Position numbers and translations under genes: made by a program
Notes under the pieces: generated by a model
What the model was told of the DNA's origin: nothing
Databases searched by the model: none
Seen by the model: the letters and a program-made list of their open reading frames with translations, nothing else
Shown: positions 1-64,000 of the stretch, one piece after another
Layout of the letters: every line of letters begins with the position of its first letter
How positions within the stretch are numbered: the stretch's first letter is position 1
DNA from: Bacteroidales bacterium
GTDB lineage: Bacteria; Bacteroidota; Bacteroidia; Bacteroidales; F082
Reading direction: 5' to 3'
Length of the DNA stretch: 64,000 nucleotides
Assembly: GCA_045655965.1 (NCBI GenBank)
Contig: JAZOQH010000015.1
Location: 212 to 64,211, forward strand

Positions 1-44
1 GCGCGACAGAACTGCGTTTTATTTTTCTGTCGCACCTTCGGCAC

Positions 45-252
45 TCTTTTTTAGAATTTAAGAATTTTAGAACCTCAGAAGAACTTTGAACTCTGAACTC
101 TAAACTCTAAACTCTAAACTCTGAACTCTGAACCTTTTTAGTAATGAAGTGATGTGAAAAACACCTCTAATTCCTCTAAACCCCAAATTCCTGAACTCCT
201 GAATTCTTAAAAAATCTTCTAAAATTCTAAAGTTCTAGAATTCTAAAGTTCT
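45..252. repeat. degenerate 7-8-nt tandem arrays
   Basis: ttagaatt/taagaatt…, (g/a)aactct x7, cctctaat/tcctctaa…, ttctaaag/ttctagaa. Seen directly. Confidence 0.9.
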
Positions 253-1935
253 TCATTTAATCCATTTCCCCGTTTCCACTTCTTTCATTCCTAATTCCTC
301 ATTCCTCATTCCTAATTTCCAGATGTAGGTTCCACTTTGCCAATTTGAAGCATCTATTGAAGTGACGTCGTCGGTTATTTCCTGTTCGTGGATTTTTCTT
401 CCGTTTATGTCATAGACAGATAAAACAGCATTTCTCAAACCTGTTCTGATATTCATCACATCTCCGCCTGGGTTTGGGTAAGCGACAGCAAGATGAAGAT
501 TATGAGCGTGAGCTTCTTCTATGTTATCAGGATTAAATGCTGATGCGGGGAATTTGGTAACAAAACCGGCTCCAATATCAGATTCCAATTCATCTGCATC
601 ATGAATAATGATAATTCCACCATCGTTGGTCGATTTCAATGTTATCACTCTATCAAGAGCATCATTATTTAAACCATAATACATAGTTGAAATAGTATCT
701 AAATTACTATCAAGACGTTCTATCACAATCCATGAATCTAAATTTGAATAATAACCTTGATGCAATGTATATGTATAGTATATTGAACCGTCATCTTTTA
801 AATCTACAGCATGTCTAAAACAGGACATATCCCACTCATCAGTTCCTCTTTCATTATAATTTACTACTTCAAGATAATCAGAAGTCTCATTTATGTCATC
901 ATTTATCTCATATAAACGACAGTCTTCATCATGATGTGGATTGTCTGGATTTCTCTTTTGAGTTGTAAGATATGTGGTATTGTGATCACTTCTTTTAATG
1001 GTTATATTGTATAACATATCATTGATTAAACAATTAGGTCCTTTCAAGTATCTTTCTCTGATAAAGTTGAAGTCCTTGTCAAAATATCTAGCAGTTCCTT
1101 GTACATAATAATCGTCGCTATTTCCGTTGCCGCTATCATAAAATATGTAATAAGAATCAGTTGCTACAAAATGATTTGTACGATAGTATAGCGGTTGTCC
1201 GCCTCTGTTGTTACTTTTGGATGGACCAACTGTTCCAATACATTTTTTATTTAGTATTTCGCCATTAAAATTCATTCTGAAAAAGAATAATGTATCGTCT
1301 CCTTGAAATGGACTTTTATAACTTTCACATTTCCAATAAGCACCTACAATATCACCTTCATCTTCAAAAGCAGAGAATAAGAAAATGTTTCCGCTAAATG
1401 AATTTGGCAGAAGTTGCCACTCATATTCATTTTGAGCCTCGTATGTATCTATAGGCCAACTATTGTCATATACTTCTTCTACATTCAACTGACTATCTAA
1501 CTTTAACAACGACAAATTTGCGTCTGAGGGAGGATTGTCGTAATTCTTAAAATGATTGTAGGAACCAGGAGTGTGTTCAGGACTATATGTCGTAAGTAAA
1601 TAAAATTTATTTTCTTTCTTAAAAACATATTGCGCTGAACCTGATATACAATATCCTGGACGGAAAAAGTTTTTCTGCGTAAGCAGATTGCCATCCTCAG
1701 AGAACAACATGATGCCTGGACTTTCTGAATAATAATATTCTTGTGAACTGCCTCTGCTTAGATATATGGCTGGCGCAAGTAAATCGCCATTAGACAATTC
1801 CATAAATCCTATTGGAGAATAATATTCCGTATTCTGTTCACCATACTCCGACATCCACTGCCATTCCCATTCTTGTGAAAAGACATTGTTTCCAAATAAG
1901 AAAACCAATGTAATAAAAGTAACGAATCTTCTCAT
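253..1935 (-). CDS. secreted protein of unknown function with T9SS C-terminal sorting domain
   Basis: 560-aa ORF with an N-terminal signal peptide (MRRFVTFITLVFLFGNNVFSQ). The C-terminus AYPNPGGDVMNI...VYDINGRKI...SGTYIWKL matches the T9SS CTD pattern seen on four other ORFs here. Confidence 0.75.
   Translation of the reverse strand: MRRFVTFITLVFLFGNNVFSQEWEWQWMSEYGEQNTEYYSPIGFMELSNGDLLAPAIYLSRGSSQEYYYSESPGIMLFSEDGNLLTQKNFFRPGYCISGSAQYVFKKENKFYLLTTYSPEHTPGSYNHFKNYDNPPSDANLSLLKLDSQLNVEEVYDNSWPIDTYEAQNEYEWQLLPNSFSGNIFLFSAFEDEGDIVGAYWKCESYKSPFQGDDTLFFFRMNFNGEILNKKCIGTVGPSKSNNRGGQPLYYRTNHFVATDSYYIFYDSGNGNSDDYYVQGTARYFDKDFNFIRERYLKGPNCLINDMLYNITIKRSDHNTTYLTTQKRNPDNPHHDEDCRLYEINDDINETSDYLEVVNYNERGTDEWDMSCFRHAVDLKDDGSIYYTYTLHQGYYSNLDSWIVIERLDSNLDTISTMYYGLNNDALDRVITLKSTNDGGIIIIHDADELESDIGAGFVTKFPASAFNPDNIEEAHAHNLHLAVAYPNPGGDVMNIRTGLRNAVLSVYDINGRKIHEQEITDDVTSIDASNWQSGTYIWKLGMRNEELGMKEVETGKWIK
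286..320. repeat. 7-nt array (attccta/attcctc) inside the 3' end of CDS 253..1935
   Basis: cattcctaattcctcattcctcattcctaatttcc, translated on the minus strand as GMRNEELGM inside the T9SS CTD. Confidence 0.85.
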
Positions 1936-2113
1936 AAAGTTAAATTTAAAACAGTTTCAAAAGTAGAGAAAATAAAACAGTAAAAAATGGCAATTTTGTG
2001 CTCATCCACTTTTTTATTTAGAATACATTGTAATAATCAACAACTTACAAAACACTCATCCATATATTTATTTTTCGCTTAGGGATAAAAATGTGGATTT
2101 TGATGGTGAAATA

Positions 2114-3460
2114 CTAAATTTTACTTCTTACAAAAGGCATCAAAACTTCTTTTATCTCTACAATTCCTGTCTTCTTGATGACAGAACTACGGCTTTTGCT
2201 TATAGTGTTTTCTCGGAAATTAAGTATAAATGCCATTTCCTTTATACGGAAAGAGAAGAACGACAGCAGACAAATCGCCTGTTCTGTTTCTGACAATTCC
2301 GGATATGCTTGTTTAAACTTTTCAAATGCGTCGGGATAAATTGAATTGAATTCTTTTAAAATACTTTGATAAGCATCTGCACTTCGATTACGATATATGG
2401 TGTACACATGTTGCTTCAATGCATTGTTTGTGACATCTTTTTGCTTATCAATCTTTATACTGTTTCGTTTTGTGTTTAAAATCAATGTCAATACAAACAA
2501 TAATATTACAACTGAAGTGATGACAATTAAAGATGTCAATCTTTTTTGTTTGCTTTTCTGTTGGAGTAATGCATTAAGTTTGGCTGCACGTTCTAATTTA
2601 TACTCATCATATTGCTTGGTCAACATAGTAACATTACTGACTCTATCCGATTCAGCTTCGACATAAGTACTATAATATTTCTGACAAAAAGCCACACTGT
2701 CGGCATTATTTTCTTTTTCATAAATCCTGGCAAGCAACGACATGATTGAACCTCTTGTAACTTGGTCAACATTATCCACCTCAAGGATTTTCAACAGATA
2801 AGGCTTTGACTCCATACAATATGGAGAATGATACATTGTTATTCCTAAACCAACAGAGTCGTTTTTGGTATCTATTCCACGTCTGTCTTTAAAGAATATC
2901 AACTCTTGATTAACATATATACATGAGTCGTATTGTTTTTGTTGATAATAGATGAGCGACCTTGTTTTTTGAGCGTCATAATATGTATGTAAATTATCAG
3001 AAGTAGTGTCTAAATAATGAGAAGCGAGTTGATTATAATATTTGGCAGAATCAATTTCATCAACAACGATATAAGCAGAAGCCAATCTTGTTAACAACAC
3101 CGACATCCATAATGAATCTTTTACCATCTGCTGATAATATAATGCCATCTTATCAGTGTCGATTTTTACAGATGAAGCCAACATTCTATCTAAAATATGA
3201 GACATCTGATAATAAGTCTTTGAGACAAGAAATTTTTCTTCCTTACTCATTTCTTCTGGCAGATTTTCCAACAATTTCGCTATCTCTATAAATTTTGTAA
3301 ACGCTTCAGATATGCTATCGTTCGACGACAAATTATAAGCCTCATCATAATACCTCATCGCAGTCTGATATGCTTCAGACTCCTCTTGATTTTTATTATC
3401 ACAAAAAGTGAATGTAATCGACAAAACAACAATAGATATTATGATAAAGAATCTTTTCAT
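2114..3460 (-). CDS. TPR-like lipoprotein/membrane regulator with C-terminal LuxR-type HTH
   Basis: 448-aa ORF with a lipoprotein-like signal (…TFTFCDNK), helical-repeat Y/L-rich N-terminal half and one TM helix (LIVITSVVILLFVLTLIL). The C-terminal LSETEQAICLLSFFSFRIKEMAFILNFRENTISKSRSSVIKK resembles a LuxR/GerE HTH. Confidence 0.6.
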   Translation of the reverse strand: MKRFFIIISIVVLSITFTFCDNKNQEESEAYQTAMRYYDEAYNLSSNDSISEAFTKFIEIAKLLENLPEEMSKEEKFLVSKTYYQMSHILDRMLASSVKIDTDKMALYYQQMVKDSLWMSVLLTRLASAYIVVDEIDSAKYYNQLASHYLDTTSDNLHTYYDAQKTRSLIYYQQKQYDSCIYVNQELIFFKDRRGIDTKNDSVGLGITMYHSPYCMESKPYLLKILEVDNVDQVTRGSIMSLLARIYEKENNADSVAFCQKYYSTYVEAESDRVSNVTMLTKQYDEYKLERAAKLNALLQQKSKQKRLTSLIVITSVVILLFVLTLILNTKRNSIKIDKQKDVTNNALKQHVYTIYRNRSADAYQSILKEFNSIYPDAFEKFKQAYPELSETEQAICLLSFFSFRIKEMAFILNFRENTISKSRSSVIKKTGIVEIKEVLMPFVRSKI

Positions 3461-3480
3461 AAACGAAGAATATTTGTTTA

Positions 3481-3488
3481 CAAAGATA
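3481..3488 (-). promoter_or_regulatory. -7 box TATCTTTG (minus strand) upstream of CDS 2114..3460
   Basis: The + strand reads caaagata, 20 nt before the ATG. Confidence 0.45.
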
Positions 3489-3496
3489 TAAAAAAA

Positions 3497-3566
3497 GACA
3501 ACAAGACTACAGGACTACAAGACAACAAGTTTTTTGATACAAGAAATTCAGAAACTCAGAAAATTT
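3497..3566. repeat. 8-nt arrays (gacaacaa/gactacag family, then aattcaga/aactcaga)
   Basis: gacaacaagactacaggactacaagacaacaag … aagaaattcagaaactcagaaaattt. Confidence 0.85.
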
Positions 3567-3568
3567 AA

Positions 3569-3620
3569 AGAGACGCTTCAATGCTTGTTTATTTTTAAGG
3601 AAACATTGAAACGTCTCTAC
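3569..3620 (-). repeat. palindromic element, GTAGAGACG…CGTCT family, copy 1
   Basis: The reverse complement gtagagacgtttcaatgtttccttaaaaataaacaagcattgaagcgtctct matches the copy at 49180-49230: the first 30 nt are identical and the rest is similar. It has a 14-bp stem. Confidence 0.85.
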
Positions 3621-3627
3621 TAAGGTT

Positions 3628-3702
3628 GTTGAGCTAAAGCTTTTGAACTAAGAACTTTCAATTTAGCTGAACGCTGATAGCTGACAGCTAATTTTCAATT
3701 TC
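3628..3702. repeat. 8-nt degenerate array abutting the YfcC stop codon
   Basis: gagctaaa gcttttga actaagaa ctttcaat ttagctga acgctgat agctgaca gctaattt tcaatttc. Confidence 0.8.
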
Positions 3703-3703
3703 C

Positions 3704-5326
3704 CTAAAATCCTTCAAGTGGCATCGTCACTGTTGGGATTAAGAGCAAGCCTCCTAATATTATCATCAACAATATGAATTTCCAAGCCCACTTGAACCAT
3801 TTCTGATATGGCACTCTTGCCACGCCAAGCGCTGCTATGAGAACTCCGGATGTCGGTGTTATCATATTGGTGAATCCGTCGCCGAACTGGAACGCCATCA
3901 CCGTTGCCTGACGGCAGACTCCAATCAAATCGCTGAACGGAGCCATGATAGGCATTGTAATCGCTGCCTTTGCCGAACCTGAAGGAATAACGACATTAAC
4001 AATAGTCTGTATCGCATACATGATTTCTACCGATGCAATCTTGCCTAAATCGGTCATTGATTTTGAAAGTCCATACAATATAGTATCAATAATGCCGCCT
4101 TCCTGAAGTATTATCACGATACCGCCAGCAAGACCCACAACAACTGCAGCCGACAAAATATCGCTCATGCCTTCAATGAAAAGTCGTGCTATGTCGCTGG
4201 CTGTCTTTCCTATCGCCAAACCGCTCGCAATACCCATAACGAGGAATAATGTAGCGATTTCCATCACGTACCATCCATATCCCATAACACCGACAATAAG
4301 ATATATTATCGTATAAAGTAAAATCAAAAGTATGAAGTTATGGACTGTCTTTCTCAACGACAATGGTCCTAATATCGCGAAGATTGCTGTCAAAATTGGA
4401 ATGAAAGGCGCTGTCATCGACGAGTTGCCTACACTCAATGTGGTTGTCGGATAATAGAAAGAGAAAATCGTCATTGCGACGAGAATCGCGGCATAAACAT
4501 ACCATGACTGTTTTGTCTTTATCGCTTCATGTTCTTGCTGTCCGTCCACGCTATGAGTGCGCCAGTATGCATCTTCTTCATACATTATCGATGACATAGG
4601 ATTTTTCTTGACCTTCTTTGCATACAATAACACGAATGCTATCGTAATTATATTTATCACAACCCAGCAGAAAACTCTGTAGCCGATTCCTGAGAAGAGT
4701 GGCACATCCGCGATTCCTTGAGCGATGCCAATGGTAAAAGGATTCAATATCGCTCCAGCAAAACCGACATGGGCTGCTACATAAACCATGCAGACCCCTA
4801 CAATAGAATCGTAGCCCATAGATATAGCCAATGGAATTACGATAATGATAAATGCTATACATTCCTCGCTCATTCCAAAGACAGCCCCGAACAAACTAAA
4901 GAGTAGCATTATCAATGTAATGATGATATTATCTACACCGAGTGTCTTAAATATCTTTATGTTTTCCAGTTTTCGTGTAAATCGCAGGAAAGAGAATATT
5001 CCCATATCGATGGCGTGGCTCTTATTCATTATCCAGAAAGCTCCGCCTATTATCAGTATGAAAACAATGATAGAACTTTGTTTTTCAAATCCTTTAAAAA
5101 GCGCCGAGAATATCTGCCATGTCTGTGGCTCGGAATGATATTCCTCTTGATATTGTTCTGGCAATTGGTCTTGATAATAGAAGTTTAATTCTGTTTCTTC
5201 GACGCCATTTTCTATAATATTTTCTTTAATGTAATATCCAGGTTCTACAAACCATGTCATCACAGCTGCTATTACTATGATAAAGAATACTATAACAAAT
5301 GTGTGTGGGACTTTTCTCTGCGCCAT
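3704..5326 (-). CDS. YfcC / DcuC-like (C4-dicarboxylate anaerobic carrier family) membrane transporter
   Basis: Polytopic membrane ORF. I prefer the ATG at 5326 (MAQRKVPHTFVIVFFIIVIAAVMTWFV, a typical YfcC N-terminus) over the longest ORF start at 5440. A TAnnTTTG box lies 18 nt upstream of that ATG. Confidence 0.75.
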   Translation of the reverse strand: MAQRKVPHTFVIVFFIIVIAAVMTWFVEPGYYIKENIIENGVEETELNFYYQDQLPEQYQEEYHSEPQTWQIFSALFKGFEKQSSIIVFILIIGGAFWIMNKSHAIDMGIFSFLRFTRKLENIKIFKTLGVDNIIITLIMLLFSLFGAVFGMSEECIAFIIIVIPLAISMGYDSIVGVCMVYVAAHVGFAGAILNPFTIGIAQGIADVPLFSGIGYRVFCWVVINIITIAFVLLYAKKVKKNPMSSIMYEEDAYWRTHSVDGQQEHEAIKTKQSWYVYAAILVAMTIFSFYYPTTTLSVGNSSMTAPFIPILTAIFAILGPLSLRKTVHNFILLILLYTIIYLIVGVMGYGWYVMEIATLFLVMGIASGLAIGKTASDIARLFIEGMSDILSAAVVVGLAGGIVIILQEGGIIDTILYGLSKSMTDLGKIASVEIMYAIQTIVNVVIPSGSAKAAITMPIMAPFSDLIGVCRQATVMAFQFGDGFTNMITPTSGVLIAALGVARVPYQKWFKWAWKFILLMIILGGLLLIPTVTMPLEGF

Positions 5327-5343
5327 ATATTTACATTTTTCTG

Positions 5344-5351
5344 CAAAAATA
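5344..5351 (-). promoter_or_regulatory. -7 box TATTTTTG (minus strand) upstream of the YfcC-like gene
   Basis: The + strand reads caaaaata, 17 nt before the ATG at 5326. Confidence 0.45.
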
Positions 5352-5424
5352 ATGGTTTTATAGAACATTTTTACAAAATCGTTGAAAAATATAGTAAATT
5401 CAAGCTTTCGTAACAATATTATTG

Positions 5425-5432
5425 TATTTTTG
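5425..5432 (+). promoter_or_regulatory. -7 box TATTTTTG upstream of CDS 5467..5982
   Basis: Exact TAnnTTTG, 34 nt before the ATG. Confidence 0.45.
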
Positions 5433-5466
5433 CAGCGCAATATAGTATTTTAAATTTTAGGCAAAG

Positions 5467-5982
5467 ATGAGTAAAAACGCACTTACCTCGACCGACATTA
5501 TGGATCTTATTTCTGATTACAAATCGGAGATAAGAAAACTTAATGCAAAGATTTCATTTTGTGAGAGTAGAATATTAGAGTTGGAAGAAGCTTTGAACAC
5601 AAACAGAGTTTACACCACCTCTGAGAACTACATCAACTTTCCAAACAAATCAGGGCGACAAAGAAGAAGAGAAATAAATCCTCGTAAGCCTTATCCTCTT
5701 TCAGACTGGGATAAAATTATATTGGATATTATTTCAGAAAGCGGCAAAGCTCAGTTGAGCAAAGACATTTATGAAAAAGCTTTTGCGAAGTCAAAGGAAG
5801 TAGGTATCTTCATCGATGAGATTAAAAGCAAGGCGAAGATAAACCAATGTCTCGTCAAGTTAACCAACAGACGTAATGACCTCAAAAAGGTAAAATATGG
5901 CGGCCGCGGATTTGCTTATTGTCTTCCAGAATGGATTAACGAAAATGGTATTCTAGGCAAAGAATACATCAAATTCGAATAA
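5467..5982 (+). CDS. hypothetical protein (N-terminal coiled coil, basic C-terminal half)
   Basis: 171-aa ORF with a TATTTTTG box 35 nt upstream and a strong bidirectional terminator directly downstream. I recognise no family motif. Confidence 0.55.
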   Translation: MSKNALTSTDIMDLISDYKSEIRKLNAKISFCESRILELEEALNTNRVYTTSENYINFPNKSGRQRRREINPRKPYPLSDWDKIILDIISESGKAQLSKDIYEKAFAKSKEVGIFIDEIKSKAKINQCLVKLTNRRNDLKKVKYGGRGFAYCLPEWINENGILGKEYIKFE

Positions 5983-6001
5983 TTTTAATCTTATTATCGA
6001 C

Positions 6002-6037
6002 AAAAAAAGAGATGGACGATGTCCATCTCTTTTTTTT
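6002..6037. terminator. bidirectional rho-independent terminator
   Basis: aaaaaaagagatggac gat gtccatctctttttttt: a 10-bp stem flanked by an A-run and a T-run, between convergent genes. Confidence 0.85.
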
Positions 6038-6052
6038 GCTTTGTGTCATTTC

Positions 6053-7636
6053 TTATAACATCAAGAAACTCATCAAGACGCCTGCTGCCACCGCTGAGCC
6101 GATAACGCCCGACACGTTAGGAGCCATAGCATGCATGAGGAGGTGATTTGATGGGTCGTATTTCTGACCTTCCACCTGAGAAACACGAGCGCTGTCTGGC
6201 ACAGCAGAAACGCCAGCATTACCGATGAGAGGATTGATTTTATCGCCTTCTTTCAAGAAGAGGTTCATGAACTTAGCGCCGAGAACACCAGCTGCTGTTG
6301 CTATCATGAACGACAAAGCTCCCAAACCGAATATCAACAATGACTCTTTTGTAAGGAATACGTCAGCTTGTGTTGAAGCACCTACTGTGAGACCTAACAA
6401 TATTGTAACAATGTCGATAAGAGCGTTGCTTGCTGTGTTGGCGAGACGTTTTGTCACACCGCTTTCCTTGAGAAGGTTACCGAAGAACAACATACCGAGC
6501 AATGGCAATGCCGAAGGGCTGATGAATGTTGTGAGAAGGAGACCAACGATAGGGAAACAAACCTTTTCAGTCTTGCTTACTTGACGAGGGGCCTTCATGT
6601 GGATAACACGTTCTTTTGGTGTTGTGAGCAAACGCATGATAGGAGGTTGGATAAGAGGCACGAGTGCCATATAAGAATAAGCAGCGATAGCGATAGGTCC
6701 GAGGAGATGTGGAGCCATCTTTGATGACAAGAAGATAGCTGTTGGACCGTCAGCACCACCGATGATACCGATAGCACCTGCTTCTTTAAGGTCGAAACCG
6801 AGATATAATGCGCCTATGAAAGTAAGGAACACGCCCAACTGAGCAGCAGCGCCCAATATCATGAGACGAGGCTGTGAAATGAGCGATGAGAAGTCTGTCA
6901 TAGCACCGATGCCTAAGAAGATAAGCGGAGGATAAATACCTTGACGTACGCCGAAGTAGAGGTAATTCAAGACAGAACCTTTTTGGTAGATACCTGTCTG
7001 GATATTCAAACTGAACGCTTCGTTGATAGTTGCCAAAGCAGATGTTTCATCCATACCTTGAGGAAGTACTATAGTACCATTAGCATACATTTCATTGAAG
7101 CGAGCAATAGCGTCGTTGAGTTCCAACTTGATATTTTCACCTCCGAAGAGACTGACCATCAATGCCTGCGCATTCTGGATGTCAGACTGTAACACATTCT
7201 GATTTGCTAGTTCTTGCAGATGAGACAAGACATCGTTGAGATTGAATGTGTAAGTCTGTAGGAAAGGGATATTACCCACTATGATACCCACTCCGATTGG
7301 AATGAGGAGCATAGGTTCGAAGTCATATTTAATAGCCAGAAATATAAAAAAGAACGCAACAAGAATCATAACCAAGTTACCTCTTGTTGCATTTTTAAAA
7401 CCGGTAAAAGCGAAGAAGTTGCTCAAACCAACACCTATCTCATCTACTACCGATGTTTCAGCAGATGTCTCTGCCATATTTATTTCATTCACGACATTTT
7501 CTGTCACAGTATCTGTGAAGACGCGCTCAGCCATTGTGGCATTTGAGGTCACAAAAGCATGAAGCACGAACATCACAGCTACTAATGTAAAAATGACGAG
7601 GGCTTTTCTTTTAATTGTATTTTCCCTAGGTTTCAT
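6053..7636 (-). CDS. mmdB: Na+-translocating decarboxylase beta subunit (OadB/MmdB/GcdB family)
   Basis: 527-aa polytopic ORF with hallmark segments FEPMLLIPIGVGIIVGNIP, PPLIFLGIGAMTDF, IIGGADGPTAIF and GNAGVSAVP. It is the last gene of an operon with a biotin carrier, a carboxyltransferase and an epimerase. Confidence 0.9.
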   Translation of the reverse strand: MKPRENTIKRKALVIFTLVAVMFVLHAFVTSNATMAERVFTDTVTENVVNEINMAETSAETSVVDEIGVGLSNFFAFTGFKNATRGNLVMILVAFFFIFLAIKYDFEPMLLIPIGVGIIVGNIPFLQTYTFNLNDVLSHLQELANQNVLQSDIQNAQALMVSLFGGENIKLELNDAIARFNEMYANGTIVLPQGMDETSALATINEAFSLNIQTGIYQKGSVLNYLYFGVRQGIYPPLIFLGIGAMTDFSSLISQPRLMILGAAAQLGVFLTFIGALYLGFDLKEAGAIGIIGGADGPTAIFLSSKMAPHLLGPIAIAAYSYMALVPLIQPPIMRLLTTPKERVIHMKAPRQVSKTEKVCFPIVGLLLTTFISPSALPLLGMLFFGNLLKESGVTKRLANTASNALIDIVTILLGLTVGASTQADVFLTKESLLIFGLGALSFMIATAAGVLGAKFMNLFLKEGDKINPLIGNAGVSAVPDSARVSQVEGQKYDPSNHLLMHAMAPNVSGVIGSAVAAGVLMSFLML

Positions 7637-7647
7637 GATTACAGAAA

Positions 7648-8076
7648 TTAACCTATAACAACTAAAACAGCACCTTGAAGAACGTTATCGCCTACTCTGA
7701 CTTTAATATCTTTGATTACACCATCAACTTCAGCCAAGAAGTTGTTTTCCATTTTCATTGCTTCGTACATTAAAATCTTGTCACCGCGTTTTACTTCATC
7801 GCCAACGTTGACGTAGATTTGCATGATAGTACCTGGAAGCGGAGCAACTGCTTTAACGCCATCAACGTTACCGCCTGCTGCTGGTGCTGCTGCAGGTGCT
7901 GCTGCTTTTGGAGCTGCAGGACGTGGAGCGATAACAGGTTTTGCTTCTTCTTTTTCACGCTCAACATCAACTTCGTATTGTGTACCATTGACGACAACTT
8001 GAGCTTTGTCGTTTTCGAAGCTTTGAACTTCTACTTCATATTGTTTTCCACTTATTGTGAACTTAAATTTTTTCAT
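7648..8076 (-). CDS. mmdC: biotin carboxyl carrier subunit of methylmalonyl-CoA decarboxylase
   Basis: 142-aa ORF with an Ala/Pro linker (APRPAAPKAAAPAAAPAAG) and the biotinylation motif YEAMKMEN in a biotinyl/lipoyl domain. Confidence 0.9.
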   Translation of the reverse strand: MKKFKFTISGKQYEVEVQSFENDKAQVVVNGTQYEVDVEREKEEAKPVIAPRPAAPKAAAPAAAPAAGGNVDGVKAVAPLPGTIMQIYVNVGDEVKRGDKILMYEAMKMENNFLAEVDGVIKDIKVRVGDNVLQGAVLVVIG

Positions 8077-8077
8077 A

Positions 8078-8260
8078 TTAATATCTGTTTAAATTATTCA
8101 TTCCAAAAACTTTAGAACTCCATGGAGAATAACGGCATTGTACTCTCTTGATAGTCAATTTGCCTGATTCTTCATCATGAACTTCCATTGACATTGACAA
8201 AGCCAAGCCTATTGCAGCGATGACATCATCTTTTAAAACTTTATCTTTAGAAGTCTTCAT
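8078..8260 (-). CDS. small OadG-like paralogue lacking the TM helix
   Basis: 60-aa ORF. AAIGLALSMSMEVHDEESGKLTIKRVQCRYSPWSSKVFGMNNL is clearly paralogous to the C-terminus of the adjacent 126-aa ORF. It is tightly packed in the operon. Confidence 0.5.
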   Translation of the reverse strand: MKTSKDKVLKDDVIAAIGLALSMSMEVHDEESGKLTIKRVQCRYSPWSSKVFGMNNLNRY

Positions 8261-8287
8261 CCTCTTAAATTTTACCTTTGTTAATAA

Positions 8288-8668
8288 TCATTTTACATTA
8301 TTCATCCCATAAATCCTGGCGTTCCATGGCGAGGTGTGACGTTCCACTCTCTTTATTGTAAGAATGTCTGACTCAACATCGTGAACGCTGTCCATCGACA
8401 ACGATAATGCCAAGCCGATAGCGACCATGACATCATCGTTATCTGGATTTATATTCTTCACCTCTTTAACTTCTACTTTATCTTTTTTCTTATCCTTTTT
8501 GAAGAATTTACTCCAATCAAGGTTGATAATTTTTGAAACGCCGGCAAATATTAGATACAATATCACCAAAGCGACGACAACTATCAAGAAACCGCTTATT
8601 GTCACGATCCAACCTTTCAACTGAAGACCATCTTGTACTGATAACAAGGATAAATATAAAGTATTCAT
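8288..8668 (-). CDS. OadG-family small membrane subunit (decarboxylase delta/gamma-like)
   Basis: 126-aa ORF with one N-terminal TM helix (GWIVTISGFLIVVVALVILYLIFAGV), a Lys-rich linker and the conserved tail VAIGLALSLSMDSVHDVESDILTIKRVERHTSPWNARIYGMNNV. The position between mmdA and mmdC fits. Confidence 0.7.
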   Translation of the reverse strand: MNTLYLSLLSVQDGLQLKGWIVTISGFLIVVVALVILYLIFAGVSKIINLDWSKFFKKDKKKDKVEVKEVKNINPDNDDVMVAIGLALSLSMDSVHDVESDILTIKRVERHTSPWNARIYGMNNVK

Positions 8669-8680
8669 CGATTTAATTTT

Positions 8681-10240
8681 TTAGAGAGGGATATTACAAT
8701 GTTTCTTAGGAGGATTAGTATCTTTCTTAGTTTCTAAAGCATGTAATGCTCTGATTACGCGGAAACGAGTGTTACGTGGTTCGATAACATCGTCGATATA
8801 ACCGAATTTAGCAGCATCGTATGGGTTAGCGAATTTATCGCGGTAGTCTTGTTCTTTCTTAGCGACGAGTTCTGCGCGTTCTGCTGGATCGCTGATTGCT
8901 GCGATTTCTTTACCGTCGAGAACTTCAACAGCGCCTGAAGGACCCATAACAGCGATTTCTGCTGATGGCCATGCGTAGTTGATGTCAGCTCTAAGTTGTT
9001 TACAGCCCATAACCAAGTGTGAACCACCGTATGATTTACGTACTGTAACTGTAATCTTTGGAACTGTAGCTTCGCCGTATGCGAACAACATCTTAGCACC
9101 GTGAGAAATGATGCCGCCGTATTCTTGAACTGTACCAGGCAAGAAACCAGGAACGTCAACTAATGTAACGATAGGGATGTTGAAAGCGTCGCAGAAACGT
9201 ACGAAACGAGCGCCTTTACGTGATGCGTTGATGTCGAGAACACCTGCAAAATATGCTGGGTTGTTAGCTACGATACCAACTGGCATTCCATCGAGGTGAG
9301 CGAAACCAACGATTAAGTTTCTAGCGAAGTCTTTATGTACTTCCAAGAACTTGTTATCGTCAACGATAGAATGGATGATATGTTGCATATCGTAAGGTTT
9401 GTTAGGATTATCAGGGATAATCTCGTTCAATGAATCATCCTTACGATCGATTGGGTCGTCTGTTGGTTTGTATGGAGGTTCTTCCAAGTTGTTTTGTGGA
9501 AGGTAAGAAACGAGGTCTCTAATTAATTGGAGAGCTTCTTCTTCTGTTGGAGCCATGAATTGGCTAACACCTGATTTTTGGTTGTGTACGAGAGCACCAC
9601 CTAAATCTTCTGTACTTACGTCTTCACCTGTAACAGTCTTAACAACTTTTGGACCTGTGAGGAACATGTAACTATTTTGTTCTGTCATCAAGATAAAGTC
9701 GGTCAAAGCTGGTGAATAAACTGCACCACCTGCACAAGGACCGAAGATAGCTGAGATTTGAGGGATAACGCCAGAAGCGTCGATATTGCGTTGGAAGATT
9801 TCAGCATAACCTGCCAAACTTCTTGAACCTTCTTGGATACGAGCACCACCTGAGTCGCAGATACCGATAACAGGAGCACCAACTTTCATAGCTTGGTCCA
9901 TGACCTTGCATATTTTCTTTGACATTGTTTCTGACAATGAACCACCGAAAACTGTGAAGTCTTGAGCGTAAACGTAAACAACGCGGCCGTCGATTGTACC
10001 ATAACCTGTTACAACGCCGTCGCCGAGGTATTGTTGTTTTTCAAGACCGAAGTCTGTTGTACGATGAGTTAAGAACATGTCAAATTCTTCGAAGCTACCT
10101 TCGTCGAGCAACATATTGATGCGTTCACGAGCTGTGTATTTTCCTTTGGCATGTTGTGAATCGATACGCTTTTGACCGCCACCTAAGCGAGCCTCAGCGC
10201 GTTTGTCTAACAATTCTTGAATTTTTTGTTCAATTACCAT
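8681..10240 (-). CDS. mmdA: methylmalonyl-CoA decarboxylase alpha subunit (acyl-CoA carboxyltransferase family)
   Basis: 519-aa ORF. The N-terminus LGGGQKRIDSQHAKGKYTARERINMLLDEGSFEEFD and the segments DSGGARIQEG and FGGSYVM-like KSYGGSHLVMG are typical of propionyl-CoA carboxylase beta / MmdA proteins. Confidence 0.92.
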   Translation of the reverse strand: MVIEQKIQELLDKRAEARLGGGQKRIDSQHAKGKYTARERINMLLDEGSFEEFDMFLTHRTTDFGLEKQQYLGDGVVTGYGTIDGRVVYVYAQDFTVFGGSLSETMSKKICKVMDQAMKVGAPVIGICDSGGARIQEGSRSLAGYAEIFQRNIDASGVIPQISAIFGPCAGGAVYSPALTDFILMTEQNSYMFLTGPKVVKTVTGEDVSTEDLGGALVHNQKSGVSQFMAPTEEEALQLIRDLVSYLPQNNLEEPPYKPTDDPIDRKDDSLNEIIPDNPNKPYDMQHIIHSIVDDNKFLEVHKDFARNLIVGFAHLDGMPVGIVANNPAYFAGVLDINASRKGARFVRFCDAFNIPIVTLVDVPGFLPGTVQEYGGIISHGAKMLFAYGEATVPKITVTVRKSYGGSHLVMGCKQLRADINYAWPSAEIAVMGPSGAVEVLDGKEIAAISDPAERAELVAKKEQDYRDKFANPYDAAKFGYIDDVIEPRNTRFRVIRALHALETKKDTNPPKKHCNIPL

Positions 10241-10269
10241 AATATTAGGAATTTAATTGATTACTATTA

Positions 10270-10686
10270 TTATTTGTTTTTATCTTCACAAAGTTCTGTC
10301 AAAACACCGCATGTTGATTTTGGGTGTAAGAAAGCAATGCTCAAACCTTCTGCGCCACCACGTGGAGCCTTGTCGATGAGACGGATGCCAGCAGCTTCTG
10401 CATCTGCGAGTTGACCTTCGAGGTTTTCAACTGCGAAAGCGATGTGGTGCATGCCACCTTTGCCACCGTTCTTTTCAATGAATGAAGCGATTGTGCTTTC
10501 TGGTGATGTTGGTTCCAATAATTCGATCTTGGTTTGACCTATTTTGAAAAATGCAGTCTTAACTTTTTGATCTACAACTTCTTCAATGTTATAACATTTT
10601 GTTCCGAGAAGTGTTTCAAAGAATGGAATAGACTCTTCTAAGCTTGTTACAGCTATTCCAATGTGTTCAATATGAGTTGGATTCAT
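10270..10686 (-). CDS. mce: methylmalonyl-CoA epimerase (VOC/glyoxalase fold)
   Basis: 138-aa ORF with IEHIGIAV...FFKIGQTKIELLEP...GGMHHIAF, and first in the mmd operon. Confidence 0.88.
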   Translation of the reverse strand: MNPTHIEHIGIAVTSLEESIPFFETLLGTKCYNIEEVVDQKVKTAFFKIGQTKIELLEPTSPESTIASFIEKNGGKGGMHHIAFAVENLEGQLADAEAAGIRLIDKAPRGGAEGLSIAFLHPKSTCGVLTELCEDKNK

Positions 10687-10725
10687 AATAACTTATTTTT
10701 TAAAATTTGTATTCGAACTAGGGCA

Positions 10726-10733
10726 CAAATATA
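10726..10733 (-). promoter_or_regulatory. -7 box TATATTTG (minus strand) upstream of the mce-mmd operon
   Basis: The + strand reads caaatata, 39 nt before the mce ATG. Confidence 0.4.
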
Positions 10734-10743
10734 ATTCTTTTTT

Positions 10744-10788
10744 TAGAAACTCAAAACATAAGAATCTCAAAAAATTCAGATTTTTTTT
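10744..10788. repeat. 8-nt degenerate array (aaactcaa/aatctcaa/aattcaga)
   Basis: Seen directly, downstream of the M6 protease gene and its terminator. Confidence 0.6.
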
Positions 10789-10816
10789 GCTATTTTTTAA
10801 TCATTCATTAGAAAAC

Positions 10817-10850
10817 AAAAAAGACGTCACATAAATATGCAACGTCTTTT
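10817..10850 (-). terminator. rho-independent terminator of the M6 protease gene
   Basis: aaaagacgt / acgtctttt stem with a T-run on the minus strand. Confidence 0.7.
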
Positions 10851-10883
10851 CATATCAGACATCTTATTATGGTCTAAAAGAAT

Positions 10884-13800
10884 TTACTGTACAATGATTT
10901 TTTCTGTTACGACATTAGTTTTTGTTGTCAGCTGTAAGATATATGTACCGCTTTCATATGGACGCATGTCTATTACAAAATTATCGCCACTTGCATCCTG
11001 ACTGAAGAGAACTGCTCCTGTGATATTTATAACTTTCACATTCAAAACATCTTTAACAGCCACAGTGAGGTAATCTTTTACTGGATTAGGGAATATCAAA
11101 TCCTTCTTCAATCCTTCCGTTGGCACATTTACGCAAAGTGTATCAGATTGAGAAATTGACTTTCCGTTCAGGAGCGCTTCAACTTTGTAACATACATCTC
11201 CTTCTGCATCATTGTCAGTATATGTCAAATCTGACAATCCAGAAATGAGCAGGTTGTCATTTTTATACAAATTGTAAGTCATTGATGACAAATCTTCTTC
11301 ATTTGTTGTATATGCTCTCAACATCCATGAGTATTCCATACCATATTCCAATGCTGGCACCCATTTGCTACCAGCCTTAATCATAGCGCTATTAGGATCG
11401 CCAACATATTGGCAGCATGGCACAGAAGGCGTTGATGCTCCTGTTGACTTTGCAACTATCCATAAATCTTTGTCAGGATTGAATGGCAACTTGCCCAATT
11501 CAAATCTCACAAAACCATTAGTATTATATGTCTCGAACGATTCATTGAAAATCATGACACTATCGTGGACTTTCTCGCCATTATATATTTTAAATGTGTA
11601 AGTAGCTTCACAGGCGTCGTACATCTCCAAATGAGACAACTTTGAGATGCTATCATCCAACATCAATTCTGATGGTATTATTATAGCCCAATTATATGTG
11701 TTAGAGCCAATATTTTCAACATATTCTCCATCATCATATCTAAATAATCCTTTTGATTCAGGCGCATCCCAATCAATCTTCACCGATTTCTCCACAACAG
11801 AAGCTGCAGCCTGTAAGGTGTCATAATAATTTTTCATCACAGAAACGCGATATTCACCAGAAGGCAATGAAGCACATCCATCATTTACGCTCTTCACCGT
11901 GTATACATAAACGCCAGACATAGGCATTTCATCATCTACATAATTGAAATCAACGATATTCTCTGCTATAACCTCACCATTACGCAGCACTGTAAACATA
12001 TCAACTTCAGCCATAACTCTCCATGAAAGTTCGACCTTGCCATCATTAACAACAGCTACTAAATCAATAGGTTTGAAGCTTGAGTTTTCACCTGTAGCGA
12101 TTATCTCTGTCAAGACACCTTCATTCAATTCTGAAGAAGCATACACTTCCACTTCATCATTCTTCACAACGAAAGAACATTCAGAATCATCCCAACCCGG
12201 GACCCATTCCAATGTAGCTTTAACGCCTTCTGGAACCATGATTGTTTTCTTGACATCATCAGGTGAGTACATAGTGAAATACATTTCATCCATTCCGTTA
12301 TCGAAAGTAACCTTGACCTCTGCACCTTGCCATCCATGATTGTTATCGGCATACATCTCAATAGTATATTCAGAATAGTTTCCTGTAACAACACTTTCTA
12401 TATTAGTACGATACGACTCTTCATTTCCATCTTGTGCAGTCACATAATATTCATGATAACCTTTGTCGAAAGATTCATATTCATCATTGAAATAATTTTC
12501 TTCAACTTGAGCCACTATCACATCATCACGGTAAACGTTATAGTATTGAGCGTTTTCCGAAGCATCCCATCTCAATTCCACCACACCATCTTTGCCATTA
12601 ACGTTAGCCACGAGATTATTAGGATCCAAATCAGTCTCAAGAGGACGATATGTGAAAGTAATCTGGTCACCCATCAAAGAGATGTCAGTAATATTAAATT
12701 CCAAGTCCATAGTGTTTTTATTCAAAAATGGATAAGGATTGGTTTCGTAGTTGAACGACACTTTACCTAGATCTTTGCTGAAAGCAGCCGCATTGATTGT
12801 TCCATCATTGTTATGCGAGCCACCTGGGCGGAAGATATACACCTCATCTAACACGTCATTTCCATTATGATCGGCGCATCCGCGGAAACGTGTATCGATT
12901 CTGTAAATCAACAAACCGCCTGTCGGCAATCCTCTCTCAAACATATTAGACTTATTTCTATACTCGACGAGATAAAACTGATCAGGATGAGAGCTTGGCA
13001 TTTTATAACAGTTTCTTCTTCCACCTTCCCATGAGTTAGCCTCGAGAGTGTAAGTGCCATATCCTATTTCAGGAATCTCTTCAATCCATGTTCCGTATTC
13101 ATATTTCATGTAAGTTCCTGAATGTTGAGGTGGCTGAGAGTTGCTGCACATCAAATCCCAAGGACCTGTTGGAGAGAGATGATCTGAAACAGAATTGTAG
13201 TGATACAAGTCAGGGAATCCCAATGAGTGAGACATCTCGTGACATAATGTTGACACTGAGAAATAACTTGATGTCTCGAGTTGGAAGTTGAATGTACCGA
13301 CTCTCTTGCCGTTGATGTAAGCCTCTTCGCCATACATCGACCACATATGAGGCCAGAGCAAGTCGCTCCAGTCACCCACATTGCCTTTCACGACGAAAAT
13401 CACGTTGTCGATAAAGCCATCGTTATTACGGTCGATATCCAAATCAGCAGGAACCTGGTCGGCGACAAATTCCACAGCTCTTTTCAAGAGAGGGAACTCA
13501 CGTTCTGCCTGACTAGTATAACCTTCAGGATTTGTTGTAGGGTTATATGGCTGATAGTAATTTCTTGGATAAATGTCTTCATAAGCGAGCACCCTGTCGC
13601 CATCAGCTATAGGATAGCAGTATGACTTCATCGACAATTGGTTATATGTAGCTTTCTTGAAATAGTTATTCATAGAAATATCATAATAACCGTCATAGTT
13701 AAACATAGAGTCGATTTCTGTCTGAGTTGTCTTAAATTCGCCATCGCCTTTGAATTTGATGAAGATAACCAAGTTGTTATACACGCCATGGTTAAGGTTT

Positions 13801-14165
13801 TTAGCGTCTTTAACTTCTGGCACTTCCATCATCTTTCTTCTTTTCTGATATTCTTCTTGAGAAATCATGACGTTAGGTTTGAGTCCCAATGATTTAGGAT
13901 CCACTTTTCCAGCGACATATGTCGTTGCTGTCACACTTCCTCTGCTGTCGGCAGCAGCATATACAAAGTAACCGTTCTCAGCTTGAACGATTGTAAATCC
14001 TTCAGCGTCATGAAGACGGCTGTAGAATTCATCGCCTGATGCGAAGCAATACAATTTTGTTCCATCGGGCTGTGTCAAAACCTTCTCTACATTTTGAAAA
14101 GGAGCTGCAAAAACAGCAGTCACACAGAACAACATTATTGCTATTAGTAATGATTTTATTCTCAT
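10884..14165 (-). CDS. M6-family (immune inhibitor A-like) metalloprotease with FN3-like repeats and T9SS CTD
   Basis: Zinc motif HEMSHSLGFPDLY. There are several Ig/FN3-like repeats (…VELRWDASENAQYYNVYRD…) and the CTD LIFPNPVKDYLTV…SGTYILQLTT…KIIVQ. The longest ORF starts at a TTG (14189) inside a repeat array, so I prefer the ATG at 14165 (MRIKSLLIAIMLF…). Confidence 0.85.
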   Translation of the reverse strand: MRIKSLLIAIMLFCVTAVFAAPFQNVEKVLTQPDGTKLYCFASGDEFYSRLHDAEGFTIVQAENGYFVYAAADSRGSVTATTYVAGKVDPKSLGLKPNVMISQEEYQKRRKMMEVPEVKDAKNLNHGVYNNLVIFIKFKGDGEFKTTQTEIDSMFNYDGYYDISMNNYFKKATYNQLSMKSYCYPIADGDRVLAYEDIYPRNYYQPYNPTTNPEGYTSQAEREFPLLKRAVEFVADQVPADLDIDRNNDGFIDNVIFVVKGNVGDWSDLLWPHMWSMYGEEAYINGKRVGTFNFQLETSSYFSVSTLCHEMSHSLGFPDLYHYNSVSDHLSPTGPWDLMCSNSQPPQHSGTYMKYEYGTWIEEIPEIGYGTYTLEANSWEGGRRNCYKMPSSHPDQFYLVEYRNKSNMFERGLPTGGLLIYRIDTRFRGCADHNGNDVLDEVYIFRPGGSHNNDGTINAAAFSKDLGKVSFNYETNPYPFLNKNTMDLEFNITDISLMGDQITFTYRPLETDLDPNNLVANVNGKDGVVELRWDASENAQYYNVYRDDVIVAQVEENYFNDEYESFDKGYHEYYVTAQDGNEESYRTNIESVVTGNYSEYTIEMYADNNHGWQGAEVKVTFDNGMDEMYFTMYSPDDVKKTIMVPEGVKATLEWVPGWDDSECSFVVKNDEVEVYASSELNEGVLTEIIATGENSSFKPIDLVAVVNDGKVELSWRVMAEVDMFTVLRNGEVIAENIVDFNYVDDEMPMSGVYVYTVKSVNDGCASLPSGEYRVSVMKNYYDTLQAAASVVEKSVKIDWDAPESKGLFRYDDGEYVENIGSNTYNWAIIIPSELMLDDSISKLSHLEMYDACEATYTFKIYNGEKVHDSVMIFNESFETYNTNGFVRFELGKLPFNPDKDLWIVAKSTGASTPSVPCCQYVGDPNSAMIKAGSKWVPALEYGMEYSWMLRAYTTNEEDLSSMTYNLYKNDNLLISGLSDLTYTDNDAEGDVCYKVEALLNGKSISQSDTLCVNVPTEGLKKDLIFPNPVKDYLTVAVKDVLNVKVINITGAVLFSQDASGDNFVIDMRPYESGTYILQLTTKTNVVTEKIIVQ

Positions 14166-14177
14166 AGTTTGTGGTTT

Positions 14178-14212
14178 ATTAATTTTCAATTTTCAACTTT
14201 CAATTTCATCTT
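14178..14212. repeat. array ttcaattt/tcaacttt spanning the rsmI stop codon
   Basis: ttaattttcaattttcaactttcaatttcatc. The last codons of rsmI (…EIES*) are encoded by it. Confidence 0.85.
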
Positions 14213-14894
14213 TCGGCTTCTCACCATCCGAGCCTTCAAGCACCATCACTATCTCGCCTTTCACTTCTTTTTTGCTGAAATATTCAAGTACTTCAGCAAG
14301 TGTACCTCTCGCGTTTTCTTCGTACATTTTAGTAAGCTCGCGAGCCACTGACACGCGACGGTCGGGACCGCACACTTCTATCAGCTGCTGCAACGTCTTC
14401 ACGAGGCGAAATGGTGATTCGTAAAGTATTGTAGTATAATGGTTATTAGCTATTTCATTAAGCTTAGTCTGTCTTCCTTTTTTATGAGGGAGGAATCCTT
14501 CAAAAATAAAGTGGTCGGCAGAGAGTCCAGAGTTGACGAGAGCCGGGACGAAGGCGGTAGCGCCTGGGAGGCATTCCACTTCCACGCCGAGTCTGATACA
14601 TTCGCGCACCAGGAGAAATCCCGGGTCTGAAATCGCAGGTGTGCCGGCGTCTGTCACCAGAGCCATCTTCTCGCCTGCCAAGATACGTTCAGCGAAGCTT
14701 CTCACCACCTTATGTTCATTATTGATATGAAAAGCCGACATCGGTTTGCTTATGTTATAATGTCTCAGCAAGTTACCGCTAGTGCGGGTATCTTCAGCCA
14801 AGATAACATCCACCTCATCGCGCAAGACACGCAAAGCTCTCAGAGTGATATCTTCAAGGTTACCTATCGGTGTCGGTACTAAATATAATTTCAT
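14193..14894 (-). CDS. rsmI: 16S rRNA (cytidine1402-2'-O)-methyltransferase
   Basis: 233 aa. MKLYLVPTPIGNLEDITLRAL…ILAEDTR…TDAGTPAISDPG is the tetrapyrrole-methylase-fold RsmI signature. Confidence 0.9.
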   Translation of the reverse strand: MKLYLVPTPIGNLEDITLRALRVLRDEVDVILAEDTRTSGNLLRHYNISKPMSAFHINNEHKVVRSFAERILAGEKMALVTDAGTPAISDPGFLLVRECIRLGVEVECLPGATAFVPALVNSGLSADHFIFEGFLPHKKGRQTKLNEIANNHYTTILYESPFRLVKTLQQLIEVCGPDRRVSVARELTKMYEENARGTLAEVLEYFSKKEVKGEIVMVLEGSDGEKPKDEIES

Positions 14895-14947
14895 TGTATT
14901 TCAATTTCGTAATTCACATTAACTATTCAGTTCAAGCATTATGCATT

Positions 14948-15889
14948 TTAATTATGAACTGACATAAATCTTCTTTCTACCAAATCATCAAGTTTCTTAT
15001 AAGCGTCAGACTCGCAATCCCATTGGAATTCAATCTGCAATTCGCTCATATAAGTCTTGGCTCCCAGCAATGTAGAGAAATTATTCAAGGATCTTATCGA
15101 CTTATTGTATTTCTCCATGCTTCCGCCAAACAATTCATTAAGCAATAAAAACTTATCATTGATGCCTATTGCTGTTGCGAGGTCAGCCACAGGTTTTCTC
15201 TGAAGGCGAGCAGCGAGACTGATGTCAGCAGCAGATTCCAACTTATCACCAAGAGTCTGCGCATCTATGGTATAGACCTTCTTATAAGCCCTGATACCTG
15301 AATCCTCTTCTTCCTCAGAAACAGAATCTTCATGCTCCTCCTCTGAAACAGAACTCTCGAGCTCTTCTTCCTCTTCAACCTCTATTTCCTCTTCTTCCTC
15401 TATTTCCTCTTCAACCTCTGCTCCCTCAAAGTCATCTTCCTCCTCTTCTTCCTCAAGAGCATCTTCTATATCATCTTCAAAATCTGTTTCAAATTCTTCG
15501 TATTCCTCCTCTATTTCAGAATCTTCAAATTCTTCCTCTTCTTCCACTACGTCCTCAAAATCCTCTTCATCTTCTATTTCTTCCTCATCCTCAAATCCAA
15601 CTATTTCCTCTTCATCCTCTTTATCCTCTAGCGTCTCTACCACCTTTATTTCCTCTAGTTCCTCTTCACCCTCTTCCACTTCCATCGGAATAGAATCTAC
15701 ATCCATATTGCATTTCACTGAGCACAATGCATCGTAAAGTTTACGAGTATTTTCCATCAAAAGGTCAACATCAAGTTGGTTCATCAACTTATTGTTTCTA
15801 ATCAAGAAGTTAACTTGATTAGACATCTTATTCAGGATTCCATCTATCTGGAAAATTACACTATTTTGATCGTTATTTTTCTGTTGCAT
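14948..15889 (-). CDS. hypothetical protein with an extremely acidic central region
   Basis: 313-aa ORF with ordinary N- and C-terminal parts flanking about 130 residues that are almost only E/D/I/V/F. The frame stays open through a pyrimidine-rich repeat tract on the + strand. Confidence 0.6.
   Translation of the reverse strand: MQQKNNDQNSVIFQIDGILNKMSNQVNFLIRNNKLMNQLDVDLLMENTRKLYDALCSVKCNMDVDSIPMEVEEGEEELEEIKVVETLEDKEDEEEIVGFEDEEEIEDEEDFEDVVEEEEEFEDSEIEEEYEEFETDFEDDIEDALEEEEEEDDFEGAEVEEEIEEEEEIEVEEEEELESSVSEEEHEDSVSEEEEDSGIRAYKKVYTIDAQTLGDKLESAADISLAARLQRKPVADLATAIGINDKFLLLNELFGGSMEKYNKSIRSLNNFSTLLGAKTYMSELQIEFQWDCESDAYKKLDDLVERRFMSVHN
15303..15685. repeat. long low-complexity tract of (t)tcctc/ttcttc/ctattt words inside CDS 14948..15889
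   Basis: Pyrimidine-rich on the + strand and translated as the poly-E/D region. It contains cctctagcgtctctacc, the same gcgtctctac end motif as the palindromic element family. Confidence 0.7.
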
Positions 15890-15994
15890 ATTAAATATTT
15901 TTTAACTTTGCTCGGCAGAACAAAAATATAAATTTTTTGGATTAAAACGAACAGTTTCATTAAAATCTTACGAATAATTTTTAAATTTAATTAT

Positions 15995-17407
15995 ATGAAA
16001 AAACATTTACTTTCATTGTTATCTATTTTATTGATGACATTTGCTTTACAAGCACAAGACACAACTGAAAATGCAAATAAAAACAAGAAAGAAAAGATCT
16101 ATAATGAAAAAGGCGAACTCATCAAGAAAGGATGGAATTTCGGTCCGCTTCCAGTAGTAGGTTTCAACTCCGACCTCGGTTTCCAATATGGTGCATGCGT
16201 TGACATCTTCAATTACGGCGACGGCTCTCGTTATCCAAAGTTCGACTATAAGATGAACCTCGAAGTTTCAGCCTATACAAAAGGTTCTCTCAACTTACGT
16301 TTCTATGGTGATTATTACAACCTCATTCCTAATTCACGCCTTTTCGTTGACGCTGGATATTTCACCGACAAACGCTTCGAATTCTACGGTTTCAACGGAT
16401 ATGCATCTCCATACTATAACGATTTGTATGTGTTAAACCAACAGCCATTTGAAAGTTTCGATCCAGACTTCAACAGCATATTTTACAGAATGGACCGCAA
16501 ACAATTCAGATTCAACTCATGCTTACGCAGCAAATTCGGTTTCGGCGAACATTTCTATTATGGCGTAGGTCTCAGTTATTTCAACTATAATATGGGAAGA
16601 ATCAACATCCAAAACGAAGAATATTTATACGATCAACAAATGACATTGTTTGAATTATATCGCGAAAGCGGTCTCATCAGACCTAACGAAGCTGACGGCG
16701 GCAATGTAACACAATTGAAACTCGCTTTCATCTACGACTCCAAAAACCATGACAGCGACCCTACCAAAGGTGCATATTTTGAAGCAACAGTAACAGCTGC
16801 TCCAGACCTCATCGACGGCGACGGTTACAGCCACGCCACTTTCAACGCTGTATGGCAACAATATATTCCTGTCGTAAAGGAAAATCTTACATTTGCTTAT
16901 CGTCTTGTCACTCAAAACGTAATTGCTGGTGAGATTCCTTATTACGCAATGTTTAACTCAAACATGTTGTTCTATAAAAAAATGTCGACAGACGCTATGG
17001 GTGGTGCCAACTCAGTACGCGGCATCAACAGAAACAGAGTCATCGGCGCTGGTTATGCATGGCTCAACGCAGAACTTCGCTGGAAAGTTGCAGGTTTCCA
17101 ATTCATCAACCAAAACTGGAATATCGCTCTTAACCCATTCTTTGACGCTGGTATGGTTACACAAAGCTATCGTCTTGAAGAACAAAAAACAGCATGGGAA
17201 ACTATTGAAAACAAATACAATATCTCAGGCTACGAAGAAAACCTCATCTACAGCGGTGAAAAAGAAGGTCTTCACACTTCTGCAGGTTGCGGTTTGAAAC
17301 TCATTATGAACAGAAACTTCATCGTCTCAGCAGAAGCAGCTAAGTCTCTCGATGCAAGAGACGGAAAAGGCATGAAAGTCTATATCGGATTTAATTACCT
17401 GTTTTAA
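15995..17407 (+). CDS. Omp85/BamA-family outer-membrane beta-barrel protein (barrel only)
   Basis: Signal peptide MKKHLLSLLSILLMTFALQAQ and alternating beta-strand pattern. It has SVRGINRNRVIGAGYAWLNAELRWKV and a terminal aromatic residue (…YIGFNYLF). Confidence 0.65.
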   Translation: MKKHLLSLLSILLMTFALQAQDTTENANKNKKEKIYNEKGELIKKGWNFGPLPVVGFNSDLGFQYGACVDIFNYGDGSRYPKFDYKMNLEVSAYTKGSLNLRFYGDYYNLIPNSRLFVDAGYFTDKRFEFYGFNGYASPYYNDLYVLNQQPFESFDPDFNSIFYRMDRKQFRFNSCLRSKFGFGEHFYYGVGLSYFNYNMGRINIQNEEYLYDQQMTLFELYRESGLIRPNEADGGNVTQLKLAFIYDSKNHDSDPTKGAYFEATVTAAPDLIDGDGYSHATFNAVWQQYIPVVKENLTFAYRLVTQNVIAGEIPYYAMFNSNMLFYKKMSTDAMGGANSVRGINRNRVIGAGYAWLNAELRWKVAGFQFINQNWNIALNPFFDAGMVTQSYRLEEQKTAWETIENKYNISGYEENLIYSGEKEGLHTSAGCGLKLIMNRNFIVSAEAAKSLDARDGKGMKVYIGFNYLF

Positions 17408-17508
17408 TGACTAAAGACTAAAGGCAAAAGGCTAAAGGCAAAAGACAAAAGATAAAAGATAAGATAAAAGAACTTTAGTCATTAGTCTTTAGACTTTAGT
17501 CATTAAAG
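17408..17508. repeat. inverted 7-nt arrays (gactaaa/ggcaaaa… vs ctttagtc…) forming a long imperfect hairpin
   Basis: tgactaaagactaaagg…aaaagataaaagaa…ctttagtcattagtctttagactttagtca. Confidence 0.9.
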
Positions 17509-17558
17509 ATTTTGAACAAAATTAACGTTTTATTCATTATACTTAAAATTTGAATTAT

Positions 17559-18617
17559 ATGAAAACATTGAAAAGATTAACTCTCATGATGGTTGCATTA
17601 TTGGTTTCAGCAACCATTGCTTTTGCACAGAAACCTAACATTCGTATTCTTGCAACAGGCGGCACTATTGCTGGCACCGGCGGTTCTTCAACAGCAACAA
17701 ACTACACAGCTGGCCAAATGGCTATCGCTACATTACTCGAAGCTGTTCCTGAATTACAAGACATCGCCAACTGCGAAGGCGAACAAGTGGTACGTATCGG
17801 TTCACAAGACATGAGCGACGAAGTATGGCTCATCTTGGCAAAGAGAATCAACGAATTGTTACAAGACCCTAATGTTGACGGCATCGTCATCACTCACGGC
17901 ACCGACACTATGGAAGAGACAGCTTATTTCTTGAACCTTACCGTCAACAGCGACAAACCTGTCGTAATGGTAGGTGCAATGCGTCCTTCAACAGCTATCA
18001 GCGCTGATGGTCCTCGTAACCTCTACAACGCTGTCGTGACAGCTGCCGCTCCTGAGTCAAAAGGCAAAGGCGTCCTCGTTGTTATGAACGACAACATCCT
18101 CGGCGCAGAAAGCGTTACAAAAATGCACACAACAAGCGTTCAGACATTCCAAGCTCCTAACGCTGGCGCTCTCGGCTACGTATTCAATAGCAAGGTTTTC
18201 TATAACCAAGAACCTTTAAAGAAACACACAACAGAATCTGTTTTCGACGTAACTAACTTAAACGAATTGCCAAAGGTAGGTATCGTTTACAGCCATGCTG
18301 GCGTTAACGCTGATATGGTTGAACCAATGTTGAAAAATGACTACCAAGGCATCATCCATGCTGGCGTCGGTAATGGCAACATCCACAAAGATGTTTTCCC
18401 AGTATTGGAAAAAGCACGTAAAAAAGGTATCCAAGTCGTTCGCTCATCACGCGTTCCAACAGGACCAAGCACACTCGACAACGAAGTCGATGACGCTCAC
18501 TATCAATTCGTAGCTTCACAACAACTCAACCCACAAAAGGCTCGTATCTTGTTGATGCTCGCTTTGACAAAAACTAACGACTGGCAACAAATCCAAGAAT
18601 ACTTTAATCAATATTAA
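17559..18617 (+). CDS. ansB: periplasmic L-asparaginase type II
   Basis: Signal peptide, then ILATGGTIAG, HGTDTMEETA and the overall AnsB layout. I prefer the ATG at 17559 over the TTG at 17550. Confidence 0.92.
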   Translation: MKTLKRLTLMMVALLVSATIAFAQKPNIRILATGGTIAGTGGSSTATNYTAGQMAIATLLEAVPELQDIANCEGEQVVRIGSQDMSDEVWLILAKRINELLQDPNVDGIVITHGTDTMEETAYFLNLTVNSDKPVVMVGAMRPSTAISADGPRNLYNAVVTAAAPESKGKGVLVVMNDNILGAESVTKMHTTSVQTFQAPNAGALGYVFNSKVFYNQEPLKKHTTESVFDVTNLNELPKVGIVYSHAGVNADMVEPMLKNDYQGIIHAGVGNGNIHKDVFPVLEKARKKGIQVVRSSRVPTGPSTLDNEVDDAHYQFVASQQLNPQKARILLMLALTKTNDWQQIQEYFNQY

Positions 18618-18626
18618 TAAGTCACA

Positions 18627-18668
18627 AAGACACAGAGTCGCAGAGTACGCTTTGGGTCTCTGTGTCTT
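18627..18668 (+). terminator. hairpin after ansB (11-bp stem aagacacagag/ctctgtgtctt), no clear U-tract
   Basis: Stem seen directly. It is followed by an A-run, not a T-run, so terminator function is uncertain. Confidence 0.4.
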
Positions 18669-18682
18669 AAAAAATCAACATT

Positions 18683-19882
18683 ATGAAAAGACTTCTCACT
18701 TTATTAATTATCGCTTTATGCGTTATTGGCGTTAACGCTCAAGATCTTAGCGTCAGCCCTAAGAAAAGCACTTCGCTCTATGAAGAACTTTCAGGTGTAA
18801 AGAAAAAGACAGACAAGTTCAATCTCTATATGAATATGAACGGCAGCTTCGATGCTATGTTCAACGACGCTGGTTTCGACCAAGGCAAGTTTAATATGCG
18901 TCAGCTTCGTATCGAGTCAAAAGGCAATGTCAACGAATGGCTTTCATATCGCTGGCGTCAACGTCTCAACCGTCCTAATAACGGCGGCGATAACATCGAC
19001 AACCTTCCAACATCTATCGACATCGCTGGTATCGGCGTTAAGTTGAGCGATAAATTCTCACTCTTCTTAGGTAAACAATGTGCAGCTTACGGCGGCTTCG
19101 AATTCGATGCCAATCCAATCGAGATTTATGAATACAGCGACATGATTGAATATATGAGCAACTTCATGACTGGTATCAACATCGGTTATGACTTCGCTAA
19201 AGGTCATCAACTTAACTTCCAAGTCTTGAACAGCTTGAACGGTCCTTTTGAAAGCATGTACGGCGTATTCTCTCCTGAGATGGGTTGCTTCGGCGAATAT
19301 ATAGCCGCTACACCTTCAAAACTTCCTTTGGTTTATACATTGAACTGGAACGGTAACTTCAGCGATATCTATAAGACACGTTGGTCAGCTTCTGTAATGA
19401 GTCAAGCTGAAGACAAGAACTTATATTATTTCGCTTTCGGTAATGAATTGACATTTGGCAAGTTCAATATGTACATCGACCTTATGTATTCAAACGACGA
19501 TATCGACCGTGCTGGCATCATGACAGAAATAGTTGGTCAGGTACAAGGTCACAATGTATTTAATGCCAATTATTTATCATTAGTTTCTAAGTTAAACTAT
19601 CGTTTTGCAGACAAATGGAATGTCTTTGTAAAAGGTATGTATGAGACAGCATCTATCAAAGATATGACAGATCCACAAGCATATCCATTCATTACCAATG
19701 GCAAATACCGCACATCATTAGGTTATCTCGGCGGCATTGAATATTATCCAATGGAAAGCAATTTGCATTTCTTCTTGACTTACGTCGGACGTTCATACAA
19801 ATATGAAGAAATAGCAAACAAAGCTGATTACAACACCAACCGCGTTTCATTAGGTTTCATCTATCAGCTTCCAATGTTTTAA
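18683..19882 (+). CDS. outer-membrane porin (OprO/P-like beta-barrel), putative
   Basis: Signal peptide MKRLLTLLIIALCVIGVNAQ, amphipathic beta-strands and a C-terminal …SLGFIYQLPMF. It lies immediately downstream of ansB. Confidence 0.55.
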   Translation: MKRLLTLLIIALCVIGVNAQDLSVSPKKSTSLYEELSGVKKKTDKFNLYMNMNGSFDAMFNDAGFDQGKFNMRQLRIESKGNVNEWLSYRWRQRLNRPNNGGDNIDNLPTSIDIAGIGVKLSDKFSLFLGKQCAAYGGFEFDANPIEIYEYSDMIEYMSNFMTGINIGYDFAKGHQLNFQVLNSLNGPFESMYGVFSPEMGCFGEYIAATPSKLPLVYTLNWNGNFSDIYKTRWSASVMSQAEDKNLYYFAFGNELTFGKFNMYIDLMYSNDDIDRAGIMTEIVGQVQGHNVFNANYLSLVSKLNYRFADKWNVFVKGMYETASIKDMTDPQAYPFITNGKYRTSLGYLGGIEYYPMESNLHFFLTYVGRSYKYEEIANKADYNTNRVSLGFIYQLPMF

Positions 19883-19935
19883 TGGCTAATGGCTAATGAC
19901 TAAAGGCTAAAGTTTTGTTCTTTAGTTTAGAAGGA
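19883..19935. repeat. 7-8-nt arrays (ggctaat/gactaaa/ggctaaag … ctttagtttag)
   Basis: Seen directly after the porin stop codon. Confidence 0.8.
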
Positions 19936-19941
19936 TAAAAC

Positions 19942-19975
19942 AAAAAAACTCAGAAATCAAATTCTGAGTTTTTTT
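19942..19975. terminator. bidirectional rho-independent terminator
   Basis: aaaaaaactcagaa atcaaa ttctgagttttttt, between the convergent porin and M1 genes. Confidence 0.85.
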
Positions 19976-19995
19976 GTTACACAATATTAAGGGTT

Positions 19996-22296
19996 TTAAA
20001 GTTTTACAATTCTAGAACTTTTATGTGTTTCTGAGTTTCTGAATTTCAAATTATAGACTCCTGATGCGAGGTCATCTATTTCTATCGTCGCTTCTTTCCC
20101 GTTGATAGCAATTTCCTTGACGACTTGTCCCGCTTGGTTTGTCATTATAATATTGTCGTTGACTTCCTTTTCCAGTCTGATGTTTATTTTGTCTTCTGAT
20201 GGATTGGGAAAAATCTCGATACCGCTTTCTTCTCTCATCTCTTTTACAGCAGCATGTTCTTCGTCCCACATACCTAAAGTATAATCTCCGGATTTGATAT
20301 CATCTACTGTCATTCTTCCGAAGTTATTTTGTGCTTGATGTACATAATTCAAAGATTGCCACATTTCGGAACCATTAGGACGATACAACAACACTATTGA
20401 ATCATTTTCATTGACCATAATATCACCATCGAAGTTGTCGTTTTTCTGATATTGGAACTCGCCTTGAATCTTTGACTCGCCTTTATCCAAGATATGAATT
20501 GTCCAATAACGATTTGAAGATAATGTAAGTCCTTCTGGAAGTTCATGGTTTGTCTTTGGTCCGTTCCAGTGATGTTCAACTCTTAATAATGTAGAGTCGT
20601 TTATCTCTTGAACCGTTGCCTTGAACTTAGATTCACCGAAGTTATGGCTGCCAGTATTTTTTATGATATATGTCTTCTCAATACTTCCGTCAGCGAATTT
20701 GTTATTATAATCGCAGAATACTGCTACTGGTTCAAAATCAATAGTCACAGAACATACGCCTGTCTCTCCATCCCAAGCGACCATCTCGCTATGAGTATTC
20801 CAGTCTTCATCAACGAAAGTGATTTCATATCTTACGCTGTTGCCGATATAATCAGAACCTCTACGACCTTGATTCATCGTCACTTCCACATCGAATTTGT
20901 TTCCGTTAGGTTCTACGGTGAAATTCTGCACAGTATAAACCGGACTTCCTGCGTTAAACACCCATGTATCGAAGAAGTCATTCATATCAACGCCTGATGA
21001 TTCTGCAACAGCGTCTCTCAAGTCTTCTGAAGAAGCTGATTTATAACTGAATTTATCGAGATAATATTTTATTGCTTCGTCGAAAGTCTCTCTTCCTAAA
21101 TAGTTCATCATTGTGTTAACAACAACAGCACCTTTGTCATATACTGTAGTTCCATATGTCAAATCTAAAGGCATATCATTCAACGGAATCCATCCTTCTG
21201 AGTTATGGCATGAATTGATAATGTCGTCGGTCAACTCACTTATCGCTTCAACGAAAGCCTCTTCGCCATAAATTGCTGAGAGATAATAGTTGTTGCAGAA
21301 AGTAGCGAATCCTTCGTTGAGCCACATATCACCTGCCGATGCGCATGTGACCAAGTTTCCGAACCATGAGTGCGCCATCTCGTGAGCGATGAAAAACTCG
21401 CTGTCGAGGTTAGTTGTTCCTGTGATGAGAGAACTCGACAAAGCAATGTTATCGACGTGTTCCATACATCCGAGGCTTGTGCTAACGTAGGCTATTCTAT
21501 TGAAAGGGAATGGACCGAATTTAGATTCATAGAATGCTGCAATCTCTTTGGTGTTGGCGAAAGTTGCAGCGACCTTCTCAATTTGGTTAGGTCTAGCATA
21601 TACATTGATAGGGATATTTCTTTCCATACCTTCGTAAGTGTCTTCCCATAAAACGTAACTTCCAACAGCAAAAGACATGAGATAAGTAGGAATCTCTTGG
21701 CTTACAGTCCAATGGTCGGTCTTGGTTCCGTCGTTATTATCTGTTGTCTCCACGAGCAGACCGCCGCATGAAGATGTCATTTCCTGAGGGATGTTAAGAT
21801 ATAAATCGTATGATGCTTTGTCGTTGAAGTCGTCAACACAAGGGAACCATGTCTTGCCGAGGTTATGAGGTTGGCTGTCGAAACCGACGCCTAGGTTATA
21901 GACGTAGTCGTTGCTCCAGTGTACGCCGCCCCAGTTTTCATTGAAGGTGCTGCCGCCATAGTTGATAGTGATTTCCAATTCTGTGTCGGCTGCTATGTCA
22001 GAAGCGAAAGTTAAACTTAAGACGTCGCCTTCTTGAGAGTAATCTGCAACATCGCAAGCGTCACATACAACTGATGTCACTTCCATTGATTTAAGTTCAA
22101 GCTCCAAAGCGTTGATTTCTGTCTTTGTTGTAAGCGTCAATGTGGCTGATGCTTCTAAAATTCTTTCGGTGAAATCTATTGTGTTAAGATGTATTTCATA
22201 ATGAGTCACATCGATGTTTCCCCCGATTTCATTAGTCTTTGCAAAAGATGACAATGACAAGCAAAATGCTAATAATAAAGATAATACGTATTTCAT
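19996..22296 (-). CDS. M1-family aminopeptidase with T9SS CTD
   Basis: Gluzincin motif HEMAHSWFGN…WLNEGFATF, a signal peptide, and the CTD IFPNPSEDKINI…SGVYNLKF…RIVKL. Confidence 0.88.
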   Translation of the reverse strand: MKYVLSLLLAFCLSLSSFAKTNEIGGNIDVTHYEIHLNTIDFTERILEASATLTLTTKTEINALELELKSMEVTSVVCDACDVADYSQEGDVLSLTFASDIAADTELEITINYGGSTFNENWGGVHWSNDYVYNLGVGFDSQPHNLGKTWFPCVDDFNDKASYDLYLNIPQEMTSSCGGLLVETTDNNDGTKTDHWTVSQEIPTYLMSFAVGSYVLWEDTYEGMERNIPINVYARPNQIEKVAATFANTKEIAAFYESKFGPFPFNRIAYVSTSLGCMEHVDNIALSSSLITGTTNLDSEFFIAHEMAHSWFGNLVTCASAGDMWLNEGFATFCNNYYLSAIYGEEAFVEAISELTDDIINSCHNSEGWIPLNDMPLDLTYGTTVYDKGAVVVNTMMNYLGRETFDEAIKYYLDKFSYKSASSEDLRDAVAESSGVDMNDFFDTWVFNAGSPVYTVQNFTVEPNGNKFDVEVTMNQGRRGSDYIGNSVRYEITFVDEDWNTHSEMVAWDGETGVCSVTIDFEPVAVFCDYNNKFADGSIEKTYIIKNTGSHNFGESKFKATVQEINDSTLLRVEHHWNGPKTNHELPEGLTLSSNRYWTIHILDKGESKIQGEFQYQKNDNFDGDIMVNENDSIVLLYRPNGSEMWQSLNYVHQAQNNFGRMTVDDIKSGDYTLGMWDEEHAAVKEMREESGIEIFPNPSEDKINIRLEKEVNDNIIMTNQAGQVVKEIAINGKEATIEIDDLASGVYNLKFRNSETHKSSRIVKL

Positions 22297-22338
22297 AATC
22301 TGAATTTTAATAAGCTTAAATAAGTCCGTAAAATTACA

Positions 22339-24768
22339 TTATTTTTTGTTAAGTCTGCAAATCTTTAACTCGAAATAGGTAAAGTCATCACCAAGCACAT
22401 CTCTCGCCGCCGTCAACGAAGGATCGCCTGTTTCCTCATAGTATTCGTTTATTATCTCATAATGCTTTTTACTTACGAAATCTTTGGCATCATAAAAACC
22501 GTTCTTCACTATCTCTATGATGTGATTTTCTATAGTGCTTCGCGACAGTCCTCTTCCTTTCATAATTTCTTCCATCGTAAAGTCTTCATCGAGAAGTTCC
22601 AAAGTCCGCATCACGCTGCTCGAGAGATTCATCTCCTTATTAGACTCTTCATCATCAAAAGCACACTTCTTGAAGCCCTGCGACTCCAATACTATATTAA
22701 TAATGTCAGCGCCGAAACTCTTGATACGTGTCGTTCCAAGTTTGGAAATCGACTTGAGTTCTTTTATCGTGACAGGTTTAAGTTCTGTGATTCTATTGAC
22801 GACAGTAGTAGGCAAGATCTGATGTTCTTCTTTTTCAAGTTCCAATGCCTTCTCATGACGCCATTTCAACAAGGCATTCAACAATGGCTTGTCTTTCTTA
22901 TCTACAGTCTTACCTTTCAGTTTCACCGACTTAAGATTCTCCGACTCCACGATTTTCTTGTTCTTCATCTCAAGATATTTATCCAAGATGAAACCGTCTT
23001 TCGCAATATGCAGACAAGCCGTCTTGACATAAAGAATCTCGCGTATCATATCAAGTACCGCCTTCACTGCAGCGTTGACATTTTTGTTATCAGTCTCCTG
23101 AATCGAATCGCTGATATTTTCCAAGTCGTTGAGTTTGTCGAAGAAATAAACCGACGCCTTCCTAATTCTTTCATCCAGATAAGAACTTGTTGTCTTGTCG
23201 TCTTGTTGTCTTGTTGACTTCACAATCGAATCCACTTGTCTAGCGAATCTCATCGCCACATCTATTATTTCTTCTCGGAAGTTTTTACGTATATCCGCTA
23301 TCTTATCCGCCGTCTCTTTCCCGAAGATATTGTCGTTCTCTCTCACCACCTTAGCGAGTTTATTGATTTGCATCTCCAGTTCATCGAAAGTGAAAAGGTC
23401 AATTATCGTCTGATGATGATATCTTGTCTCCTCATCGCGGAGTCTGTCTTCATCAGGTTCGAGAGAAGGAATCTTATCCACGAAAGTGTTTATCGTATTA
23501 TCGTTATACAAAACGTTATTAGAAATCTTCGCATTGAGCACCAGTCCTTTAAGAGAAGTGCAACGACTCAATGCCACATAGACCTGTCCATGAGCGAATG
23601 CCATCTCGGCATTGAGAACGACTTTCTCGAAGGTAAGGCCCTGACTCTTATGAATCGTTATCGCCCAAGCCGTCTTAAGCGGAATCTGAGTGAAGCTGCC
23701 TATTTCCTTCTCCTCTATCTCGTTAGTCTCTTCGTTGAGTGTATATTCGAAGTTCTGCCATTTCACAGGCATCACGTTTATCACATCATCATCGCATCTC
23801 ACCTTGATGCCTTCGTCTTTGTCGTACGCTATTATCTTGCCTATCTTTCCGTTATAATAAAGCTTCTCCGGCGAAGGGTCGTTCTTCACGAACATCACCT
23901 GCGCTCCCACTTTAAGTTCAAGCACTTCTTTCGTTGGATAAGCGTTTTCAGGGAATATGCCTGTTATCTCCGCTGTGAAAGTCAGCGTCTCGGAATCGAT
24001 AGCATTCAGTTTTTCATCATTTATTTCATCTGCCTGATAATTATGAGTCGTCAGCGTGATATATCCCTCGTTATCATCAGGTTTAAAATCAGGAATATAA
24101 CGAGAGTTTAATATCTGCAAGTTATTACTATCGATGCTGTTGTTTCTCACCTGATTGAGAATATCGATGAATTCGGTATCGTTCTGTCGATATATATGGT
24201 CGAGTTCCACGCAGATGTAAGGATTCTTCTGCAGCACACGGCTGTCGAAGAAATACACCGACTTATAATAATCCTGCAGCAGTTCCCATTCGTTCTGTTT
24301 TGCCACCGGCGCCAGCTGTTGTATATCGCCTATCATCAGGAGCTGCACTCCGCCGAAAGCCTTGTCGCTGCGACGCACTCTTCGCAACACGGCGTCGATA
24401 GCATCGAGGAGGTCGGCGCGCACCATACTTATCTCATCGATGACGAGGAGGTCGAGGCTGCGCATAATCTTCAGCTTCGTCCTGCTCAGTTTCATATTAG
24501 ATAAAAGCGACAACGACTGACCTTCTGGAACGATAGGCCCGAAAGGAAGCTGGAAGAACGAATGTATCGTCACGCCTCCCGCATTGATGGCAGCCACTCC
24601 AGTAGGAGCGACAATCACCATTCTTTTATAACTCTTGATAGCTAAATTCCTGAGGAAGGTGGTCTTGCCAGTGCCAGCCTTACCCGTCAAAAAGATATGA
24701 ACATCGGTGTTTTGCACAAACCTATTCAACATCTCAATCTTTTCATTCTTAAACACGTCTGTTTTCAT
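22339..24768 (-). CDS. PIF1/RecD-like SF1 DNA helicase with C-terminal HRDC-like and HTH regions
   Basis: Walker A FLTGKAGTGKTT, LLVIDEISMV, LLMIGDIQQLAPV, TIHKSQGLTF and YVALSRC. I prefer the ATG at 24768 (MKTDVFKNEK…), because the longest ORF runs into an upstream repeat array. Confidence 0.85.
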   Translation of the reverse strand: MKTDVFKNEKIEMLNRFVQNTDVHIFLTGKAGTGKTTFLRNLAIKSYKRMVIVAPTGVAAINAGGVTIHSFFQLPFGPIVPEGQSLSLLSNMKLSRTKLKIMRSLDLLVIDEISMVRADLLDAIDAVLRRVRRSDKAFGGVQLLMIGDIQQLAPVAKQNEWELLQDYYKSVYFFDSRVLQKNPYICVELDHIYRQNDTEFIDILNQVRNNSIDSNNLQILNSRYIPDFKPDDNEGYITLTTHNYQADEINDEKLNAIDSETLTFTAEITGIFPENAYPTKEVLELKVGAQVMFVKNDPSPEKLYYNGKIGKIIAYDKDEGIKVRCDDDVINVMPVKWQNFEYTLNEETNEIEEKEIGSFTQIPLKTAWAITIHKSQGLTFEKVVLNAEMAFAHGQVYVALSRCTSLKGLVLNAKISNNVLYNDNTINTFVDKIPSLEPDEDRLRDEETRYHHQTIIDLFTFDELEMQINKLAKVVRENDNIFGKETADKIADIRKNFREEIIDVAMRFARQVDSIVKSTRQQDDKTTSSYLDERIRKASVYFFDKLNDLENISDSIQETDNKNVNAAVKAVLDMIREILYVKTACLHIAKDGFILDKYLEMKNKKIVESENLKSVKLKGKTVDKKDKPLLNALLKWRHEKALELEKEEHQILPTTVVNRITELKPVTIKELKSISKLGTTRIKSFGADIINIVLESQGFKKCAFDDEESNKEMNLSSSVMRTLELLDEDFTMEEIMKGRGLSRSTIENHIIEIVKNGFYDAKDFVSKKHYEIINEYYEETGDPSLTAARDVLGDDFTYFELKICRLNKK
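23186..23217. repeat. 8-nt array (cttgttgt/cttgtcgt x4) inside the helicase CDS
   Basis: The sense strand reads gacaacaag/acgacaag words, translated …STRQQDDKTTSS…. Confidence 0.85.
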
Positions 24769-24781
24769 ATTTGTTGTTTTT

Positions 24782-24863
24782 GGAGTGATGAAGTAATGGA
24801 GTGATGAAGTGATGGAGTCGCACTTCGACAAGCTCAGTGCCCTCAACTCCTCATTCCTAATTT
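24782..24863. repeat. arrays (ggagtgatgaagt x3; aactcctcattcctaattt) flanking a GC-rich 26-mer
   Basis: Lies between the helicase start and the HK stop. The HK stop codon sits within the array. Confidence 0.8.
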
Positions 24864-26401
24864 AAAATATTTTTCTTCAAGGAGATTCTAAACGTCGTTC
24901 CTTGTCCTACGACAGAGTTTTTAACGAAAATCTTTCCTTTATGATAGTCTTCGATGATACGTCTTGCAAGTGATAGTCCGAGACCCCAGCCTCTTTTCTT
25001 GCTTGTGAATCCTGGCTGGAAGATTTGTTTGTAGGCAGAGCGCTGCATACCTTTACCGGTATCGGTCACGTCGATATGGACATCCTCTGCATCTTCTGTT
25101 ATCTCCACCGTCAGTTTGCCATGATCCTCCATAGCATCGAGAGCGTTCTTGGTGAGATTCTCCAGCACCCAGCTGAAGAGAGCAGCATCGAGAGGAACCA
25201 TTATCTCTCTGTCAGGAACCTTGATATCGAACTCGAATTTATTATTAGAGAAACGTCGTTTCAGATAATTCATAGTGTCGTTGACAGCAGTAGTCACATC
25301 ATACGACACCAATGTCGGGATGGAACCAATCTTAGAGAAGCGCTCCGTTATAGTCTTCATTCTGTCGATATCTTTCTCCATCTCCGTAGTACCGATGAAA
25401 GGAGTGTCCTGCATCTTAAGCAGTTCTATCCATCCCATGAGCGAGGTGAGCGGCGTCCCTATCTGATGAGCGGTCTCTTTCGCCATACCAGCCCACACCT
25501 GATTCTGCTCTGAACGACGAGCGTAGCTGAACAAGAGATACGCCACTATGATGAAGAATGTGAAGACGAAAATCTGCACTATAGGGAAATAGCTGACTAT
25601 ACGGAGCAAGTCGGAACTGCGGTAATAGATATACGCCTTCTCGCCGTCGAGGTAATTGACTTCAATAGGCATGTTCTCCGACTTCATAATATCAATCTGT
25701 TCCTGAACGTAATCGCTGTTGTTCATCAAGTCAGACTGAAGGTTGCCATAACTGAGAATCTCATTGCCACTTTGATTTAAAATAATGACAGGCACGCCCG
25801 CTGCGTTGTCGGCGACATCGTTGATGAAAAAGGCAAACATATCGTCAAGAACATTACGAAGTTCTGTATAAATGAGCGACTCATTATAATATAACGACGA
25901 TTCTTTGCCGTAGATGTCAATCTTTATCGGAGGATAAATGCTGAAATCGTCTTGCATCTCAGCATCGAAAATTTCTTTGTTCTGATGTTTCTTCGGAAGG
26001 TTGATAGAAAGCGTGATGTTATTGTCCGCATCGGTGATGACAACAGGAATGCTGATGTTACTTTGAATAATCTCTAGATAAACGCCAATGTTCTCATCGG
26101 AAGTAGCCGCCAGGAAACTGCGATACGCCATAGCAAGAAGTTCCACGCGCTTGCTTTCCTGCATACTCACCTCATTGAAAAACAATTCGGTATAATTCAT
26201 CAACTCAGCATGAGTCTGTACCGCTTCTGCCCACATAGCCATCTGACGTTGTTCCTGTGAAGCAAATCTCTTGACAAGATTATTAGTATAATACATGGAA
26301 ACAATCACTATCACGACAGCAATTATCGAAAGCGCGATTTTCCACCTTTTCTTCTTAGAATATAAGTCTGCACTCTGTTTGTTACTCACCATAATTTTCA
26401 T
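24857..26401 (-). CDS. sensor histidine kinase (orphan)
   Basis: Two TM helices flank an extracytoplasmic domain of about 250 aa. It has the H-box ETAHQIGTPLTSLMGWIELL, N-box LENLTKNALDA, G-boxes DTGKGM and GWGLGL. No response regulator is adjacent. The start is uncertain (ATG at 26401 or 26392; the longest ORF uses TTG). Confidence 0.85.
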   Translation of the reverse strand: MKIMVSNKQSADLYSKKKRWKIALSIIAVVIVIVSMYYTNNLVKRFASQEQRQMAMWAEAVQTHAELMNYTELFFNEVSMQESKRVELLAMAYRSFLAATSDENIGVYLEIIQSNISIPVVITDADNNITLSINLPKKHQNKEIFDAEMQDDFSIYPPIKIDIYGKESSLYYNESLIYTELRNVLDDMFAFFINDVADNAAGVPVIILNQSGNEILSYGNLQSDLMNNSDYVQEQIDIMKSENMPIEVNYLDGEKAYIYYRSSDLLRIVSYFPIVQIFVFTFFIIVAYLLFSYARRSEQNQVWAGMAKETAHQIGTPLTSLMGWIELLKMQDTPFIGTTEMEKDIDRMKTITERFSKIGSIPTLVSYDVTTAVNDTMNYLKRRFSNNKFEFDIKVPDREIMVPLDAALFSWVLENLTKNALDAMEDHGKLTVEITEDAEDVHIDVTDTGKGMQRSAYKQIFQPGFTSKKRGWGLGLSLARRIIEDYHKGKIFVKNSVVGQGTTFRISLKKNILN

Positions 26402-26531
26402 CAATTTATGTTTAAACAATAAAAAAATTGATTTAGTACAAAATTATAAATTATTTCTAAAATTTTAATCCATTTATCATATAATTTTGGTCTCGTTTTT
26501 GCGTAATTACAATATATAAAAACTATACAAA

Positions 26532-27425
26532 ATGAAGGCAAAACTATTGTTAATATTGATGACTTTATCTGTAACGATAAACCTCAATGCTCAGTCTTAT
26601 AAAGATTTATGGAATAATGTTAATAAAAATTTAGAAGACCGACTTCCTGAATCGGCGGAAGCGTTTCTTGATAAAGTTGAACAAAAAGCCATTGCCGAGA
26701 ACAATCAGAAAGAACTTCTGAAATCTTATCTGTATAGATTTAAAATAATAAATCAGAAAGATGAGAATCCGATAAAAGCCTCGATACAGTTCGCTGAAGA
26801 AAATATCGGCAGACTCCAAGAACCGGAAAAATCGATTTTTAATGTAGCAATTGCTTCTCTCTATGGAAGTTATCTTAATGAGAATTTCTATAAAATCAAC
26901 AATCAACAGATAATTGTCAACGGTGATGAGTTGGACATGGAATTCTGGGACAAAAAGACTTTTGAAAGAGTTATCGACAAATATTATGAAAACGCTCTTT
27001 CTGATATTGCAAGCCTTCAAAACACCGAATCAAAATCATATCAAGATATTTTGGCGATTGACGAGACCAAAACCAAATTCGATTACACCATAGAACCTAC
27101 TCTTTATGATTATGTATTGCATAAAATCATAAACCACCAAATCCGCAAGTCTTTAAATTGCATAGATTTATACCAAGATCTTATCAATTTTGACAAAAAG
27201 AACAATTATAATGACGCTGCGATATATAATGAGATTCATAAATTGAAATATGAATATGAAAACAATGACGATTATGAATCTTATATAAATTCCTTAATAA
27301 AAATTAAGAACGAAAACCTCGACAATCCTCTCGTCACATCCGTGATGGCGTTACAAGCCGAAGCGATTTTTGATAGACAACAGTCAACAGAATGTCGAAA
27401 GCAAAAACCTGGATGTTGTACTTGA
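26532..27425 (+). CDS. alpha-2-macroglobulin family protein, N-terminal fragment (frame A)
   Basis: 297-aa ORF with a signal peptide. It ends 55 nt after frame B of the next ORF opens. See the finding on the frameshift at 27367-27390. Confidence 0.6.
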   Translation: MKAKLLLILMTLSVTINLNAQSYKDLWNNVNKNLEDRLPESAEAFLDKVEQKAIAENNQKELLKSYLYRFKIINQKDENPIKASIQFAEENIGRLQEPEKSIFNVAIASLYGSYLNENFYKINNQQIIVNGDELDMEFWDKKTFERVIDKYYENALSDIASLQNTESKSYQDILAIDETKTKFDYTIEPTLYDYVLHKIINHQIRKSLNCIDLYQDLINFDKKNNYNDAAIYNEIHKLKYEYENNDDYESYINSLIKIKNENLDNPLVTSVMALQAEAIFDRQQSTECRKQKPGCCT

Positions 27426-30400
27426 GATTTGCGATGAAGCAATAAAATTATTTCCTAATAGTGTCGGTGCTTTACAATGTGAAACAATACGTTCCAATAT
27501 TTTAAGAAAAAATCTGCAATTAAAGATGTCGAGCGTGCATCTTCCAAATCATGACATCATAGTTAACATTTCTTACAGTAATTTAACAAATCCTCATTAT
27601 AGAATTTATAGACTAAGTCAAAATGAGTTGGATGAATTAGATGATAAATCAGCGATGGATATTGTAAAGACAATATTAAAGAAAAAACATATAGTTGAAA
27701 ACGAAATCGACATTCCAGAAAAGAATGATTATCAATCACATTCCATGAATATCACTCTGCCAAAGTTGGAATGCGGAATTTATTACATACTGGTTTCCAA
27801 TGATGATAAATTCTCAAATAAAATAGATAATCTACCAGCTTTTCATTCTTTCCAAGTCAGCAGACTTAGTTTTGTCACCACAAAAGAAAACAACGATTTC
27901 GTAGTCTATGTACTTGACAGAGAAAGCGGTCTGCCTGTAAAAGACGTAAATGTCAATATTTTTAAACGTTCTTACAATTATAACAAGAACAAATATGTCA
28001 ATACAACTATCAAAGATTTGACGACAGACGAAAACGGAATCGTTAAAGTCCCTAATACAAGTCAGAACGCATTTCATATCAACTTATTCAAGGACAACGA
28101 CATGCTTCTCTCAGATTCTCATTTCTATAATTATAAGAATGAAAATTCAGGAAGATTAATACAAGAAACGATATTCTTTACAGACAGAGCAATTTATCGT
28201 CCGGGACAGACTGTCTATTATAAAGGTGTGATTGTTAATAAAAATTCTGAGATAAATGAATTAGTCGTTAATGCAGAAACTGTAATTTACATTAAAGATT
28301 CAAACGGCGAAGAGATTAGTACACAAACATTTACAACAAACGAATTCGGTTCTTTCGACGGAAGTTTCGTCATCCCTGATAATTTATCTAACGGATTTTT
28401 CAAGATAAGCAATGTCACTGGTAGCATCTACGTAAAAGTTGAAGAATATAAACGTCCTACTTTTGAAATAACATTCAACGCTCCTGACAAATCATACAAA
28501 CTCAATGAAGAAGTAGAACTTAGCGGTTCAGTGAAAGCATACGCCGGATTCGGTCTCGATAATGTTAACTATAATTATACAATCGTAAGACGTGCTTATT
28601 TCCCATATCGTTTATGGTGGTTAGTCAATTATGACAACAATAAAAAACAGATTGCTTTTGGAGAAGGAACAACCGACGCAAATGGCAACTTCAATATCAA
28701 TTTCGAATTGCTTCCTGATAAGAATTTAAAAGACAGACTTCCTGTTTATGAATATCTTATAACAGTAAACGCTACCAACGCACAAGGCGAAAGCCAGACT
28801 AAAACATACACTATAAAAGCATCTGACATTGATTTGATTATTGATGTTAATAAAGATTATAAAAACGTCAGCATAGATAGTTTGAAACATATCTGCTTCA
28901 ATGTTAAAAATCTTAAAGAAAATCCTGTCGAAGCAAAAATCATCAGAAAGATTTATGAAGTTAAAGACGACAGTCAACAGACAACGGACAACAGACATTT
29001 GATATATGAAGATACCGTCAATGTCAAAGGAGAGTCTAAATTATTCCCAAATGTTAAAAAACTTATAGATAAAGGAAGATATGTCGTTGAATTGATTTCT
29101 GCCGACAATGAAAAGGCGATGACATCCATCGAATTGACAGTCATAGATTTTAAGAGCAACAAAATGCCTTATAATACAATGTGTATTTCTTACTATGACA
29201 AAGCGTCAGCACAACCTAATGACAATGTTAATTTTTATTTAGGAAGTTCTGCCAAAGATGTCAATGTTTATGTCATGATAAAAAATGGTGACGAGCTCAG
29301 ATATTACGAACGTAAGACAATAAATGATAAAGTCATAAAAATCAATTACAAAGTCAAAGAAGAAGACAGAGGAAATATTTCGTTCCAAGCATTCTTTGTT
29401 AAAGACAACACTATAAATATTGTAGAACATTATATCACAGAGCCTTACGATAACCTCGAATTAGACATAAAATTGGATGTTGTGAGAGACGACTTGCTTC
29501 CTGGCAGTGAAGAAACATGGAATCTCACCATCAAGGATTATAAGGACAAAGGCGTTGTCGCCAATCTTCTAGCAGGAATGTACGACGCTTCTTTGGATGT
29601 ATTCGCCGAAAATCATTGGTATTTCAACACAAAACCTAGCATCAAGACATCGACATCACCGCGAAGCGACGGAGGTTTCGACGATTTCTATTGCTTTACA
29701 TTTAATCAATATCCTAAGACTTACGAATTGTTTGTTTACTATTTATTGTCGGACATTGATTTGATACCTATCGCGAGATATACTTTTTCAGCACGAGATG
29801 TGATGCTGATGCCTGAGCGCACCAGAAATGCAATAGCTGCAAAAGTAGGCGGTGTAAATACAAATGAAGAAGAAGAGGCAGTTGAGTTATTTAGAGTAGC
29901 TGATGAAGATGTAACAGATAATTCTCAGCAAGAAGAAATGCAAAGTACAGAAAATCAAGAAATGAGCATAAGAGAAAACTTCAACGAGACGGCGTTCTTC
30001 TATCCTAACTTAATTACTAACGAAGATGGAAGTCTGACGTTTTCTTTCACCATGCCAGATGCCTTGACTCGCTGGAACTTGATGATGCTCGCTTATACCA
30101 AAGACTTGAAAGTCGGCACTTTGAACAAGACTTTCACCACATCGAAGCCTCTTATGATCATGAGTGATATGCCACGCTTCGTTTATGAAAACGATACTCT
30201 TTGGGTAGTAGCGAATGTGATAAAGACAACGGACAACAGTCAACAGTCAACAGATGATTGGCAAAAGACAAAAGACAAAAGACAAAAGTCGTTTGCTAAG
30301 TTAGAGATTTTCGATGCGTTGACGATGAAACCTCTTGATTTGATTCTCTCTGAACAGGAAATTGCCATCGATGAGATTGCTGCTGGAAACAGTAAATCTG

Positions 30401-32298
30401 TGAGATGGAAGGTAGCATTAAAAAATCAAATCAATACAAATTTGTTGGCTATGCGTTTCAGCGTTTCGTCAGAGGACTTCTCTGATGCAGAGCAACACAT
30501 TCTTCCTGTTTTAAGCAATGAGGTCTTCATGACAGAGACATATCCTTTGTTAATAAGAGAAAATTCTGAAAAGACATTCGACTTCGATTTCCAAAATGAG
30601 AACGAAAGAAACTATGGATTGACATTGAATGTATGCGCTAATCCTGTATGGTATGCGATACAGTCGTTGCCTTATCTTGCACAAGAAACAGGACAATATG
30701 CCGATGCTGCATTCAACATTTTCTATGCTAACAGTCTCGCCTCATATATCGCGAATAACATTCCTAACTTATTGGATTATATCAAGAAATGGGAATTAGA
30801 GACACCTGATGCATTGATGTCGGCACTTCAGAAAGATGAGAATCTGAAAGCCATCATGTTACAAGAGACACCTTGGGTAATGGAAGCGAAATCGGAGGCA
30901 GAACAAATATCAATGCTCGCCAATTTATTCGACATTAACGCATTACGCAACAAAACCGATGAGGCGTTAAAACTCATCAAAGAAAAACAAAGCGTCAACG
31001 GCGGATGGTCGTGGTTCCCTAACATGCCGGAAAGTACTTTCATAACTCAATATATATTAGGTGGATTCGGTCGTCTTTATAAGATGGATGTAATAAATTC
31101 CTTGACACCAAGTCAGCAGGAATATTCCGACATCATCACCAAAAACGCCATCGAATATTTATGCAAGGGTATAATAAAAGATTATGACTTATACAAAGAT
31201 TATAAGAACATCTCTTATTTAAACATCAATGAATTATATGCATTGAGTTTCTTCAACTTCAATGAAGATTTAAAATACAAGAACGCCAAAGACTTCTTTA
31301 TCAATCAATTGAAAGAAAACTGGCACGACTACAATTTCGGCGCGCAAGCAAAAATAGCCTTGATATTATATCGCAATGGTGATAAAAACATCGCTCAGCT
31401 GATAATGAAATCACTGAAAGAAAGAGCTAAAAAGAACGAGACTCTTGGCATGTATTGGAGTTCTAAAGTCAGTGAACATGTTGTTATTATGGAAGCATTC
31501 AAGGAAATAAATCCTGACGAGAAACTTCTTAACGACATGAAAATCTGGTTATTAAATAACAAGCGTACCAATATGTGGGAAAATGCTCAATCGACAGTAG
31601 ATGCGATTTATGCTTTGGTTTTTGATAAGACTACAAGACCACAAGACTACAAGACCACAAGTGTGGAGGTGATGAGACATGGCAATACAGGATTAGCTAT
31701 TGATATTAAAAATGATAATAATTCTTCTGATTTTATGAATCAATATTACTGGGATTCCGAGTCGATGAAAGACATTAAAGATATCAAAATCAATAATGAA
31801 TCCAACAATCTCATTTGGGGCGGTTTATTCCGTCAGTATTTTGTCTCTCTCGATGAGGTAAGAAAACACGAATCGCCATTGAATGTAGAGAGAAATATAT
31901 ATGTCGAGCGAATCAATGAAGAAGGCACTTATCTTGTTCCTATTGAAAACGAAGACATTAAAGTCGGAGACAAGATTGTAGTAAATCTGAATATTGAAAG
32001 TTCCCAAGATATGGAGTTCGTCTTTTTGAAAGACATGAGAGCAGCTTGCCTCGAGCCAGTCGAACAAATGTCAAGATACAGATATCAAGACGGAATGTTA
32101 TATTATCAAAGCAACAGCGACACCTTCATGGGATTCTATTTCGACAGACTACCGAAAGGCAAACATCAGGTAAGTTATTCGATGTTCGTGACAAAAGAAG
32201 GCGACTTCAGCAATGGATACGCTTTGATACAATGCATGTACTCACCTGAGTTCTCGGCATATTCAGAAGGAATGAGAATTAAAGTGATTAGTTTATAG
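27370..32298 (+). CDS. alpha-2-macroglobulin family protein, main body (frame B; no independent start evident)
   Basis: 1642-aa ORF with repeated MG/Ig-like domains (…FTDRAIYRPGQTVYYKG…, …EEYKRPTFE…), NFNETAFFYPNL, an alpha-helical TED-like region and a C-terminal domain (FLKDMRAACLEPVEQ…). Where a CxEQ thioester would normally sit I see LAQETGQYAD, so it may lack a thioester. Confidence 0.8.
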   Translation: MIDNSQQNVESKNLDVVLEICDEAIKLFPNSVGALQCETIRSNILRKNLQLKMSSVHLPNHDIIVNISYSNLTNPHYRIYRLSQNELDELDDKSAMDIVKTILKKKHIVENEIDIPEKNDYQSHSMNITLPKLECGIYYILVSNDDKFSNKIDNLPAFHSFQVSRLSFVTTKENNDFVVYVLDRESGLPVKDVNVNIFKRSYNYNKNKYVNTTIKDLTTDENGIVKVPNTSQNAFHINLFKDNDMLLSDSHFYNYKNENSGRLIQETIFFTDRAIYRPGQTVYYKGVIVNKNSEINELVVNAETVIYIKDSNGEEISTQTFTTNEFGSFDGSFVIPDNLSNGFFKISNVTGSIYVKVEEYKRPTFEITFNAPDKSYKLNEEVELSGSVKAYAGFGLDNVNYNYTIVRRAYFPYRLWWLVNYDNNKKQIAFGEGTTDANGNFNINFELLPDKNLKDRLPVYEYLITVNATNAQGESQTKTYTIKASDIDLIIDVNKDYKNVSIDSLKHICFNVKNLKENPVEAKIIRKIYEVKDDSQQTTDNRHLIYEDTVNVKGESKLFPNVKKLIDKGRYVVELISADNEKAMTSIELTVIDFKSNKMPYNTMCISYYDKASAQPNDNVNFYLGSSAKDVNVYVMIKNGDELRYYERKTINDKVIKINYKVKEEDRGNISFQAFFVKDNTINIVEHYITEPYDNLELDIKLDVVRDDLLPGSEETWNLTIKDYKDKGVVANLLAGMYDASLDVFAENHWYFNTKPSIKTSTSPRSDGGFDDFYCFTFNQYPKTYELFVYYLLSDIDLIPIARYTFSARDVMLMPERTRNAIAAKVGGVNTNEEEEAVELFRVADEDVTDNSQQEEMQSTENQEMSIRENFNETAFFYPNLITNEDGSLTFSFTMPDALTRWNLMMLAYTKDLKVGTLNKTFTTSKPLMIMSDMPRFVYENDTLWVVANVIKTTDNSQQSTDDWQKTKDKRQKSFAKLEIFDALTMKPLDLILSEQEIAIDEIAAGNSKSVRWKVALKNQINTNLLAMRFSVSSEDFSDAEQHILPVLSNEVFMTETYPLLIRENSEKTFDFDFQNENERNYGLTLNVCANPVWYAIQSLPYLAQETGQYADAAFNIFYANSLASYIANNIPNLLDYIKKWELETPDALMSALQKDENLKAIMLQETPWVMEAKSEAEQISMLANLFDINALRNKTDEALKLIKEKQSVNGGWSWFPNMPESTFITQYILGGFGRLYKMDVINSLTPSQQEYSDIITKNAIEYLCKGIIKDYDLYKDYKNISYLNINELYALSFFNFNEDLKYKNAKDFFINQLKENWHDYNFGAQAKIALILYRNGDKNIAQLIMKSLKERAKKNETLGMYWSSKVSEHVVIMEAFKEINPDEKLLNDMKIWLLNNKRTNMWENAQSTVDAIYALVFDKTTRPQDYKTTSVEVMRHGNTGLAIDIKNDNNSSDFMNQYYWDSESMKDIKDIKINNESNNLIWGGLFRQYFVSLDEVRKHESPLNVERNIYVERINEEGTYLVPIENEDIKVGDKIVVNLNIESSQDMEFVFLKDMRAACLEPVEQMSRYRYQDGMLYYQSNSDTFMGFYFDRLPKGKHQVSYSMFVTKEGDFSNGYALIQCMYSPEFSAYSEGMRIKVISL
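27376..27390. repeat. gacaacag/tcaacag word at the alpha-2-macroglobulin frameshift site
   Basis: gacaacagtcaacag, the same word as at 28966 and 30225. Confidence 0.8.
28966..28997. repeat. 8-nt array inside the alpha-2-macroglobulin CDS
   Basis: gacgacagtcaacagacaacggacaacagaca, translated DDSQQTTDNRH. Confidence 0.85.
30225..30291. repeat. composite 8-nt plus 7-nt array inside the alpha-2-macroglobulin CDS
   Basis: gacaacggacaacagtcaacagtcaacagatgattggcaaaagacaaaagacaaaagacaaaagtcg, translated TTDNSQQSTDDWQKTKDKRQKS. Confidence 0.9.
31627..31662. repeat. 8-nt array (actacaag/accacaag x4) inside the alpha-2-macroglobulin CDS
   Basis: Translated KTTRPQDYKTTS. Confidence 0.9.
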
Positions 32299-32374
32299 TT
32301 GAGAGTGTAGAGTAGTTGAAAGTTTAAAAATTCTTTTGAGATTCTGAGGTTTTGAGATTCTGAGTTTTTAAAAG
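32299..32374. repeat. arrays between convergent genes, extending into the acyltransferase 3' end
   Basis: ttgagagtgtagagtagttgaaagttt … gagattct gaggtttt gagattct gagttttt. They encode the acyltransferase tail …KTQNLKTSESQKNF*. Confidence 0.85.
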
Positions 32375-33604
32375 TCTCTTTCTTATCGGTTCGTCATAAA
32401 GCTTAAGACAAGCGTATGCCAATGCGATGTTTGTCGCCATGACGAGCAACACGACCTGCCATGTCTCGCCGAGTGAATATAACTTATTGTCGATGAGCCA
32501 TGAGTAGAAGAGATACATCACTGGATAATGCACTATATATAAAGGATAAGAGATGTCGCCGAGGAACTTGCAAACCTTTGTTGAGAATTTGCTTGTGATG
32601 TTTCCAGCTGCGCCGAACCAAACGATGAAAGGGAAAACCAATATAATACAAGCCAGTTCGTAGATTCCGTTAAGACTTATGCTTCCAGTTTTTGTGATAT
32701 AAGGCATAGAGAATAAAACAAACATCACAATTATAGCAATCCAGAAAATGTTGTTTGTAATTATTTTAGACGCCATATTATTTTTAGACGCCACAGGGGT
32801 GACGTCTCTACATGTTGTCTTGTAGTCTTGTAGTCTTGTAGTCTTATTAAAATTCCGAGCCAACAACATACCCAATGAAAATGGAAACAACATTCTCAGG
32901 AGGCCGCCGAAGAAATTGACGGTGTCGAGAGTCCAGCCGATGCCAATCATATCGTAGCCAGAGATATCGAAGACTACGAAGGTAATCCATAGTATTCCAG
33001 TTACCCCGACCAAAGCAGCGAGTTTCTTATTGGATAATTTTCTAATGAAGAGAGCGTATAAGATATTACCGATATATTCGAAGAAAAGCGACCAGCTCGG
33101 ACCGTTGAGAGGATACATCTCGCCATTGCCGCGCACGTCGTAAGGAGCGCCTGGATAAGCAGGGATGAGAAACATAGCGAGTAAAAACGCTATCATAGTC
33201 CAATGGATAGGCATCTGAGTGCCGTCCCATCTCACGCCACCTTGGATGAGATACGTAATCAATCCGATGAGAGCGCCCATCACCACCATAGGCTGTAATC
33301 TAATCAGTCGACGCTTGAAGAAACTTCCTATCGTAAGACCTCCACTTGTAGTCTTGTCGTCATGTAGTCTTGTAGTCTTCCATCTATCATCATAAGCATA
33401 ACTGATGACAAAACCAGACAACATGAAGAAGAAATCAACGCCGAGATGACCGTGGTTGAAAGTTTCTATAGATGTTCCGCCAGCGAAGGCAAATCCTTCA
33501 AAGACGTGATACCACAACACCATGAGAGCCGCTGCTCCACGCAACCCGTCAAGAATGAGATAATGCTGTTTTGTATCTAAAGTACTATATTTCTGTGATG
33601 ACAT
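32324..33604 (-). CDS. acyltransferase family 3 (OafA-like) integral membrane protein
   Basis: 426 aa. The N-terminus LILDGLRGAAALMVLWYHV…GHLGVDFFFMLSGFVI is the Acyl_transf_3 signature, and there are about 10 TM helices. It holds two hydrophilic repeat-derived inserts. Confidence 0.85.
   Translation of the reverse strand: MSSQKYSTLDTKQHYLILDGLRGAAALMVLWYHVFEGFAFAGGTSIETFNHGHLGVDFFFMLSGFVISYAYDDRWKTTRLHDDKTTSGGLTIGSFFKRRLIRLQPMVVMGALIGLITYLIQGGVRWDGTQMPIHWTMIAFLLAMFLIPAYPGAPYDVRGNGEMYPLNGPSWSLFFEYIGNILYALFIRKLSNKKLAALVGVTGILWITFVVFDISGYDMIGIGWTLDTVNFFGGLLRMLFPFSLGMLLARNFNKTTRLQDYKTTCRDVTPVASKNNMASKIITNNIFWIAIIVMFVLFSMPYITKTGSISLNGIYELACIILVFPFIVWFGAAGNITSKFSTKVCKFLGDISYPLYIVHYPVMYLFYSWLIDNKLYSLGETWQVVLLVMATNIALAYACLKLYDEPIRKRLLKTQNLKTSESQKNF
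32767..32845. repeat. palindromic element (copy 4) plus 8-nt array inside the acyltransferase CDS
   Basis: tagacgccatattatttttagacgccacaggggtgacgtctctac followed by cttgtagt x3. Translated (minus strand) NKTTRLQDYKTTCRDVTPVASKNNMASK. Confidence 0.85.
33345..33380. repeat. 8-nt array (cttgtagt/cttgtcgt) inside the acyltransferase CDS
   Basis: Translated (minus strand) …KTTRLHDDKTTSGG…. Confidence 0.85.
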
Positions 33605-33722
33605 AAAAACTCAACATTAGTTAATTATTAACATTCATTTTTCCAAACAGTTGCAAAGATAAAAAACATTTCAATTTGAAAAAATATCACAACATATTTA
33701 TGCTCATTTTTATATATTTGCA

Positions 33723-33730
33723 TTTTAAAT
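33723..33730 (+). promoter_or_regulatory. -7 box TATATTTG upstream of the FMN-binding/4Fe-4S membrane protein gene
   Basis: Exact TAnnTTTG, 11 nt before the ATG at 33742. Confidence 0.45.
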
Positions 33731-33741
33731 CAAATCATCTT

Positions 33742-34881
33742 ATGACAAAGATTTTTAACAGAATATTAAATTACCTGATAATAATCACTATTTTATTTCT
33801 TATTGGAAAAAGTGCTTACAATCAGTATATTGAGATGCAAAAACTCTCTCAGCCGAAATATGAGTTGACATTATCTCTAGAAGATGCTAAGGCACATTTT
33901 CCTGAAGCCGACAGCATAGTAAAAGATGACATCTCATCCTATCTTGTCTTAGACGAAGGCAACGTCATCGGCAAAGTCGTCAACACCTCACCTTACAGCG
34001 ACGACATTTACGGATATAACAGCATTACTCCACTCACTATTTATATTGACAGCAACGACATAATCAAAGAAGTTGAGATATGTCCTAACAGAGAATCTCG
34101 TGGTTATTTGAATAGAGTCATCGGCAGCGGTTATCTCGATTCATGGGATGGACTCAGCATAGAAGACGCTCTTAACCACGAAGTTGACGCCGTGAGCGGA
34201 TGTACATACACCTCAACGGCTATATCAGAATCACTACAAGCCAGCATGGAGGAACTCACATCACAAGATGCCCAACGCAACTGGGACTGGAGTCTCTTTG
34301 CAAAACAAATCATCGTCATTGCCGTCACGATTCTCGCACTGATATGTTACTTCAACCCTAAGAAAAGTAAGAAACTCAGAATCATAACATTGTCACTCTC
34401 GATATTGATTTTAGGATTCTGGACCAACTCGCTTCTCTCTTTAGCGTTGTTTTACAATTGGCTGACAAACGGAATCTCACTCACGATGCAGGTTGCCGTC
34501 ATCATAATAGCAGCAGTTTCAATCATATTACCATTATTCACAAAGAAGTCGTTCTACTGCCAATATCTCTGTCCTTTCGGAGCGGTACAGGAATTCGCAG
34601 GTATGATACCAGTCAAGAAGATAACAATATCATCAAAGATATATAATGCCTTTGCGATTATCAGAAGAGTCATCTTATTAACACTCTTGGTATTGTTAGC
34701 CTCTGGAGTCGGGTTAGACTTGTCCATGACAGAGCCATTCTCCATCTTCAGTTATCAGACAATAATCTTCGAAGTGGCGCTGCTGACAGCCATCATCGTC
34801 GTGGCATCCATCTTCATCAAGAAACCATGGTGCAACTACCTCTGCCCTACAGGAACATTATTAAAATCCATAAGTCGTTAA
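33742..34881 (+). CDS. FMN-binding-domain / 4Fe-4S-binding membrane protein (NosR/NapH-like)
   Basis: FMN_bind-like VDAVSGCTYTSTAISESL, several TM helices, and two CxxCP motifs (FYCQYLCPFGAVQE, PWCNYLCPTGTLL). The ATG at 33742 sits 12 nt after a TATATTTG box, so I prefer it to the TTG at 33676. Confidence 0.75.
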   Translation: MTKIFNRILNYLIIITILFLIGKSAYNQYIEMQKLSQPKYELTLSLEDAKAHFPEADSIVKDDISSYLVLDEGNVIGKVVNTSPYSDDIYGYNSITPLTIYIDSNDIIKEVEICPNRESRGYLNRVIGSGYLDSWDGLSIEDALNHEVDAVSGCTYTSTAISESLQASMEELTSQDAQRNWDWSLFAKQIIVIAVTILALICYFNPKKSKKLRIITLSLSILILGFWTNSLLSLALFYNWLTNGISLTMQVAVIIIAAVSIILPLFTKKSFYCQYLCPFGAVQEFAGMIPVKKITISSKIYNAFAIIRRVILLTLLVLLASGVGLDLSMTEPFSIFSYQTIIFEVALLTAIIVVASIFIKKPWCNYLCPTGTLLKSISR

Positions 34882-34899
34882 ACATCTAAATTATAAACT

Positions 34900-37149
34900 A
34901 TGAAAAAAAGCATCTTACTTTTACTTTTAACATTATTCTCATTAAATCTGATTTACGCTCAAACAAACACAATTGAGCCAGAACTTCAAGAAGCATTAAA
35001 TCAAAAAGGCGATGAAATGATTAGTGTCAACATCATTTTAAAATCGCAAGCCGACGTACATAAGCTACAGCAAATCGCTGCAAAAGCCAACGACAGAAAA
35101 AGCAAGAGAGAAGTCGTTGTCAATGAGTTAAAGAGTTTTTCAAAAAGCACACAATCAGACCTCATGTCAATACTCGATGCTGAAGCAAAGAGCGGCAAGG
35201 TTGAAGACATAAGATGCCATTGGCTGGTCAACGCCATCAGCTGCAGCGCAAGCAGCGACGTCATTTATCTCATTGCCAGACATAATGACGTAGAGGTCAT
35301 CGCTTACGACGAAATGAAATATCTGTTGTGGGATGAAGAAGTCAAGGCTGCCGAACCTGCACGTGGCATGACACAAAATATCACACACGTCAAAGCCGAC
35401 GATGTATGGGATTTAGGATATACAGGAGAAGGCGTCATGGTAGCCGTCATCGACACAGGCGTCAACTTCAACCACATAGATTTGGCAGACCACTTATGGG
35501 ACGGTGGCGAGGAATATCCAAACCACGGATATAACACAATAGAGAACAGTCATGATGTGTCAGACGGCTTCGGTCACGGCACACACTGTGCAGGCGTAGT
35601 CTGCGGCGACGGGACATCAGGCACACAGACAGGCATCGCTCCTAATGCCACATTGATGTGTATCAAGGTCATGGACGACAGTGGCTACGGCAGTGCGACA
35701 AGCATCAGCGCTGGCATGGAGTTCGCCATAGAACACGGCGCCGACGTCTTGAACATGTCGTTAGGAATTCCTTTTGCATCAGCAGCAGTAAGAGAAATGT
35801 TACGCGAAGCATGTGTCAACGCATTGCAATGTGGCATAGCAGCAGCAGTAGCAGTAGGTAACGACGGACAGTTACAAATTTCATTCCCAGTGCCTAACAA
35901 CGTGAGAGTTCCTGGCGGTTGCCCTCCACCATGGATTCACCCTGACCAAGAAAGCAACGCCGGCGGATTGTCATGCTGCATTGCTGTTGGCGCTGTAGAC
36001 TTCAACAACGTGAGAGCTCCTTTCTCATCATACGGTCCTTTCACATGGCAAGAGACATCTTACGCAGATTATCCTTACGAACCAGGCATGGGTCTCATCC
36101 GTCCTGACCTCAGCGCTCCAGGCGTCGGCATCATCTCTGCCAACCCAAACAACAATAACGGACACGTCAGCATGGACGGTACCTCACAAGCAGCACCTTG
36201 CGTGGCAGGTGTGATAGCTCTTATGTTGGAAAAAAATCCAGAACTCACTCCAGCAGAGATAAGCATGATATTAGAGACAACAGCAGTGAAGATTGAAGAC
36301 AACAAAAACAACTACACCGGTTCTGGATGCATCGACGCATTGGCAGCAATACAAAGCATCGAAGGCGGTGAACCTGATGTAGAAGAATGCCTTCCAACAA
36401 CAGAAGTAAACATCATCTATGTTGACGAACATTCAATAACATTATCATGGAATTCTGTGGAAACAGCAAATAGTTACGACATACATTGCAACGACAATTT
36501 CCTCATCAACGTAACAGACACAATATTCATGGATATGATTTTAACACCTGATACAGAATATTGCTATACAATAGTAAGCGTATGTGAAGAAGGCAAATCA
36601 GAACACAGCGAAGAAGTCTGCGCTACTACATCAGGAATAGAACCATGTCCAACTCCAAAAAATCTCAACGCCACAATAGCACAAGACGTTCCTGATTACA
36701 ATCACACCTACATGGTAACATTGAGTTGGGAAGCCACTTCTTATTCAGATAAATATGAGATTTATTTAGACGGAGAATTCTTGGCAGAAACAACAAGCAC
36801 TGCATACTTAGTTGGTTTCGATGATGAAGGAAGTCACTATTTCACTGTTGTCAACGACTGCCAATACATCGACTCACCTCATTCAGAAGCATACGAATTT
36901 ACAATTATCGACGATGCGATAGAAGAATACGAAAACAACTTTGAGATATACCCAAATCCAGTCGATGATGTCTTATACATAAAATCAGACAATAACATCA
37001 AAGAAGTTAACATCTATAATATCGTTGGAATTAAGGTGGTAACTGTCAGCGGTCAGCAATCAGCAATCAGCGTTGACATGAGCGGACTCAGCTCGGGAGT
37101 TTACTTTGTTGAAGTTGACGGAAAAACCTTTAGGGTAATTAGGAATTAG
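34900..37149 (+). CDS. S8 (subtilisin-family) serine peptidase with FN3-like repeats and T9SS CTD
   Basis: Catalytic triad contexts VAVIDTGV, HGTHCAG and GTSQAAPCVAG. It has a signal peptide and the CTD IYPNPVDDVLYI…SGVYFVEVDGKTFRVIRN. Confidence 0.9.
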   Translation: MKKSILLLLLTLFSLNLIYAQTNTIEPELQEALNQKGDEMISVNIILKSQADVHKLQQIAAKANDRKSKREVVVNELKSFSKSTQSDLMSILDAEAKSGKVEDIRCHWLVNAISCSASSDVIYLIARHNDVEVIAYDEMKYLLWDEEVKAAEPARGMTQNITHVKADDVWDLGYTGEGVMVAVIDTGVNFNHIDLADHLWDGGEEYPNHGYNTIENSHDVSDGFGHGTHCAGVVCGDGTSGTQTGIAPNATLMCIKVMDDSGYGSATSISAGMEFAIEHGADVLNMSLGIPFASAAVREMLREACVNALQCGIAAAVAVGNDGQLQISFPVPNNVRVPGGCPPPWIHPDQESNAGGLSCCIAVGAVDFNNVRAPFSSYGPFTWQETSYADYPYEPGMGLIRPDLSAPGVGIISANPNNNNGHVSMDGTSQAAPCVAGVIALMLEKNPELTPAEISMILETTAVKIEDNKNNYTGSGCIDALAAIQSIEGGEPDVEECLPTTEVNIIYVDEHSITLSWNSVETANSYDIHCNDNFLINVTDTIFMDMILTPDTEYCYTIVSVCEEGKSEHSEEVCATTSGIEPCPTPKNLNATIAQDVPDYNHTYMVTLSWEATSYSDKYEIYLDGEFLAETTSTAYLVGFDDEGSHYFTVVNDCQYIDSPHSEAYEFTIIDDAIEEYENNFEIYPNPVDDVLYIKSDNNIKEVNIYNIVGIKVVTVSGQQSAISVDMSGLSSGVYFVEVDGKTFRVIRN

Positions 37150-37307
37150 GAATGTGGAATTAGGAATTGAGGAGTTAGGAATTGAGGTAATGTAATAACT
37201 TTATTGTTGACTGCAGGAATTCTTTTTTCAAAGACGCCACATTTTAGAACTTTAGAATTTTAGAATTTGAATTCTAGAGTTCTAGAGTTCTAGAGTTCTA
37301 GAATTCT
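37136..37307. repeat. arrays (aattagga/attgagga; tttagaat/ttctagag x4) after the S8 peptidase stop
   Basis: Seen directly. The S8 stop codon lies in the first array. Confidence 0.9.
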
Positions 37308-37413
37308 CCCCTGCGTTAGGGATTGGAGCGGCATCCTTTTTTCGCGAAGGCGGAGACGAAGCGGAAAAAGATATAGCGGAAAGCCCGACGGCTTGCCGGA
37401 ACGCCCAGAAAAG

Positions 37414-37485
37414 AATTCTGGATTTGAGGATCTGAGGATTTCAGGATTTTTTCTCCATCACTCCTAATTCCTCATTCCTAATTAA
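37414..37485. repeat. arrays (gatttgag/gatctgag/gatttcag; tcctaatt/cctcattc)
   Basis: Left arm of a nested palindrome. It is the reverse complement of the words at 37549-37575. Confidence 0.85.
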
Positions 37486-37486
37486 T

Positions 37487-37542
37487 TAGACGCATCAATT
37501 ACATATTATTTATTTTTATGGTGTAATTTGATACGTCTCTAC
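37487..37542 (-). repeat. palindromic element, GTAGAGACG…CGTCT family, copy 3 (divergent)
   Basis: tagacgcatcaattacatattatttatttttatggtgtaatttgatacgtctctac. The stem is agacgcatcaaattaca-like with an AT-rich loop. Confidence 0.7.
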
Positions 37543-37625
37543 CCTGCCCTCTGAAATCCTGAAATCCTGATACCCTGAGTTCCTCAATTTCTCAGTTCCT
37601 CAATTCCAAAAAAAAGTTTCTGAGT
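37543..37625. repeat. arrays (ctgaaatc x2, ctgagttc/ctcaattt/ctcagttc/ctcaattc)
   Basis: Right arm of the nested palindrome, upstream of the leuS promoter box. Confidence 0.85.
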
Positions 37626-37640
37626 TTCAAAAAAATTCTT

Positions 37641-37648
37641 AATTTTGT
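37641..37648 (+). promoter_or_regulatory. Bacteroidetes-type -7 box TAATTTTG upstream of leuS
   Basis: Exact match to TAnnTTTG, 23 nt before the ATG. Confidence 0.5.
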
Positions 37649-37671
37649 AACCTTATCTAAACAATATAGTT

Positions 37672-40600
37672 ATGGATTACAATTTTAATGAAGTAGAAAA
37701 GAAATGGCAAGAATATTGGCGCGACAATAATATCTATAAAGTTGATATTGACAAGAATAAGCCAAAGTTTTATATCTTAGACATGTTCCCATATCCATCA
37801 GGAGCAGGTCTTCATGTGGGTCACCCTCTCGGTTATATAGCATCTGACATCTATGCTCGTTACAAACGTCTCAAAGGCTTTAACGTCCTTCACCCAATGG
37901 GTTACGACGCTTACGGTCTCCCAGCAGAGCAATATGCTATCCAAACCGGCACTCACCCTGCAATAACAACAGAGAAGAACATCAATCGTTATCGCGAACA
38001 AATGGATAAGATTGGTTTCTGCTACGACTGGGACCGCGAGGTACGCACCAGCGACCCTAATTATTACAAATGGACACAGTGGACTTTCATCCAGCTTTTC
38101 AATTCTTATTATTGTAACCAAGCTAAGAAGGCTCTTCCTATCGCTGAACTCGTCAAGATTTTCGAACAAAAAGGTTCAGAAGGTTTGAACGCTGCATGCA
38201 GCAAACCGCTCTCATTCACAGCAGAGGAATGGAAAGCCATGAGCGAGAAAGAGCAACAAGAAATCTTGATGAACTATCGCCTCGCTTACTTGGCAGACAC
38301 TATGGTTAACTGGTGTCCAGAACTCGGCACAGTACTCGCCAACGACGAAGTAGCCGACGGTCTCTCAGTCCGCGGCGGTCACCCTGTAGTACGTAAGACC
38401 ATGAAACAATGGTTGCTCCGTATCACAGCTTACGCAGAACGTCTCCTCGAAGGTCTCGACACCATCGAATGGAGCGAGTCAATCAAAGAAGTACAACGCA
38501 ACTGGATCGGCAAGTCGATGGGTGCATCATTATTCTTCGACATCGCTGATAAAGACATCAATATAGAAGTGTTCACCACACGTGCCGACACTCTCTTCGG
38601 AGCAAGTTTCATGGTGTTGGCTCCTGAACACGAAATGATAAGCAGCCTCGTCACTGAAGAACAACGTGCTGCTGTTGAAGAATACGTCACATGGGCTAAG
38701 AACCGCTCAGAACGTGAACGTATGGCAGAAGTGAAGAAAGTATCAGGCGTATTCACCGGTGCTTACGGCATCAACCCATTCACCGGCGCAAGAATACCAA
38801 TCTGGGTAGCTGACTACGTACTCATGGGCTACGGCACAGGCGCTATCATGGCAGTTCCTGCTCACGACAGCCGCGACTTCGCTTTCGCTCGTCACTTCGA
38901 CCTCCCTATCATCCAAGTCGTCGCTAAACCTGGCGAAGAGCCATCAGATGCTTCTCAATGGACAGAGTCATTCGACGCTAAAGAAGGCGTGATGGTCAAC
39001 TCTGAGTTCCTCAACGGCCTCACAGTGAAAGAAGCTATCGCAACAATGATTCAAAAGGTAGAAGAAAAAGGCATCGGCAAAGGCAAGACCAACTACCGTC
39101 TCCGCGACGCTATCTTCAGCCGTCAACGTTATTGGGGCGAGCCATTCCCAATCTATTATAAAGACGGAATGCCTTACGCTATCGACGAAAGCAGACTCCC
39201 TCTCGAGTTGCCTCCTATCGATGCATACAAACCAACAGAAACAGGCGAACCTCCATTGGCACGCGCTAAGAACTGGACAACAGAAGACGGTTGCCCTCTC
39301 GAAACAAACACAATGCCTGGCTTCGCTGGTTCAAGCGGCTACTACCTCCGCTATATGGATCCTCAAAACAATAACGAATTCATCAGCAAAGAAGCTAACG
39401 ACTATTGGCAACAAGTCGACTTATATATCGGCGGCGCCGAACACGGAACAGGTCACCTTATCTACAGCCGTTTCTGGAATAAGTTCTTATTCGACCTCGG
39501 CGTGATCTGCAAAGACGAACCATTCAAGAAGATGATCAACCAAGGTATGATCCAAGGCCGTACAAGCTTCGTATATCGCGTCAACTTCGAAAAGATGGCA
39601 GAATATAAAGCTTGGGAAGTCATCAAAGACAACAAACTCGGAGTCAAGTTCGTGAAAGACTTCAAGGTTGGTCACCGTAAGTTCGACTTTTTCTGCCAAG
39701 AAAAGAATTTAATAATAGAAATCAAGAAAGTGTCATCACTCGAAAAAGTAGCTGACGCTTACGAAAATATAGCTAAAGACTTAGGTTGCAAGATATTGCT
39801 CATCCCTATCCGTCAGGTCCTCATCGATGAAGACTTCACTGTTGTAAAACAAAAAATCCAAGACCTCATCGACGGTAAAGACGTTCCTGCATTTGAAGAT
39901 GTTGAAATGCTCGACGCACCACGTCTCTACGTTTCAAAGAATATCCCTGGAAGAGAATTCTACAGCGACCCTATCCGCGTCGACATCAGCATGGTCCACA
40001 ACGATATCCTCGACACAGAAGAATTCAAACAATGGCGTGACGACCTCAAAGACTCTAAGTTCATCTTCGAACATGACAAAGACGGCAACCCTATCTACGT
40101 CTGCGGCTGGGAAGTTGAAAAGATGTCTAAGTCAAAATTCAACGTACAAAATCCTGACGACCTCGTAGCAAAATACGGCGCCGACACATTGAGACTTTAT
40201 GAAATGTTCCTCGGGCCTCTCGAGCAATCAAAACCATGGGACACTCAAGGTATAGAAGGCGTATATCGTTTCATCCGTAAGTTCTGGAGATTATACACAG
40301 ACGAAAACAACGAGTTCTCATTCAGCGACGAGCCAGCAACAAAAGAAGAGTTGAAGTCATTACATAAACTCATCAAGAAAGAAGAAGACGATATCGAACG
40401 TATCTCTTTCAACACCGTCGTTTCTGCTTTCATGATCTGCGTCAACGAACTCACAGACCTCAAGTGCAACAAACGCGAAATCCTTGAGCCTCTCGCTATC
40501 ATGGTATCGCCTTACGCTCCTCACCTCGCTGAAGAGTTATGGCATCAAATGGGTCATGAAGACAGCGTAGTGACACAGAAATTCCCAGAATTCGTAGAAA

Positions 40601-40806
40601 GCTACGTCGTTGAAAACAACTTCACATATCCAGTATCTATCAACGGCAAGAAACGCTTCGACTTGGAATTGCCTATCACATTAACTCCAGCAGAGATAGA
40701 AAAAGCAGCTATCGAGACACCGGAAGCAGCAAAATGGATCGGCGACAAGAGCATCAAGAAAGTCGTTGTAGTTCCAAAGAAGATTATCAATATCGTAATA
40801 GGATAA
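37672..40806 (+). CDS. leuS: leucyl-tRNA synthetase, unusually long (1044 aa)
   Basis: HIGH motif (HVGHPLGY) and KMSKS at 40120-40134, a CP1 editing domain, and a LeuRS-typical N-terminus ([14 protein letters not shown]). It contains an extra insert of about 110 aa at 39583-39921. Confidence 0.95.
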
Positions 40807-40810
40807 CAGA

Positions 40811-40838
40811 AAAAGACAGCTTAGGCTGTCTTTTTTTT
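40811..40838 (+). terminator. leuS rho-independent terminator
   Basis: aaagacagc ttag gctgtcttttttttt. Confidence 0.85.
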
Positions 40839-40936
40839 AACCATTGAACTTTGAACTTTGAACTAAGAACTTTGAACTAAGAACCTTAAAAATTCTGAGA
40901 TCCTGAGTTTCAAAAAAAGTCCTAAGTTCAATGGTT
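40839..40936. repeat. array block bounded by an 11-bp inverted repeat (aaccattgaac … gttcaatggtt)
   Basis: gaacttt/gaactaa x5 then ctgagatc/ctgagttt. The terminal inverted repeat was seen directly. Confidence 0.85.
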
Positions 40937-40984
40937 CAAAAAAAAGAACCCCAGAAAAAAGATTCTGAGGTTCTGAGTTTTTGA
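40937..40984. terminator. bidirectional hairpin module (gaaccccaga…tctgaggttc), copy 1
   Basis: aaaaaaaagaaccccagaaaaaagattctgaggttctgagttttt. A near-identical copy lies at 57101-57138 in reverse orientation. Confidence 0.6.
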
Positions 40985-41000
40985 ATTTCTAATAAAGTTC

Positions 41001-43955
41001 TTATTTGACTGTAACTTTTCTTACAATGATTGTGTTGCCTTGTTGAAGTGTCAAGAAGTAAACTCCTGTGTTAATGTCTTCAACATTGATTGAAGCGTTT
41101 TGCATATCGCTGATGTTGACGCTCTTTACGAGGCGGCCTGTGAGGTCAACGATGTTTGCTGTTGCTTCGCCTGCCAATTCTGTTTGGATGTAAACAACTG
41201 AAGATGCTGGGTTTGGATACAAGCTTACAGATGTTGCAGCAATTTCGTTAACGTTGATATTGCCAACGTGGAATGTCAATACTTCTGATTTTTCTGATTC
41301 GTTGCCAGCGTTGTCAACTGTTGTTACATATACAGAATAGTCAGCATTTGATTCAACGTCGATGATAGCTTCTGGGCCATATACTGTGCAAGCTACATTG
41401 TCGGAGTTGACATAAACGTTGAAGTGGCTGAAGTCTGTAATTTCTGGCATATCCCATCTTACAGGAACATAGTTACGCCATCCTAAGATGCTTTCGTCAA
41501 CGCGGAGGTTTTCTGGAGCTTCTGGTGTTTCGTCATCGATGAAATATTTGAATGTGTCGTAACCTATTGGGCTGAATGTATCGATGTTGTTGTATGGCCA
41601 GTAAGCGTGATATTCAGCGCCGCTTGATCTGTAGAACAAATAAACGCTGCTTTCGTTGTTTGCGTCTAATGAGATTTGGTGGTCAGCATCGCCGAATTCG
41701 AGAACGAACTCACCTGTTACGTGACCAGCAGCTTGTGAGAATGCTACTTCTGCATCATTAATTTGTGTCACATCGCCAACGCCGCCTGTTACATAAATCG
41801 GACGATATTGAAGGATGCCAGTGCCGCCGCTATATTTGAACCAGTAGTTACCTTCTGTGTTGTCTGATTCTGGATATACGTGGTCGTTGTTATCGTCGAA
41901 GTACAATGCCAAACAGTCGTTTTCTGACAATTCAGTGTCTTTGAAGTCTTCCAAACCGATGTATAATTTTTGGCCGTCAGTCTTGACGTACATATAAACT
42001 GTTCCGAATGGGTCGACGCCTTCTGTGATACCTGTGAAGTCGGAGATGTCAACTCTGAAAGCATCTGCCCATTCACCGTCAGACAAAACGCCGTCGATAG
42101 TTGGAGCTGTACCGTTATAAACTTCTACAACTTCTGTGATATATGCTGTTGAAGCATAGCCATAAGCGTTGTTTGACAATGGAGTCTCGAGGTTACCAGC
42201 CAACAATGCTGTTACTGCGTAGTAATATGCCTTTGTAGGGATTGCTGTTTCGTCAACGTATGTTGTAGCATCTGTTCCTATTGTTGCCAATGGTTCAGCA
42301 TAAGGAGCGTTGATGTCATCTTTACGATAGATGTTATATCCTTCGAATGAGCCTTCGAATGCCTCCCAGCGGAGGTTTACAGCTACTTCAGAACCTTGTG
42401 TTGCATAGAGGTTCTTGATAGGAGCGCCAACAGGTTCCAATGTTGCTTCGAGGTTTGTAGCCTGACCTGCTGTGATTTGTACGTTGCTGATTGTTTGAGG
42501 ATTGAAACCAATCTTAGAAATAGTTACGTTGTATGTTCCTTCTGGAATATATTTAACGTCAGCAACGCCTTCGCCGTTAGTATAAGCATAATAATTGTCG
42601 AGGCCTTCAACAGTAACGACAGCATCGCTGAAGTCTGTCACGCCGTTCAATGTGATTGATGCAGCGATAGAACCTACGTATGAAGGAGTAGATTTAATCA
42701 TATAAGCATTACCGCCCCAACCCATTTCGTATGAGTGAACGCCTTTACCAGCGCCAACGCAGTATGCACCGTCATCAGTGATGTCGATGTAACACATTGA
42801 ACCAGGGCTATTGACTGACAAGAAAGGTTCAACGCTTTGACGACGGAAGATCAAGATGTCGCCTGTTGAGTGGTTCATTGGACCGTCGGTTGCTACAGCG
42901 ATGAGAGAACCGTCGGCAGTGACGTCGATATTATTGACAGGACCGCCTGTTGTTGCAACCCATACAGGAGTGTTTGAGTAGTTGTTGAACAAGAAGACAC
43001 ATCCATCGTAGCCGTCGCTTACGAATCCTAATGTGCCGAACATCACTAATGAACCGTCAGGAGTGATAGCGTTTGAGTAGCCCCAGCAGCTGCTTTGACC
43101 GTCCATCTTAAGATTTGCGTTCCATTGTTCAACATATTTTTCGCCATCCCATTTGCAGAGGTGGCCTTTGCCATCCATGTCGCACCATGCGAGATAAGTA
43201 GCGTCAGCATTTACGACAGGAGGTTGTTTAGCACTATTATTATAATAGTATATGCCATCTTGGAGGATGTCGCCGCTTTCTGGGTCTAAGACATAGATTT
43301 CACTGTTGCCTCTGTCAGCAGCAATCAATCTTGAGTTGTCGTCAGCGATGCTGATGTCAGCGATATCGCTACCGACCTTTGCTTCTGTTGTCCATTCCAT
43401 GACGCCATCGCTAGTGTAACGTGCTACGAAAGCAACCATATTATTATTATCATAAGAACCAGTGCCGTATGAAAGATAAATAGCAGTACCTTCTTTATTA
43501 ACTGCTACTGCGCCAACAAGGCCACCTGCGTTAATAGTAGCTACTGTTGAACCAGTGTTGTCTAACAATGTCACAACACCATCATTAACAACGGCATATA
43601 AGTTACCTGCTTTATTAGCTGCTGCGAAAGGCCATTCTGCTGTTGTTGCCACTGTCCATTCTGCAATACCGTTTTCACTATATGACTCTACTCTAGCGTC
43701 ATTGGTTTCCCAATTAACGACAGCATTCAAATTTTCTTCTGAGATAAATACATTACCACCGATACCATATTCTTCGTTGTTATGCCATACGATTTCAGCA
43801 TCGGAAATAATTGAACGAGTATTCTGTTGTTGAACAACTTCGCTAGAAGCTTTTGTAGTTGTACCATTAGCTGTAGTGATAGTCTTGACGCCGACTTGAG
43901 CGTTTACGCCTAATGCTATTGCAACAAGCGCAAATGAGAGTAAAATTCGTCTCAT
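41001..43955 (-). CDS. large secreted T9SS cargo protein (beta-propeller-like repeats, CarboxypepD_reg-like, CBM9/DOMON-like, FN3)
   Basis: 984 aa with a signal peptide. Recurring …T.DGS.I.V… propeller-like repeats, then VVTVEGLDNYYAYTNGEGVADVKYIPEGTYNVTISKIGFNP, DGVLSDGEWADAF, and the CTD LYPNPASSVVYI…TGVYFLTLQQ…KVTVK. Confidence 0.75.
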   Translation of the reverse strand: MRRILLSFALVAIALGVNAQVGVKTITTANGTTTKASSEVVQQQNTRSIISDAEIVWHNNEEYGIGGNVFISEENLNAVVNWETNDARVESYSENGIAEWTVATTAEWPFAAANKAGNLYAVVNDGVVTLLDNTGSTVATINAGGLVGAVAVNKEGTAIYLSYGTGSYDNNNMVAFVARYTSDGVMEWTTEAKVGSDIADISIADDNSRLIAADRGNSEIYVLDPESGDILQDGIYYYNNSAKQPPVVNADATYLAWCDMDGKGHLCKWDGEKYVEQWNANLKMDGQSSCWGYSNAITPDGSLVMFGTLGFVSDGYDGCVFLFNNYSNTPVWVATTGGPVNNIDVTADGSLIAVATDGPMNHSTGDILIFRRQSVEPFLSVNSPGSMCYIDITDDGAYCVGAGKGVHSYEMGWGGNAYMIKSTPSYVGSIAASITLNGVTDFSDAVVTVEGLDNYYAYTNGEGVADVKYIPEGTYNVTISKIGFNPQTISNVQITAGQATNLEATLEPVGAPIKNLYATQGSEVAVNLRWEAFEGSFEGYNIYRKDDINAPYAEPLATIGTDATTYVDETAIPTKAYYYAVTALLAGNLETPLSNNAYGYASTAYITEVVEVYNGTAPTIDGVLSDGEWADAFRVDISDFTGITEGVDPFGTVYMYVKTDGQKLYIGLEDFKDTELSENDCLALYFDDNNDHVYPESDNTEGNYWFKYSGGTGILQYRPIYVTGGVGDVTQINDAEVAFSQAAGHVTGEFVLEFGDADHQISLDANNESSVYLFYRSSGAEYHAYWPYNNIDTFSPIGYDTFKYFIDDETPEAPENLRVDESILGWRNYVPVRWDMPEITDFSHFNVYVNSDNVACTVYGPEAIIDVESNADYSVYVTTVDNAGNESEKSEVLTFHVGNINVNEIAATSVSLYPNPASSVVYIQTELAGEATANIVDLTGRLVKSVNISDMQNASINVEDINTGVYFLTLQQGNTIIVRKVTVK

Positions 43956-44155
43956 AGTGCAAAAAATTTAGTTAATAATATAATTAGAAAATCTAAAATT
44001 CTAAAAAAAATGTGGATGGGATTAAGAGAGCCCATTTTGTTTCATGATTCACATCAATAGAGTATCGCAAAGTTATATATTTATTGATACTTTGCAAACT
44101 TTTTTTGATAAAAATTTAATATTTTTTTTCAACTCCAAGATTATCAAAATAGAAT

Positions 44156-44191
44156 AAAAAAAAGACTATCCGAATTTCGGATAGTCTTTTT
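44156..44191 (-). terminator. rho-independent terminator of the DPP4 gene
   Basis: aaaagactatccg aattt cggatagtcttttt. Confidence 0.8.
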
Positions 44192-44226
44192 CCTTTAGCC
44201 TTTAGTCTTTAGACCTTTGTCTTTAA
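44191..44226. repeat. 7-nt array (cctttag/tctttag/acctttg) after the DPP4 stop
   Basis: Seen directly. Confidence 0.85.
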
Positions 44227-46377
44227 TTAAAGATTTGCTTTAAAATATTCAGTGATCTTTGTTACCAAATGAGCTCTGTCTGGACCGTAAACGTTATGGT
44301 CATGACCTGGATATACGAAGTAGTCTAATTGTTTTCCGTTGTGGATACAGTTTTCAACGAAAACCAAAGAGTGCTGCCAAAGAACTACAGGGTCTGTTGT
44401 GCAGTGGATAATCATCAACTTGCCTTCGAGTTTCTCTGTCTTGTTTTCCAAGCTTGTCAATTCGTATCCTTCTGGATTTTCTTCTGGTGTGTCCATATAA
44501 CGTTCGCCGTACATTATTTCATAATATTTCCAATCCATAACAGGACCGCCTGCTGTTGAAACCTTAACATCTTCTGGATAGTTGATTTTCATGTTTGTAC
44601 TCATGAAACCGCCGTAGCTCCATCCGTCTGTTCCGATGCGGTCGGCATCAACGTAAGGAAGTGACTTAAGATAATCGATACCGACTTTTTGGTCGCGCAT
44701 TTCTGCTTGTCCGCATTGACGGTGGATGATTTGTTCAAAAGCCTCGCCTCTGTCGGCTGAACCTCTGTTATCCAAAGTAAAGACAATGAAACCTTCTTGT
44801 GAGAGATAATGTAAATAAATGCCAGCGCCTGCTGTCCATTCGTCTGTAATCAATTGAGCATGAGGACCGCCATAAACATAGATGATGACAGGATATTTCT
44901 TTTCTGGATCGAAGTTATAAGGCTTGATAAGACGTGTGTAAAGTGTTTGTCCGTCTTCTGCTTCCAAAGTGCCGAGTTCTATTGTACCGATGTTATAATC
45001 TTTCAATGGGTCTTCAGCTTCGTGCAAACGAGCAACCATCTTGCCATTGACATCCATGAGGTCAACGTTTCTTGCGACGTCAGTGCTTGAATATGAATCC
45101 AAGAAATATTTTCCTGAAGCACTTGGTGTCACGCTATGTGTACCATGTTGTTTTGTAACCTTAACTTTCTTGCCAGTCTTGATGTTATGTTTGTAATAAT
45201 GACGTTCCAAAGGACTTACCTCTGTTGAAGTGTAATAAACGTTGTCACCTTTTTTGTCGAAGCCTTCGAATGATGTGATAACGAAATCGCCTTTTGTGAT
45301 TTGTGTAGCTTCTTTTGTCACTGTGTTATGTTTCCAGATATGATAGAAACCATCACGTTGAGCGAGCCATAAAAATTCTTTTGTATTGTTTGGCAAGAAG
45401 TGAGCTGGACCGACTGGTTCAACATATTGCTCGTCTTTATCTTCGAAGATAGTTTGTAAATATTCGCCGTTCAATGCGTTATATTCATTGAATTGGATAT
45501 GATTTTGACCGCGGTTCAATACGCCGATATAAATCATTTCGTTATTAGGATTCCAAGTGATTGCTGTAAGATATTGGTCAGCTGGACCTTCTGTCTTAAC
45601 TACTGTCTCTTCACCGTTTACTGTGTTATATACTTTCAAAGTAACTTCGTGACTTGTCATGCCTGCCATTGGATATTTGATAGGTTTTGCAGTAGCCACG
45701 CGTTCTGTGATGTCAACTAAAGGATAGTCTGTAACCATGCTTTCGTCCATTGAATAATAAGCGAGTTTGCTTCCGTCAGGTGACCAGAAGATACCGCCTT
45801 CGATAGCGAATTCGTTACGGTGAACTGATTGACCAGCGACGACATTTTCTGCGTTGTCAGTAACTTGTACTTGTTTGTCGCCATCAGCATAATATAAGTT
45901 ATTGTCGATGGTATAAGCCACTTTCAAAGAAGGTGTTGTCACTGTGTAGTTTTCAGCATTTGAAGGTATTGCTGTGACTTTCTTTATGTTTTTAGCTTTA
46001 ACATCTAAAAGGTTAACATTGATGCTGTTAGTATTTTTATCGAAGCTATAATAATAAGCTTTGTCAGCGTCAATCCATGTGAGGTTAGGAAGACGTTTGA
46101 TGCTATCCATTCCAGCTTGATTCAAATAAGAGTTGACTTGGTCTAATGTCAGCATAACGCTTGCTTTCTTTGCGTTAGCATCTTGAACCATAAGGTCGTT
46201 ACCTTCTGTAAAGATGTATTTGTCGGTATTTGTCAACCATTTAACGTTTTTGCCTACTGGATAAATGCTGCGATTTTGATAAGCAGCGTCGTTAGGTGTA
46301 AGCATTTTCTTTTCTTGAGCAAAGATTGAACTTACAGAAAGGCAAATCAATGCAATTAATAAAAATGTCTTTTTCAT
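44227..46377 (-). CDS. dipeptidyl-peptidase IV (S9B prolyl dipeptidyl peptidase)
   Basis: 716 aa with a signal peptide and a DPPIV N-terminal propeller region (…WSPDGSKLAYY…). The catalytic GWSYGGFMS is present, with later D/H contexts (…HCTTDPVV…, …YPGHDHNV…). Confidence 0.9.
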   Translation of the reverse strand: MKKTFLLIALICLSVSSIFAQEKKMLTPNDAAYQNRSIYPVGKNVKWLTNTDKYIFTEGNDLMVQDANAKKASVMLTLDQVNSYLNQAGMDSIKRLPNLTWIDADKAYYYSFDKNTNSINVNLLDVKAKNIKKVTAIPSNAENYTVTTPSLKVAYTIDNNLYYADGDKQVQVTDNAENVVAGQSVHRNEFAIEGGIFWSPDGSKLAYYSMDESMVTDYPLVDITERVATAKPIKYPMAGMTSHEVTLKVYNTVNGEETVVKTEGPADQYLTAITWNPNNEMIYIGVLNRGQNHIQFNEYNALNGEYLQTIFEDKDEQYVEPVGPAHFLPNNTKEFLWLAQRDGFYHIWKHNTVTKEATQITKGDFVITSFEGFDKKGDNVYYTSTEVSPLERHYYKHNIKTGKKVKVTKQHGTHSVTPSASGKYFLDSYSSTDVARNVDLMDVNGKMVARLHEAEDPLKDYNIGTIELGTLEAEDGQTLYTRLIKPYNFDPEKKYPVIIYVYGGPHAQLITDEWTAGAGIYLHYLSQEGFIVFTLDNRGSADRGEAFEQIIHRQCGQAEMRDQKVGIDYLKSLPYVDADRIGTDGWSYGGFMSTNMKINYPEDVKVSTAGGPVMDWKYYEIMYGERYMDTPEENPEGYELTSLENKTEKLEGKLMIIHCTTDPVVLWQHSLVFVENCIHNGKQLDYFVYPGHDHNVYGPDRAHLVTKITEYFKANL

Positions 46378-46389
46378 AGTTTTATAATT

Positions 46390-46427
46390 TAATTTTCAAC
46401 TTTCAATTTTCAATTTTCAACTTTCAT
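46390..46427. repeat. array ttcaactt/tcaatttt spanning the GGGPS stop codon
   Basis: taattttcaactttcaattttcaattttcaactttcatg. It encodes …HES*, the same terminal gaaagttga as rsmI. Confidence 0.85.
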
Positions 46428-47145
46428 GTACTGCGTCGGCGAATTCCTGAAGTTTGTCGATGCTTTTTTCGAGCGCGTTGCCGACCACTATGACATCAGC
46501 GCCAGCCCTTGCTGCGTTGGCAGCTTTTTCAGGAGTGTTGATGCCGCCGCCAATGATAAGAGGTATTTCTATTGTCTTTTTGACTTTTGAAATCATCTCA
46601 GCCGATATCGGCTCTATGGCTCCCGAACCAGCATCCATATATATGATTTTCAGTCCCAACATCTCGCCTGCGAGAGCTGTGCACATCGCGATATCGTCCT
46701 TGTCGTGAGGTATCGGAGTGGTATTGCTCATATAAGAGACCGAAGTCTGCTTGCCTCCATCAATCAGCATATAACCTGTCGGGATTATCTCATTGCCATA
46801 AAGCTTGAGATATGGAGCAGAGATGACATGACGTCCAATGAGCATTTCCGCATTACGTCCCGAGATGAGAGAGAGCAACAGAAAACCGTCGCACCACTTG
46901 CTTATCTGCAAGGAGTTGCCAGGGAAAATCAGCACAGGAATGTCGCAATGTTTCTTGATGAGTTTTATGCAATTATCCAAACTATCTGTTGTGAGCAGGC
47001 TTCCTCCTACAAAGAAAAAGTCAACGCCAACTTTTACAGATTTCTCAACTATTTCGACAATCTGTTCGTCGGTAGGTTTGTCAGGATCGATTAATACGAC
47101 AAATTTCTTTTTAGAAGTATCTGATAATCTATTATATACATTCAT
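46417..47145 (-). CDS. geranylgeranylglyceryl/heptaprenylglyceryl phosphate synthase family protein (PcrB/GGGPS)
   Basis: 242 aa, TIM-barrel phosphate-binding pattern: VLIDPDK…, DFFFVGGS, IIYMDAGSG and PLIIGGGINTPEKA…GADVIVVGNALE. Confidence 0.8.
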   Translation of the reverse strand: MNVYNRLSDTSKKKFVVLIDPDKPTDEQIVEIVEKSVKVGVDFFFVGGSLLTTDSLDNCIKLIKKHCDIPVLIFPGNSLQISKWCDGFLLLSLISGRNAEMLIGRHVISAPYLKLYGNEIIPTGYMLIDGGKQTSVSYMSNTTPIPHDKDDIAMCTALAGEMLGLKIIYMDAGSGAIEPISAEMISKVKKTIEIPLIIGGGINTPEKAANAARAGADVIVVGNALEKSIDKLQEFADAVHES

Positions 47146-47211
47146 ATAGCATTCTATTGTAATAGTTTACGAAGATAAGATTTTTTTCTATATAAACATC
47201 CAGAAATATTT

Positions 47212-47219
47212 TAATTTTG
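47212..47219 (+). promoter_or_regulatory. -7 box TAATTTTG upstream of hemW
   Basis: Exact TAnnTTTG, only 4 nt before the ATG at 47224. Confidence 0.4.
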
Positions 47220-47223
47220 CAGT

Positions 47224-48372
47224 ATGGCTGGAATTTACATTCATACACCTTTTTGCAAAAGCAAATGCGCATACTGCAATTTCTTTTCATTGGCTTCGGA
47301 AAGCAAGATAAACGACTATGTCGAAGCATTGAAAAAGGAGATTGTCCTGCGCAAGAATTATCTCGGCGACGAGACAGTGAAGACCATATATTTCGGAGGA
47401 GGCACGCCTTCACTTCTTTCTGTTAAAAATATTGAGGAAATATTAGAACTTCTTAATAAAAATTATGAAATAATATCCAGTCCAGAAATCACCCTTGAGA
47501 TAAATCCAGACACCATCGACAGAGAGAAGATGTCGTATCTGAAACAGATTGGCGTCAACAGGATGAGTGTCGGGATACAGAGTTTCGACGACGATGATTT
47601 AAGATATCTCGGACGACGCCACGACTCCAAGCACGCGATGCAGGTCCTGGAAGATTTGAAACATACCGACTTTGAAAAAATCACCCTCGATTTGATTTAC
47701 GGAATGCCGACTCTGACAGAAGAGAAATGGAATAAAAACCTCGACATTTTCTTCACCACCGGCATCACTCATCTCTCGGCTTACGCCTTGACAGTAGAGC
47801 CTAAAACTATCTTAGGACAACGCATTGAAAAAGGTGAGTTACAAAGTGTTAGCGAAGAAGAAACGATACGTCATTATAATATTCTAGTCGAGAGGACAAA
47901 GGAAAACGACTTCGAACATTACGAGATTTCCAACTTCGCAAAAGAAGGATTCCGTTCACAGCACAACAGCATTTATTGGAGAGATGAGAAGTATCTCGGA
48001 CTCGGGCCTTCCGCTCATTCTTACGACGGAAACTCACGCCAATGGAACATCTCCAATCTCACGAAATACATTCAGTTAGTTGGGGACGAAGAGACACAGA
48101 GACGCAAAGACGCAGAGTCGTTTTATGAGAAAGAGATTTTATCAACAGAGGATAAATTCAACGAATATGTGATGACAAGTTTACGCACCTCATGGGGCTG
48201 CGACATCGAGAAGATAGAACGCGACTACGGAAAATCATACGCTCGTCATTTCTTAAAAAACATTAAGAAATATCTCGAAAATGGAGAAATGTTAAAAGAA
48301 AACAACACTTATTTCCTGAGTGAAGAAGGCAAACTTTTCGCCGACGGAATAGCAGCCGATTTATTTTTATAA
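47224..48372 (+). CDS. hemW: radical SAM heme chaperone HemW (HemN-like, oxygen-independent coproporphyrinogen oxidase family)
   Basis: YIHTPFCKSKCAYCNF (CxxxCxxC), GGGTPS, and the HemN_C-like end (…NEYVMTSLRTSWG…). Confidence 0.88.
   Translation: MAGIYIHTPFCKSKCAYCNFFSLASESKINDYVEALKKEIVLRKNYLGDETVKTIYFGGGTPSLLSVKNIEEILELLNKNYEIISSPEITLEINPDTIDREKMSYLKQIGVNRMSVGIQSFDDDDLRYLGRRHDSKHAMQVLEDLKHTDFEKITLDLIYGMPTLTEEKWNKNLDIFFTTGITHLSAYALTVEPKTILGQRIEKGELQSVSEEETIRHYNILVERTKENDFEHYEISNFAKEGFRSQHNSIYWRDEKYLGLGPSAHSYDGNSRQWNISNLTKYIQLVGDEETQRRKDAESFYEKEILSTEDKFNEYVMTSLRTSWGCDIEKIERDYGKSYARHFLKNIKKYLENGEMLKENNTYFLSEEGKLFADGIAADLFL
48085..48120. repeat. 8-nt array (acacagag/acgcaaag/acgcagag) inside the hemW CDS
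   Basis: gacgaagagacacagagacgcaaagacgcagagtcg, translated DEETQRRKDAES. The same word family occurs in the intergenic block at 18621-18650. Confidence 0.8.
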
Positions 48373-48452
48373 AGATGTAATACCTTATCTATTTTTTCTT
48401 AACTTTACACCCGAGAAAAAAGAGATTTACCAACATTTATAAATGTTTAGTT

Positions 48453-49172
48453 ATGAGTAAATTCCGTAGATTTACAACAATATTTTTTCTAATCATCGGC
48501 TTAATCATAGCTGCTTTTGAGTTTTATAGAACCATCGCTTACGCTGTCAACGCATCAATGAATCAGTTTTATTCCGGTTATTTATGGATGGGCGTCGGCT
48601 TTATCGTATATCTCATTTTCCACAGATTTATCTTCAGAAAAAACATCGACATCATGCAGACAATGTCGCACGAAGGCGCTCATATGCTCATAGGCGCTCT
48701 CTTCCTCAGAAGAAAAATCTATCAGTTCAACGCAAAGTCAGCCGACTCTCTTACATACGGCGACAACACTCTCGGTTTCGTGAGCAGCTCCAGAAGCAGC
48801 AACAGAATCAACATACTGTCAACACTGGCTCCTTATATGCTGCCTTACCTCACATTCTTGTTGCTCCTTTTCCGTCTCATGATTAAAAACGAATGCCTCC
48901 CAATCATAGACGTCGTGATAGGATTCTCTCTCATGTTCTATTTCTTATGCTGGAAAAAAGACACTCGCCGCGACCAAAGCGACATACGTCTCTGCGGCGT
49001 GTTTCTCTCATATCTTTACATCGCTACATTCCTGCTTTTCAATATATCATTGATAATCTATTCCGTAAGCGGCGGCATATCAGAACCAATGAATATCTTC
49101 GGAGCCATCGGACATTATTTCACACAAACATGGAACGACATTTTGATGCTCGTGGATTTAATTAGGAGTTAA
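48453..49172 (+). CDS. membrane protein with HExxH-like motif (putative zincin-like, DUF3267-type)
   Basis: 239 aa with about 5 TM helices and SHEGAHMLIG after TM2. The family call is tentative. Confidence 0.5.
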   Translation: MSKFRRFTTIFFLIIGLIIAAFEFYRTIAYAVNASMNQFYSGYLWMGVGFIVYLIFHRFIFRKNIDIMQTMSHEGAHMLIGALFLRRKIYQFNAKSADSLTYGDNTLGFVSSSRSSNRINILSTLAPYMLPYLTFLLLLFRLMIKNECLPIIDVVIGFSLMFYFLCWKKDTRRDQSDIRLCGVFLSYLYIATFLLFNISLIIYSVSGGISEPMNIFGAIGHYFTQTWNDILMLVDLIRS

Positions 49173-49179
49173 GAATGAA

Positions 49180-49230
49180 GTAGAGACGTTTCAATGTTTC
49201 CTTAAAAATTAATACACATTGAAGCGTCTT
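49180..49230 (+). repeat. palindromic element, GTAGAGACG…CGTCT family, copy 2
   Basis: gtagagacgtttcaatgtttccttaaaaattaatacacattgaagcgtctt. It lies 3' of CDS 48453..49172, in the same orientation relative to the upstream gene as copy 1. Confidence 0.85.
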
Positions 49231-49280
49231 ATCAATGGTGATTAGTCTTGAAAAAAATATTAACACAAATAAATAACAAA

Positions 49281-50918
49281 ATGAAAATTAAAAACTTAGT
49301 AATGATTTTGACTTTAGGTGCAGCTACAATGAGCTGTGCTAATTCTGCAAAAGAAGAAACAAAAACTAATTACGCTGACCTTACAAAGCAATATGCTAAG
49401 GTTCAATTGACTTCAGACATTTCTCATTTGTCAGACAATGAGAAACAAATGTTGAACTATCTCTATGAAATCGGCAATATCATGGATGATATCTTCTGGA
49501 CACAGAACTTCGGCGGTGACAAAGAAGCTTTCTTGAATTCAATTCAAGATCCAGACGCTCGTCTCTTCGCAGAAATCAACTACGGTCCATGGAATCACTT
49601 CGAAAACCTCGCTCCATTCCTTCCAGAATATGGCGCAATGCCAGCAGGCGCAGGCTTCTATCCAGCAGACATGACAAAAGAAGAATTCGAAGCATGGGAT
49701 AATCCTGACAAAACAAGTCTCTATACTTTAGTAAGACGCGATGAAAACGGCAAACTCCAAACAGTATGGTTCCACGAAGCTTATGCAGAACAAATCAACA
49801 AAGTCGCTGACTTGTTGAACAAAGCTGCTGACCTCGCTGGCGATGAAGAATTTGCTAACTACTTACGCCTCAGAGCTAAGGCTGTTTTGACAGACGATTA
49901 TTTCGAAAGCGACATGGCATGGATGGACGTCCGTAACAATAACGTTGACTTCGTTGTTGGTCCAATCGAAAATTATGTTGACGCTCTCTATGGTTACAAG
50001 GCAGCTCACGAAGCATTCATCTTGATTAAAGACCAAGCATGGAGCAAACAACTCGCTCATTACGCAGAACTTCTTCCATTGTTACAAACACAACTTCCAG
50101 TAGCAGAAGAATATAAAGCAGAAAAACCAGGCGCTGACGCTGACCTCGCAGTTTATGACGCTGTATTCTATGGCGGCGACTGTAACATGGCAGGCAAGAC
50201 TATCGCTATCAACTTGCCTAACGATGAACAAGTTCAACTTCAAAAAGGAACTCGTAAGTTACAGCTTAAAAACGCTATGAAGGCTAAGTTCGATCATATC
50301 CTCGTTCCTATCTCAGACGTCCTCATGACTCCAGAGTCACGCGAAAACGTCAAGTTCGAAGCTTTCTTCGCTAACGTTATGTTCCACGAAGTGGCTCACG
50401 GTATGGGTATCAAAAACACTCTCGATGGTCAAGGTACAGTACGTCACGCTCTTAAAGAACAATATTCAGCTATTGAAGAAGCTAAGGCTGACATCTTGGG
50501 TCTTTACTTAGTTACAAAGCTTTCAGAAATGGGTGAATATACTAATTCAACATTGGTAGAAAACTACACCACTTTCATGGCTGGTATCTTCCGTTCAGTA
50601 CGTTTCGGCGCTTCAAGTGCACACGGCAAAGCAAACATGTTAACATTCAACTTCTTGGAAAAAGAAGGCGCTTTCACACGTAACGAAGAGGGGATGTATG
50701 CTATCAACTTCGAAAATATGAAAGTCGCAGTCGCTAAACTCGGTGGCGAAATCCTCAAGGCTCAAGGTGACGGCAGCTACGAATTCGTTAAAGAATGGAT
50801 TGCTACAGATGGCGTTATCAAACCAACTCTCCAAGCTGACCTCGACAAAGTCAACGGCATGGGAATCCCTACAGACATCTATTATGAAATGTCACCAGAA
50901 CTTCTCATTGGAAGATGA
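49281..50918 (+). CDS. M49 / dipeptidyl-peptidase-3-like zinc hydrolase lipoprotein
   Basis: Lipoprotein signal MKIKNLVMILTLGAATMSC, with HEVAHGMG and EEAKADILG spaced as in bacterial DPP3-family proteins. I prefer the ATG at 49281 over the TTG at 49248. Confidence 0.75.
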   Translation: MKIKNLVMILTLGAATMSCANSAKEETKTNYADLTKQYAKVQLTSDISHLSDNEKQMLNYLYEIGNIMDDIFWTQNFGGDKEAFLNSIQDPDARLFAEINYGPWNHFENLAPFLPEYGAMPAGAGFYPADMTKEEFEAWDNPDKTSLYTLVRRDENGKLQTVWFHEAYAEQINKVADLLNKAADLAGDEEFANYLRLRAKAVLTDDYFESDMAWMDVRNNNVDFVVGPIENYVDALYGYKAAHEAFILIKDQAWSKQLAHYAELLPLLQTQLPVAEEYKAEKPGADADLAVYDAVFYGGDCNMAGKTIAINLPNDEQVQLQKGTRKLQLKNAMKAKFDHILVPISDVLMTPESRENVKFEAFFANVMFHEVAHGMGIKNTLDGQGTVRHALKEQYSAIEEAKADILGLYLVTKLSEMGEYTNSTLVENYTTFMAGIFRSVRFGASSAHGKANMLTFNFLEKEGAFTRNEEGMYAINFENMKVAVAKLGGEILKAQGDGSYEFVKEWIATDGVIKPTLQADLDKVNGMGIPTDIYYEMSPELLIGR

Positions 50919-50920
50919 AA

Positions 50921-51078
50921 ATTTTAGTGTAGAGTGTAGAGTTTAGAGTTTAGAGTTTAGAGTAGTTTGATTGTTATTAAGTGTAGAGTTTATAGTGTAT
51001 ATAGAATTCAATAAACTTTCCACTCCCGACTTCCCACTTTAAAACTACTCTACACTCTCCACTATAAACTATAAACAT
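50921..51078. repeat. inverted 7-nt arrays (gtgtaga/gtttaga … tctacac/tataaac), a long imperfect hairpin
   Basis: tagtgtagagtgtagagtttagagtttagagtttagagtagttt … aaactactctacactctccactataaactataaac. Confidence 0.9.
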
Positions 51079-51104
51079 TAACAATTTAAAATAAATATCA
51101 AAAA

Positions 51105-53327
51105 ATGAAAAAAACTTTCTTATTAGTAGCCCTCGCTATTTTCTCATTAGTGGGCAAAGTACACGCTGACGAAGGAATGTGGCTTCCTATGTTCGTAGAG
51201 CGTTTGAATTATGTTGACATGGAAAAGATGGGTCTTCAACTCACTCCTGAAGAACTCTACAGCATCAACAACAGCAGCTTAAAAGACGCTATCGTTGGTT
51301 TATCAGAAGGCGCAAGACCACGCGGTTTCTTCTGCACAGGTGAAATCGTTTCAGGCAAAGGCCTCATGTTCACCAACCACCACTGCGGTTACAACTCAAT
51401 CCAAAAACTCAGCACCGTTGAACACGACTATTTGACAGACGGTTTCTGGGCAAAAGACTTCAGCGAAGAACTTCCAGCAGAAGGCATCTCAGCATCTTTC
51501 TTAGTACGTATGGAAGACGTAACAGCTGAAATCTTCGGCGTTTTGAACGACACAATGAATTGGGACGAACGTAATGCTGCTATCGCTGCTAAAGCTAAAG
51601 AACTCGAAGCTGCAGCATCAGAAGATGGCAAATACAACCCAATCATCAAAGGTTTCTTCGAAGGCAACGAATATTATATGTTCGTATATAAAGTTTACAC
51701 AGACGTTCGTCTCGTTGGTACACCTCCTTCATCAATCGGTAAGTTCGGTGGCGACACTGACAACTGGATGTGGCCACGTCACACAGGCGACTTCTCAATC
51801 TTCCGCGTTTATGCTGGCGCTGATGGTGAACCTGCTGCTTACGCACCAGAAAACAAACCTTTAAATCCTAAACATCATCTTCCAGTTAGCTTAGACGGCG
51901 TTCAACAAGATGACTTCACAATGATTTGGGGCTTCCCTGGAACAACAGAACGTTACATGACATCTTTCGGCATCGACTATAACGTTGAATCATTCTACCC
52001 AACAATCCACGACATCTTCAAACTCCAAACAGATGTTATGGACGAATTCATGCAAAAAGACGCTTCTGTCAACATCATGTATGCTGACGACAAAGCTGGT
52101 CTCGCTAACACATGGAAAAACTTCGAAGGCCAAATGTTAATGCTCCGCAAAAACAAAGTAGCTGAAAGAAAAGCTGAACTCGAAGCTCAATTCACAGAAT
52201 GGGTTAACGCTGACGCAGCACGCGTTGAAGAATACGGCAACGTATTGAACACATTAGCTGAAAACTACGCAATGGCAGCTGAATTCACACCTTCTATCTA
52301 TTATCCTAACTTCGTTACACAAACTGGCGCTATCGCTATTGCTGCAGAATTCGCTCAATACGTAGCAGCAGCTCAAGGTAAAGATAAAGAAGCTATCGCA
52401 GCAGCTGAAGAAGCTCTCAAAGCTATCGACGCTGAAGCTTATTTCGCAGAAACATACAAAGCTTTAGAAGACAAGACTTTAGTTGAAATGTTAAAATTAT
52501 ACTACAACACTTTCAACGCTGAAGCAAATCCAGAATTCTACAACTTAGTTGAAAAAGAATACAAAGGTGACGTTGTTGCTTTAGCTAACGACATCTTAGA
52601 AAACTCTATCTTCGCATCAGCTGAATCAATCAATGCTTTCATCGCAAAACCTAACGCTAAGAAAGTTGAAAAAGACCCAGCTTACGTTGTATTAAACGCA
52701 ATGATAAGCCATATGATGGGCAACCTCGCTCCTTACCGTGCAGCAATGAAAGTTATCGACGAAAACAATCACTTATTCGTTAAAGGTATTCGCGAGTTCT
52801 ACGCTGAAACACAACCAGAAAAGAGCCTCTATCCAGACGCTAACTCATCATTACGTATGAGCTACGGTTCTGTTCAAGATTACCAACCAGCTGACGCTGT
52901 TCACTATGACTACGTATGTACAGCTAACGGTATCCTCGAAAAATATGTTCCTGGTGACTATGAATTCGACGTTCCACAAAGACTCCTCGACCTCATCGCT
53001 GCTAAAGACTTCGGTCAATATGCTGACGAAAACGGCGAGTTGATCGTTTGCTTCCTTTCAACAAACGACATCACTGGCGGTAACTCAGGTAGCCCAATCA
53101 TGAACGCTAGAGGCGAACTCATCGGCCTCGCATTCGACGGCAACTGGGAAGCTATGAGCGGCGACATCAACTTCGAACCAACATTACAACGTACAATCAA
53201 TGTTGACGCACGTTACGTATTGTTCGTAATCGACAAATTCGCTGGCGCAACAAACCTCATCGACGAATTGACAATCGTTAAAAGCGAACCTCAAGTTGAA
53301 ACAACAGAAGAAGTAGTAGCTGAATAA
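51105..53327 (+). CDS. S46-family dipeptidyl-peptidase (DPP7/DPP11 type)
   Basis: Signal peptide followed by DEGMWLP, then TNHHCG (His), a later Asp region, and GGNSGSP (Ser), the S46 hallmarks. Confidence 0.9.
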   Translation: MKKTFLLVALAIFSLVGKVHADEGMWLPMFVERLNYVDMEKMGLQLTPEELYSINNSSLKDAIVGLSEGARPRGFFCTGEIVSGKGLMFTNHHCGYNSIQKLSTVEHDYLTDGFWAKDFSEELPAEGISASFLVRMEDVTAEIFGVLNDTMNWDERNAAIAAKAKELEAAASEDGKYNPIIKGFFEGNEYYMFVYKVYTDVRLVGTPPSSIGKFGGDTDNWMWPRHTGDFSIFRVYAGADGEPAAYAPENKPLNPKHHLPVSLDGVQQDDFTMIWGFPGTTERYMTSFGIDYNVESFYPTIHDIFKLQTDVMDEFMQKDASVNIMYADDKAGLANTWKNFEGQMLMLRKNKVAERKAELEAQFTEWVNADAARVEEYGNVLNTLAENYAMAAEFTPSIYYPNFVTQTGAIAIAAEFAQYVAAAQGKDKEAIAAAEEALKAIDAEAYFAETYKALEDKTLVEMLKLYYNTFNAEANPEFYNLVEKEYKGDVVALANDILENSIFASAESINAFIAKPNAKKVEKDPAYVVLNAMISHMMGNLAPYRAAMKVIDENNHLFVKGIREFYAETQPEKSLYPDANSSLRMSYGSVQDYQPADAVHYDYVCTANGILEKYVPGDYEFDVPQRLLDLIAAKDFGQYADENGELIVCFLSTNDITGGNSGSPIMNARGELIGLAFDGNWEAMSGDINFEPTLQRTINVDARYVLFVIDKFAGATNLIDELTIVKSEPQVETTEEVVAE

Positions 53328-53328
53328 T

Positions 53329-53364
53329 TGAAATTCAGAAGTTCAAAATCTCAGAACTTCAGCA
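53329..53364. repeat. 8-nt array (aaattcag/aagttcaa/aatctcag/aacttcag)
   Basis: Seen directly after the S46 peptidase stop. Confidence 0.8.
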
Positions 53365-53370
53365 ATATGG

Positions 53371-53408
53371 AATAGGCGTGTCAAATAATATGACGCGCCT
53401 ATTTTTTT
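53371..53408 (+). terminator. rho-independent terminator of the S46 peptidase gene
   Basis: aataggcgtgtca…tgacgcgcctattttttt. Confidence 0.8.
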
Positions 53409-53482
53409 ATAAAAAAATCATTATCAGACAATAAAGTTAAATCAATGACGTTCGCTTTTTAAAATTTCAAAATATCTTAACC

Positions 53483-54088
53483 ATGAAAAAAATCTCTTTA
53501 TTATCAATTATCGTTTTGTCATTTGTGGCATTATTCACATCATGTAAAGAGGAACACAATGTTCCAGCATTTCCGGAGGAACTGACAAATTATTTCCCAT
53601 ATAAGGAAGGCGAGTCATTCTCATTCGTCTCTGAAGATAACGACACATTGACTTTCGTTTTAAAATATGAAAGTTTATCTCCTGATAACAGTCATACGCA
53701 GCCATTCTTTTCTATGGTCTCATGCGGAGGAGAAGATTTCGCTTGGATGAATAAGACCACTGATGCAACCACAGTTCCATATTGGGACGATAAAAAAATA
53801 GAAATTGAATTTGAAATGACAGCAAGTCAGACAACTCCAAAAGCTGAAGGAGGGCTGTCAATAGGTTTTTCTATAGAAAATGCAAATAAATATAACGGAT
53901 ATACTCATATCTCATATAGCAGACGATTTGAATGCAATCCTTTTGACGGCAACGTTAACTTGCATGTTGGAGATGAAATAGCCCTTTACGAAGCCGGATA
54001 TCAAGAAAGTTCTATAGCTATAGTAAAATGGAAAGAAGGTATTTTAAGCTTCAACTTCGACGGAAAGAAATGGAACGCTGTTAAATAA
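53483..54088 (+). CDS. hypothetical lipoprotein
   Basis: 201 aa with lipobox …ALFTSCKEE. No recognisable motif. Confidence 0.6.
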   Translation: MKKISLLSIIVLSFVALFTSCKEEHNVPAFPEELTNYFPYKEGESFSFVSEDNDTLTFVLKYESLSPDNSHTQPFFSMVSCGGEDFAWMNKTTDATTVPYWDDKKIEIEFEMTASQTTPKAEGGLSIGFSIENANKYNGYTHISYSRRFECNPFDGNVNLHVGDEIALYEAGYQESSIAIVKWKEGILSFNFDGKKWNAVK

Positions 54089-54135
54089 TCTGCAAAAAAA
54101 ACGTAAAAAAGGAATTACCCTATCGAATGATTTCT

Positions 54136-54143
54136 TAATTTTG
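54136..54143 (+). promoter_or_regulatory. -7 box TAATTTTG upstream of the PlsC-like gene
   Basis: Exact TAnnTTTG, 26 nt before the ATG. Confidence 0.5.
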
Positions 54144-54169
54144 TATCTTGAACGTAAAATTTAAAGATT

Positions 54170-55459
54170 ATGGCAAAAATTCAAGATGACAACAAATTAT
54201 ATACAATATTAAGACCTTTTGTAGATCATCATTTAAGGAAGTCATTTCGTCGTTATAAAGTTATCGGACAAGAGAACATCCCTCAGGATGGAGCTTGCAT
54301 CTTCGCTGCTAACCACACCAACACCTTGATGGACGCACTCGTGCTCCTCTCCATGAACAGCGAGAAAAAAGTGTTTATCGCAAGAGGCGACATCTTCAAG
54401 AAGCCTTTCATCGCCAAGCTCATGCACTTCTGCCGTATCCTCCCTATATATAGAATACGCGACGGTTTCAAGAGCGTTAAAGACAACAACTCAGAAATCA
54501 TCGACAAGGCAGCCGACGTCGTACATGACAGTGTAAAACTATTCCTCTACCCAGAAGGATCTCACAGAACAAAACACTCTTTGCGTCAATTGAGCAAGGG
54601 TATTTTCCATATAGCATTACAAGCCAACAGTCAGTTCGGCCACGAGAAACCAATCTATATTGTTCCAGCAGGCATCGAATACGGCGACTATTTCCGCTAT
54701 CGTTCCACAGCGCTTATCAACTTCGGTAAAGCTATCAACGTGACAGAATTCGTCAACCAACATAAAGACGAGAACGAAGCAGTCATCATGAACGGTCTCC
54801 GCGATATGTTGTCAGAACGTCTCTCAAAACAGATATCATTCATCCCTGACAGCGAAAATAACTACGAGGCAATATGGGAACTCACCAAGATAAAATCAGG
54901 ATTGAAAGGCAGCTTGGAATCACGTCTGGAACGTAACCAAGAAACAATAAAAGAAATCCTCGATTTCAAAGAAAAAGAACCAGAAAAAGCAGAAGAACTC
55001 TTCGAAAAAGTCAATAAGTTCATCAAGAAACGCAAGAAAAGCGGCATCTCTGTGACATCAGTAACAAAGGAAAAACCATGCCTCACTGCTTTATGGAAGA
55101 CATTAGTCACAATATTAGGACTTCCATTATACGCAGCCGCAGCTGTTTCAACGTTGCCTATATGGTTGGTCACAATGATATTGAAAAAGAACTTCAAAGA
55201 CAAGGCTTGGGGTAACACCATCAGTTTCGCTGTAGAGGCAATCTTGCATCCACTGATGATGATAACATGCATCGCATTGACATTCTGCAAACTCCCATGG
55301 GAATTTGCGTTAGCAAGCAGCGTCTTATACTATTTCTGCTATATGTATTTCGTCGATTTCAGCGAGTTCATCAGAAGATGGGCTTCAGATATAAGATGGT
55401 GTTTCAACAAGAAACTCAGAAAATCAAAACTACCTAAAATCAAAAGTTTCTTGAAATAA
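54170..55459 (+). CDS. PlsC-family (lysophospholipid/glycerol-3-phosphate) acyltransferase with C-terminal membrane region
   Basis: HxxxxD motif (ANHTNTLMDAL) and YPEGSH block. There are two or three C-terminal TM helices, and a TAATTTTG box lies 26 nt upstream. Confidence 0.8.
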   Translation: MAKIQDDNKLYTILRPFVDHHLRKSFRRYKVIGQENIPQDGACIFAANHTNTLMDALVLLSMNSEKKVFIARGDIFKKPFIAKLMHFCRILPIYRIRDGFKSVKDNNSEIIDKAADVVHDSVKLFLYPEGSHRTKHSLRQLSKGIFHIALQANSQFGHEKPIYIVPAGIEYGDYFRYRSTALINFGKAINVTEFVNQHKDENEAVIMNGLRDMLSERLSKQISFIPDSENNYEAIWELTKIKSGLKGSLESRLERNQETIKEILDFKEKEPEKAEELFEKVNKFIKKRKKSGISVTSVTKEKPCLTALWKTLVTILGLPLYAAAAVSTLPIWLVTMILKKNFKDKAWGNTISFAVEAILHPLMMITCIALTFCKLPWEFALASSVLYYFCYMYFVDFSEFIRRWASDIRWCFNKKLRKSKLPKIKSFLK

Positions 55460-55668
55460 GACATCAATGTAAAGTATCCCGTTATTTTAAAAAAATAATG
55501 GGATTTTTTCTTTAATACAGATAAAATATTTACTACTTTTGCGCGCTGAAAACGAGAGCCCATCTATTTAATTATTTAATATAAATATGTTTAATTATTT
55601 AATAAATATGAGAGTATATGGTCTTTAATTTTTTTATAATGAAGAAAATATTTTAAAAAATAAAGATT

Positions 55669-57063
55669 ATGAAAGTCATTCCTCATTACTCTTACATCAA
55701 GAAAAGACACATCTTGGAGATGGGTCGTGCCAACCTTATGGGCAAGCAATGGATTTCCGGCGTCCTTCTTATGCTAAGCGTCATCATCGCGATGTTGTTA
55801 GCCAACCTTCCTGGCACAAAAGAAATCTATCATTCAATTTTAGAGACCAGTCTCTCCATCTCTGTTAAAAGTCCACACGGCGACTCATGGATCTTCCCAA
55901 AAGACATGACCGTTGAGAAATTCATCAACGACATTTTGATGGTTGTTTTCTTCTTCGTAGTAGGTCTTGAAATCAAGCGCGAGATTGTATGCGGAGAATT
56001 GTCAAGTGTCAAGAAAGCCATGCTTCCTGTCATAGCAGCTATGGGCGGTATGCTTATGCCAGCTCTTATCTATTTCTGCGTTAATGGCGGCACAGACGCT
56101 GGCAGCGGATGGGGAATACCAACAGCCACCGACATCGCATTTGCAGTAGGTATCATGTCGATACTCGGCGACAGAGTACCAATCTCATTGAAGATATTCC
56201 TTACAGCACTCGCTATCGCCGACGACTTAGGCGCCATTTTGGTTGTAGCTTTCTTCTACGGCGGTGAAATAAACGGCTCTTTATTATTAGCAGCGATAGT
56301 ATTGATAGGCATCGTATACTTCCTCAACAAGATGGGTGAAAAACGTATGATATTCTATCTCATCCCAGCCGTCTGTGTATGGTTCTTGTTCTATTATGCA
56401 GGAATCCACGCTACAATGTCAGGCGTTGTCATGGCCATGATGATTCCTATGGATGCACGTTACAAACGTTCATACTTCGAGAGAAAGACAGCCAATTATC
56501 ATAGACTTATCGTAAAACACTCCGACGACGACATCTCTCCTAACGAAAACCAACGCACCTGTTTAAGAAACATCAGCCACGTTGCAAGAGGCACTGTCGG
56601 CATGAGCTATCGTTTGGAGCACGCCCTCAACCCATGGGTCAACTTCCTCATCATGCCAATCTTCGCCATCGCTAACGCCGGCGTTGAAATACCAGGTCTC
56701 GAATATCTCAACTTCTTCCAATATTCACCAGAACTCGGTTCTGTTGGTATCGGTATCTTCTTCGGATTGTTACTCGGAAAACCTATAGGCATCACCGTAG
56801 CAAGCTGGATCGCTATCAAATTGAAAGTGGGTGAAATGCCAGAAAACGCATCATGGAAGATGCTCTTCGCAGTGGCATGCCTCGGCGGTATCGGATTCAC
56901 AATGTCAATCTTCGTCGATACTTTATCATTCGGCGAACTCGCTCCTGAGATTACAAACAACTTACGTTCTTTAGGTAAGATTGCAGTCCTGGCTGCTTCA
57001 TTGTCAGCAGGTATCTTAGGAAGCCTCTTGATAACATTGTTTGCAAAGAAAGAAAATAAATAA
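55669..57063 (+). CDS. nhaA: Na+/H+ antiporter NhaA
   Basis: GWGIPTATDIAFAVG and ALAIADDLGAI (conserved DD) motifs, with about 12 TM helices. The start could be a downstream Met (M18 or M24). Confidence 0.9.
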   Translation: MKVIPHYSYIKKRHILEMGRANLMGKQWISGVLLMLSVIIAMLLANLPGTKEIYHSILETSLSISVKSPHGDSWIFPKDMTVEKFINDILMVVFFFVVGLEIKREIVCGELSSVKKAMLPVIAAMGGMLMPALIYFCVNGGTDAGSGWGIPTATDIAFAVGIMSILGDRVPISLKIFLTALAIADDLGAILVVAFFYGGEINGSLLLAAIVLIGIVYFLNKMGEKRMIFYLIPAVCVWFLFYYAGIHATMSGVVMAMMIPMDARYKRSYFERKTANYHRLIVKHSDDDISPNENQRTCLRNISHVARGTVGMSYRLEHALNPWVNFLIMPIFAIANAGVEIPGLEYLNFFQYSPELGSVGIGIFFGLLLGKPIGITVASWIAIKLKVGEMPENASWKMLFAVACLGGIGFTMSIFVDTLSFGELAPEITNNLRSLGKIAVLAASLSAGILGSLLITLFAKKENK

Positions 57064-57077
57064 AGAAGGATTTTATA

Positions 57078-57250
57078 TTTGAAATTCAGAATCTCAAAAT
57101 CTCAGAACCTCAGATTTTTTTCTGGGGTTCTTTTTTTTAAATCTCAGAAATTCAGAATCTCAAAAACTCAGAACCTCAGATTTTTTGAAGTCCTGAGATT
57201 CTGAGTTTTTTATTTCTAAAATTCTAGAGTTCTAAATTTCTAGATTTCTC
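57078..57250. repeat. arrays (aattcaga/atctcaaa/atctcaga/acctcaga; ctgagatt; ttctagag/ttctaaat) between nhaA and the GH110-like gene
   Basis: Seen directly. The last 8 codons of the GH110-like ORF (EKSRNLEL*) are encoded by the array. Confidence 0.9.
57101..57138. terminator. bidirectional hairpin module (gaacctcaga…tctggggttc), copy 2
   Basis: The reverse complement aaaaaaaagaaccccagaaaaaaatctgaggttctgag matches 40939-40977 except for an indel of about 2 nt. Confidence 0.6.
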
Positions 57251-59011
57251 CAAAAGTATTTCTTTCTGATTCCAATGGAATGGTTTGTAGTCGTTGTTTC
57301 TCGTCACCTTGTTCTTACGGAAAATCAAGCCATCGACGGATTTAGCATATAACAAAGGCTTGTCGAAAGTAATGAAATGATTCTTCTCGATGACGATAGC
57401 GTCTTTCTTTCCGCCATGAAAATACAAGAGCTGATTCTCCAGATCTGGTATCTCCGGATATATAGAGATGACCGCATTGGTGAATTGGAACATATTTGTC
57501 AGAGCGTTGACGAATGTGTTATTTTTTATTAACAAATCACGGACAGCACCCGATTCATACCAGCCGTTACAATCTCCACATAATAAAATGGCTGTCCCTG
57601 AAGTATGGTCGAAGAGATTATCTTCGCACACCGTTCTCAATGGCGAACTGAACAGAGCGCCTCTCGCCCTGTTGTTTCTCACTATATTATGACTGAAAAC
57701 GACTTCCGGAGTCCAGCTGAGATTCTCTATTCCGAATGAAGTGTCAGCATTGATTTCTTTTGGAAGTTCATCTTCAAATGTGATGATAAATGCTTTCGCT
57801 CCTTTAACGGTTTCCTTGTCGTAAGGTCTTATTTCTTTAATTATGTTAATATTTTTTAACATTTCCATTGTCTTGCTTTTCACGAAGCAGACACTGTCGC
57901 CAGCATCGCCCCAAGCGAATCCCCACGCCTGACCATGTTCATAACTACAAATCAAGGTGTTGTCGTTGCGACGTTCTTTCACTTTAAGATAAATGCCGTG
58001 AACATTGATGGCATCGTCCATCATACCTTCGTAGAGACCATTTTCGGAACGTATCATTCCTTTGCATTGAGAGAAATGAGTTGCATCGGCCTGGGTTGTG
58101 AAATAACGAGCGTCATTTTCTTTAAGACACACATTAAAACGATTCAAGCGGATATCGCAGCAACGTTGTGCTAGAAGTCCCATCCCTTCAGCATAATGAA
58201 CCGTGACATTATTAATGTATGTGTCGTTGCTATGATCGAGGAAGATGCCCGGAGCAGGACGCCACCATGTGCGCATCGCCACCATCGTCCCAGGTTTAAG
58301 ACGTTTGTCTTTCCAGTTAGGAGCATGAAGCAAACGATTGCCCACCTCTTCTACCTGCTTGGTGTCAATCCATAAATCGCTGGTGTTATATACGATATGA
58401 CGAGACTCCTTTTCAAAAGCGATGCCTGTATTTTGCTGATATTTCCATCCTTCGCCGTAAGTCTCGAAGACGCCGTTCTCGTTGATACGATAGTTAACCC
58501 AAGGTTCAACGCGAAAAGTGATACCTTCGTTTTCATCATTATTTATCACCTCGACCTGAGCGATATGAGGATTTTCAAAATCGATGGAGAAGTTTTTCAA
58601 TGTGACATTAGAGGAGCCGACGACGGCAAGGGGCAGCATCTGTCCGTGAAAGATAAACTCCGAACCCTTGCCGTCGAGGGTGAGATTATCCCATTTTTCC
58701 AGACAAATACCTACTACCTTAGGTTGATTTTGATCGTGGTTAGAGACGTAATATTCGCGTTGCAGAGCATCGTGAGGATAGAAGTCGTAGCGACCCTTCT
58801 TGAGTTTCACGACCACCTCGTCATCTTCTTCGACAGAAGACTTTATCATATCAAGAATCGCGTTGAGACGAGAGGCGTTGTCTTTTCTGTTCTCATCAGG
58901 CAAGAAAAAATAAGGCGCTCCTGAAATATCGACCACAACTTTCTTCGCCTCAAGCGACAAAGAGAACATAAATACTATTATAAATATTAAGGTTTTTATG
59001 TATTTGTTCAT
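57224..59011 (-). CDS. right-handed parallel beta-helix glycosidase, probably GH110 alpha-1,3-galactosidase-like
   Basis: 595 aa with a signal peptide. REYYVSNHDQNQPKVVGI…LTLDGKGSEFIFHG…LKNFSIDFENPHIAQVEV matches my memory of Bacteroides GH110 enzymes. Pectate-lyase-like repeats follow (NRARGALF…). Confidence 0.55.
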   Translation of the reverse strand: MNKYIKTLIFIIVFMFSLSLEAKKVVVDISGAPYFFLPDENRKDNASRLNAILDMIKSSVEEDDEVVVKLKKGRYDFYPHDALQREYYVSNHDQNQPKVVGICLEKWDNLTLDGKGSEFIFHGQMLPLAVVGSSNVTLKNFSIDFENPHIAQVEVINNDENEGITFRVEPWVNYRINENGVFETYGEGWKYQQNTGIAFEKESRHIVYNTSDLWIDTKQVEEVGNRLLHAPNWKDKRLKPGTMVAMRTWWRPAPGIFLDHSNDTYINNVTVHYAEGMGLLAQRCCDIRLNRFNVCLKENDARYFTTQADATHFSQCKGMIRSENGLYEGMMDDAINVHGIYLKVKERRNDNTLICSYEHGQAWGFAWGDAGDSVCFVKSKTMEMLKNINIIKEIRPYDKETVKGAKAFIITFEDELPKEINADTSFGIENLSWTPEVVFSHNIVRNNRARGALFSSPLRTVCEDNLFDHTSGTAILLCGDCNGWYESGAVRDLLIKNNTFVNALTNMFQFTNAVISIYPEIPDLENQLLYFHGGKKDAIVIEKNHFITFDKPLLYAKSVDGLIFRKNKVTRNNDYKPFHWNQKEILLEKSRNLEL

Positions 59012-59044
59012 ATTTAATTTTTAGCAAAGATAAATATTCTTTGA

Positions 59045-59060
59045 TAAATTTGTAAATTTG
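59045..59060 (+). promoter_or_regulatory. two tandem -7 boxes TAAATTTG-TAAATTTG upstream of sdaA
   Basis: Direct duplication seen, 45 nt before the ATG at 59106. Confidence 0.4.
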
Positions 59061-59105
59061 TGCTTCGAAAAATGTTCTCATTTTAGAAACAACTTTTTAA
59101 CCAAT

Positions 59106-60317
59106 ATGAAGACAATTAAAGAAATATATCGCATCGGTCACGGACCTTCGAGCAGTCACACAATGGCACCACGTCGTGCTTCAGAACAATTCCTTGCTCG
59201 TAACCTAGAGGCCGCTCGTTTTGAAGTAACATTATATGGCAGCCTTGCAGCAACAGGCAAAGGCCACTTGACCGACGTCGCTATCTTAGACGTCCTCGAG
59301 AAAAAAGCACCAGTGAAAATCATCTGGGAAAATGAAATATTCCTTCCTTATCATCCTAATGGAATGACATTTAAGTCTTTCAACAACGAAAACGTACTGA
59401 TGGAAGAATGGACAGTATATAGCGTTGGCGGCGGTGCCTTGGAAGAAGAAGGCAAGAAAAACACATCACCCGACATCTACCCTATCACCAAGATGACAGA
59501 GATCTTAAACTGGTGTGAAGACACCGGCAAAGGTTTCTGGGAATATGTCAACGACATTGAAAACGACCCATATCTCATGGATTATCTTGAAGAGGTATGG
59601 CAGACCATGCAGAACGCAGTGGAACGCGGGCTTCAGGCAGAAGGCCGTTTGCCAGGTCCTCTCAACTTGCCACGTAAGGCAGCCAACTATTACATCAAGT
59701 CGATGGGTTATCAACGCACTTTGAAAAGTCGTGGCGCCGTGTTCTCATACGCTCTTGCCGTCAGTGAAGAAAACGCATCAGGCGGTCTTATCGTCACTGC
59801 CCCTACCTGCGGCTCATCTGGTGTATTGCCTGCTGTCCTTTATCACTCAGCCAAGGCTTACGATATAGCAAAGCCACGTATTATCAAAGCCATTGCCACC
59901 GCTGGTCTCTTTGGCAACATCGCTAAGGCCAACGCATCCATCTCTGGAGCAGAGGTAGGATGTCAAGGTGAGATAGGCGTCGCCTGTGCTATGGCGGCAG
60001 CAGCGGTATGTCAACTCTTCGGAGGAAGCTGCGCACAGATAGAATACTCGGCAGAGATGGCTCTCGAGCATCACCTCGGAATGACATGCGACCCAGTATG
60101 CGGTCTCGTACAGATACCTTGCATTGAACGTAACGCCTTCGCAGCAGCACGCGCCATGGATGCTAATATCTTCGCGACATATACCGACGGAACTCACAGA
60201 GTGTCATACGACAAAGTAGTTGAGACAATGAAAAACACTGGCCACGACATGCCTCATCTCTACAGAGAGACATCCATCGGCGGACTAGCTCAAAACTACG
60301 AACAAATGGATTATTAA
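59106..60317 (+). CDS. sdaA: L-serine ammonia-lyase (Fe-S type, fused beta/alpha)
   Basis: [28 protein letters not shown] and [14 protein letters not shown] motifs. I prefer the ATG at 59106 over the TTG at 59058. Tandem TAAATTTG boxes lie upstream. Confidence 0.9.
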
Positions 60318-60380
60318 TAATTAGAAATGTGAAATTAGGAATTAGGAATTAAAATTAAATTCTCGTTCCTAATTCCTAAT
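60318..60380. repeat. inverted arrays (aattagga x3 … ttcctaat x2)
   Basis: Seen directly after the sdaA stop. Confidence 0.85.
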
Positions 60381-60387
60381 AAAAAAG

Positions 60388-60957
60388 ATGAAAAGACTAT
60401 TTCTAGCTATACCGATAAAAACTACCGACAATGATTTCGTGCCGCTCCTCGACGGACTGAAACGTCAGCTGGCTCACGAGAAAAGAATCAACTGGGTAAA
60501 ACCTAGTCATATCCATCTCACATTGAAATTCATAGGCGACACTCATCCAGATGAGATACCTAAGATCATCGATGAGATTGGCGAGATGGTAAAGAAACAC
60601 AAGAGTTTCACGATGGACTTCAACAGAACAGGTATCTTCGGCAGCCGATATGCGCCAAGAGTGTTATGGCTCGGGATGCAGAACACACCACAAGAACTCC
60701 TCGACTTGGAAGAAGACACTCTCACCTCCTTCGACAAACTAGGATTCCTCCGCGACAGACAAAATTTCGTCCCACACATCACATTAGGACGTATCAAGGA
60801 GTTATGCGAGAAACAGTATTTCCAGAAAATCGTAGCTGGAATAGAACAGAAGTCTTACATACGACAAGAAGTCAAAGAGATAATATTATTCCAAAGCTTC
60901 TTACGCCCTGAAGGCGCAGTATATAAAGTGATAAAGAAGTTTGGGTTAGAGGGTTGA
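60388..60957 (+). CDS. thpR: RNA 2',3'-cyclic phosphodiesterase (2H family, LigT/ThpR)
   Basis: 189 aa with two HxTx motifs (HLTLKF, HITLGR) at the typical spacing. Confidence 0.85.
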   Translation: MKRLFLAIPIKTTDNDFVPLLDGLKRQLAHEKRINWVKPSHIHLTLKFIGDTHPDEIPKIIDEIGEMVKKHKSFTMDFNRTGIFGSRYAPRVLWLGMQNTPQELLDLEEDTLTSFDKLGFLRDRQNFVPHITLGRIKELCEKQYFQKIVAGIEQKSYIRQEVKEIILFQSFLRPEGAVYKVIKKFGLEG

Positions 60958-60981
60958 GATATCTCCCTCTAGTCCCTCTAA
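60945..60981. repeat. inverted words ttagaggg/ttgag … ccctctag/tccctcta spanning the thpR stop
   Basis: Seen directly. It encodes the terminal …GLEG*. Confidence 0.75.
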
Positions 60982-61023
60982 AAAAGTTTTTTCTGCAAGT
61001 CTTTTTCGTATTTAAAAAAGTTA

Positions 61024-61031
61024 TATCTTTG
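61024..61031 (+). promoter_or_regulatory. -7 box TATCTTTG upstream of tRNA-Ala
   Basis: Exact TAnnTTTG, 14 nt before the mature 5' end. Confidence 0.5.
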
Positions 61032-61045
61032 CAGTCTCAAATGAT

Positions 61046-61119
61046 GGGGCATTAGCTCAGTTGGCTAGAGCGTTTGACTGGCAGTCAAGAGGTCATGAGT
61101 TCGATTCTCATATGCTCCA
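61046..61119 (+). tRNA. tRNA-Ala (anticodon GGC)
   Basis: 74-nt cloverleaf folded by hand. Acceptor GGGGCAT/ATGCTCC with G3:U70; D arm GCTC-AGTTGGCTA-GAGC; anticodon stem TTTGA/TCAAG; loop CTGGCAG; T arm ATGAG-TTCGATT-CTCAT; discriminator A. CCA is not encoded. A TATCTTTG box lies 15 nt upstream and a terminator downstream. Confidence 0.93.
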
Positions 61120-61127
61120 CATAACAT

Positions 61128-61164
61128 CAAGAGAACGCTTTTTTTAAGTGTTCTCTTGTTTTTT
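61128..61164 (+). terminator. terminator after tRNA-Ala
   Basis: caagagaac…gttctcttg stem followed by tttttt. Confidence 0.8.
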
Positions 61165-61193
61165 ATCTTATCAAAAACAGTATAAAAGACATC

Positions 61194-62414
61194 ATGGATT
61201 CTTCAGTATTAAAGTTTTCCGACATCGTTGCAGCACGTAGCACATTGAGAGGCGTTGCAAAATTAACTTCTATAAGTCATTCTAAATCATTCTCTCAAAT
61301 GTCTGGCGCCAACATCTTCATGAAATTGGAGAATATGCAGACGACAGGCGCTTTCAAGGTAAGAGGTGCGTATAACAAATTAGCCAATTTATCACCTGAA
61401 GAAAGAGCGAAGGGCGTTGTGGCAGCATCAGCGGGCAACCACGCACAAGGTGTAGCTTTCTCAGCAACAAAACTCGGCATGCAAAGCACTATCTTCATGC
61501 CTATCTTCACTCCTCCTTTGAAGGTTCTCGCAACAAAAGGCTACGGCGCTAACGTGGTGCTCACTGGTGAATCATTCGACGATTCTTTCCTCGCATCACA
61601 GGAATACACCAAACAACATGATGCTTCATACATACATCCTTTCAACGACCCGCTCATCATCGCTGGTCAAGGCACTATTGGATTGGAGATTTACGAACAA
61701 CAACCTGATGTTGACGCTGTCATCGTGCCTATCGGCGGCGGCGGTCTCATCGCAGGTATCGCGATGGCGATAAAAGAGATGAATCCTAAGGTAAGAGTAA
61801 TAGGCGTCAACGCTGCTGGCGCTGCTTCTATGGTGGCATCAAGAAACGCCAACGAAATCGTCTCTCTCCCTTCTGTATCGACAATCGCTGACGGTATCGC
61901 AGTGAAGACTCCTGGCACACTCACCTTCGAAATCATCCAGAAATATGTCGATGACATCGTAAGTGTGACAGACACTGAGATTGCACACGCTGCATATCTC
62001 CTGCTCCAACGTGGCAAGTTGCTCGCTGAGCCAGCAGGCGTCACCTCGGTGGCAGCAGCGCTCTTCAACAAAGTAGATCTCAAAGGAAAGAACGTCGTTC
62101 CTGTCGTCAGCGGCGGTAACATCAATATGCGCCTCCTTGAACAGATAATAGAAAAAGGCATGGTGGAAGAAGGTCTCAGAGCATCTATCAGACTCATCAT
62201 CCCTGACCAGTCAGGCGAACTCAAGAGAGTGCTCTCTATATTCGAAGGTCTTAAGGTCAACATCTACGACATCAAACACGAGCGCTCCTTAAGCAGAGTG
62301 GAAGTCGGAAAATCTTTGGTGACAATAAGCATGAACCTCCAAGATCAGAAGCAACTCAACACCATCATGGCAATGCTCCAAGAACACGGAATCAATTGCG
62401 AAATAGCATCTTGA
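61194..62414 (+). CDS. threonine ammonia-lyase (threonine dehydratase), short form with one C-terminal ACT-like domain
   Basis: PLP lysine context KLENMQTTGAFKVRGA, SAGNHAQG and PIGGGGLIAG, plus a regulatory tail of about 80 aa. Confidence 0.9.
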   Translation: MDSSVLKFSDIVAARSTLRGVAKLTSISHSKSFSQMSGANIFMKLENMQTTGAFKVRGAYNKLANLSPEERAKGVVAASAGNHAQGVAFSATKLGMQSTIFMPIFTPPLKVLATKGYGANVVLTGESFDDSFLASQEYTKQHDASYIHPFNDPLIIAGQGTIGLEIYEQQPDVDAVIVPIGGGGLIAGIAMAIKEMNPKVRVIGVNAAGAASMVASRNANEIVSLPSVSTIADGIAVKTPGTLTFEIIQKYVDDIVSVTDTEIAHAAYLLLQRGKLLAEPAGVTSVAAALFNKVDLKGKNVVPVVSGGNINMRLLEQIIEKGMVEEGLRASIRLIIPDQSGELKRVLSIFEGLKVNIYDIKHERSLSRVEVGKSLVTISMNLQDQKQLNTIMAMLQEHGINCEIAS

Positions 62415-62453
62415 TAGAACTTTAGAATTCTAGAACTCTAGAATTTTAGAAAA
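62415..62453. repeat. 8-nt array (tagaactt/tagaattc/tagaactc/tagaattt)
   Basis: Seen directly after the threonine dehydratase stop. Confidence 0.85.
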
Positions 62454-62457
62454 TATT

Positions 62458-62491
62458 GAAAAAATCTCGATTTTTTAATCGGGATTTTTTT
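62458..62491 (+). terminator. terminator after the threonine dehydratase gene
   Basis: aaaaaatctcgatt tttt aatcgggattttttt. Confidence 0.75.
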
Positions 62492-62565
62492 GTTTTTTAA
62501 AATATTAGTTTATAACTTAGCATTCTGAAAATAAACGCATTAATAAACCTTAAAATCATACTGCC

Positions 62566-63009
62566 ATGTGGAGAGCAATCAAACGAATCTTCTTTATTGC
62601 ACTAGCGTTTGCATTGATGATAGTCTTTCATCGATACAGCGTAAACAAATTCGACAAAACAGACAAGACTGTTAATTTAATGGAGAAAATATCTACATCT
62701 TACAAAGACTACTCACTATCGAGTTTTAAAGTTGAGAAAGACAAGATGATAGATTATGCGAAAATCCTGCATCAGAAAGAACTTGCAGAAGGCAAGACCG
62801 ATGACGAGTTTGAAGGATTTACCATCGTCTCTTATTGTTGGAAGGCATTGGATGAATATAAAGATGAAATCAATGTCACCAATAGTCTCTCGTTGTTTCT
62901 ACCTTTGATAGCAGCAATTATGATATTAGTAGCGATTATAGTCTCGATACGACTCGGACTAAGCGCAATTCGTAAACTTGATTTTGACAACGACGCAACA
63001 GCATATTAA
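62566..63009 (+). CDS. hypothetical small membrane protein (two terminal TM helices around a soluble domain of about 85 aa)
   Basis: 147-aa ORF with TM helices IFFIALAFALMIVF and LFLPLIAAIMILVAIIVSI. Its stop codon overlaps the Shine-Dalgarno site of the next ORF. Confidence 0.6.
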   Translation: MWRAIKRIFFIALAFALMIVFHRYSVNKFDKTDKTVNLMEKISTSYKDYSLSSFKVEKDKMIDYAKILHQKELAEGKTDDEFEGFTIVSYCWKALDEYKDEINVTNSLSLFLPLIAAIMILVAIIVSIRLGLSAIRKLDFDNDATAY

Positions 63010-63021
63010 GGAGGATTGGTT

Positions 63022-64000
63022 ATGGCAAATTATAGAGATGCAAAAAAGATTAGTTTCTCCCAAGCGGAAGAAAATCGTTTTCGTCAGTTGTTCAACGATT
63101 GGGCGAAGTCAATAAAAGGTTATAACCGCAACAATTTAGGCAACCAGCTGAAGATTGTAGAAGTATGGGACACTCCTATCTATCGCGGATTGCTTAAGAC
63201 ACAATATGACAACCGTACGCTTAAACAAACATACGAAAGAATTGGTGGAAGAACGTTCCCTCCAAGGACCATAAGCAGCGAGTCGCAGATAAACCGCTGG
63301 TCTTTGGCGTCGCCTCCTAAAGATTTTACCAACAATGAGAAATCGTATTTGGTACCTGGTTCACAGTATATTGACGGATGTCATACTTGTCATGCCACAG
63401 GCAAGGTCAATTGTAGCAGATGTAGCGGTAAAGGTACGATTCTAGTTCCATATACTGTAAAACAACCTTGTCCGAAATGTGGCGGCAGAGGTTCTGTTCA
63501 AGTTACTAATAGAGAGCTTGAACAATATAACACCAGCGAAGGGTTGAAAGCTCGTTACGTAGATAAAACAAGGACCGTGAGTTGCTCCAGTTGTAGTGGC
63601 AGAGGATATCATGAAGTTCAATCGTATAGAGAAGAGTCCTGCCCAACATGTCACGGTACAGGCAAAGTGATTTGCGGCACTTGTGGAGGCGACAGAAATC
63701 TTGTAAGATACTGGCAGCTGCATTGCAGTCATTATACCAAGACTTATGTGGATTATCGTTTCCCTGCACAGGTTCCTTCTGACGAAATCCCAAAGATTAT
63801 AAAGTTGTTCAACAACAGCACTCCATGGCGCGTGATGGAGAAGATGAATGTCGACAAAGAGAATTTCGACAAAAACGACTTGGCATCACGTCCTATAGTT
63901 GGAAGCATGTTGTCGAGATTACCAAATAGAGTTGAGCATCTTACGCATACCGTTGTCTGTTTCAATCTTTTAGAATCGTGTGAATGTGAAGCAAAGACCG
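63022..64000 (+). CDS. protein with six DnaJ-type CxxCxGxG zinc-finger motifs (no J domain), 3' partial
   Basis: I translated this frame by hand. It is open from the ATG at 63022 to the window end (326 codons) and was not in the supplied ORF track because it is incomplete. Motifs: CHTCHATGKV, CSRCSGKGT, CPKCGGRGS, CSSCSGRGY, CPTCHGTGKV, CGTCGGDRN (63379-63690). AAGGAGG lies 7 nt upstream of the ATG. Confidence 0.75.
   Translation, partial: MANYRDAKKISFSQAEENRFRQLFNDWAKSIKGYNRNNLGNQLKIVEVWDTPIYRGLLKTQYDNRTLKQTYERIGGRTFPPRTISSESQINRWSLASPPKDFTNNEKSYLVPGSQYIDGCHTCHATGKVNCSRCSGKGTILVPYTVKQPCPKCGGRGSVQVTNRELEQYNTSEGLKARYVDKTRTVSCSSCSGRGYHEVQSYREESCPTCHGTGKVICGTCGGDRNLVRYWQLHCSHYTKTYVDYRFPAQVPSDEIPKIIKLFNNSTPWRVMEKMNVDKENFDKNDLASRPIVGSMLSRLPNRVEHLTHTVVCFNLLESCECEAKT

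Follow-up and report, generated by a model that had tools for sequence, protein, structure and literature searches.

Why do tandem arrays of 7- and 8-nt words crowd the ends of genes in this stretch of DNA (64,000 nt, here called the window) from an uncultured gut Bacteroidales, and what are they? The period itself, claimed in an earlier note that listed 20 loci, is borne out: TRF called arrays with a 7- or 8-nt unit at 16-17 of these, and a lag scan of the window counted 14 segments for lag 7 and 19 for lag 8, compared to one at lag 6 and none at lags 4, 5, 10, 11 and 13. Twenty dinucleotide shuffles yielded no periodic segments at a stricter threshold. Tandem periodicity is restricted to lags 7 and 8. 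The listed loci are genuine and mostly called by TRF, but four are borderline: 10744-10788, 49160-49180 and 60945-60981 amount to a plain hairpin or to two or three loose units, and 18621-18650 has three units. The list was also incomplete, lacking at least nine in-frame ORF arrays and a promoter-linked family. The features are as follows, with L numbers denoting sequences used for comparison.

45..252, unstranded: run of array modules (TTTTAGAA, GAACTCT x7.6, CCTCTAAT-type, TTCTAAAG x4.5) in the 3' flank of 253..1935(-).
279..320, minus: AATTAGG/AATGAGG array coding part of the C-terminal tail (peptide KLGMRNEELGMKE) of the T9SS-sorted protein 253..1935.
3495..3531, minus: 35-nt (CTTGTNGT)4CTT on the gene strand with A-tract/T-tract flanks (TRF), with TATCTTTG, the -7 box of gene 2114..3460, ~8 nt downstream of its end.
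3540..3702, unstranded: TCAGAAAC words, GTAG-tagged REP-like hairpin (3567-3620) and TTGAACT/TAGCTGA/TTTCAAT words, reaching the stop codon of 3704..5440(-).
10744..10788, unstranded: loose TCAGAA-type words between T-tracts, downstream of terminator 10818-10851; borderline, no TRF call.
14178..14212, minus: GTTGAAA/ATTGAAA operon-spacer array overlapping the stop of 14193..14894, ~15 nt from the next ATG.
17405..17508, plus: GACTAAAG-type array and inverted CTTTAGTC arm, a long hairpin beginning in the stop codon of 15995..17407.
18621..18665, plus: NNAGAGAC words (three units) paired with GGGTCTCTGTGTCTT, a short hairpin 3 nt past the stop of 17550..18617.
19880..19935, plus: TAATGGC/TAAAGGC array including the stop codon of 18683..19882 (TRF, ortholog comparison), then a bidirectional terminator at 19939-19978 with a CTCAGAA/TTCTGAG stem.
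20027..20047, minus: in-frame TCAGAAAC array coding loop KFRNSETH in the T9SS C-terminal domain of 19996..22296 (TRF).
23186..23220, minus: in-frame 35-nt AAGACNAC module in the PIF1-like helicase gene (peptide KSTRQQDDKTTS; TRF).
24780..24863, minus: spacer from histidine-kinase stop to PIF1 start (TRF), with AATTAGG units, a central GC-rich hairpin (GGGCACTGAGCTTGTCGAAGTGC; a REP-like hairpin instead in L001 and L009) and five CTCCATCA units ending 13 nt before the PIF1 ATG.
27376..27390, plus: in-ORF heptamer array of CAACAGT type in the A2M-like gene (comparison with L005).
28965..28997, plus: in-frame AGACAAC x4.7 in the A2M-like gene (TRF).
30220..30288, plus: in-frame CAACAGT x2.9 and CAAAAGA x3.9 (TRF); present, shorter or absent in orthologs, with 24- to 33-nt differences.
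31627..31661, plus: in-frame 35-nt AAGACNAC module (KTTRPQDYKTTS; TRF); L005 has 1.5 units and a REP-like hairpin here, frame kept.
32299..32374, unstranded: GTAGAGT words right after the A2M stop, and TCAGAATC array coding the acyltransferase C-terminal tail KTQNLKTSESQKNF; other word families in relatives.
32760..32845, minus: REP-like hairpin (peptide CRDVTPVAS) fused to a AAGACTAC module, both in frame in an acyltransferase loop.
33345..33379, minus: in-frame 35-nt AAGACNAC module in acyltransferase loop 1; AAGTCACA or AAGCCGCA units in relatives.
37137..37625, plus: ~490-nt mosaic from the S8 peptidase stop codon to the leuS promoter (TRF, fold): an AATTAGG array (including the stop codon), a self-complementary TTCTAGAG array and Flavo-1 RNA (37304-37394), then a GGATTTGA array, a CCTAATT array, a REP-like hairpin (37484-37542) and CTGAAATC and CCTCAATT arrays.
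40839..40984, unstranded: convergent region past the leuS terminator, with a TTGAACT array, inverted arm and TCAGAA-word terminator hairpins (TRF, fold); unit numbers and contents differ in relatives.
44191..44226, minus: CTAAAGG/CTAAAGA array between the stop of 44227..46377 and terminator 44156-44194 (TRF).
46390..46427, minus: unstructured GTTGAAA/ATTGAAA operon-spacer array overlapping the PcrB stop, 12 nt before the DPP-IV gene ATG.
48085..48117, plus: in-frame NNAGAGAC octamer array in a HemN-like gene (DEETQRRKDAES; TRF, lag scan).
49160..49232, plus: three AATTAGG-type units at a gene end, joined to a GTAG REP-like hairpin (49180-49232).
50921..51078, plus: GTAGAGT/TTAGAGT array and inverted ACTCTAC/CTATAAA arms, a long hairpin 3 nt past a stop codon; L004 and L005 have REP-like hairpins instead.
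53329..53366, plus: TCAGAA-type array that separates the stop of 51105..53327 from a canonical terminator (TRF).
57078..57250, unstranded: convergent region with two TCAGAAnC arrays, two terminators of the same words and, as the C-terminus of 57224..59011(-), a TAGAAnTn array (TRF).
60318..60380, plus: AATTAGG array from a stop codon and inverted CCTAATT arm, 7 nt before the next ATG (TRF, fold).
60945..60981, plus: short TAGAGGG/CCCTCTA hairpin across the stop of 60388..60957, a borderline array (direct reading).
62415..62453, plus: self-complementary TAGAAYTN array from the stop of 61194..62414, then a canonical terminator (TRF).

The array words form a small, related vocabulary: 109 arrays fall into 10 clusters plus 4 singletons, whereas 46 singletons arise from random words of matched composition. 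Modules also have a preferred size of ~4.5 units (31-38 nt), and in the window and in 238 kb of unrelated low-GC contigs lengths peak at 35-39 nt (octamers) and 30-34 nt (heptamers). Exact AAGACNAC runs have three units in 24 cases, four in 30 and five in none, and a four-unit mode with zero at five is not predicted by simple slippage. Because one identical heterogeneous 35-mer, AAGACTACAAGACCACAAGACTACAAGACTACAAG, lies in nine distinct flanks and so at nine unrelated loci, modules must be copied in addition to slipping. Arrays gain and lose whole units between relatives; orthologs differ by +7 at 32299, -14 at 37262, -24 at 30260 and -14 at 27376, and unit number in the kinase-PIF1 spacer varies. 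Arrays are homogenised internally, that is, they undergo concerted evolution, and one protein loop carries AAGACTAC, AAGTCACA or AAGCCGCA units depending on the relative. The same gene end can carry different word families in different relatives, as expected from replacement. In-frame tracts vary too: at several sites of the A2M-like gene and in two loops of the acyltransferase, some orthologs have the array tract, some a shorter one and some none, and the C-terminal tail that an array encodes is missing in more distant orthologs. The earlier note had pointed to related genomes as a check, and both presence/absence and array length differences are indeed found at orthologous sites.

Where do these modules lie? 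In the window, none of the six divergent regions carries an array, just as had been claimed; the sole repeat in them is a 2.6-copy TTTGTAAA at 59040-59061. One of 19 divergent regions is occupied in 216 kb of independent low-GC contigs, and the orthologous divergent regions in four relatives are array-free. When the data are pooled, arrays occupy 1/25 divergent compared to 33/129 tandem or convergent regions (Fisher P=0.010), a modest result in that the window (strict calling) gives P=0.09 and the independent contigs 0.08, with only the pooled test reaching 0.01. Convergent regions are most often occupied (3/5 by strict TRF calling, 4/5 by direct reading). Among array-bearing 3' flanks, 11 of 20 have an array that either starts no more than 5 nt past the stop codon or reaches into the C-terminus; starts in or at a stop codon are far more frequent than under uniform placement, and ~15 AAGACNAC modules in other contigs likewise sit at stop codons. 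An exact start at the stop codon, and not anywhere in the 3' UTR, goes beyond a pure selection filter.

The claim that every array follows a stop codon does not hold as worded: in tandem gene pairs it is trivially true, and it hides arrays that are in frame, close to starts or upstream of promoters. In-frame arrays occur within ORFs (20027-20047, 23186-23220, 27376-27390, 28965-28997, 30220-30288, 31627-31661, 32813-32845, 33345-33379 and 48085-48117), and others encode C-termini (279-320, 32333-32369, 37137-37149 and 57224-57250). The arrays nearest to start codons are 7-116 nt away; the operon-spacer arrays 14178-14212 and 46390-46427 end 12-15 nt upstream of starts; in L020, where room allows, an array lies between two promoters. 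The proposed 3' link stands as a positional bias with 3'-UTR placement but not as a rule, given the arrays in protein loops, near starts and between promoters.

The sequences themselves match no described family, as the earlier note held, but their kind is known: published examples are long simple-sequence repeats of 5-11 nt, the heptamer repeats of cyanobacteria, and TAACTGA repeats, which Bacteroidetes have too (PMC4679880). The same kind of positional bias, along with in-gene copies, has already been reported for REP elements (PMC3733652). The arrays resemble LSSR/STRR as short-unit tandem modules, and their mosaic with GTAG REP-like hairpins resembles BIME. We read them as a local version of a type of bacterial repeat already known, rather than as a novel 3'-end signal.

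The account that we consider probable is that tandem modules of LSSR/STRR type, interspersed with GTAG REP-like hairpins to form a BIME-like mosaic, persist where selection lets them. Dispensable DNA, including much of the intergenic sequence and some protein loops, would be built largely of modules of 7-/8-nt words, ~4.5 units (31-38 nt) long, changing by the whole-unit slippage and within-array homogenisation seen between relatives. Whole modules are copied to unrelated sites, as the repeated 35-mer documents, often beside GTAG-tagged REP-like hairpins and Flavo-1 copies; it counts against the account that the window encodes no transposase, RAYT or reverse transcriptase that might move such a non-palindromic 35-nt module. 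Selection may then set where they persist: words containing stop codons would survive only outside ORFs, while stop-free words (AAGACNAC, CAACAGT, TCAGAAnC in sense) would also be tolerated in frame in protein loops and C-termini. Exclusion from promoter cores and 5' UTRs would leave compact divergent regions empty, and modules would be packed right up to stop codons. Many would end up as transcribed 3' UTR between stop codon and terminator, where inverted pairs could form long hairpins, some serving as bidirectional terminator stems. A 3'-end role for the hairpin arms is plausible; from the 3'-UTR position and the hairpins, a secondary role of paired arms in 3'-end formation or protection, as in REP/BIME, is likely. 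Because such a selection filter accounts for the bias, a 3'-targeted generator is not needed.

Alternatively, the arrays may be chiefly functional 3'-end RNA elements, with paired arms under selection as hairpins that terminate transcription or block exonucleases, and unpaired arrays as spacers keeping the ribosome clear of the terminator; repeating a word would then offer a simple route to building and adjusting long stems. Several array hairpins fold far better than shuffles: 17405-17510 (dG -32.5, z -8.5), 37130-37640 (dG -170, z -8.2), 40838-40987 (z -6.0), 50925-51074 (z -5.6) and 60315-60385 (z -5.0). The opposite-polarity arms previously described as frequent are present at about half of the loci, but four loci gave no such fold signal: 46378-46430 (dG 0), 32295-32375 (z -0.5), 24775-24870 and 40-330 (z -1.1). 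Five genes have an array placed after the stop codon and before a canonical terminator, and because of this placement these arrays lie in the 3' UTR. Four bidirectional terminators have TCAGAA-word stems (19939-19978, 40945-40974, 57104-57131 and 57167-57197), convergent regions are the most occupied, and relatives keep the paired-array hairpin at the convergent leuS/T9SS site though unit numbers differ. Against this, about half of the arrays have neither inverted partner nor structure, the same words recur in frame in ORFs, near start codons and ahead of promoters, close relatives have no arrays or unrelated ones in the orthologous 3' UTRs, and canonical terminators are present as well. As the main explanation we find this rather unlikely.

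One family behaves differently. In 13/66 cases a promoter -7 box (Bacteroidetes TAnnTTTG) follows 6-17 nt downstream of the CTTGTNGT module, compared to 2/66 in the opposite orientation and a background of 2%, and the module precedes at least nine different genes; the ATG is usually 14-23 nt past the -7 box (5-49 overall). The module has a constant size, four units plus three nt, and is flanked by an A-tract and a T-tract. This strand-specific, fixed-distance link goes beyond a pure selection filter, and the (CTTGTNGT)4 module at least could be a cis-regulatory DNA element, either a protein-binding array or a promoter-upstream insulator, with other families perhaps protein- or RNA-binding platforms. 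The exact 35-mer conserved at nine loci fits such a role. On the other hand, in-frame copies of this module exist within ORFs and further copies touch stop codons. The remaining word families lack a promoter association (8/79, background 7.9%), no protein is known to bind the module, and the spacing mismatches the usual -33 element. We regard this reading as unlikely.

Could modules instead be made at gene ends? A site-directed generator might be a HUH/RAYT-type nickase acting on TAG-containing words (GTAG, TTAG, CTAG), or break repair at transcription-replication conflicts adding ~4.5 units per event. The excess of arrays starting in or at stop codons, here and in the ~15 AAGACNAC modules elsewhere, and the discrete module size would fit, as would the many words that hold GTAG, TTAG or CTAG. 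AAGACNAC modules are repeatedly fused to GTAGAGACG hairpins, and some words mimic the head of the REP-like hairpin (GTAGAGT at 50921, a site that holds the hairpin itself in relatives; NNAGAGAC at 48085 and 18621). But the window genes include no transposase, RAYT or reverse transcriptase as a candidate enzyme, the hairpins' 5' flanks are inconsistent, several families lack TAG (TTGAACT, GTTGAAA, TCAGAAnC, AAGACAAC), arrays lie deep within ORFs and upstream of promoters, and unit-wise indels suffice for length change. Such a generator is doubtful, more so than a regulatory module.

Arrays inside genes raise the idea of contingency loci, in which unit slippage toggles genes on and off; because 7-/8-nt units are not multiples of three, slippage shifts the frame. 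Indeed, 14 nt (2 x 7) are missing at 27376 compared to L005, and because this array loss splits the A2M-like gene, ORFs 26532..27425 and 27370..32298 are separate here; the gene has five in-ORF arrays. Yet it is intact in all eight relatives, arrays are mostly non-coding, in-ORF arrays are short and degenerate with lower slippage rates expected, and the affected genes are housekeeping rather than surface-variation genes, making this reading highly improbable.

That the arrays are assembly or sequencing artefacts, a concern raised by the source being a metagenome-assembled genome, has a negligible chance of being right: they are shorter than one sequencing read, differ between assemblies in the way that evolution would produce, and recur at orthologous positions in at least 10 independent assemblies, among them NCBI MAGs, ENA assemblies and a Logan assembly.

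As the earlier note had proposed, the window contains tandem arrays of 7- or 8-nt words: TRF calls a period of 7 or 8 at 16-17 of the 20 loci listed there, so that most of the list stands, with four loci (10744, 18621, 49160 and 60945) borderline. In a lag scan of the window, lags 7 and 8 gave 14 and 19 periodic segments, respectively, and lags 4-6, 10, 11 and 13 gave 0-1; 20 dinucleotide-preserving shuffles gave zero periodic segments at a stricter threshold. By TRF and by the lag scan against shuffles, the arrays are head-to-tail units within the 5-11-nt range and longer than expected by chance. Assemblies from NCBI, ENA, and Logan carry the arrays at orthologous positions, so they are not artefacts. 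The DNA around them has a G+C content of ~40%, is ~93% coding, and carries 39 ordinary chromosomal genes, including a methylmalonyl-CoA decarboxylase operon, leuS, T9SS-sorted peptidases, a PIF1-like helicase, and an A2M-like protein. In a search of the whole window at gathering score, no Rfam family covers the arrays; the only matches are one tRNA-Ala and the Flavo-1 RNA motif at 37304-37394.

At least nine arrays, overlooked in the earlier note, lie in frame inside ORFs. Their hosts are the PIF1-like helicase, the A2M-like protein (five arrays), an acyltransferase (two), a HemN-like protein, and a T9SS C-terminal domain, and array-encoded tails end four ORFs. The words used within ORFs are stop-free in the sense direction: AAGACNAC, CAACAGT, CAAAAGA, NNAGAGAC, and TCAGAAnC.

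Array lengths cluster around ~4.5 units, with modes of 35-39 nt for octamers and 30-34 nt for heptamers; the modes are shared by the window and by 238 kb of unrelated low-GC metagenome contigs. Among the matches listed, 24 exact AAGACNAC runs have three units, 30 have four, and none has five; the metagenome (AAGACNAC)3 matches listed from low-GC contigs are nearly always (AAGACNAC)4AAG, often between an A-tract and a T-tract. Among the matches listed, one heterogeneous 35-mer, AAGACTACAAGACCACAAGACTACAAGACTACAAG, has nine distinct sets of flanking sequence. Local slippage could not give rise to this, so entire modules are copied from locus to locus. The words also form a small vocabulary joined by mutational steps: 109 arrays group into 10 clusters and leave 4 singletons, where random words matched in composition leave 46. 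(AAGACNAC)n arrays of 24-136 nt are found as well in high-GC (>0.5) contigs from soil, freshwater, and marine samples (for example L031, L040, L051, L067 and L092), so the octamer is not restricted to Bacteroidales, and the fixed 35-nt form alone is typical of low-GC contigs. A phage origin was considered and rejected: (AAGACNAC)3 is unmatched in viral contigs, and the TTCTAGAG pattern has one match there, in a giant-virus MAG.

The nearest sequences to the window are MAGs labeled 'Bacteroidales bacterium' from yak and other gut samples. The related contig L001 aligns collinearly with 19410-40816 (85-95% identity), and in other relatives identity is mosaic at 70-95%. Orthologous arrays in these relatives differ in copy number and by whole units (+7, -14, and -24 nt, with a second -14 nt difference in the A2M-like gene), as expected of slipped-strand changes. 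In the window, the A2M-like gene (26532-32298) is split into two overlapping ORFs with a junction at 27370-27425; with the related contig L005 as reference, the split corresponds to a 14-nt (2 x 7) loss in an in-ORF heptamer array. The gene is intact in eight relatives, as one ORF of 1900-1949 aa. Bearing on a possible contingency locus are thus one frameshifting 14-nt loss in the window and eight relatives with the gene intact; the split copy may represent a pseudogene, a phase variant, or a polymorphism at the strain level. For strain-level comparison, an exact-protein look-up with the porin gene matched no record.

Ortholog alignments show that in-frame tracts in the A2M-like gene and in the acyltransferase loops are present, shorter, or absent among relatives, and that an array-encoded tail is absent from more distant orthologs. 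In a set of 54 acyltransferase homologs, repeat-encoded peptides of many different kinds are concentrated in these same two loops and at the C-terminus. One loop carries AAGACTAC, AAGTCACA, or AAGCCGCA units depending on the lineage; the units of any one array resemble each other and have diverged between lineages, which is the pattern of concerted evolution. The end of the acyltransferase gene has TCAGAATC units in the window and L001 and GGCTAAAG units in the contigs L006 and L010, and L008 and L009 carry eight additional TGAGGAAC units. Other 3' UTRs have arrays in one genome where another has REP-like hairpins. That relatives carry differing words or elements at the same gene ends implies a turnover that is fast compared with the flanking genes.

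The arrays show a positional bias with respect to genes. The earlier note named six divergent intergenic regions as array-free; they are, and the orthologous regions in four relatives are likewise. When arrays are called strictly, the occupied fraction is 0/6 for the divergent regions of the window and 1/19 for those of independent contigs, compared with 33/129 for other regions (pooled P=0.010; P 0.08-0.09 for the window or the independent contigs alone). Short divergent regions do not account for this depletion; those of the independent contigs are not shorter (median 219 nt) and are still depleted. The single occupied divergent region, in contig L020, has two arrays between its two promoters. 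In the window, arrays begin no more than 5 nt from the stop codon, or overlap the C-terminus, in 11 of the 20 3' flanks that bear them, and the arrays nearest to start codons lie 7-116 nt away. Two unstructured GTTGAAA arrays, at 14178 and 46390, lie in operon spacers, 12-15 nt upstream of start codons; this too was missed in the earlier note.

At five genes the order is stop codon, array, canonical terminator, and several bidirectional terminators have stems of TCAGAA words. A GC hairpin with a T-tract is itself built from array sequence at 19939-19978, 40945-40974, 57104-57131, and 57167-57197; most arrays are unpaired or have no T-tract. Long hairpins formed by arms of opposite polarity had been suggested as a frequent feature, and folding against shuffles bears this out at about half of the loci (z -5 to -8.5) and not at the rest. 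The hairpin-forming pairs probably serve, or were co-opted, as 3'-end structures. A role as back-up stops in all three frames was rejected: stop-abutting arrays close 36/51 frames in sense, 34/51 in antisense, and 33/51 after shuffling, with no enrichment.

One word family is linked to promoters. Read on the opposite strand, the AAGACNAC module is (CTTGTNGT)4CTT with a T-tract after it, and among the matches listed this sequence lies 6-17 nt upstream of a Bacteroidetes -7 box (TAnnTTTG) in 13/66 modules; in the same modules the reverse orientation is near a -7 box in 2/66, and the background is 2%. The following ATG is usually 14-23 nt from the -7 box (5-49 nt overall), and the module with its -7 box precedes at least nine different genes. 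About 15 further AAGACNAC copies abut stop codons in the AAGAC orientation. Promoter adjacency is not a general property of arrays; once the AAGACNAC family is left out, it is seen in 8/79 against a background of 7.9%. The promoter-linked copies are as follows.

Occurrences of (CTTGTNGT)4CTT plus T-tract near a -7 box
3495-3531, window, upstream of the gene at 2114..3460
13 metagenome loci, for example in contigs L052, L074, L089, and L094

The arrays are accompanied by a dispersed hairpin family, GTAG-AGACGYWTCAAT...ATTGAWRCGTCT (GTAG-AGACG...CGTCT), of 46-51 nt, found both in intergenic DNA and in frame in genes.

REP-like hairpins in the window and in related contigs
3567-3620, window, adjoins an array
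37484-37542, window, adjoins an array
49180-49232, window, adjoins an array
32760-32812, window, in frame in an ORF, encoding the peptide SRDVTPVAS
5378, contig L001
6643 and 8982, contig L004
6590 and 14225, contig L005, the copy in the A2M gene lying in frame in the ORF

These hairpins have the features by which GTAG-tagged REPs are defined, namely an imperfect palindrome, a terminal GTAG, and dispersed copies (PMC3733652); the arrays are not palindromes and fall outside the definition. AAGACNAC modules are repeatedly fused to the head of the hairpin, and no constant target site was seen 5' of the hairpins. In some acyltransferase homologs, half of the REP-like hairpin is tandemly duplicated, giving SQNVTPVAS repeats. 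A separate GC-rich hairpin, GGGCACTGAGCTTGTCGAAGTGC, lies at 24815-24850 and alternates in relatives with the REP-like hairpin at the same site; related sequences are translated in frame in the acyltransferase homologs P0058, P0061, and P0092 (…AVPEPVEGKRFDKLSD…, alignment A1). Flavo-1 sits between arrays in the window, and copies occur beside AAGACNAC modules in unrelated contigs (L059 158-241, L131 718-800); given this recurrence, it behaves here as a dispersed member of the repeat mosaic, not as a single-copy sRNA gene.

Two regions are BIME-like in their organization, 3495-3702 and 37137-37625, and they come with the same 3' or intra-operon placement and avoidance of divergent regions. The second, of 490 nt, nests seven arrays, Flavo-1, and one hairpin in a single mosaic whose fold has a z of -8.2. 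The likeness to BIMEs is an analogy of organization; we claim no sequence homology to those of E. coli.

Heptanucleotide STRR repeats were reportedly described in cyanobacteria by Mazel and colleagues in 1990, and in heterocystous cyanobacteria the STRR units are CCCCAGT, TTGGTCA, or CAACAGT. The window arrays do not belong to that group: the relatives are Bacteroidales MAGs, CAACAGT alone is present and only in ORFs, and octamers are as common as heptamers. The earlier note did not recognize the arrays as a described family. This holds for the words, for which a literature search returned unrelated primer matches only, but not for the kind, which is known from LSSR, STRR, and TAACTGA repeats. 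Among the long simple sequence repeats with units of 5-11 nt (LSSR5-11; Mrazek et al, 2007, as summarized in PMC4679880), heptamers are preferred. TAACTGA heptamer repeats (MacGregor, 2015) are also described, and further heptamer repeats have been noted in intergenic regions of Bacteroidetes (PMC4679880). Such repeats share with the window arrays tandem 7-8-nt units, a mostly intergenic location, a patchy distribution across lineages, an expansion thought to occur by slippage, and forward heptamers whose stop codons inevitably terminate ORFs (PMC4679880). Unlike LSSR-type repeats, the window arrays have many related word families instead of one unit, degenerate copies, a discrete ~4.5-unit module, inverted hairpin arms, and, in frame in ORFs, units of lengths not divisible by three. 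Nor are their words locus-specific and derived from resident sequence, as LSSR words would be; they are common to loci and contigs. TAACTGA repeats are found mainly a short way upstream of start codons, the window arrays mainly against stop codons.

Rickettsia palindromic elements, of 100-150 nt, lie in frame at permissive gene sites and add peptide segments; they share in-frame insertion with the elements here, but the latter are tandem arrays of 21-36 nt, in some cases joined to a REP-like hairpin of at least 28 nt. The BrickBuilt MITE of Porphyromonas gingivalis reportedly has direct-repeat units of ~23 nt and promoter activity. It is likewise a Bacteroidales intergenic repeat with a variable number of short direct repeats, but its minisatellite lies inside a MITE, a transposable element with terminal inverted repeats (PMC4596501), whereas the modules have 7-8-nt units and no bounding terminal inverted repeats. 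Borg repeats (PMC9879509) are also fast-evolving tandem repeats of intergenic regions and ORFs, in frame and encoding disordered segments in the latter; they differ in being perfect, with longer units that are divisible by three in ORFs, and in residing on archaeal extrachromosomal elements. REPs lie between unidirectional and convergent ORFs and downstream of ORFs, are rare in divergent regions, and are sometimes found inside genes (PMC3733652). The arrays resemble REPs and BIMEs in this positional bias, in probably being transcribed, in having some in-gene copies, and in forming mosaics with short motifs (PMC3733652, PMC2817692), and the companion hairpins in their GTAG head and palindrome. 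Unlike REPs, the arrays are direct tandem repeats, no RAYT lies among the window ORFs, and the companion hairpins, at 46-51 nt, are longer than classical REPs. The survey in PMC3733652 reported no GTAG repeats from Bacteroidetes. The window arrays are not a categorically new element; what sets them apart within a known kind is that they combine many word families, a discrete 4.5-unit module, and non-triplet units in frame in proteins with REP-like hairpins and Flavo-1 as companions and a link to promoters in one family.

The best-supported account is that the arrays are a lineage-specific tandem-repeat system of the LSSR/STRR kind, shaped by unit slippage and concerted evolution. Whole ~35-nt modules would spread between loci as well, by a copying mechanism that we infer, and would be intermixed with REP-like hairpins in a BIME-like mosaic. 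Their distribution would be set by selection, which would keep modules out of promoter cores and 5' UTRs and bar stop-containing words from ORFs, with stop-free words tolerated in loops and tails. It seems rather unlikely to us that the ~4.5-unit modules are instead a distinct class of ultra-small dispersed elements, copied intact between unrelated sites, also in frame into genes, by a templated or transpositional process, with individual families possibly recruited, notably (CTTGTNGT)4 as an oriented promoter-upstream element and the paired families as 3'-UTR or terminator stems. No transposase, RAYT (Y1 HUH transposase), reverse transcriptase, or other mobilizing gene was found among the 39 ORFs of the window.

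On the preferred account of slippage with module copying, abundant uncultured gut Bacteroidales would make non-coding DNA, and some protein loops and C-termini, from few slippery words. Gene calling would be affected through array-encoded tails and split genes, as would strain typing and assembly, and the system would be a natural one for asking why bacteria favor 7-8-nt units and how 35-nt modules move. The link between the oriented CTTGTNGT module and the promoter core offers a testable hypothesis on Bacteroidetes promoter architecture, and in-frame modules, like Rickettsia palindromic elements and Borg repeats, may be a source of new protein segments.

Some observations concern the window more broadly. 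When 19410-40816 is compared with the related contigs L001, L002, L004, and L005, nucleotide identity jumps between ~70% and ~94% inside single genes and gene order is rearranged, which suggests frequent recombination among these Bacteroidales lineages. LeuRS (37672-40806) is 1044 aa long in the window and L006, and in L009 its length is 955 aa. Residues 642-690 match DUF559 (PF04480) weakly, which suggests an inserted endonuclease-like segment. Finally, 15362-15675, inside the ORF at 14948..15889(-), holds repeats of period 9/18/27 (CTCTTCTTC) that encode an acidic low-complexity protein; the ORF has no Pfam match. This is an ordinary codon-phased repeat, a class apart from the 7-8-nt arrays.

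Follow-up and report, generated by a model that had tools for sequence, protein, structure and literature searches.

In-frame GTAG-tagged palindromes and 8-nt tandem arrays in the loops of a membrane acyltransferase gene from ruminant-gut Bacteroidales

Results

The acyltransferase gene and its predicted topology

The gene studied here encodes a membrane acyltransferase with in-frame repeats and was found in a 64-kb stretch of DNA (64,000 nucleotides, hereafter the window) from an uncultured Bacteroidales bacterium of the ruminant gut. It occupies positions 32324-33604 on the minus strand, is intact and specifies a product of 426 aa, for which the Pfam search returned Acyl_transf_3 (PF01757, E=3.6e-35) over residues 18-399, nearly the whole profile. 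The motifs of acyltransferase-3 (AT3) proteins, defined previously (PMC9833829), were present as R22-x10-H33 in the first transmembrane helix (TMH1) and R99-L-I-R102 (RXXR) at the start of TMH3, where RXXR is known to sit at the cytoplasmic face. The reading frame was open throughout, across the repeats included; its translation contained ARNFNKTTRLQDYKTTCRDVTPVASKNNMASKIITNNIFW, and aa 253-280 read NKTTRLQDYKTTCRDVTPVASKNNMASK. Sequence, open reading frame and Pfam match thus agreed with the first-pass annotation of this DNA, in which a palindrome and an 8-nt array were placed in frame inside an acyltransferase-3 gene. That annotation had also named gene decay as a finding that would overturn it. 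Outside the loops, dN/dS between the window gene and 11 orthologues was 0.06-0.18, which indicated purifying selection rather than a pseudogene, and the ORFs were intact in all 120 homologue clusters listed. A database protein (P0001, a cluster of 36 member sequences) was identical to the window protein, and the same DNA of the second loop was present in a separate assembly (L001).

Ten hydrophobic segments can be drawn in the protein, and its K/R-rich parts were residues 71-99, 188-192, 250-278, 338-347 and 403-426. Because the AlphaFold model from a 30-sequence alignment was too poor for loop placement (mean pLDDT 48), the topology was deduced from hydropathy, the positive-inside rule and the published position of RXXR; a sequence search for solved AT3 structures gave none. 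On this basis all three repeat-bearing parts, namely the loop between TMH2 and TMH3 (loop 1), the loop between TMH6 and TMH7 (loop 2) and the C-terminal tail, are predicted to face the cytoplasm. The mean Kyte-Doolittle value of the repeat segment was -0.81, compared with +0.40 for the whole protein, and hydrophobic helices lay on either side, as expected from the earlier description of a hydrophilic stretch between helices.

Architecture of the repeats inside the gene

On the coding strand, loop 2 contained about four units of AAGACTAC, then GTAGAGACGTCACCCCTGTGGCGTCT and then an 18-nt duplication, with the frame kept throughout. The 8-nt array at 32813-32845 (minus strand) consisted of three AAGACTAC units followed by AAGACAAC and was read as KTTRLQDYKTT; Tandem Repeats Finder (TRF) gave a period of 8, 4.1 copies and 96% matches, and on the plus strand cttgtagt was repeated three times exactly at 32819-32842. 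The plus strand at 32767-32811 read tagacgccatattatttttagacgccacaggggtgacgtctctac. The palindromic element GTAGAGACGTCACCCCTGTGGCGTCT itself (32786-32811, minus strand) was composed of a GTAG head, a 9-bp stem with one G.T pair and a 4-nt loop, and was read as (C)RDVTPVAS. The coding-strand hairpin GTAG-AGACGTCAC-CCCT-GTGGCGTCT had a folding energy of -7.4 kcal/mol (z=-4.45), and none of 200 shuffled sequences folded as well; the G.T position of the stem is a C.A mismatch on the other strand. Adjoining it, the 18-nt tandem duplication (32760-32793, minus-strand gene; ATTATTTTTAGACGCCAT x1.9 on the plus strand by TRF) repeated the 3' arm GCGTCT with its spacer, which explained the second tagacgcc and the additional residues KNNMAS. 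This duplication was missing from the closest alleles (L082/P0004 and others). The insert is probably translated into protein, and the peptides spanning its junctions in the window protein would include TTCRDVTPVASK and NNMASK. No promoter-like or terminator-like site was found at the insert.

Two further arrays were located in the same gene. A second 8-nt array of the same family was found in loop 1 (33345-33379, minus strand), translated as KTTRLHDDKTTS, and some alleles, with KTTSGG, were shorter by exactly 24 nt at this place. The third (TTTTGAGATTCTGAGG on the plus strand, period 8/16 by TRF) encoded the C-terminal tail KTQNLKTSESQK at 32334-32369 on the minus strand, while other alleles ended in RWLKTND. 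The motifs were much more frequent than expected by chance. The 16-mer CTTGTAGTCTTGTAGT, a double 8-mer, had 14 matches in the window with at most two mismatches (0.02 expected), and ACGTCTCTAC had 11 with at most one mismatch, five of them exact (2.3 expected).

A total of 46 arrays of period 7/8 were detected in the window, including 26 within only 4,960 intergenic bases and 14 inside CDSs, and in this Bacteroidales lineage hardly any intergenic region was free of them. Four coding positions within the 64 kb carried one and the same 8-mer family, with the translation KTTRxQDxKTTS. The intragenic arrays of the window spanned 3 or 4.5 units and thereby left the frame intact. Like arrays, conserved between strains, were also found in PIF1 helicase, A2M and radical-SAM (HemN-like) genes. 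Separately, the neighbouring A2M-like gene was split by a 1-nt length difference (one extra base) in a heptamer-derived stretch.

The segment is an insertion relative to orthologues

The ortholog scan, with one genome per species, covered 80 orthologous loci. The nearest orthologues belonged to uncultured Bacteroidales metagenome-assembled genomes (MAGs) from the gut of yak, cattle, sheep and buffalo. The distance from FPFSLGM to LFSxP was 24 residues in 24 of 24 anchor-matching loci (Bacteroides, Phocaeicola, Alistipes, Alloprevotella and related MAGs), compared with 50 in the window. The ancestral loop in the 24 loci was of the ARNF-KPVKVKG-IFW type with 8 residues, and that of the window had 34, a difference of +26 codons. 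Loop 1 after YAYDDRW was also longer, with 19 residues in the window and 7-12 in most loci. Orthologues free of repeats did not carry a conserved segment of equal length, the outcome that the first-pass annotation had asked an alignment of homologues to decide. Relative to its orthologues, this functional AT3 gene has gained 26 codons in frame within one loop, and the gain is specific to its lineage.

The palindrome is a discrete, dispersed element with a GTAG tag

In one scan of metagenome data, the 22-nt core of the palindrome was found in 76 copies on 62 gut-metagenome contigs, and GTAG preceded 71 of them. Across 73 distinct contexts, GTAG (-4 to -1) was 97-99% conserved; conservation was weaker for the T ahead of it, took in the CA that follows GCGTCT and ceased outside these positions. 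Based on these boundaries, the palindrome is a discrete element of 26-29 nt. The boundaries were sharp and the flanks unrelated, and 61 of the 76 copies (about 80%) lay outside long ORFs, as is usual for dispersed repetitive extragenic palindromes (REPs). The structure corresponded to the published definitions of REPs and their transposases (RAYTs) (PMC3733652, Di Nocera 2013; PMC6006769, Quentin 2018; PMC2817692, Nunvar 2010). The 9-bp stem and 4-nt loop fell within the range of a short imperfect palindrome (basal stem 7-20 bp, loop 2-5 nt), and the GT[AG]G tetranucleotide expected 0-2 nt 5' of the hairpin was represented by GTAG at 32808-32811 on the coding strand of the window copy. Inverted doublets (REPIN / BIME-like) were observed upstream of the L107 transposase gene, in the clusters on contig L144 and in the dimer allele of a U32 peptidase gene (L149); copies also stood in head-to-tail clusters, and that of the window was a singleton. 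Rfam contained no family for the palindrome, and its only matches in the window were a tRNA and Flavo-1.

The window held one short-form copy and three long-form copies, all three intergenic. The first of them (3570-3620, minus strand, folding z=-5.41) was made up of GTAGAGACGT, the stem TTCAATG, a 20-nt loop, CATTGAA and GCGTCTC, with arrays on its flanks. The second (37488-37542, minus strand, z=-4.04) had a different complementary inner stem and arrays on its flanks, and the third (49180-49229, plus strand, z=-4.37) was near-identical to the first. The head GTAGAGACGT and the tail GCGTCT were common to all three, and their inner stems were longer and mutually complementary; they were read as probable long-form relatives of the REP. 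Their shared ends upheld the earlier remark that the architecture inside the gene is like that of the intergenic regions. By the strict threshold, 6 of 71 REP copies adjoined an array, and by looser thresholds 13-23 of 71, against 1-3% of random 50-mers, a comparison confounded by the mainly intergenic position of both elements. The REP-plus-array "module" is a frequent but not an obligatory association.

REP copies flank candidate RAYT genes

No RAYT gene was present within the 64-kb window. Regular-expression searches for HUH...Y motifs, run twice over 879 kb of DNA, returned nothing, because the Y motif is YIDNNV and not YIxxNP. A tblastn search with an E. coli RAYT query gave weak matches on two of the REP-bearing metagenome contigs, L107 and L144. 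The L107 ORF (5433-6002, 189 aa) matched NCBIfam NF047646, "REP-associated tyrosine transposase", with E=7.5e-15 and 55 bits, and the L144 ORF (1959-2492, 177 aa) with E=1.3e-9 and 38 bits, both below the curated cut-off of 80; the Pfam Y1_Tnp score was 22.4 bits against a cut-off of 23. The PNHVHLL, WQ and HYIDNN motifs were present in both ORFs. Exact copies of the REP, identical to the window element and including inverted doublets, lay on both sides of the two genes, which is the arrangement of a REPtron. This transposase family had 668 homologues at E<=1e-10 in Bacteroidales and Paludibacteraceae MAGs, under the JGI name "REP element-mobilizing transposase RayT". RAYT genes of subclasses 2.4 and 2.6 are already known in Bacteroidetes (PMC6006769). 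By its sequence features, the element falls within the definition of a GTAG-tagged REP with a putative cognate RAYT. Among alleles about 90% identical, the REP was polymorphic in presence and orientation, and RAYT would be the agent of such mobility.

In-frame REP copies in unrelated genes

The remaining 15 of the 76 REP copies were inside long ORFs, and 13 of these 15 were in the frame nGT AGA GAC..., read as xDVTPVAS. The hosts of the in-frame copies were genes for a TonB-dependent receptor, an ABC ATPase, a U32 peptidase, RibD_C and a GH29 fucosidase, together with both AT3 loops; all were intact ORFs with Pfam domains on either side of the REP. In the fucosidase the REP lay between the PA14 and C-terminal domains, and in the ABC ATPase it was followed by an array of four GGAATTCA units, a second intragenic REP-plus-array module. 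A single site of the U32 peptidase gene had four alleles in proteins with about 90% identity: one without the REP, one with it forward, one with it in reverse (DATGVTSL) and one with a forward+reverse dimer. Three to four of the six REP frames are open, yet usage was strongly biased to one, RDVTPVAS, at about eight independent sites, and this bias is not explained by neutrality alone. The 3' arm of the REP was also repeatedly reiterated in unrelated genes, with spacers of 15-24 nt; a TonB receptor gene (L084) showed the same reiteration as the window gene, with KNDNMAS in place of KNNMAS.

Turnover of loop contents among acyltransferase alleles

The AT3 homologue set consisted of the 120 closest clusters (69-100% identity, 377-471 aa). 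The membrane core was almost invariant in this set, and both loops and the C-terminal tail were hypervariable, always in multiples of three bases. Translated arrays in the loops and tail were derived from 8-mers (KTTRLQDYKTTS, KSPRHRDTETPS), 7-mers (NVKSQKSKVEG, QQSTVNSQQSTVNS) and 6-mers (SESVSESVS). The RDVTPVAS palindrome was present singly or as 24-nt head-to-tail runs (QNVTPVAS x2-4), stem-breaking changes such as RDVTPMAS were seen, and two further palindromic elements, SAVPEPVEGKVRRFDKLSD and LGCPVTEPVEVTIAFDRLRHH, were found in the same parts of the protein. At one loop site, sister species differed in their arrays at the DNA level, with GTCAAAA, GCCAACA, CAAGACAA and AGACGCCG. The steps of allele polymorphism were 18 or 24 nt, and three proteins (P0007, P0010 and P0008) lacked exactly 24 nt, or three 8-mers.

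When the alleles were placed on a tree from conserved columns, loop and tail variants re-assorted and the palindrome was patchy even within a clade of >93% identity. Arrays in loop 2 were present in all lineages of the clade, the basal ones included, and the palindrome only in some, which implied that the array is older and that the "module" was assembled on the spot. The first-pass annotation had described a complete module sitting in the gene; the palindrome and the array are indeed both there, but they did not arrive as one unit. No clean empty site was found, either for AT3 (L081 vs L082) or for U32 (L147 vs L121). One AT3 allele of 94% identity (L081) had TTTTGTCCATGTTTT in place of the 24-nt palindrome of the others, and the REP-free AT3 (L081) and U32 alleles carried another short palindromic stretch of similar length, so the event looked like a replacement and not a simple insertion. 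The stretch TGTTTTTGTCCATGTTTTAAA of a REP-free allele had no repeat within the window.

Discussion

Our work indicated that the AT3 insertion is quite likely to have been built from two kinds of the genome's own repetitive DNA, an 8-nt array and a RAYT-spread REP, which were tolerated neutrally in a permissive loop. In this process, the array of AAGACTAC would grow and shrink by slippage, and within genes only lengths divisible by three and a stop-free orientation would survive. The 26-nt REP may be a miniature non-autonomous element, spread by an HUH/Y1 transposase acting on single-stranded hairpin DNA. It would have landed beside the pre-existing array, and its 3' arm would afterwards have been reiterated once to give the 18-nt duplication. 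Selection would purge the variants that break the frame or bear stops, and the remainder would drift. The encoded peptide would then lengthen the loop with a hydrophilic stretch that has no specific function and that the permissive loop tolerates; the insert is presumably neutral. Three points do not fit this simple picture: the reiterated 3' arm, the frame bias and the missing clean empty site.

A bolder rule, which we regard as rather improbable, is that the REPs and 7/8-nt arrays of this clade may home to permissive cytoplasmic loops that already hold a short palindrome or an array, take the place of that sequence, and be kept almost solely in the RDVTPVAS frame. If true, this would suggest a hairpin-targeted replacement mechanism or selection on the peptide; for REP/RAYT systems neither has been described. 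The loops would then be a natural diversity-generating site in a surface-modifying enzyme.

The hypervariable loops might also be adaptive, in that repeat-driven variation of loops and tail, or the mRNA hairpin, adjusts how active the surface-modifying enzyme is, which partners it binds, how fast it is translated or how it enters the membrane. Such tuning would agree with the repeated targeting, across the 120 homologues, of two loops and the tail of one gene, in which no fewer than three families of palindromes and more than six of arrays were counted, with the single reading frame of the REP at about eight independent sites, and with the better hairpin on the sense strand, where a G.U pair stands in place of a C.A mismatch. 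However, the same elements lie mainly between genes, and also in housekeeping genes unrelated to AT3, loop content varies even among alleles more than 93% identical, changes that break the stem exist, and in every other genus the ancestral enzyme functions with a loop of 8 residues. We consider adaptation of the loops unlikely.

A unit of 8 nt within the coding sequence of a surface-modifying enzyme is what classically marks a contingency locus; as eight is no multiple of three, adding or removing a single unit would switch the acyltransferase off or on and make surface acylation phase-variable. The array copy number does differ between strains, and the split of the neighbouring A2M-like gene by 1 nt in a heptamer-derived stretch is in keeping with such switching. 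This possibility is nevertheless very unlikely for the AT3 gene. Neither the long perfect tract nor the single-unit frame-shifting alleles of phase-variable loci were seen in the protein searches, which miss frameshifted alleles: the tract has only 3-4 imperfect units, and all array differences between alleles observed in these searches, blind as they are to out-of-frame alleles, amounted to 24 nt, or three units. The PIF1 helicase, A2M and radical-SAM (HemN-like) genes, whose arrays are conserved between strains, are not phase-variable targets either. Compared with known contingency loci, the AT3 gene shares a unit that is not a multiple of three in the CDS of a surface-modifying enzyme, and differs in its short, imperfect tract, in the in-frame length variants that alone were seen and in the presence of arrays in housekeeping genes too.

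That the loop arose in situ by local duplication alone, its likeness to intergenic elements being coincidental, is highly improbable; in its favour, both the arrays and the 18-nt duplication arose locally and a clean empty site was not found, but an identical 26-nt sequence in 73 flanking contexts, with sharp boundaries and on the flanks of a transposase gene, is not expected from such an origin. A decaying pseudogene or an assembly artefact is scarcely credible, given the full-length Pfam match, the dN/dS values, the identical protein with its 36 members and the same loop-2 DNA in an independent assembly, even though the window comes from a MAG, repeats can misassemble and the A2M-like gene nearby is split.

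As in described REP/RAYT systems (PMC2817692; PMC3733652; PMC6006769), an unpaired 5' GTAG directly precedes the 9-bp stem with its G.T pair and the 4-nt loop, the copies are dispersed and mostly extragenic, occurring as singletons, inverted doublets and head-to-tail clusters, and an HUH/Y1 transposase gene is flanked by the repeat. Among the differences, the present RAYT falls short of the curated cut-offs of its family and has the tyrosine motif YI(D/N)NN(V/I) instead of YIxNNP, the REP is in close physical association with 7/8-nt tandem arrays, and the REP-free alleles appear to represent replacement with no empty site. Intragenic, in-frame GTAG or CGTC REPs are known in Opitutus terrae, Thauera and others (PMC3733652). 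The GTAG repeats of Di Nocera et al. were reported from Proteobacteria, Cyanobacteria, Chloroflexi and PVC, and Bacteroidetes were not listed (PMC3733652).

The first-pass annotation had likened the insert to the Rickettsia palindromic elements (RPE), and the likeness held for the mode of action but not for the family. According to published summaries (PMC3733652, PMC1779305), an RPE is likewise a palindromic repeat found between genes and in frame in many unrelated functional genes, to whose products it adds a hydrophilic surface segment; the REP here does so in AT3 (two loops), the TonB receptor, the ABC ATPase, the U32 peptidase, RibD_C and the GH29 fucosidase. RPE-1, however, is longer and confined to Rickettsia, RPE-4 and RPE-6 are of the CGTC type, and the RPEs are unrelated in sequence to the present element. 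In the present case the host is an anaerobe living free in the gut, and a transposase is associated. Membership of the RPE family was rejected, as sequence, 26-nt length and host phylum all differ, and the GTAG tag and the RAYT linkage place the element with the REPs.

The cyanobacterial STRR are comparable short tandem arrays. Long simple sequence repeats (5-11 nt; Mrazek 2007 as cited in PMC4679880) and heptamer arrays (PMC4692102) also have about four units of period 7-8, are mostly intergenic, use many unit sequences and sometimes form inverted pairs, whereas the arrays here are also common inside CDSs. The literature search returned no description of these arrays, or of translated in-frame REPs, in Bacteroidales.

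These results would extend GTAG-type REP/RAYT systems, together with an RPE-like translation of palindromes in working genes, to uncultured gut Bacteroidales. The natural allele series (none, forward, reverse, dimer and tandem) is unusually complete and can be used to learn how REPs enter and leave DNA. In addition, repeat-derived segments such as KTTRLQDYKTTS, RDVTPVAS and SAVPEPVEGK...FDKLSD in the proteins of these MAGs are a potential source of error in gene calling, in the placing of domain boundaries, in fixed-identity clustering and in metaproteomic searches.

Alleles of REP and other putative translated palindromes

In related MAGs (L147, L121, L148 and L149), a single site of the U32 peptidase gene was found in four allelic states, the encoded proteins being about 90% identical. 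The allele without REP, the GTAG-tagged hairpin repeat of the acyltransferase gene AT3, reads ETFVRPETNAI, the allele with a forward REP reads VCRDVTPVASNVI, the one with a reverse REP reads DATGVTSLPV, and the fourth carries a forward plus reverse REP dimer. Further putative palindromic elements, also translated, were detected in loops 1 and 2 of AT3 homologues (protein clusters P0042, P0055, P0062, P0097, P0104 and others), and these correspond to SAVPEPVEGKVRRFDKLSD and LGCPVTEPVEVTIAFDRLRHH at the protein level. An exact copy of the 22-nt REP core without GTAG, translated as TDVTPVAS, was located at 3717-3738 of contig L091; this copy is either a chance match, for which the expectation in a collection of this size was roughly estimated at about 0.06, or the result of transfer. 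The host of the L091 core is a GC-rich ORF of 904 aa, and the contig is of a quite different kind.

REP-like arms were also identified in the window. Inverted 10-nt arms, GTAAAGACGT and ACGTCTCTAC, separated by 45 nt, lie at 39866-39930 within the leucyl-tRNA synthetase CDS and antisense to this gene (37672-40806), with a head and tail as in the REP family, and may represent a long-form element inserted in frame. A lone half-site, AGACGCCACA, at 37234-37243, is an exact match to the AT3 REP's right arm; it immediately precedes an 8-nt array and its partner arm is absent.

Tandem arrays inside and between genes

Five arrays in the 64 kb of the window (3495-3529, 23186-23220, 31627-31661, 32813-32845 and 33345-33379) belong to one 8-mer family, AAGACnAC, and four of them are intragenic, in the PIF1-like helicase gene, the alpha-2-macroglobulin-like gene and, twice, AT3. 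The copy number is about 4.4 in most of these arrays and 4.1 in that of AT3 loop 2, and the coding arrays are translated as K(T/S)TRxxDxKTT(S/C). Those of the helicase and alpha-2-macroglobulin-like genes were also present in the related contig L146.

Among the 8-mer arrays immediately 5' of REPs (flanks in L116, L145, L006 and L088), some, GAGACGCC and GAGACACC, are similar to the REP arm, GAGACGTC / AGACGCCA, and this resemblance hints that slippage of the REP arm may have given rise to some arrays. The intergenic 7/8-nt arrays are frequently paired, an array being followed by its own inverted copy to form long imperfect hairpins, as at 57136-57236, 17405-17491 and 60334-60380. The long array-rich intergenic region upstream of the leucyl-tRNA synthetase gene holds a Flavo-1 small RNA at 37304-37394 on the + strand (Rfam, 52 bits against a gathering score of 42).

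Split of the alpha-2-macroglobulin-like gene

The alpha-2-macroglobulin-like gene is a single ORF of 1949 aa in L146 and was split into two pieces in the window, 26532-27425 and 27370-32298 on the + strand. Two conserved anchors in this gene are spaced 79 nt apart in the window versus 78 nt in L146. The additional base, which lies within the heptamer-derived stretch GACAACAGTCAACAG at about 27376-27392, is either a frameshift or a sequencing error.

Follow-up and report, generated by a model that had tools for sequence, protein, structure and literature searches.

Why should a leucyl-tRNA synthetase (LeuRS), an essential housekeeping enzyme, carry a nuclease-family domain beside its catalytic loop, and what could that domain be doing there? 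The question is raised by the leuS gene of a Bacteroidales bacterium, located in the 64,000-nucleotide stretch of contig JAZOQH010000015.1 analysed here (the window). The gene product is a bacterial LeuRS, with an equivalog-level score against NCBIfam TIGR00396 (946 bits, cut-off 548), Pfam matches to tRNA-synt_1, tRNA-synt_1_2 (217.9 bits) and Anticodon_1, the HIGH motif in the form HVGH (residues 48–51), the CP1 editing domain, KMSKS and the anticodon-binding domain. At 1044 aa it is longer than other Bacteroidales LeuRS enzymes (about 917–970 aa), in keeping with the original prediction, made by a first reading of the DNA, of roughly 100 additional residues. Among the 80 best GTDB loci, none was an additional LeuRS gene of an assembly already represented there. 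Insert-bearing enzymes are often named only “class I tRNA ligase family protein” at NCBI. The gene, its catalytic loop and the site of insertion are as follows.

37672..40806, + strand: leuS coding sequence, 1044 aa plus stop (open reading frame list)
40120..40134, + strand: KMSKS catalytic loop, residues 817–821, read from the sequence and invariant in the protein alignment
39550..40119, + strand: leucine-specific domain (LSD) region, residues 627–816, from NQGM to KMSKS, by alignment to Thermus thermophilus LeuRS (1h3n)
39583..39930, + strand: inserted module, residues 638–753 (~116 aa), from protein alignment, DNA alignment and sliding identity

The inserted segment lies between NQGM (residues 623–626) and KMSKS, and the interval first proposed for it, 39583–39921, translates to exactly the residues quoted at the time, 638–750. 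The spacing between the two motifs is 190 aa in the window, 74 aa in most Bacteroidales and 101 aa in a class of scar alleles described below (84 loci). On alignment, residues 584–632 of T. thermophilus LeuRS, its LSD, are replaced by residues 634–812 of the window enzyme, which agrees with the predicted location in the LSD region ahead of KMSKS. The module sits at the tip of the first LSD beta-hairpin, in place of the 4–5-residue turn of 74-aa-type relatives, and at the DNA level sliding identity to an insert-less allele (L001) drops from 96–97% to 54–60% over the block 39585–39950. Since most Bacteroidales have only the short turn here, the objection raised alongside the prediction, that the segment might be an ordinary lineage-wide LSD, does not apply.

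The LSD is length-variable, dispensable for catalysis, and involved in tRNA binding and the positioning of KMSKS; an enzyme in which it was swapped for a tetrapeptide kept 55% of its activity (PMC3643597). Described variants include the extra hairpin of E. coli, the split LSD of Aquifex and the GKDG tetrapeptide of M. mobile (PMC3643597), which share with the present case the location just before KMSKS and a module that is variable, modular and not strictly needed for catalysis. Whereas in those cases the LSD itself has grown or shrunk, the window enzyme has an entire foreign domain of a recognisable nuclease family nested within it, and this domain is polymorphic among near-identical enzymes. 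The insertion lies in the first LSD hairpin which, on our reading of the sequence, is distinct from the hairpin further along through which the E. coli enzyme contacts tRNA. Other occupants of the same LeuRS site were also seen: unrelated segments of 127–169 aa without a Pfam match in Flavobacteriales, and a low-complexity repeat in one further enzyme (L068).

Within the module, the following parts can be distinguished.

39595..39882, + strand: DUF559/Vsr-fold core, residues 642–737 (Pfam, hhalign, AF2, Foldseek)
39685..39687, + strand: D672, the family-invariant Asp of an FDF motif, invariant in 22/22 distinct inserts (alignments)
39718..39726, + strand: E683-I684-K685, with E683 invariant (alignments)
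39877..39930, + strand: C-terminal linker, residues 736–753 (pLDDT <60, alignments, shuffle test)

The segment had been assigned by eye to the DUF559 (Vsr-like) family, and three independent methods agree with that assignment. The excised segment scored 26.2 bits against Pfam PF04480 (gathering cut-off 20.6, E 7.4e-6, profile positions 16–98 of 109). Comparison of a profile of the inserts with one of free-standing DUF559 proteins using hhalign gave a probability of 99.1% (E 1.3e-18, 94 columns). The AF2 model of the excised insert, built from an alignment that contained free-standing DUF559 proteins, had a mean pLDDT of 83.5 (above 90 over the core, low in the linker) and an autonomous, restriction-endonuclease-like fold of helix, three strands, helix, strand and two helices. 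Its best Foldseek match in the PDB was the DUF559 structure 3hrl (E 8.4e-5, TM 0.76 on target, rmsd 2.5 Å), followed by the homing endonuclease I-Bth0305I (3r3p; E 2e-3, TM 0.69 on target); apicomplexan and ciliate mitoribosomal proteins also appeared, with E only about 0.02. A full-length AF2 model from a shallow 15-sequence alignment had a mean pLDDT of 39 and was confident only in the insert and flanking strands, where the same topology reappeared (residues about 640–740, pLDDT 70–87). Searching by word index with nothing but the insert yielded one homologue, P0001, and it took an exhaustive HMM search to reveal the family: a profile of 8 inserts run against 1.84 billion representative proteins gave 104 matches at E<=1e-3, nearly all of them short free-standing proteins, and the 18 that were aligned carry the DUF559 signature. 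The best match of that search, P0122, is apparently a frameshifted fragment of an insert-bearing LeuRS and not a free-standing protein. An in-frame DUF559/Vsr-type PD-(D/E)xK domain nested in LeuRS is thereby confirmed. We regard the nuclease fold as established and nuclease activity of the domain as only putative; the papers found on DUF559 proteins do not document an activity for that family either.

How much of a nuclease is left? Free-standing DUF559 proteins (PF04480; 3hrl is NGO0050 of Neisseria gonorrhoeae) share with the insert their fold, homologous sequence and a domain of about 95–110 aa, including the Glu and Trp of helix 1, the D-F motif and the strand-3 Glu; the corresponding residues E644, W648, D672, F673 and E683 do not vary among the 22 distinct inserts or among the free-standing proteins compared. 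In contrast to its free-standing relatives, the LeuRS copy is nested, is not basic, and lacks the E-x-D-G-x-x-H, D..R, L-R-F and R-R-Q motifs, and LeuRS copies score only 13–26 bits against PF04480, compared with about 100 bits for intact members. Positions that are nearly invariant in the free-standing proteins (D108, G109, H112, D119, R122, R135 and Q86) are occupied in the inserts by K/N/T, K/R, a deletion or variable residues. In the window, E-x-D-G-x-x-H has become E-I-K-K-V-S-S, with the His deleted; across the signature as a whole (E-x-D-G-x-x-H ... D..R ... L-R-F) the His, the second Asp and three Arg are lost. As the His is the general base of Vsr-type enzymes and the Asp residues are catalytic (PMC3239194), these losses suggest that cutting of nucleic acid has most likely gone. 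The original prediction that the candidate D and E-x-K residues are retained holds for D672 and E683-I684-K685 in the window enzyme, but these losses qualify it, and the Lys, which takes the place of the DUF559 second Asp, is K in 19 and N in 3 of the 22 inserts. By alignment, D672 would be the counterpart of the metal-binding Asp, and with D672 and E683 invariant and K685 so widely kept, a canonical PD-(D/E)xK triad is present that could support canonical rather than Vsr-type activity. R669, E640, K641 and E644 are invariant charged residues as well. The pI of the insert is 7.9 for the core and 5.5 for the whole module, against 8.5–9.9 for most free-standing DUF559 proteins, so that strong nucleic-acid binding is not favoured. 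A 189-aa segment at the same site in a Saprospiraceae LeuRS (L057) contains Y-D-F and V-I-E-V-T, with T at the second-Asp position; with a Pfam E of 0.019, an insert HMM E of 0.011 and an hhalign probability of 6%, it remained tentative and was not counted as a further insert.

The most interesting feature of the locus is invisible in the window sequence alone: the domain is present in the LeuRS of some gut Bacteroidales and absent from others that are nearly identical.

39613..39876, + strand: segment missing from the 955-aa scar alleles, residues W648–D735 (alignments)

In P0004, for example, the core is missing although identity outside the module is 99%/98%. In such scar alleles of close relatives the core is gone and 27 aa remain, including a diverged form of linker 736–753. 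Against shuffles, the match between the scar and the edges of the module reaches z of 7–9, and this homology marks the “empty” alleles as deletion derivatives rather than pristine target sites. The existence of natural scar alleles in 99%-identical enzymes also means that the core is dispensable. Within the window's genus the insert and scar states interleave, with mixed-state clades at 92–100% bootstrap; at least 5 changes of state are needed (5 in 197 of 200 replicates), and both classes of allele persist across the genus, where backbone dS reaches about 1. Both are also present in the source metagenomes, for example in the ERZ272975xx–ERZ272977xx and TONG22 sets.

On a longer timescale, the module is ancient rather than recent and has mostly co-diverged with its LeuRS host. 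At least 22 distinct inserts are found, all within one Bacteroidales-level clade, and the insert is retained in lineages down to about 65% backbone identity. Insert and backbone distances are correlated (Mantel r 0.71, p<=0.0002) and the major groups match; similarity between inserts nowhere greatly exceeds that between their hosts, in every within-class pair the modules are at least as distant as the backbones, and dS in the insert is not below that in the backbone. As originally proposed, codon usage resembles that of the host gene (GC3 0.50 in the insert, 0.51 in the backbone), which indicates full amelioration. Judged by omega, which is 0.02–0.12 in the insert and 0.02–0.06 in the LeuRS backbone, the module is under strong purifying selection. 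No terminal direct or inverted repeats bounding the insert rose above chance. Descent has not been wholly vertical: a few 74-aa-type enzymes (L041, L042, L044, L045) are placed among insert-bearing lineages and the insert and backbone trees differ at some deep nodes, so a degree of horizontal exchange did take place, whether through gain or through loss. In the comparison of the window with L005, the module has diverged by 10.5% and the backbone by 3.8%; we rejected this as proof of separate histories, as a faster module rate can explain it.

The account we favour, to which we give about an even chance as a whole, is that the domain is an anciently captured, non-essential and non-catalytic appendage, inherited vertically, shuffled between alleles and serving as an accessory on the LSD. 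A free-standing DUF559 gene would have been captured in frame, once and long ago, in the turn of the first LSD beta-hairpin of a Bacteroidales LeuRS, and would then have been passed on mostly vertically inside a working housekeeping enzyme. The domain would still fold autonomously with its Vsr-type catalytic residues gone, and purifying selection may arise from the need to fold cleanly within an essential enzyme. A further reason for retention may be that it acts as a non-catalytic accessory on the mobile, tRNA-contacting LSD/KMSKS unit, perhaps by adjusting how tRNA-Leu binds or how the LSD moves. Within the genus of the window bacterium, an old deletion would have taken out the core and left the 27-aa scar, and the two alleles may since have been shuffled by homologous recombination or kept as a long-lived polymorphism. 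A precedent exists in FASTKD4, whose RAP domain is a Vsr-like fold that no longer catalyses and instead serves RNA metabolism as a non-catalytic RNA binder (PMC11879112). The insert resembles it in having a Vsr-like fold with a degenerate site; FASTKD4, however, is eukaryotic and organellar, with FAST motifs and a positively charged cavity, while the insert is near neutral rather than basic and its mitoribosomal Foldseek matches are weak. The two interpretations offered with the original prediction, a domesticated selfish endonuclease and a nucleic-acid-binding appendage, both remain live and are inseparable computationally.

A rival to this account, a good deal less probable in our view, is that the domain is a passenger without function: the LSD hairpin tip would be permissive, the low dN/dS would reflect the cost of misfolding alone, and the polymorphism would be effectively neutral. 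The dispensability of the core, the loss of hallmark catalytic residues, the tolerance of the site for other insertions (those of Flavobacteriales and L068) and the tetrapeptide replacement noted above (PMC3643597) are all consistent with this. It accords poorly with an omega as low as that of the backbone and with retention over so wide a range of hosts, given that a single deletion could remove ballast. D672, E683, R669, E640, K641 and E644 are invariant and charged, yet not obviously needed for folding, and drift alone would hardly keep both alleles across a genus of this depth.

It is improbable, in our estimation, that the domain is instead an active PD-(D/E)xK enzyme whose chemistry has returned from the Vsr type to the canonical D/E-x-K type, as an unspliced homing endonuclease or a tRNA-directed nuclease. 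The homing version, which we likewise consider improbable, describes a selfish element translated in frame, whose D672/E683/K685 triad cuts insert-less leuS so that the insert is copied in by recombinational repair; scars would be cleavage-resistant survivors and the interleaving a homing cycle. Such an element would account for the sharp edges of the presence/absence polymorphism and for its position, a conserved site beside the catalytic loop of an essential gene, although the empty alleles carry a scar. The conserved triad and the match to the catalytic domain of I-Bth0305I fit as well. [quoted passage not shown] The LeuRS domain, in contrast, is translated in frame, is without any such extension for binding DNA, no longer has the Vsr/EDxHD-type His or one of the Asp residues (with K replaced by N in three lineages), and shows no horizontal spread.

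The domain is also neither free-standing nor housed in an intron or intein that could be spliced. The open reading frame is continuous, and an Rfam scan of 39000–40500 gave only chance-level matches, so an intron was rejected. An intein was rejected on its edges: the insert starts N-F-E-K and ends ...P-R-L-Y before V-S-K-N, with no Cys/Ser/Thr start and no His-Asn plus Cys/Ser/Thr end, as the first reading of the DNA had recognised, and no Hint/intein Pfam domain was found in the window LeuRS. A scan of viral contigs revealed no relatives of the insert. Where homing predicts horizontal sweeps and incongruent trees, inserts are never more similar than their hosts, insert dS is no smaller than backbone dS, and the trees largely co-diverge (Mantel r 0.71, shared major groups); an omega of 0.03 would be unusually strict for a selfish nuclease.

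DUF559 genes do land in host genes. In a UvrB (P0145) and a type I restriction S subunit, HsdS (P0153), a DUF559 domain also lies in frame inside a conserved host protein. Those copies are intact (103–108 bits, full E-x-D-G-x-x-H) and are followed by GC-rich palindromes, and for these reasons look recent, whereas the LeuRS copy is old, eroded and without flanking repeats. Were the domain an active enzyme, the UvrB and HsdS copies would be young examples of the same life style; were it a homing endonuclease, selfish nucleases could invade essential genes without an intron or intein.

We think it more doubtful still that the domain moonlights as an active nuclease or phosphodiesterase on RNA, for instance tRNA-Leu or another synthetase-bound RNA, or that it has a stress or defence role. 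Conservation of the D/E/K triad and R669, placement on a mobile LSD that approaches tRNA (PMC3643597), and a long-term upkeep of both alleles that could mean a condition-dependent benefit would suit such a role. Against it, the insert is neutral to acidic and lacks the DUF559 catalytic His, PADLOC and PHROGs returned nothing meaningful for it among defence systems and phages, and it would be dangerous for the cell to tether a nuclease beside the acceptor end of a tRNA that it cannot do without. That there is no real feature at all, only a misread lineage-wide LSD or an artefact of assembly or gene calling, has a negligible probability: although LSD length is known to vary (PMC3643597), most Bacteroidales have 74 aa and a short turn at the site, the DUF559 homology found by three independent methods rules out an ordinary LSD misread as a nuclease fold, and insert-bearing protein clusters comprise 229, 73 and 30 sequences from independent studies, spread over many contigs that reach 287 kb.

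We found no published description in the literature of a nuclease-fold domain nested in LeuRS. Aminoacyl-tRNA synthetases are known to gain new functions through domains inserted into them or appended to them; in this case the addition comes from a recognisable nuclease family and sits on the mobile module that sets the position of the KMSKS loop and makes contact with tRNA. The 99%-identical enzymes from which the core has been deleted supply a natural control, in effect a natural experiment on what a passenger domain does to its host. Two testable questions follow: how an extra LSD domain affects the selection, charging and editing of tRNA-Leu, and what keeps a dispensable domain under selection no looser than that acting on the synthetase, with both alleles surviving throughout a genus. 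The LeuRS, UvrB and HsdS cases point to a wider pattern of DUF559 genes landing in frame in conserved proteins, which could be a route from a selfish nuclease gene to a permanent protein domain.

The leuS gene of the window encodes a bacterial leucyl-tRNA synthetase (LeuRS; TIGR00396 946 bits, cut-off 548) with editing and anticodon-binding domains and HIGH and KMSKS motifs.

37672–40806, + strand: LeuRS open reading frame, 1044-aa protein
39583–39930, + strand: inserted module, LeuRS residues 638–753

The residues 638–750 quoted in the original prediction are the exact translation of 39583–39921, within a host reading frame of 1044 aa, as it had proposed. On alignment, residues 634–812 occupy the place of residues 584–632 of the Thermus thermophilus enzyme, its leucine-specific domain (LSD). 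We measured the distance between two anchors around the LSD, NQGM (623–626) and KMSKS (817–821), in 84 related loci. It is 74 aa in most Bacteroidales, where a hairpin has a 4–5-residue turn (...FVYRIK-DSN-KFVS...), 182–192 aa in the window and its insert-bearing relatives, and 101 aa in a set of very close relatives. Given the short turn of the 74-aa type, the module takes the place of the turn in the first LSD hairpin. It comprises a DUF559 core (642–737) and a ~18-aa linker modelled at low confidence. The LSD takes part in tRNA-Leu binding and positioning of the KMSKS loop, and rotates by ~33 degrees in the catalytic cycle; its length varies, some LeuRS lack it, and a tetrapeptide in its place leaves 55% of activity (PMC3643597).

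LeuRS of Flavobacteriales and Cytophagales carry unrelated segments of 127–169 aa, without a Pfam match, at the same hairpin site (loci L021–L038, from Flavobacteriales and others, including L022, L025, L029 and L033). Locus L068, from a termite-gut member of the Bacteroidales, has a Pro/Ser/Ala-rich tandem repeat there, preceded by NHQSYKEYLQ, which resembles the left edge of the scar described below. The site thus tolerates many insertions and is an insertion hotspot across Bacteroidota. A second extra segment (residues 144–202, 38101–38277, ~59 aa) is present in 14/14 close relatives aligned, is without an equivalent in the LeuRS of T. thermophilus and Escherichia coli, and gives only a weak Pfam match, to DUF7167 at 179–202.

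Four lines of evidence agree on the identity of the insert, and the DUF559/Vsr-like assignment, originally made by eye, is borne out. The excised segment matches Pfam PF04480 above the gathering score (26.2 bits against 20.6; E 7.4e-6; profile positions 16–98 of 109). A profile built from eight inserts and searched against 1.84 billion representative proteins returned 104 matches at E ≤ 1e-3, nearly all of them proteins of 100–200 aa and none an aminoacyl-tRNA synthetase (aaRS); the 18 later aligned carry the DUF559 signature. Profile–profile comparison with free-standing DUF559 proteins gave 99.1% probability (E 1.3e-18, 94 columns). Finally, an AF2 model of the insert (mean pLDDT 83.5, core above 90) has the order helix, three strands, helix, strand, two helices, and its best PDB match is the solved DUF559 protein 3hrl (E 8e-5, TM 0.76, rmsd 2.5 Å). 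Second comes 3r3p, from the catalytic domain of I-Bth0305I, a Vsr-like homing endonuclease; Vsr, DUF559 and I-Bth0305I fall in one group in a survey of the PD-(D/E)xK superfamily (PMC3424549). Among the relatives found, the top match of the exhaustive search, P0122 (180 aa), seems to be a frameshifted piece of a LeuRS with the insert. Three DUF559 domains stand in tandem in P0123 and two in P0124. P0086 (988 aa) and P0227 (1105 aa) are LeuRS whose N-terminal extensions are probably gene-calling errors.

Free-standing DUF559 proteins have invariant or near-invariant Glu and Trp residues in helix 1, R-R-Q, D-F, E-x-D-G-x-x-H, D..R and the Arg of L-R-F. E644, W648, D672, F673 and E683 are invariant in 22/22 distinct LeuRS inserts, as are E640, K641, G667, R669 and F671. 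The prediction that the candidate Asp and E-x-K residues are retained therefore stands for D672 and E683 and, in 19/22 inserts, for K685 (Asn in the other three); K685 occupies the position of the family's second Asp. Other residues of the family signature are lost: the Gly of E-x-D-G-x-x-H is Lys or Arg, its His is deleted, and D119, R122, R135 and Q86 of the free-standing proteins are substituted. Vsr-type enzymes use the His as general base along with catalytic Asp residues (PMC3239194). Vsr-type chemistry is thus very unlikely, judging from the deleted His and replaced second Asp. The remaining D...E-x-K nevertheless reads as a canonical PD-(D/E)xK triad, so the insert may be active.

The insert is present in the genus of the window, in a sister group of herbivore-gut MAGs (75–77% identity; relatives labelled Candidatus Limimorpha), in one Lentimicrobiaceae MAG (65% identity) and in 16 loci from metagenomes of gut, fermenter, lake and sediment. 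In the backbone tree, insert-bearing LeuRS group in one Bacteroidales-level clade and make up most of it, with a few 74-aa-type enzymes interspersed. Insert and backbone distances are correlated (Mantel r 0.71, p ≤ 0.0002), the major groups are common to both trees, and in no case is an insert much more similar than the enzyme that carries it. Insert and gene have the same GC3; the insert is not bounded by terminal repeats, and no relatives were found in viral contigs. The correlation, shared groups, equal GC3 and lack of repeats and viral relatives point to a single ancient capture and, since then, mainly vertical inheritance with some exchange.

In a Saprospiraceae MAG LeuRS (L057:3001–6120), the site of the module is occupied by a segment of 189 aa with Y-D-F and L-V-I-E-V-T motifs. 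Its match to DUF559 is full-length but weak (Pfam E 0.019, hhalign probability 6%), and it could be a very diverged or an independent DUF559 insertion in a distant lineage. In NCBI, insert-bearing LeuRS are often named only 'class I tRNA ligase family protein' (P0114, P0240–P0244, P0253), while 'leucine--tRNA ligase' is the name given to scar and other relatives; this downgrade is probably caused by the insertion.

Within the genus, omega is 0.02–0.12 for the insert and 0.02–0.06 for the backbone, and dS in the insert equals or exceeds backbone dS; the insert is therefore constrained, not decaying. At greater distances insert dN is ~3–4 times backbone dN. Between the window and L005, the closest insert-bearing backbones, 3.8% of backbone DNA sites differ against 10.5% in the module (39585–39950; p 4e-8), so the module has either a higher rate of evolution or alleles that predate the gene around it.

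The closest relatives of the window LeuRS occur in two forms, of 1044 and 955 aa. The 955-aa protein P0004 shares 99% identity with the N-terminal and 98% with the C-terminal part of the window enzyme. For P0002, the nearest relative with the insert in the same alignment, the corresponding figures are 94% and 96%, yet its insert and that of the window are 97% identical. The DNA of the 955-aa allele L001 matches the window at 96–97% identity across the gene, except at 39585–39950, where identity drops to 54–60% with sharp edges. The 955-aa alleles retain 27 aa at the site, longer than in the 74-aa type.

Alignment of the 27-aa scar with insert-bearing LeuRS
Module edges of the window: z 7–9
Module edges of distant insert-bearing LeuRS (L008, L093, L100): z 4–6
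29-aa stretches of the core: none matches comparably (top score 16)

Since the scar aligns with the outer module edges, and its left part matches the beginning of the DUF559 helix, we read these alleles as deletion derivatives; the same architecture in all argues for a single origin. Insert and scar states interleave in the genus tree, with mixed-state clades at 92–100% bootstrap ({window, L001, L002, L005, L015}, {L003, L004, L016, L017}, {L012, L019} and {L007, L020}), and parsimony needs five state changes in 197/200 replicates. Between the classes, shared flank columns differ at 36–51% of sites irrespective of backbone distance, so both are old. Either homologous recombination has moved them between lineages, or they have long been maintained together. 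Both forms are common in nature, given clusters of 229, 73 and 30 insert-bearing and 45 scar sequences on contigs of up to 287 kb.

The leuS neighbourhood is itself rearranged between near-identical backbones. Scar-allele genomes have an IS200/IS605-type Y1 transposase gene just downstream (L001:10807–11196, L002:8363–8818) that the window lacks. Upstream, similarity between the window and L001 is lost beyond ~37330 (window about 37070–37330), with a T9SS-tailed S8 protease (34900–37149) in the window and a Big_2/LRR giant protein in L001.

The best-supported reading is that a DUF559 gene was anciently captured into LeuRS and became a well-folded nested domain that has lost Vsr-type catalysis, is dispensable for LeuRS function and, despite this, is under strict purifying selection; in one genus an old deletion allele is also in circulation. 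We infer a non-catalytic appendage on the LSD/KMSKS unit; FASTKD4, whose Vsr-like fold turned into a non-catalytic RNA binder (PMC11879112), is a precedent. Strong nucleic-acid binding is disfavoured by the near-neutral charge of the insert and, in our reading of the sequence, by its location in the first LSD hairpin rather than in the later one, which in E. coli touches tRNA. The full-length model is usable over the insert only and does not bear on packing against the rest of LeuRS. Rival explanations are a functionless passenger, a moonlighting nuclease and an active in-frame homing endonuclease. Homing, with which the conserved D/E/K triad and the presence/absence polymorphism would fit, is improbable given the lack of any sign of horizontal spread, the eroded DUF559 catalytic residues, the absence of a DNA-binding extension and the very low omega.

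Intact DUF559 domains with the full E-x-D-G-x-x-H signature also lie in frame in a UvrB (P0145, L085:32–1564; 103 bits), between ...IRPTGLIDPEIVMKPV and GQVEDFINE..., and in a type I restriction S subunit (P0153, L086:3001–4713, also L087 and L088; 108 bits), there separating the two target-recognition domains. The gene of this subunit has normal hsdM-hsdS-hsdR surroundings on 4 contigs. GC-rich palindromes (e.g. AAAGCCCTCCCTGCAGGGGAGGGTTT) follow both DUF559 domains. These embedded domains may be young versions of the LeuRS capture, and two such cases suggest that the route is recurrent. Many free-standing DUF559 ORFs (P0001, P0125, P0129, P0131) have N- or C-terminal stretches such as PPNPLKGE, PQPPKGG or PSPPTGG, which look like translated palindromic repeat DNA and hint that DUF559 genes travel with a small repeat-bounded element. 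Full-text searches covering DUF559, LSD variants and in-frame endonuclease insertions in aaRSs turned up no account of the architecture. The LeuRS insert joins two known themes, the accretion of domains by aaRSs and the settling of nuclease genes in conserved host genes.
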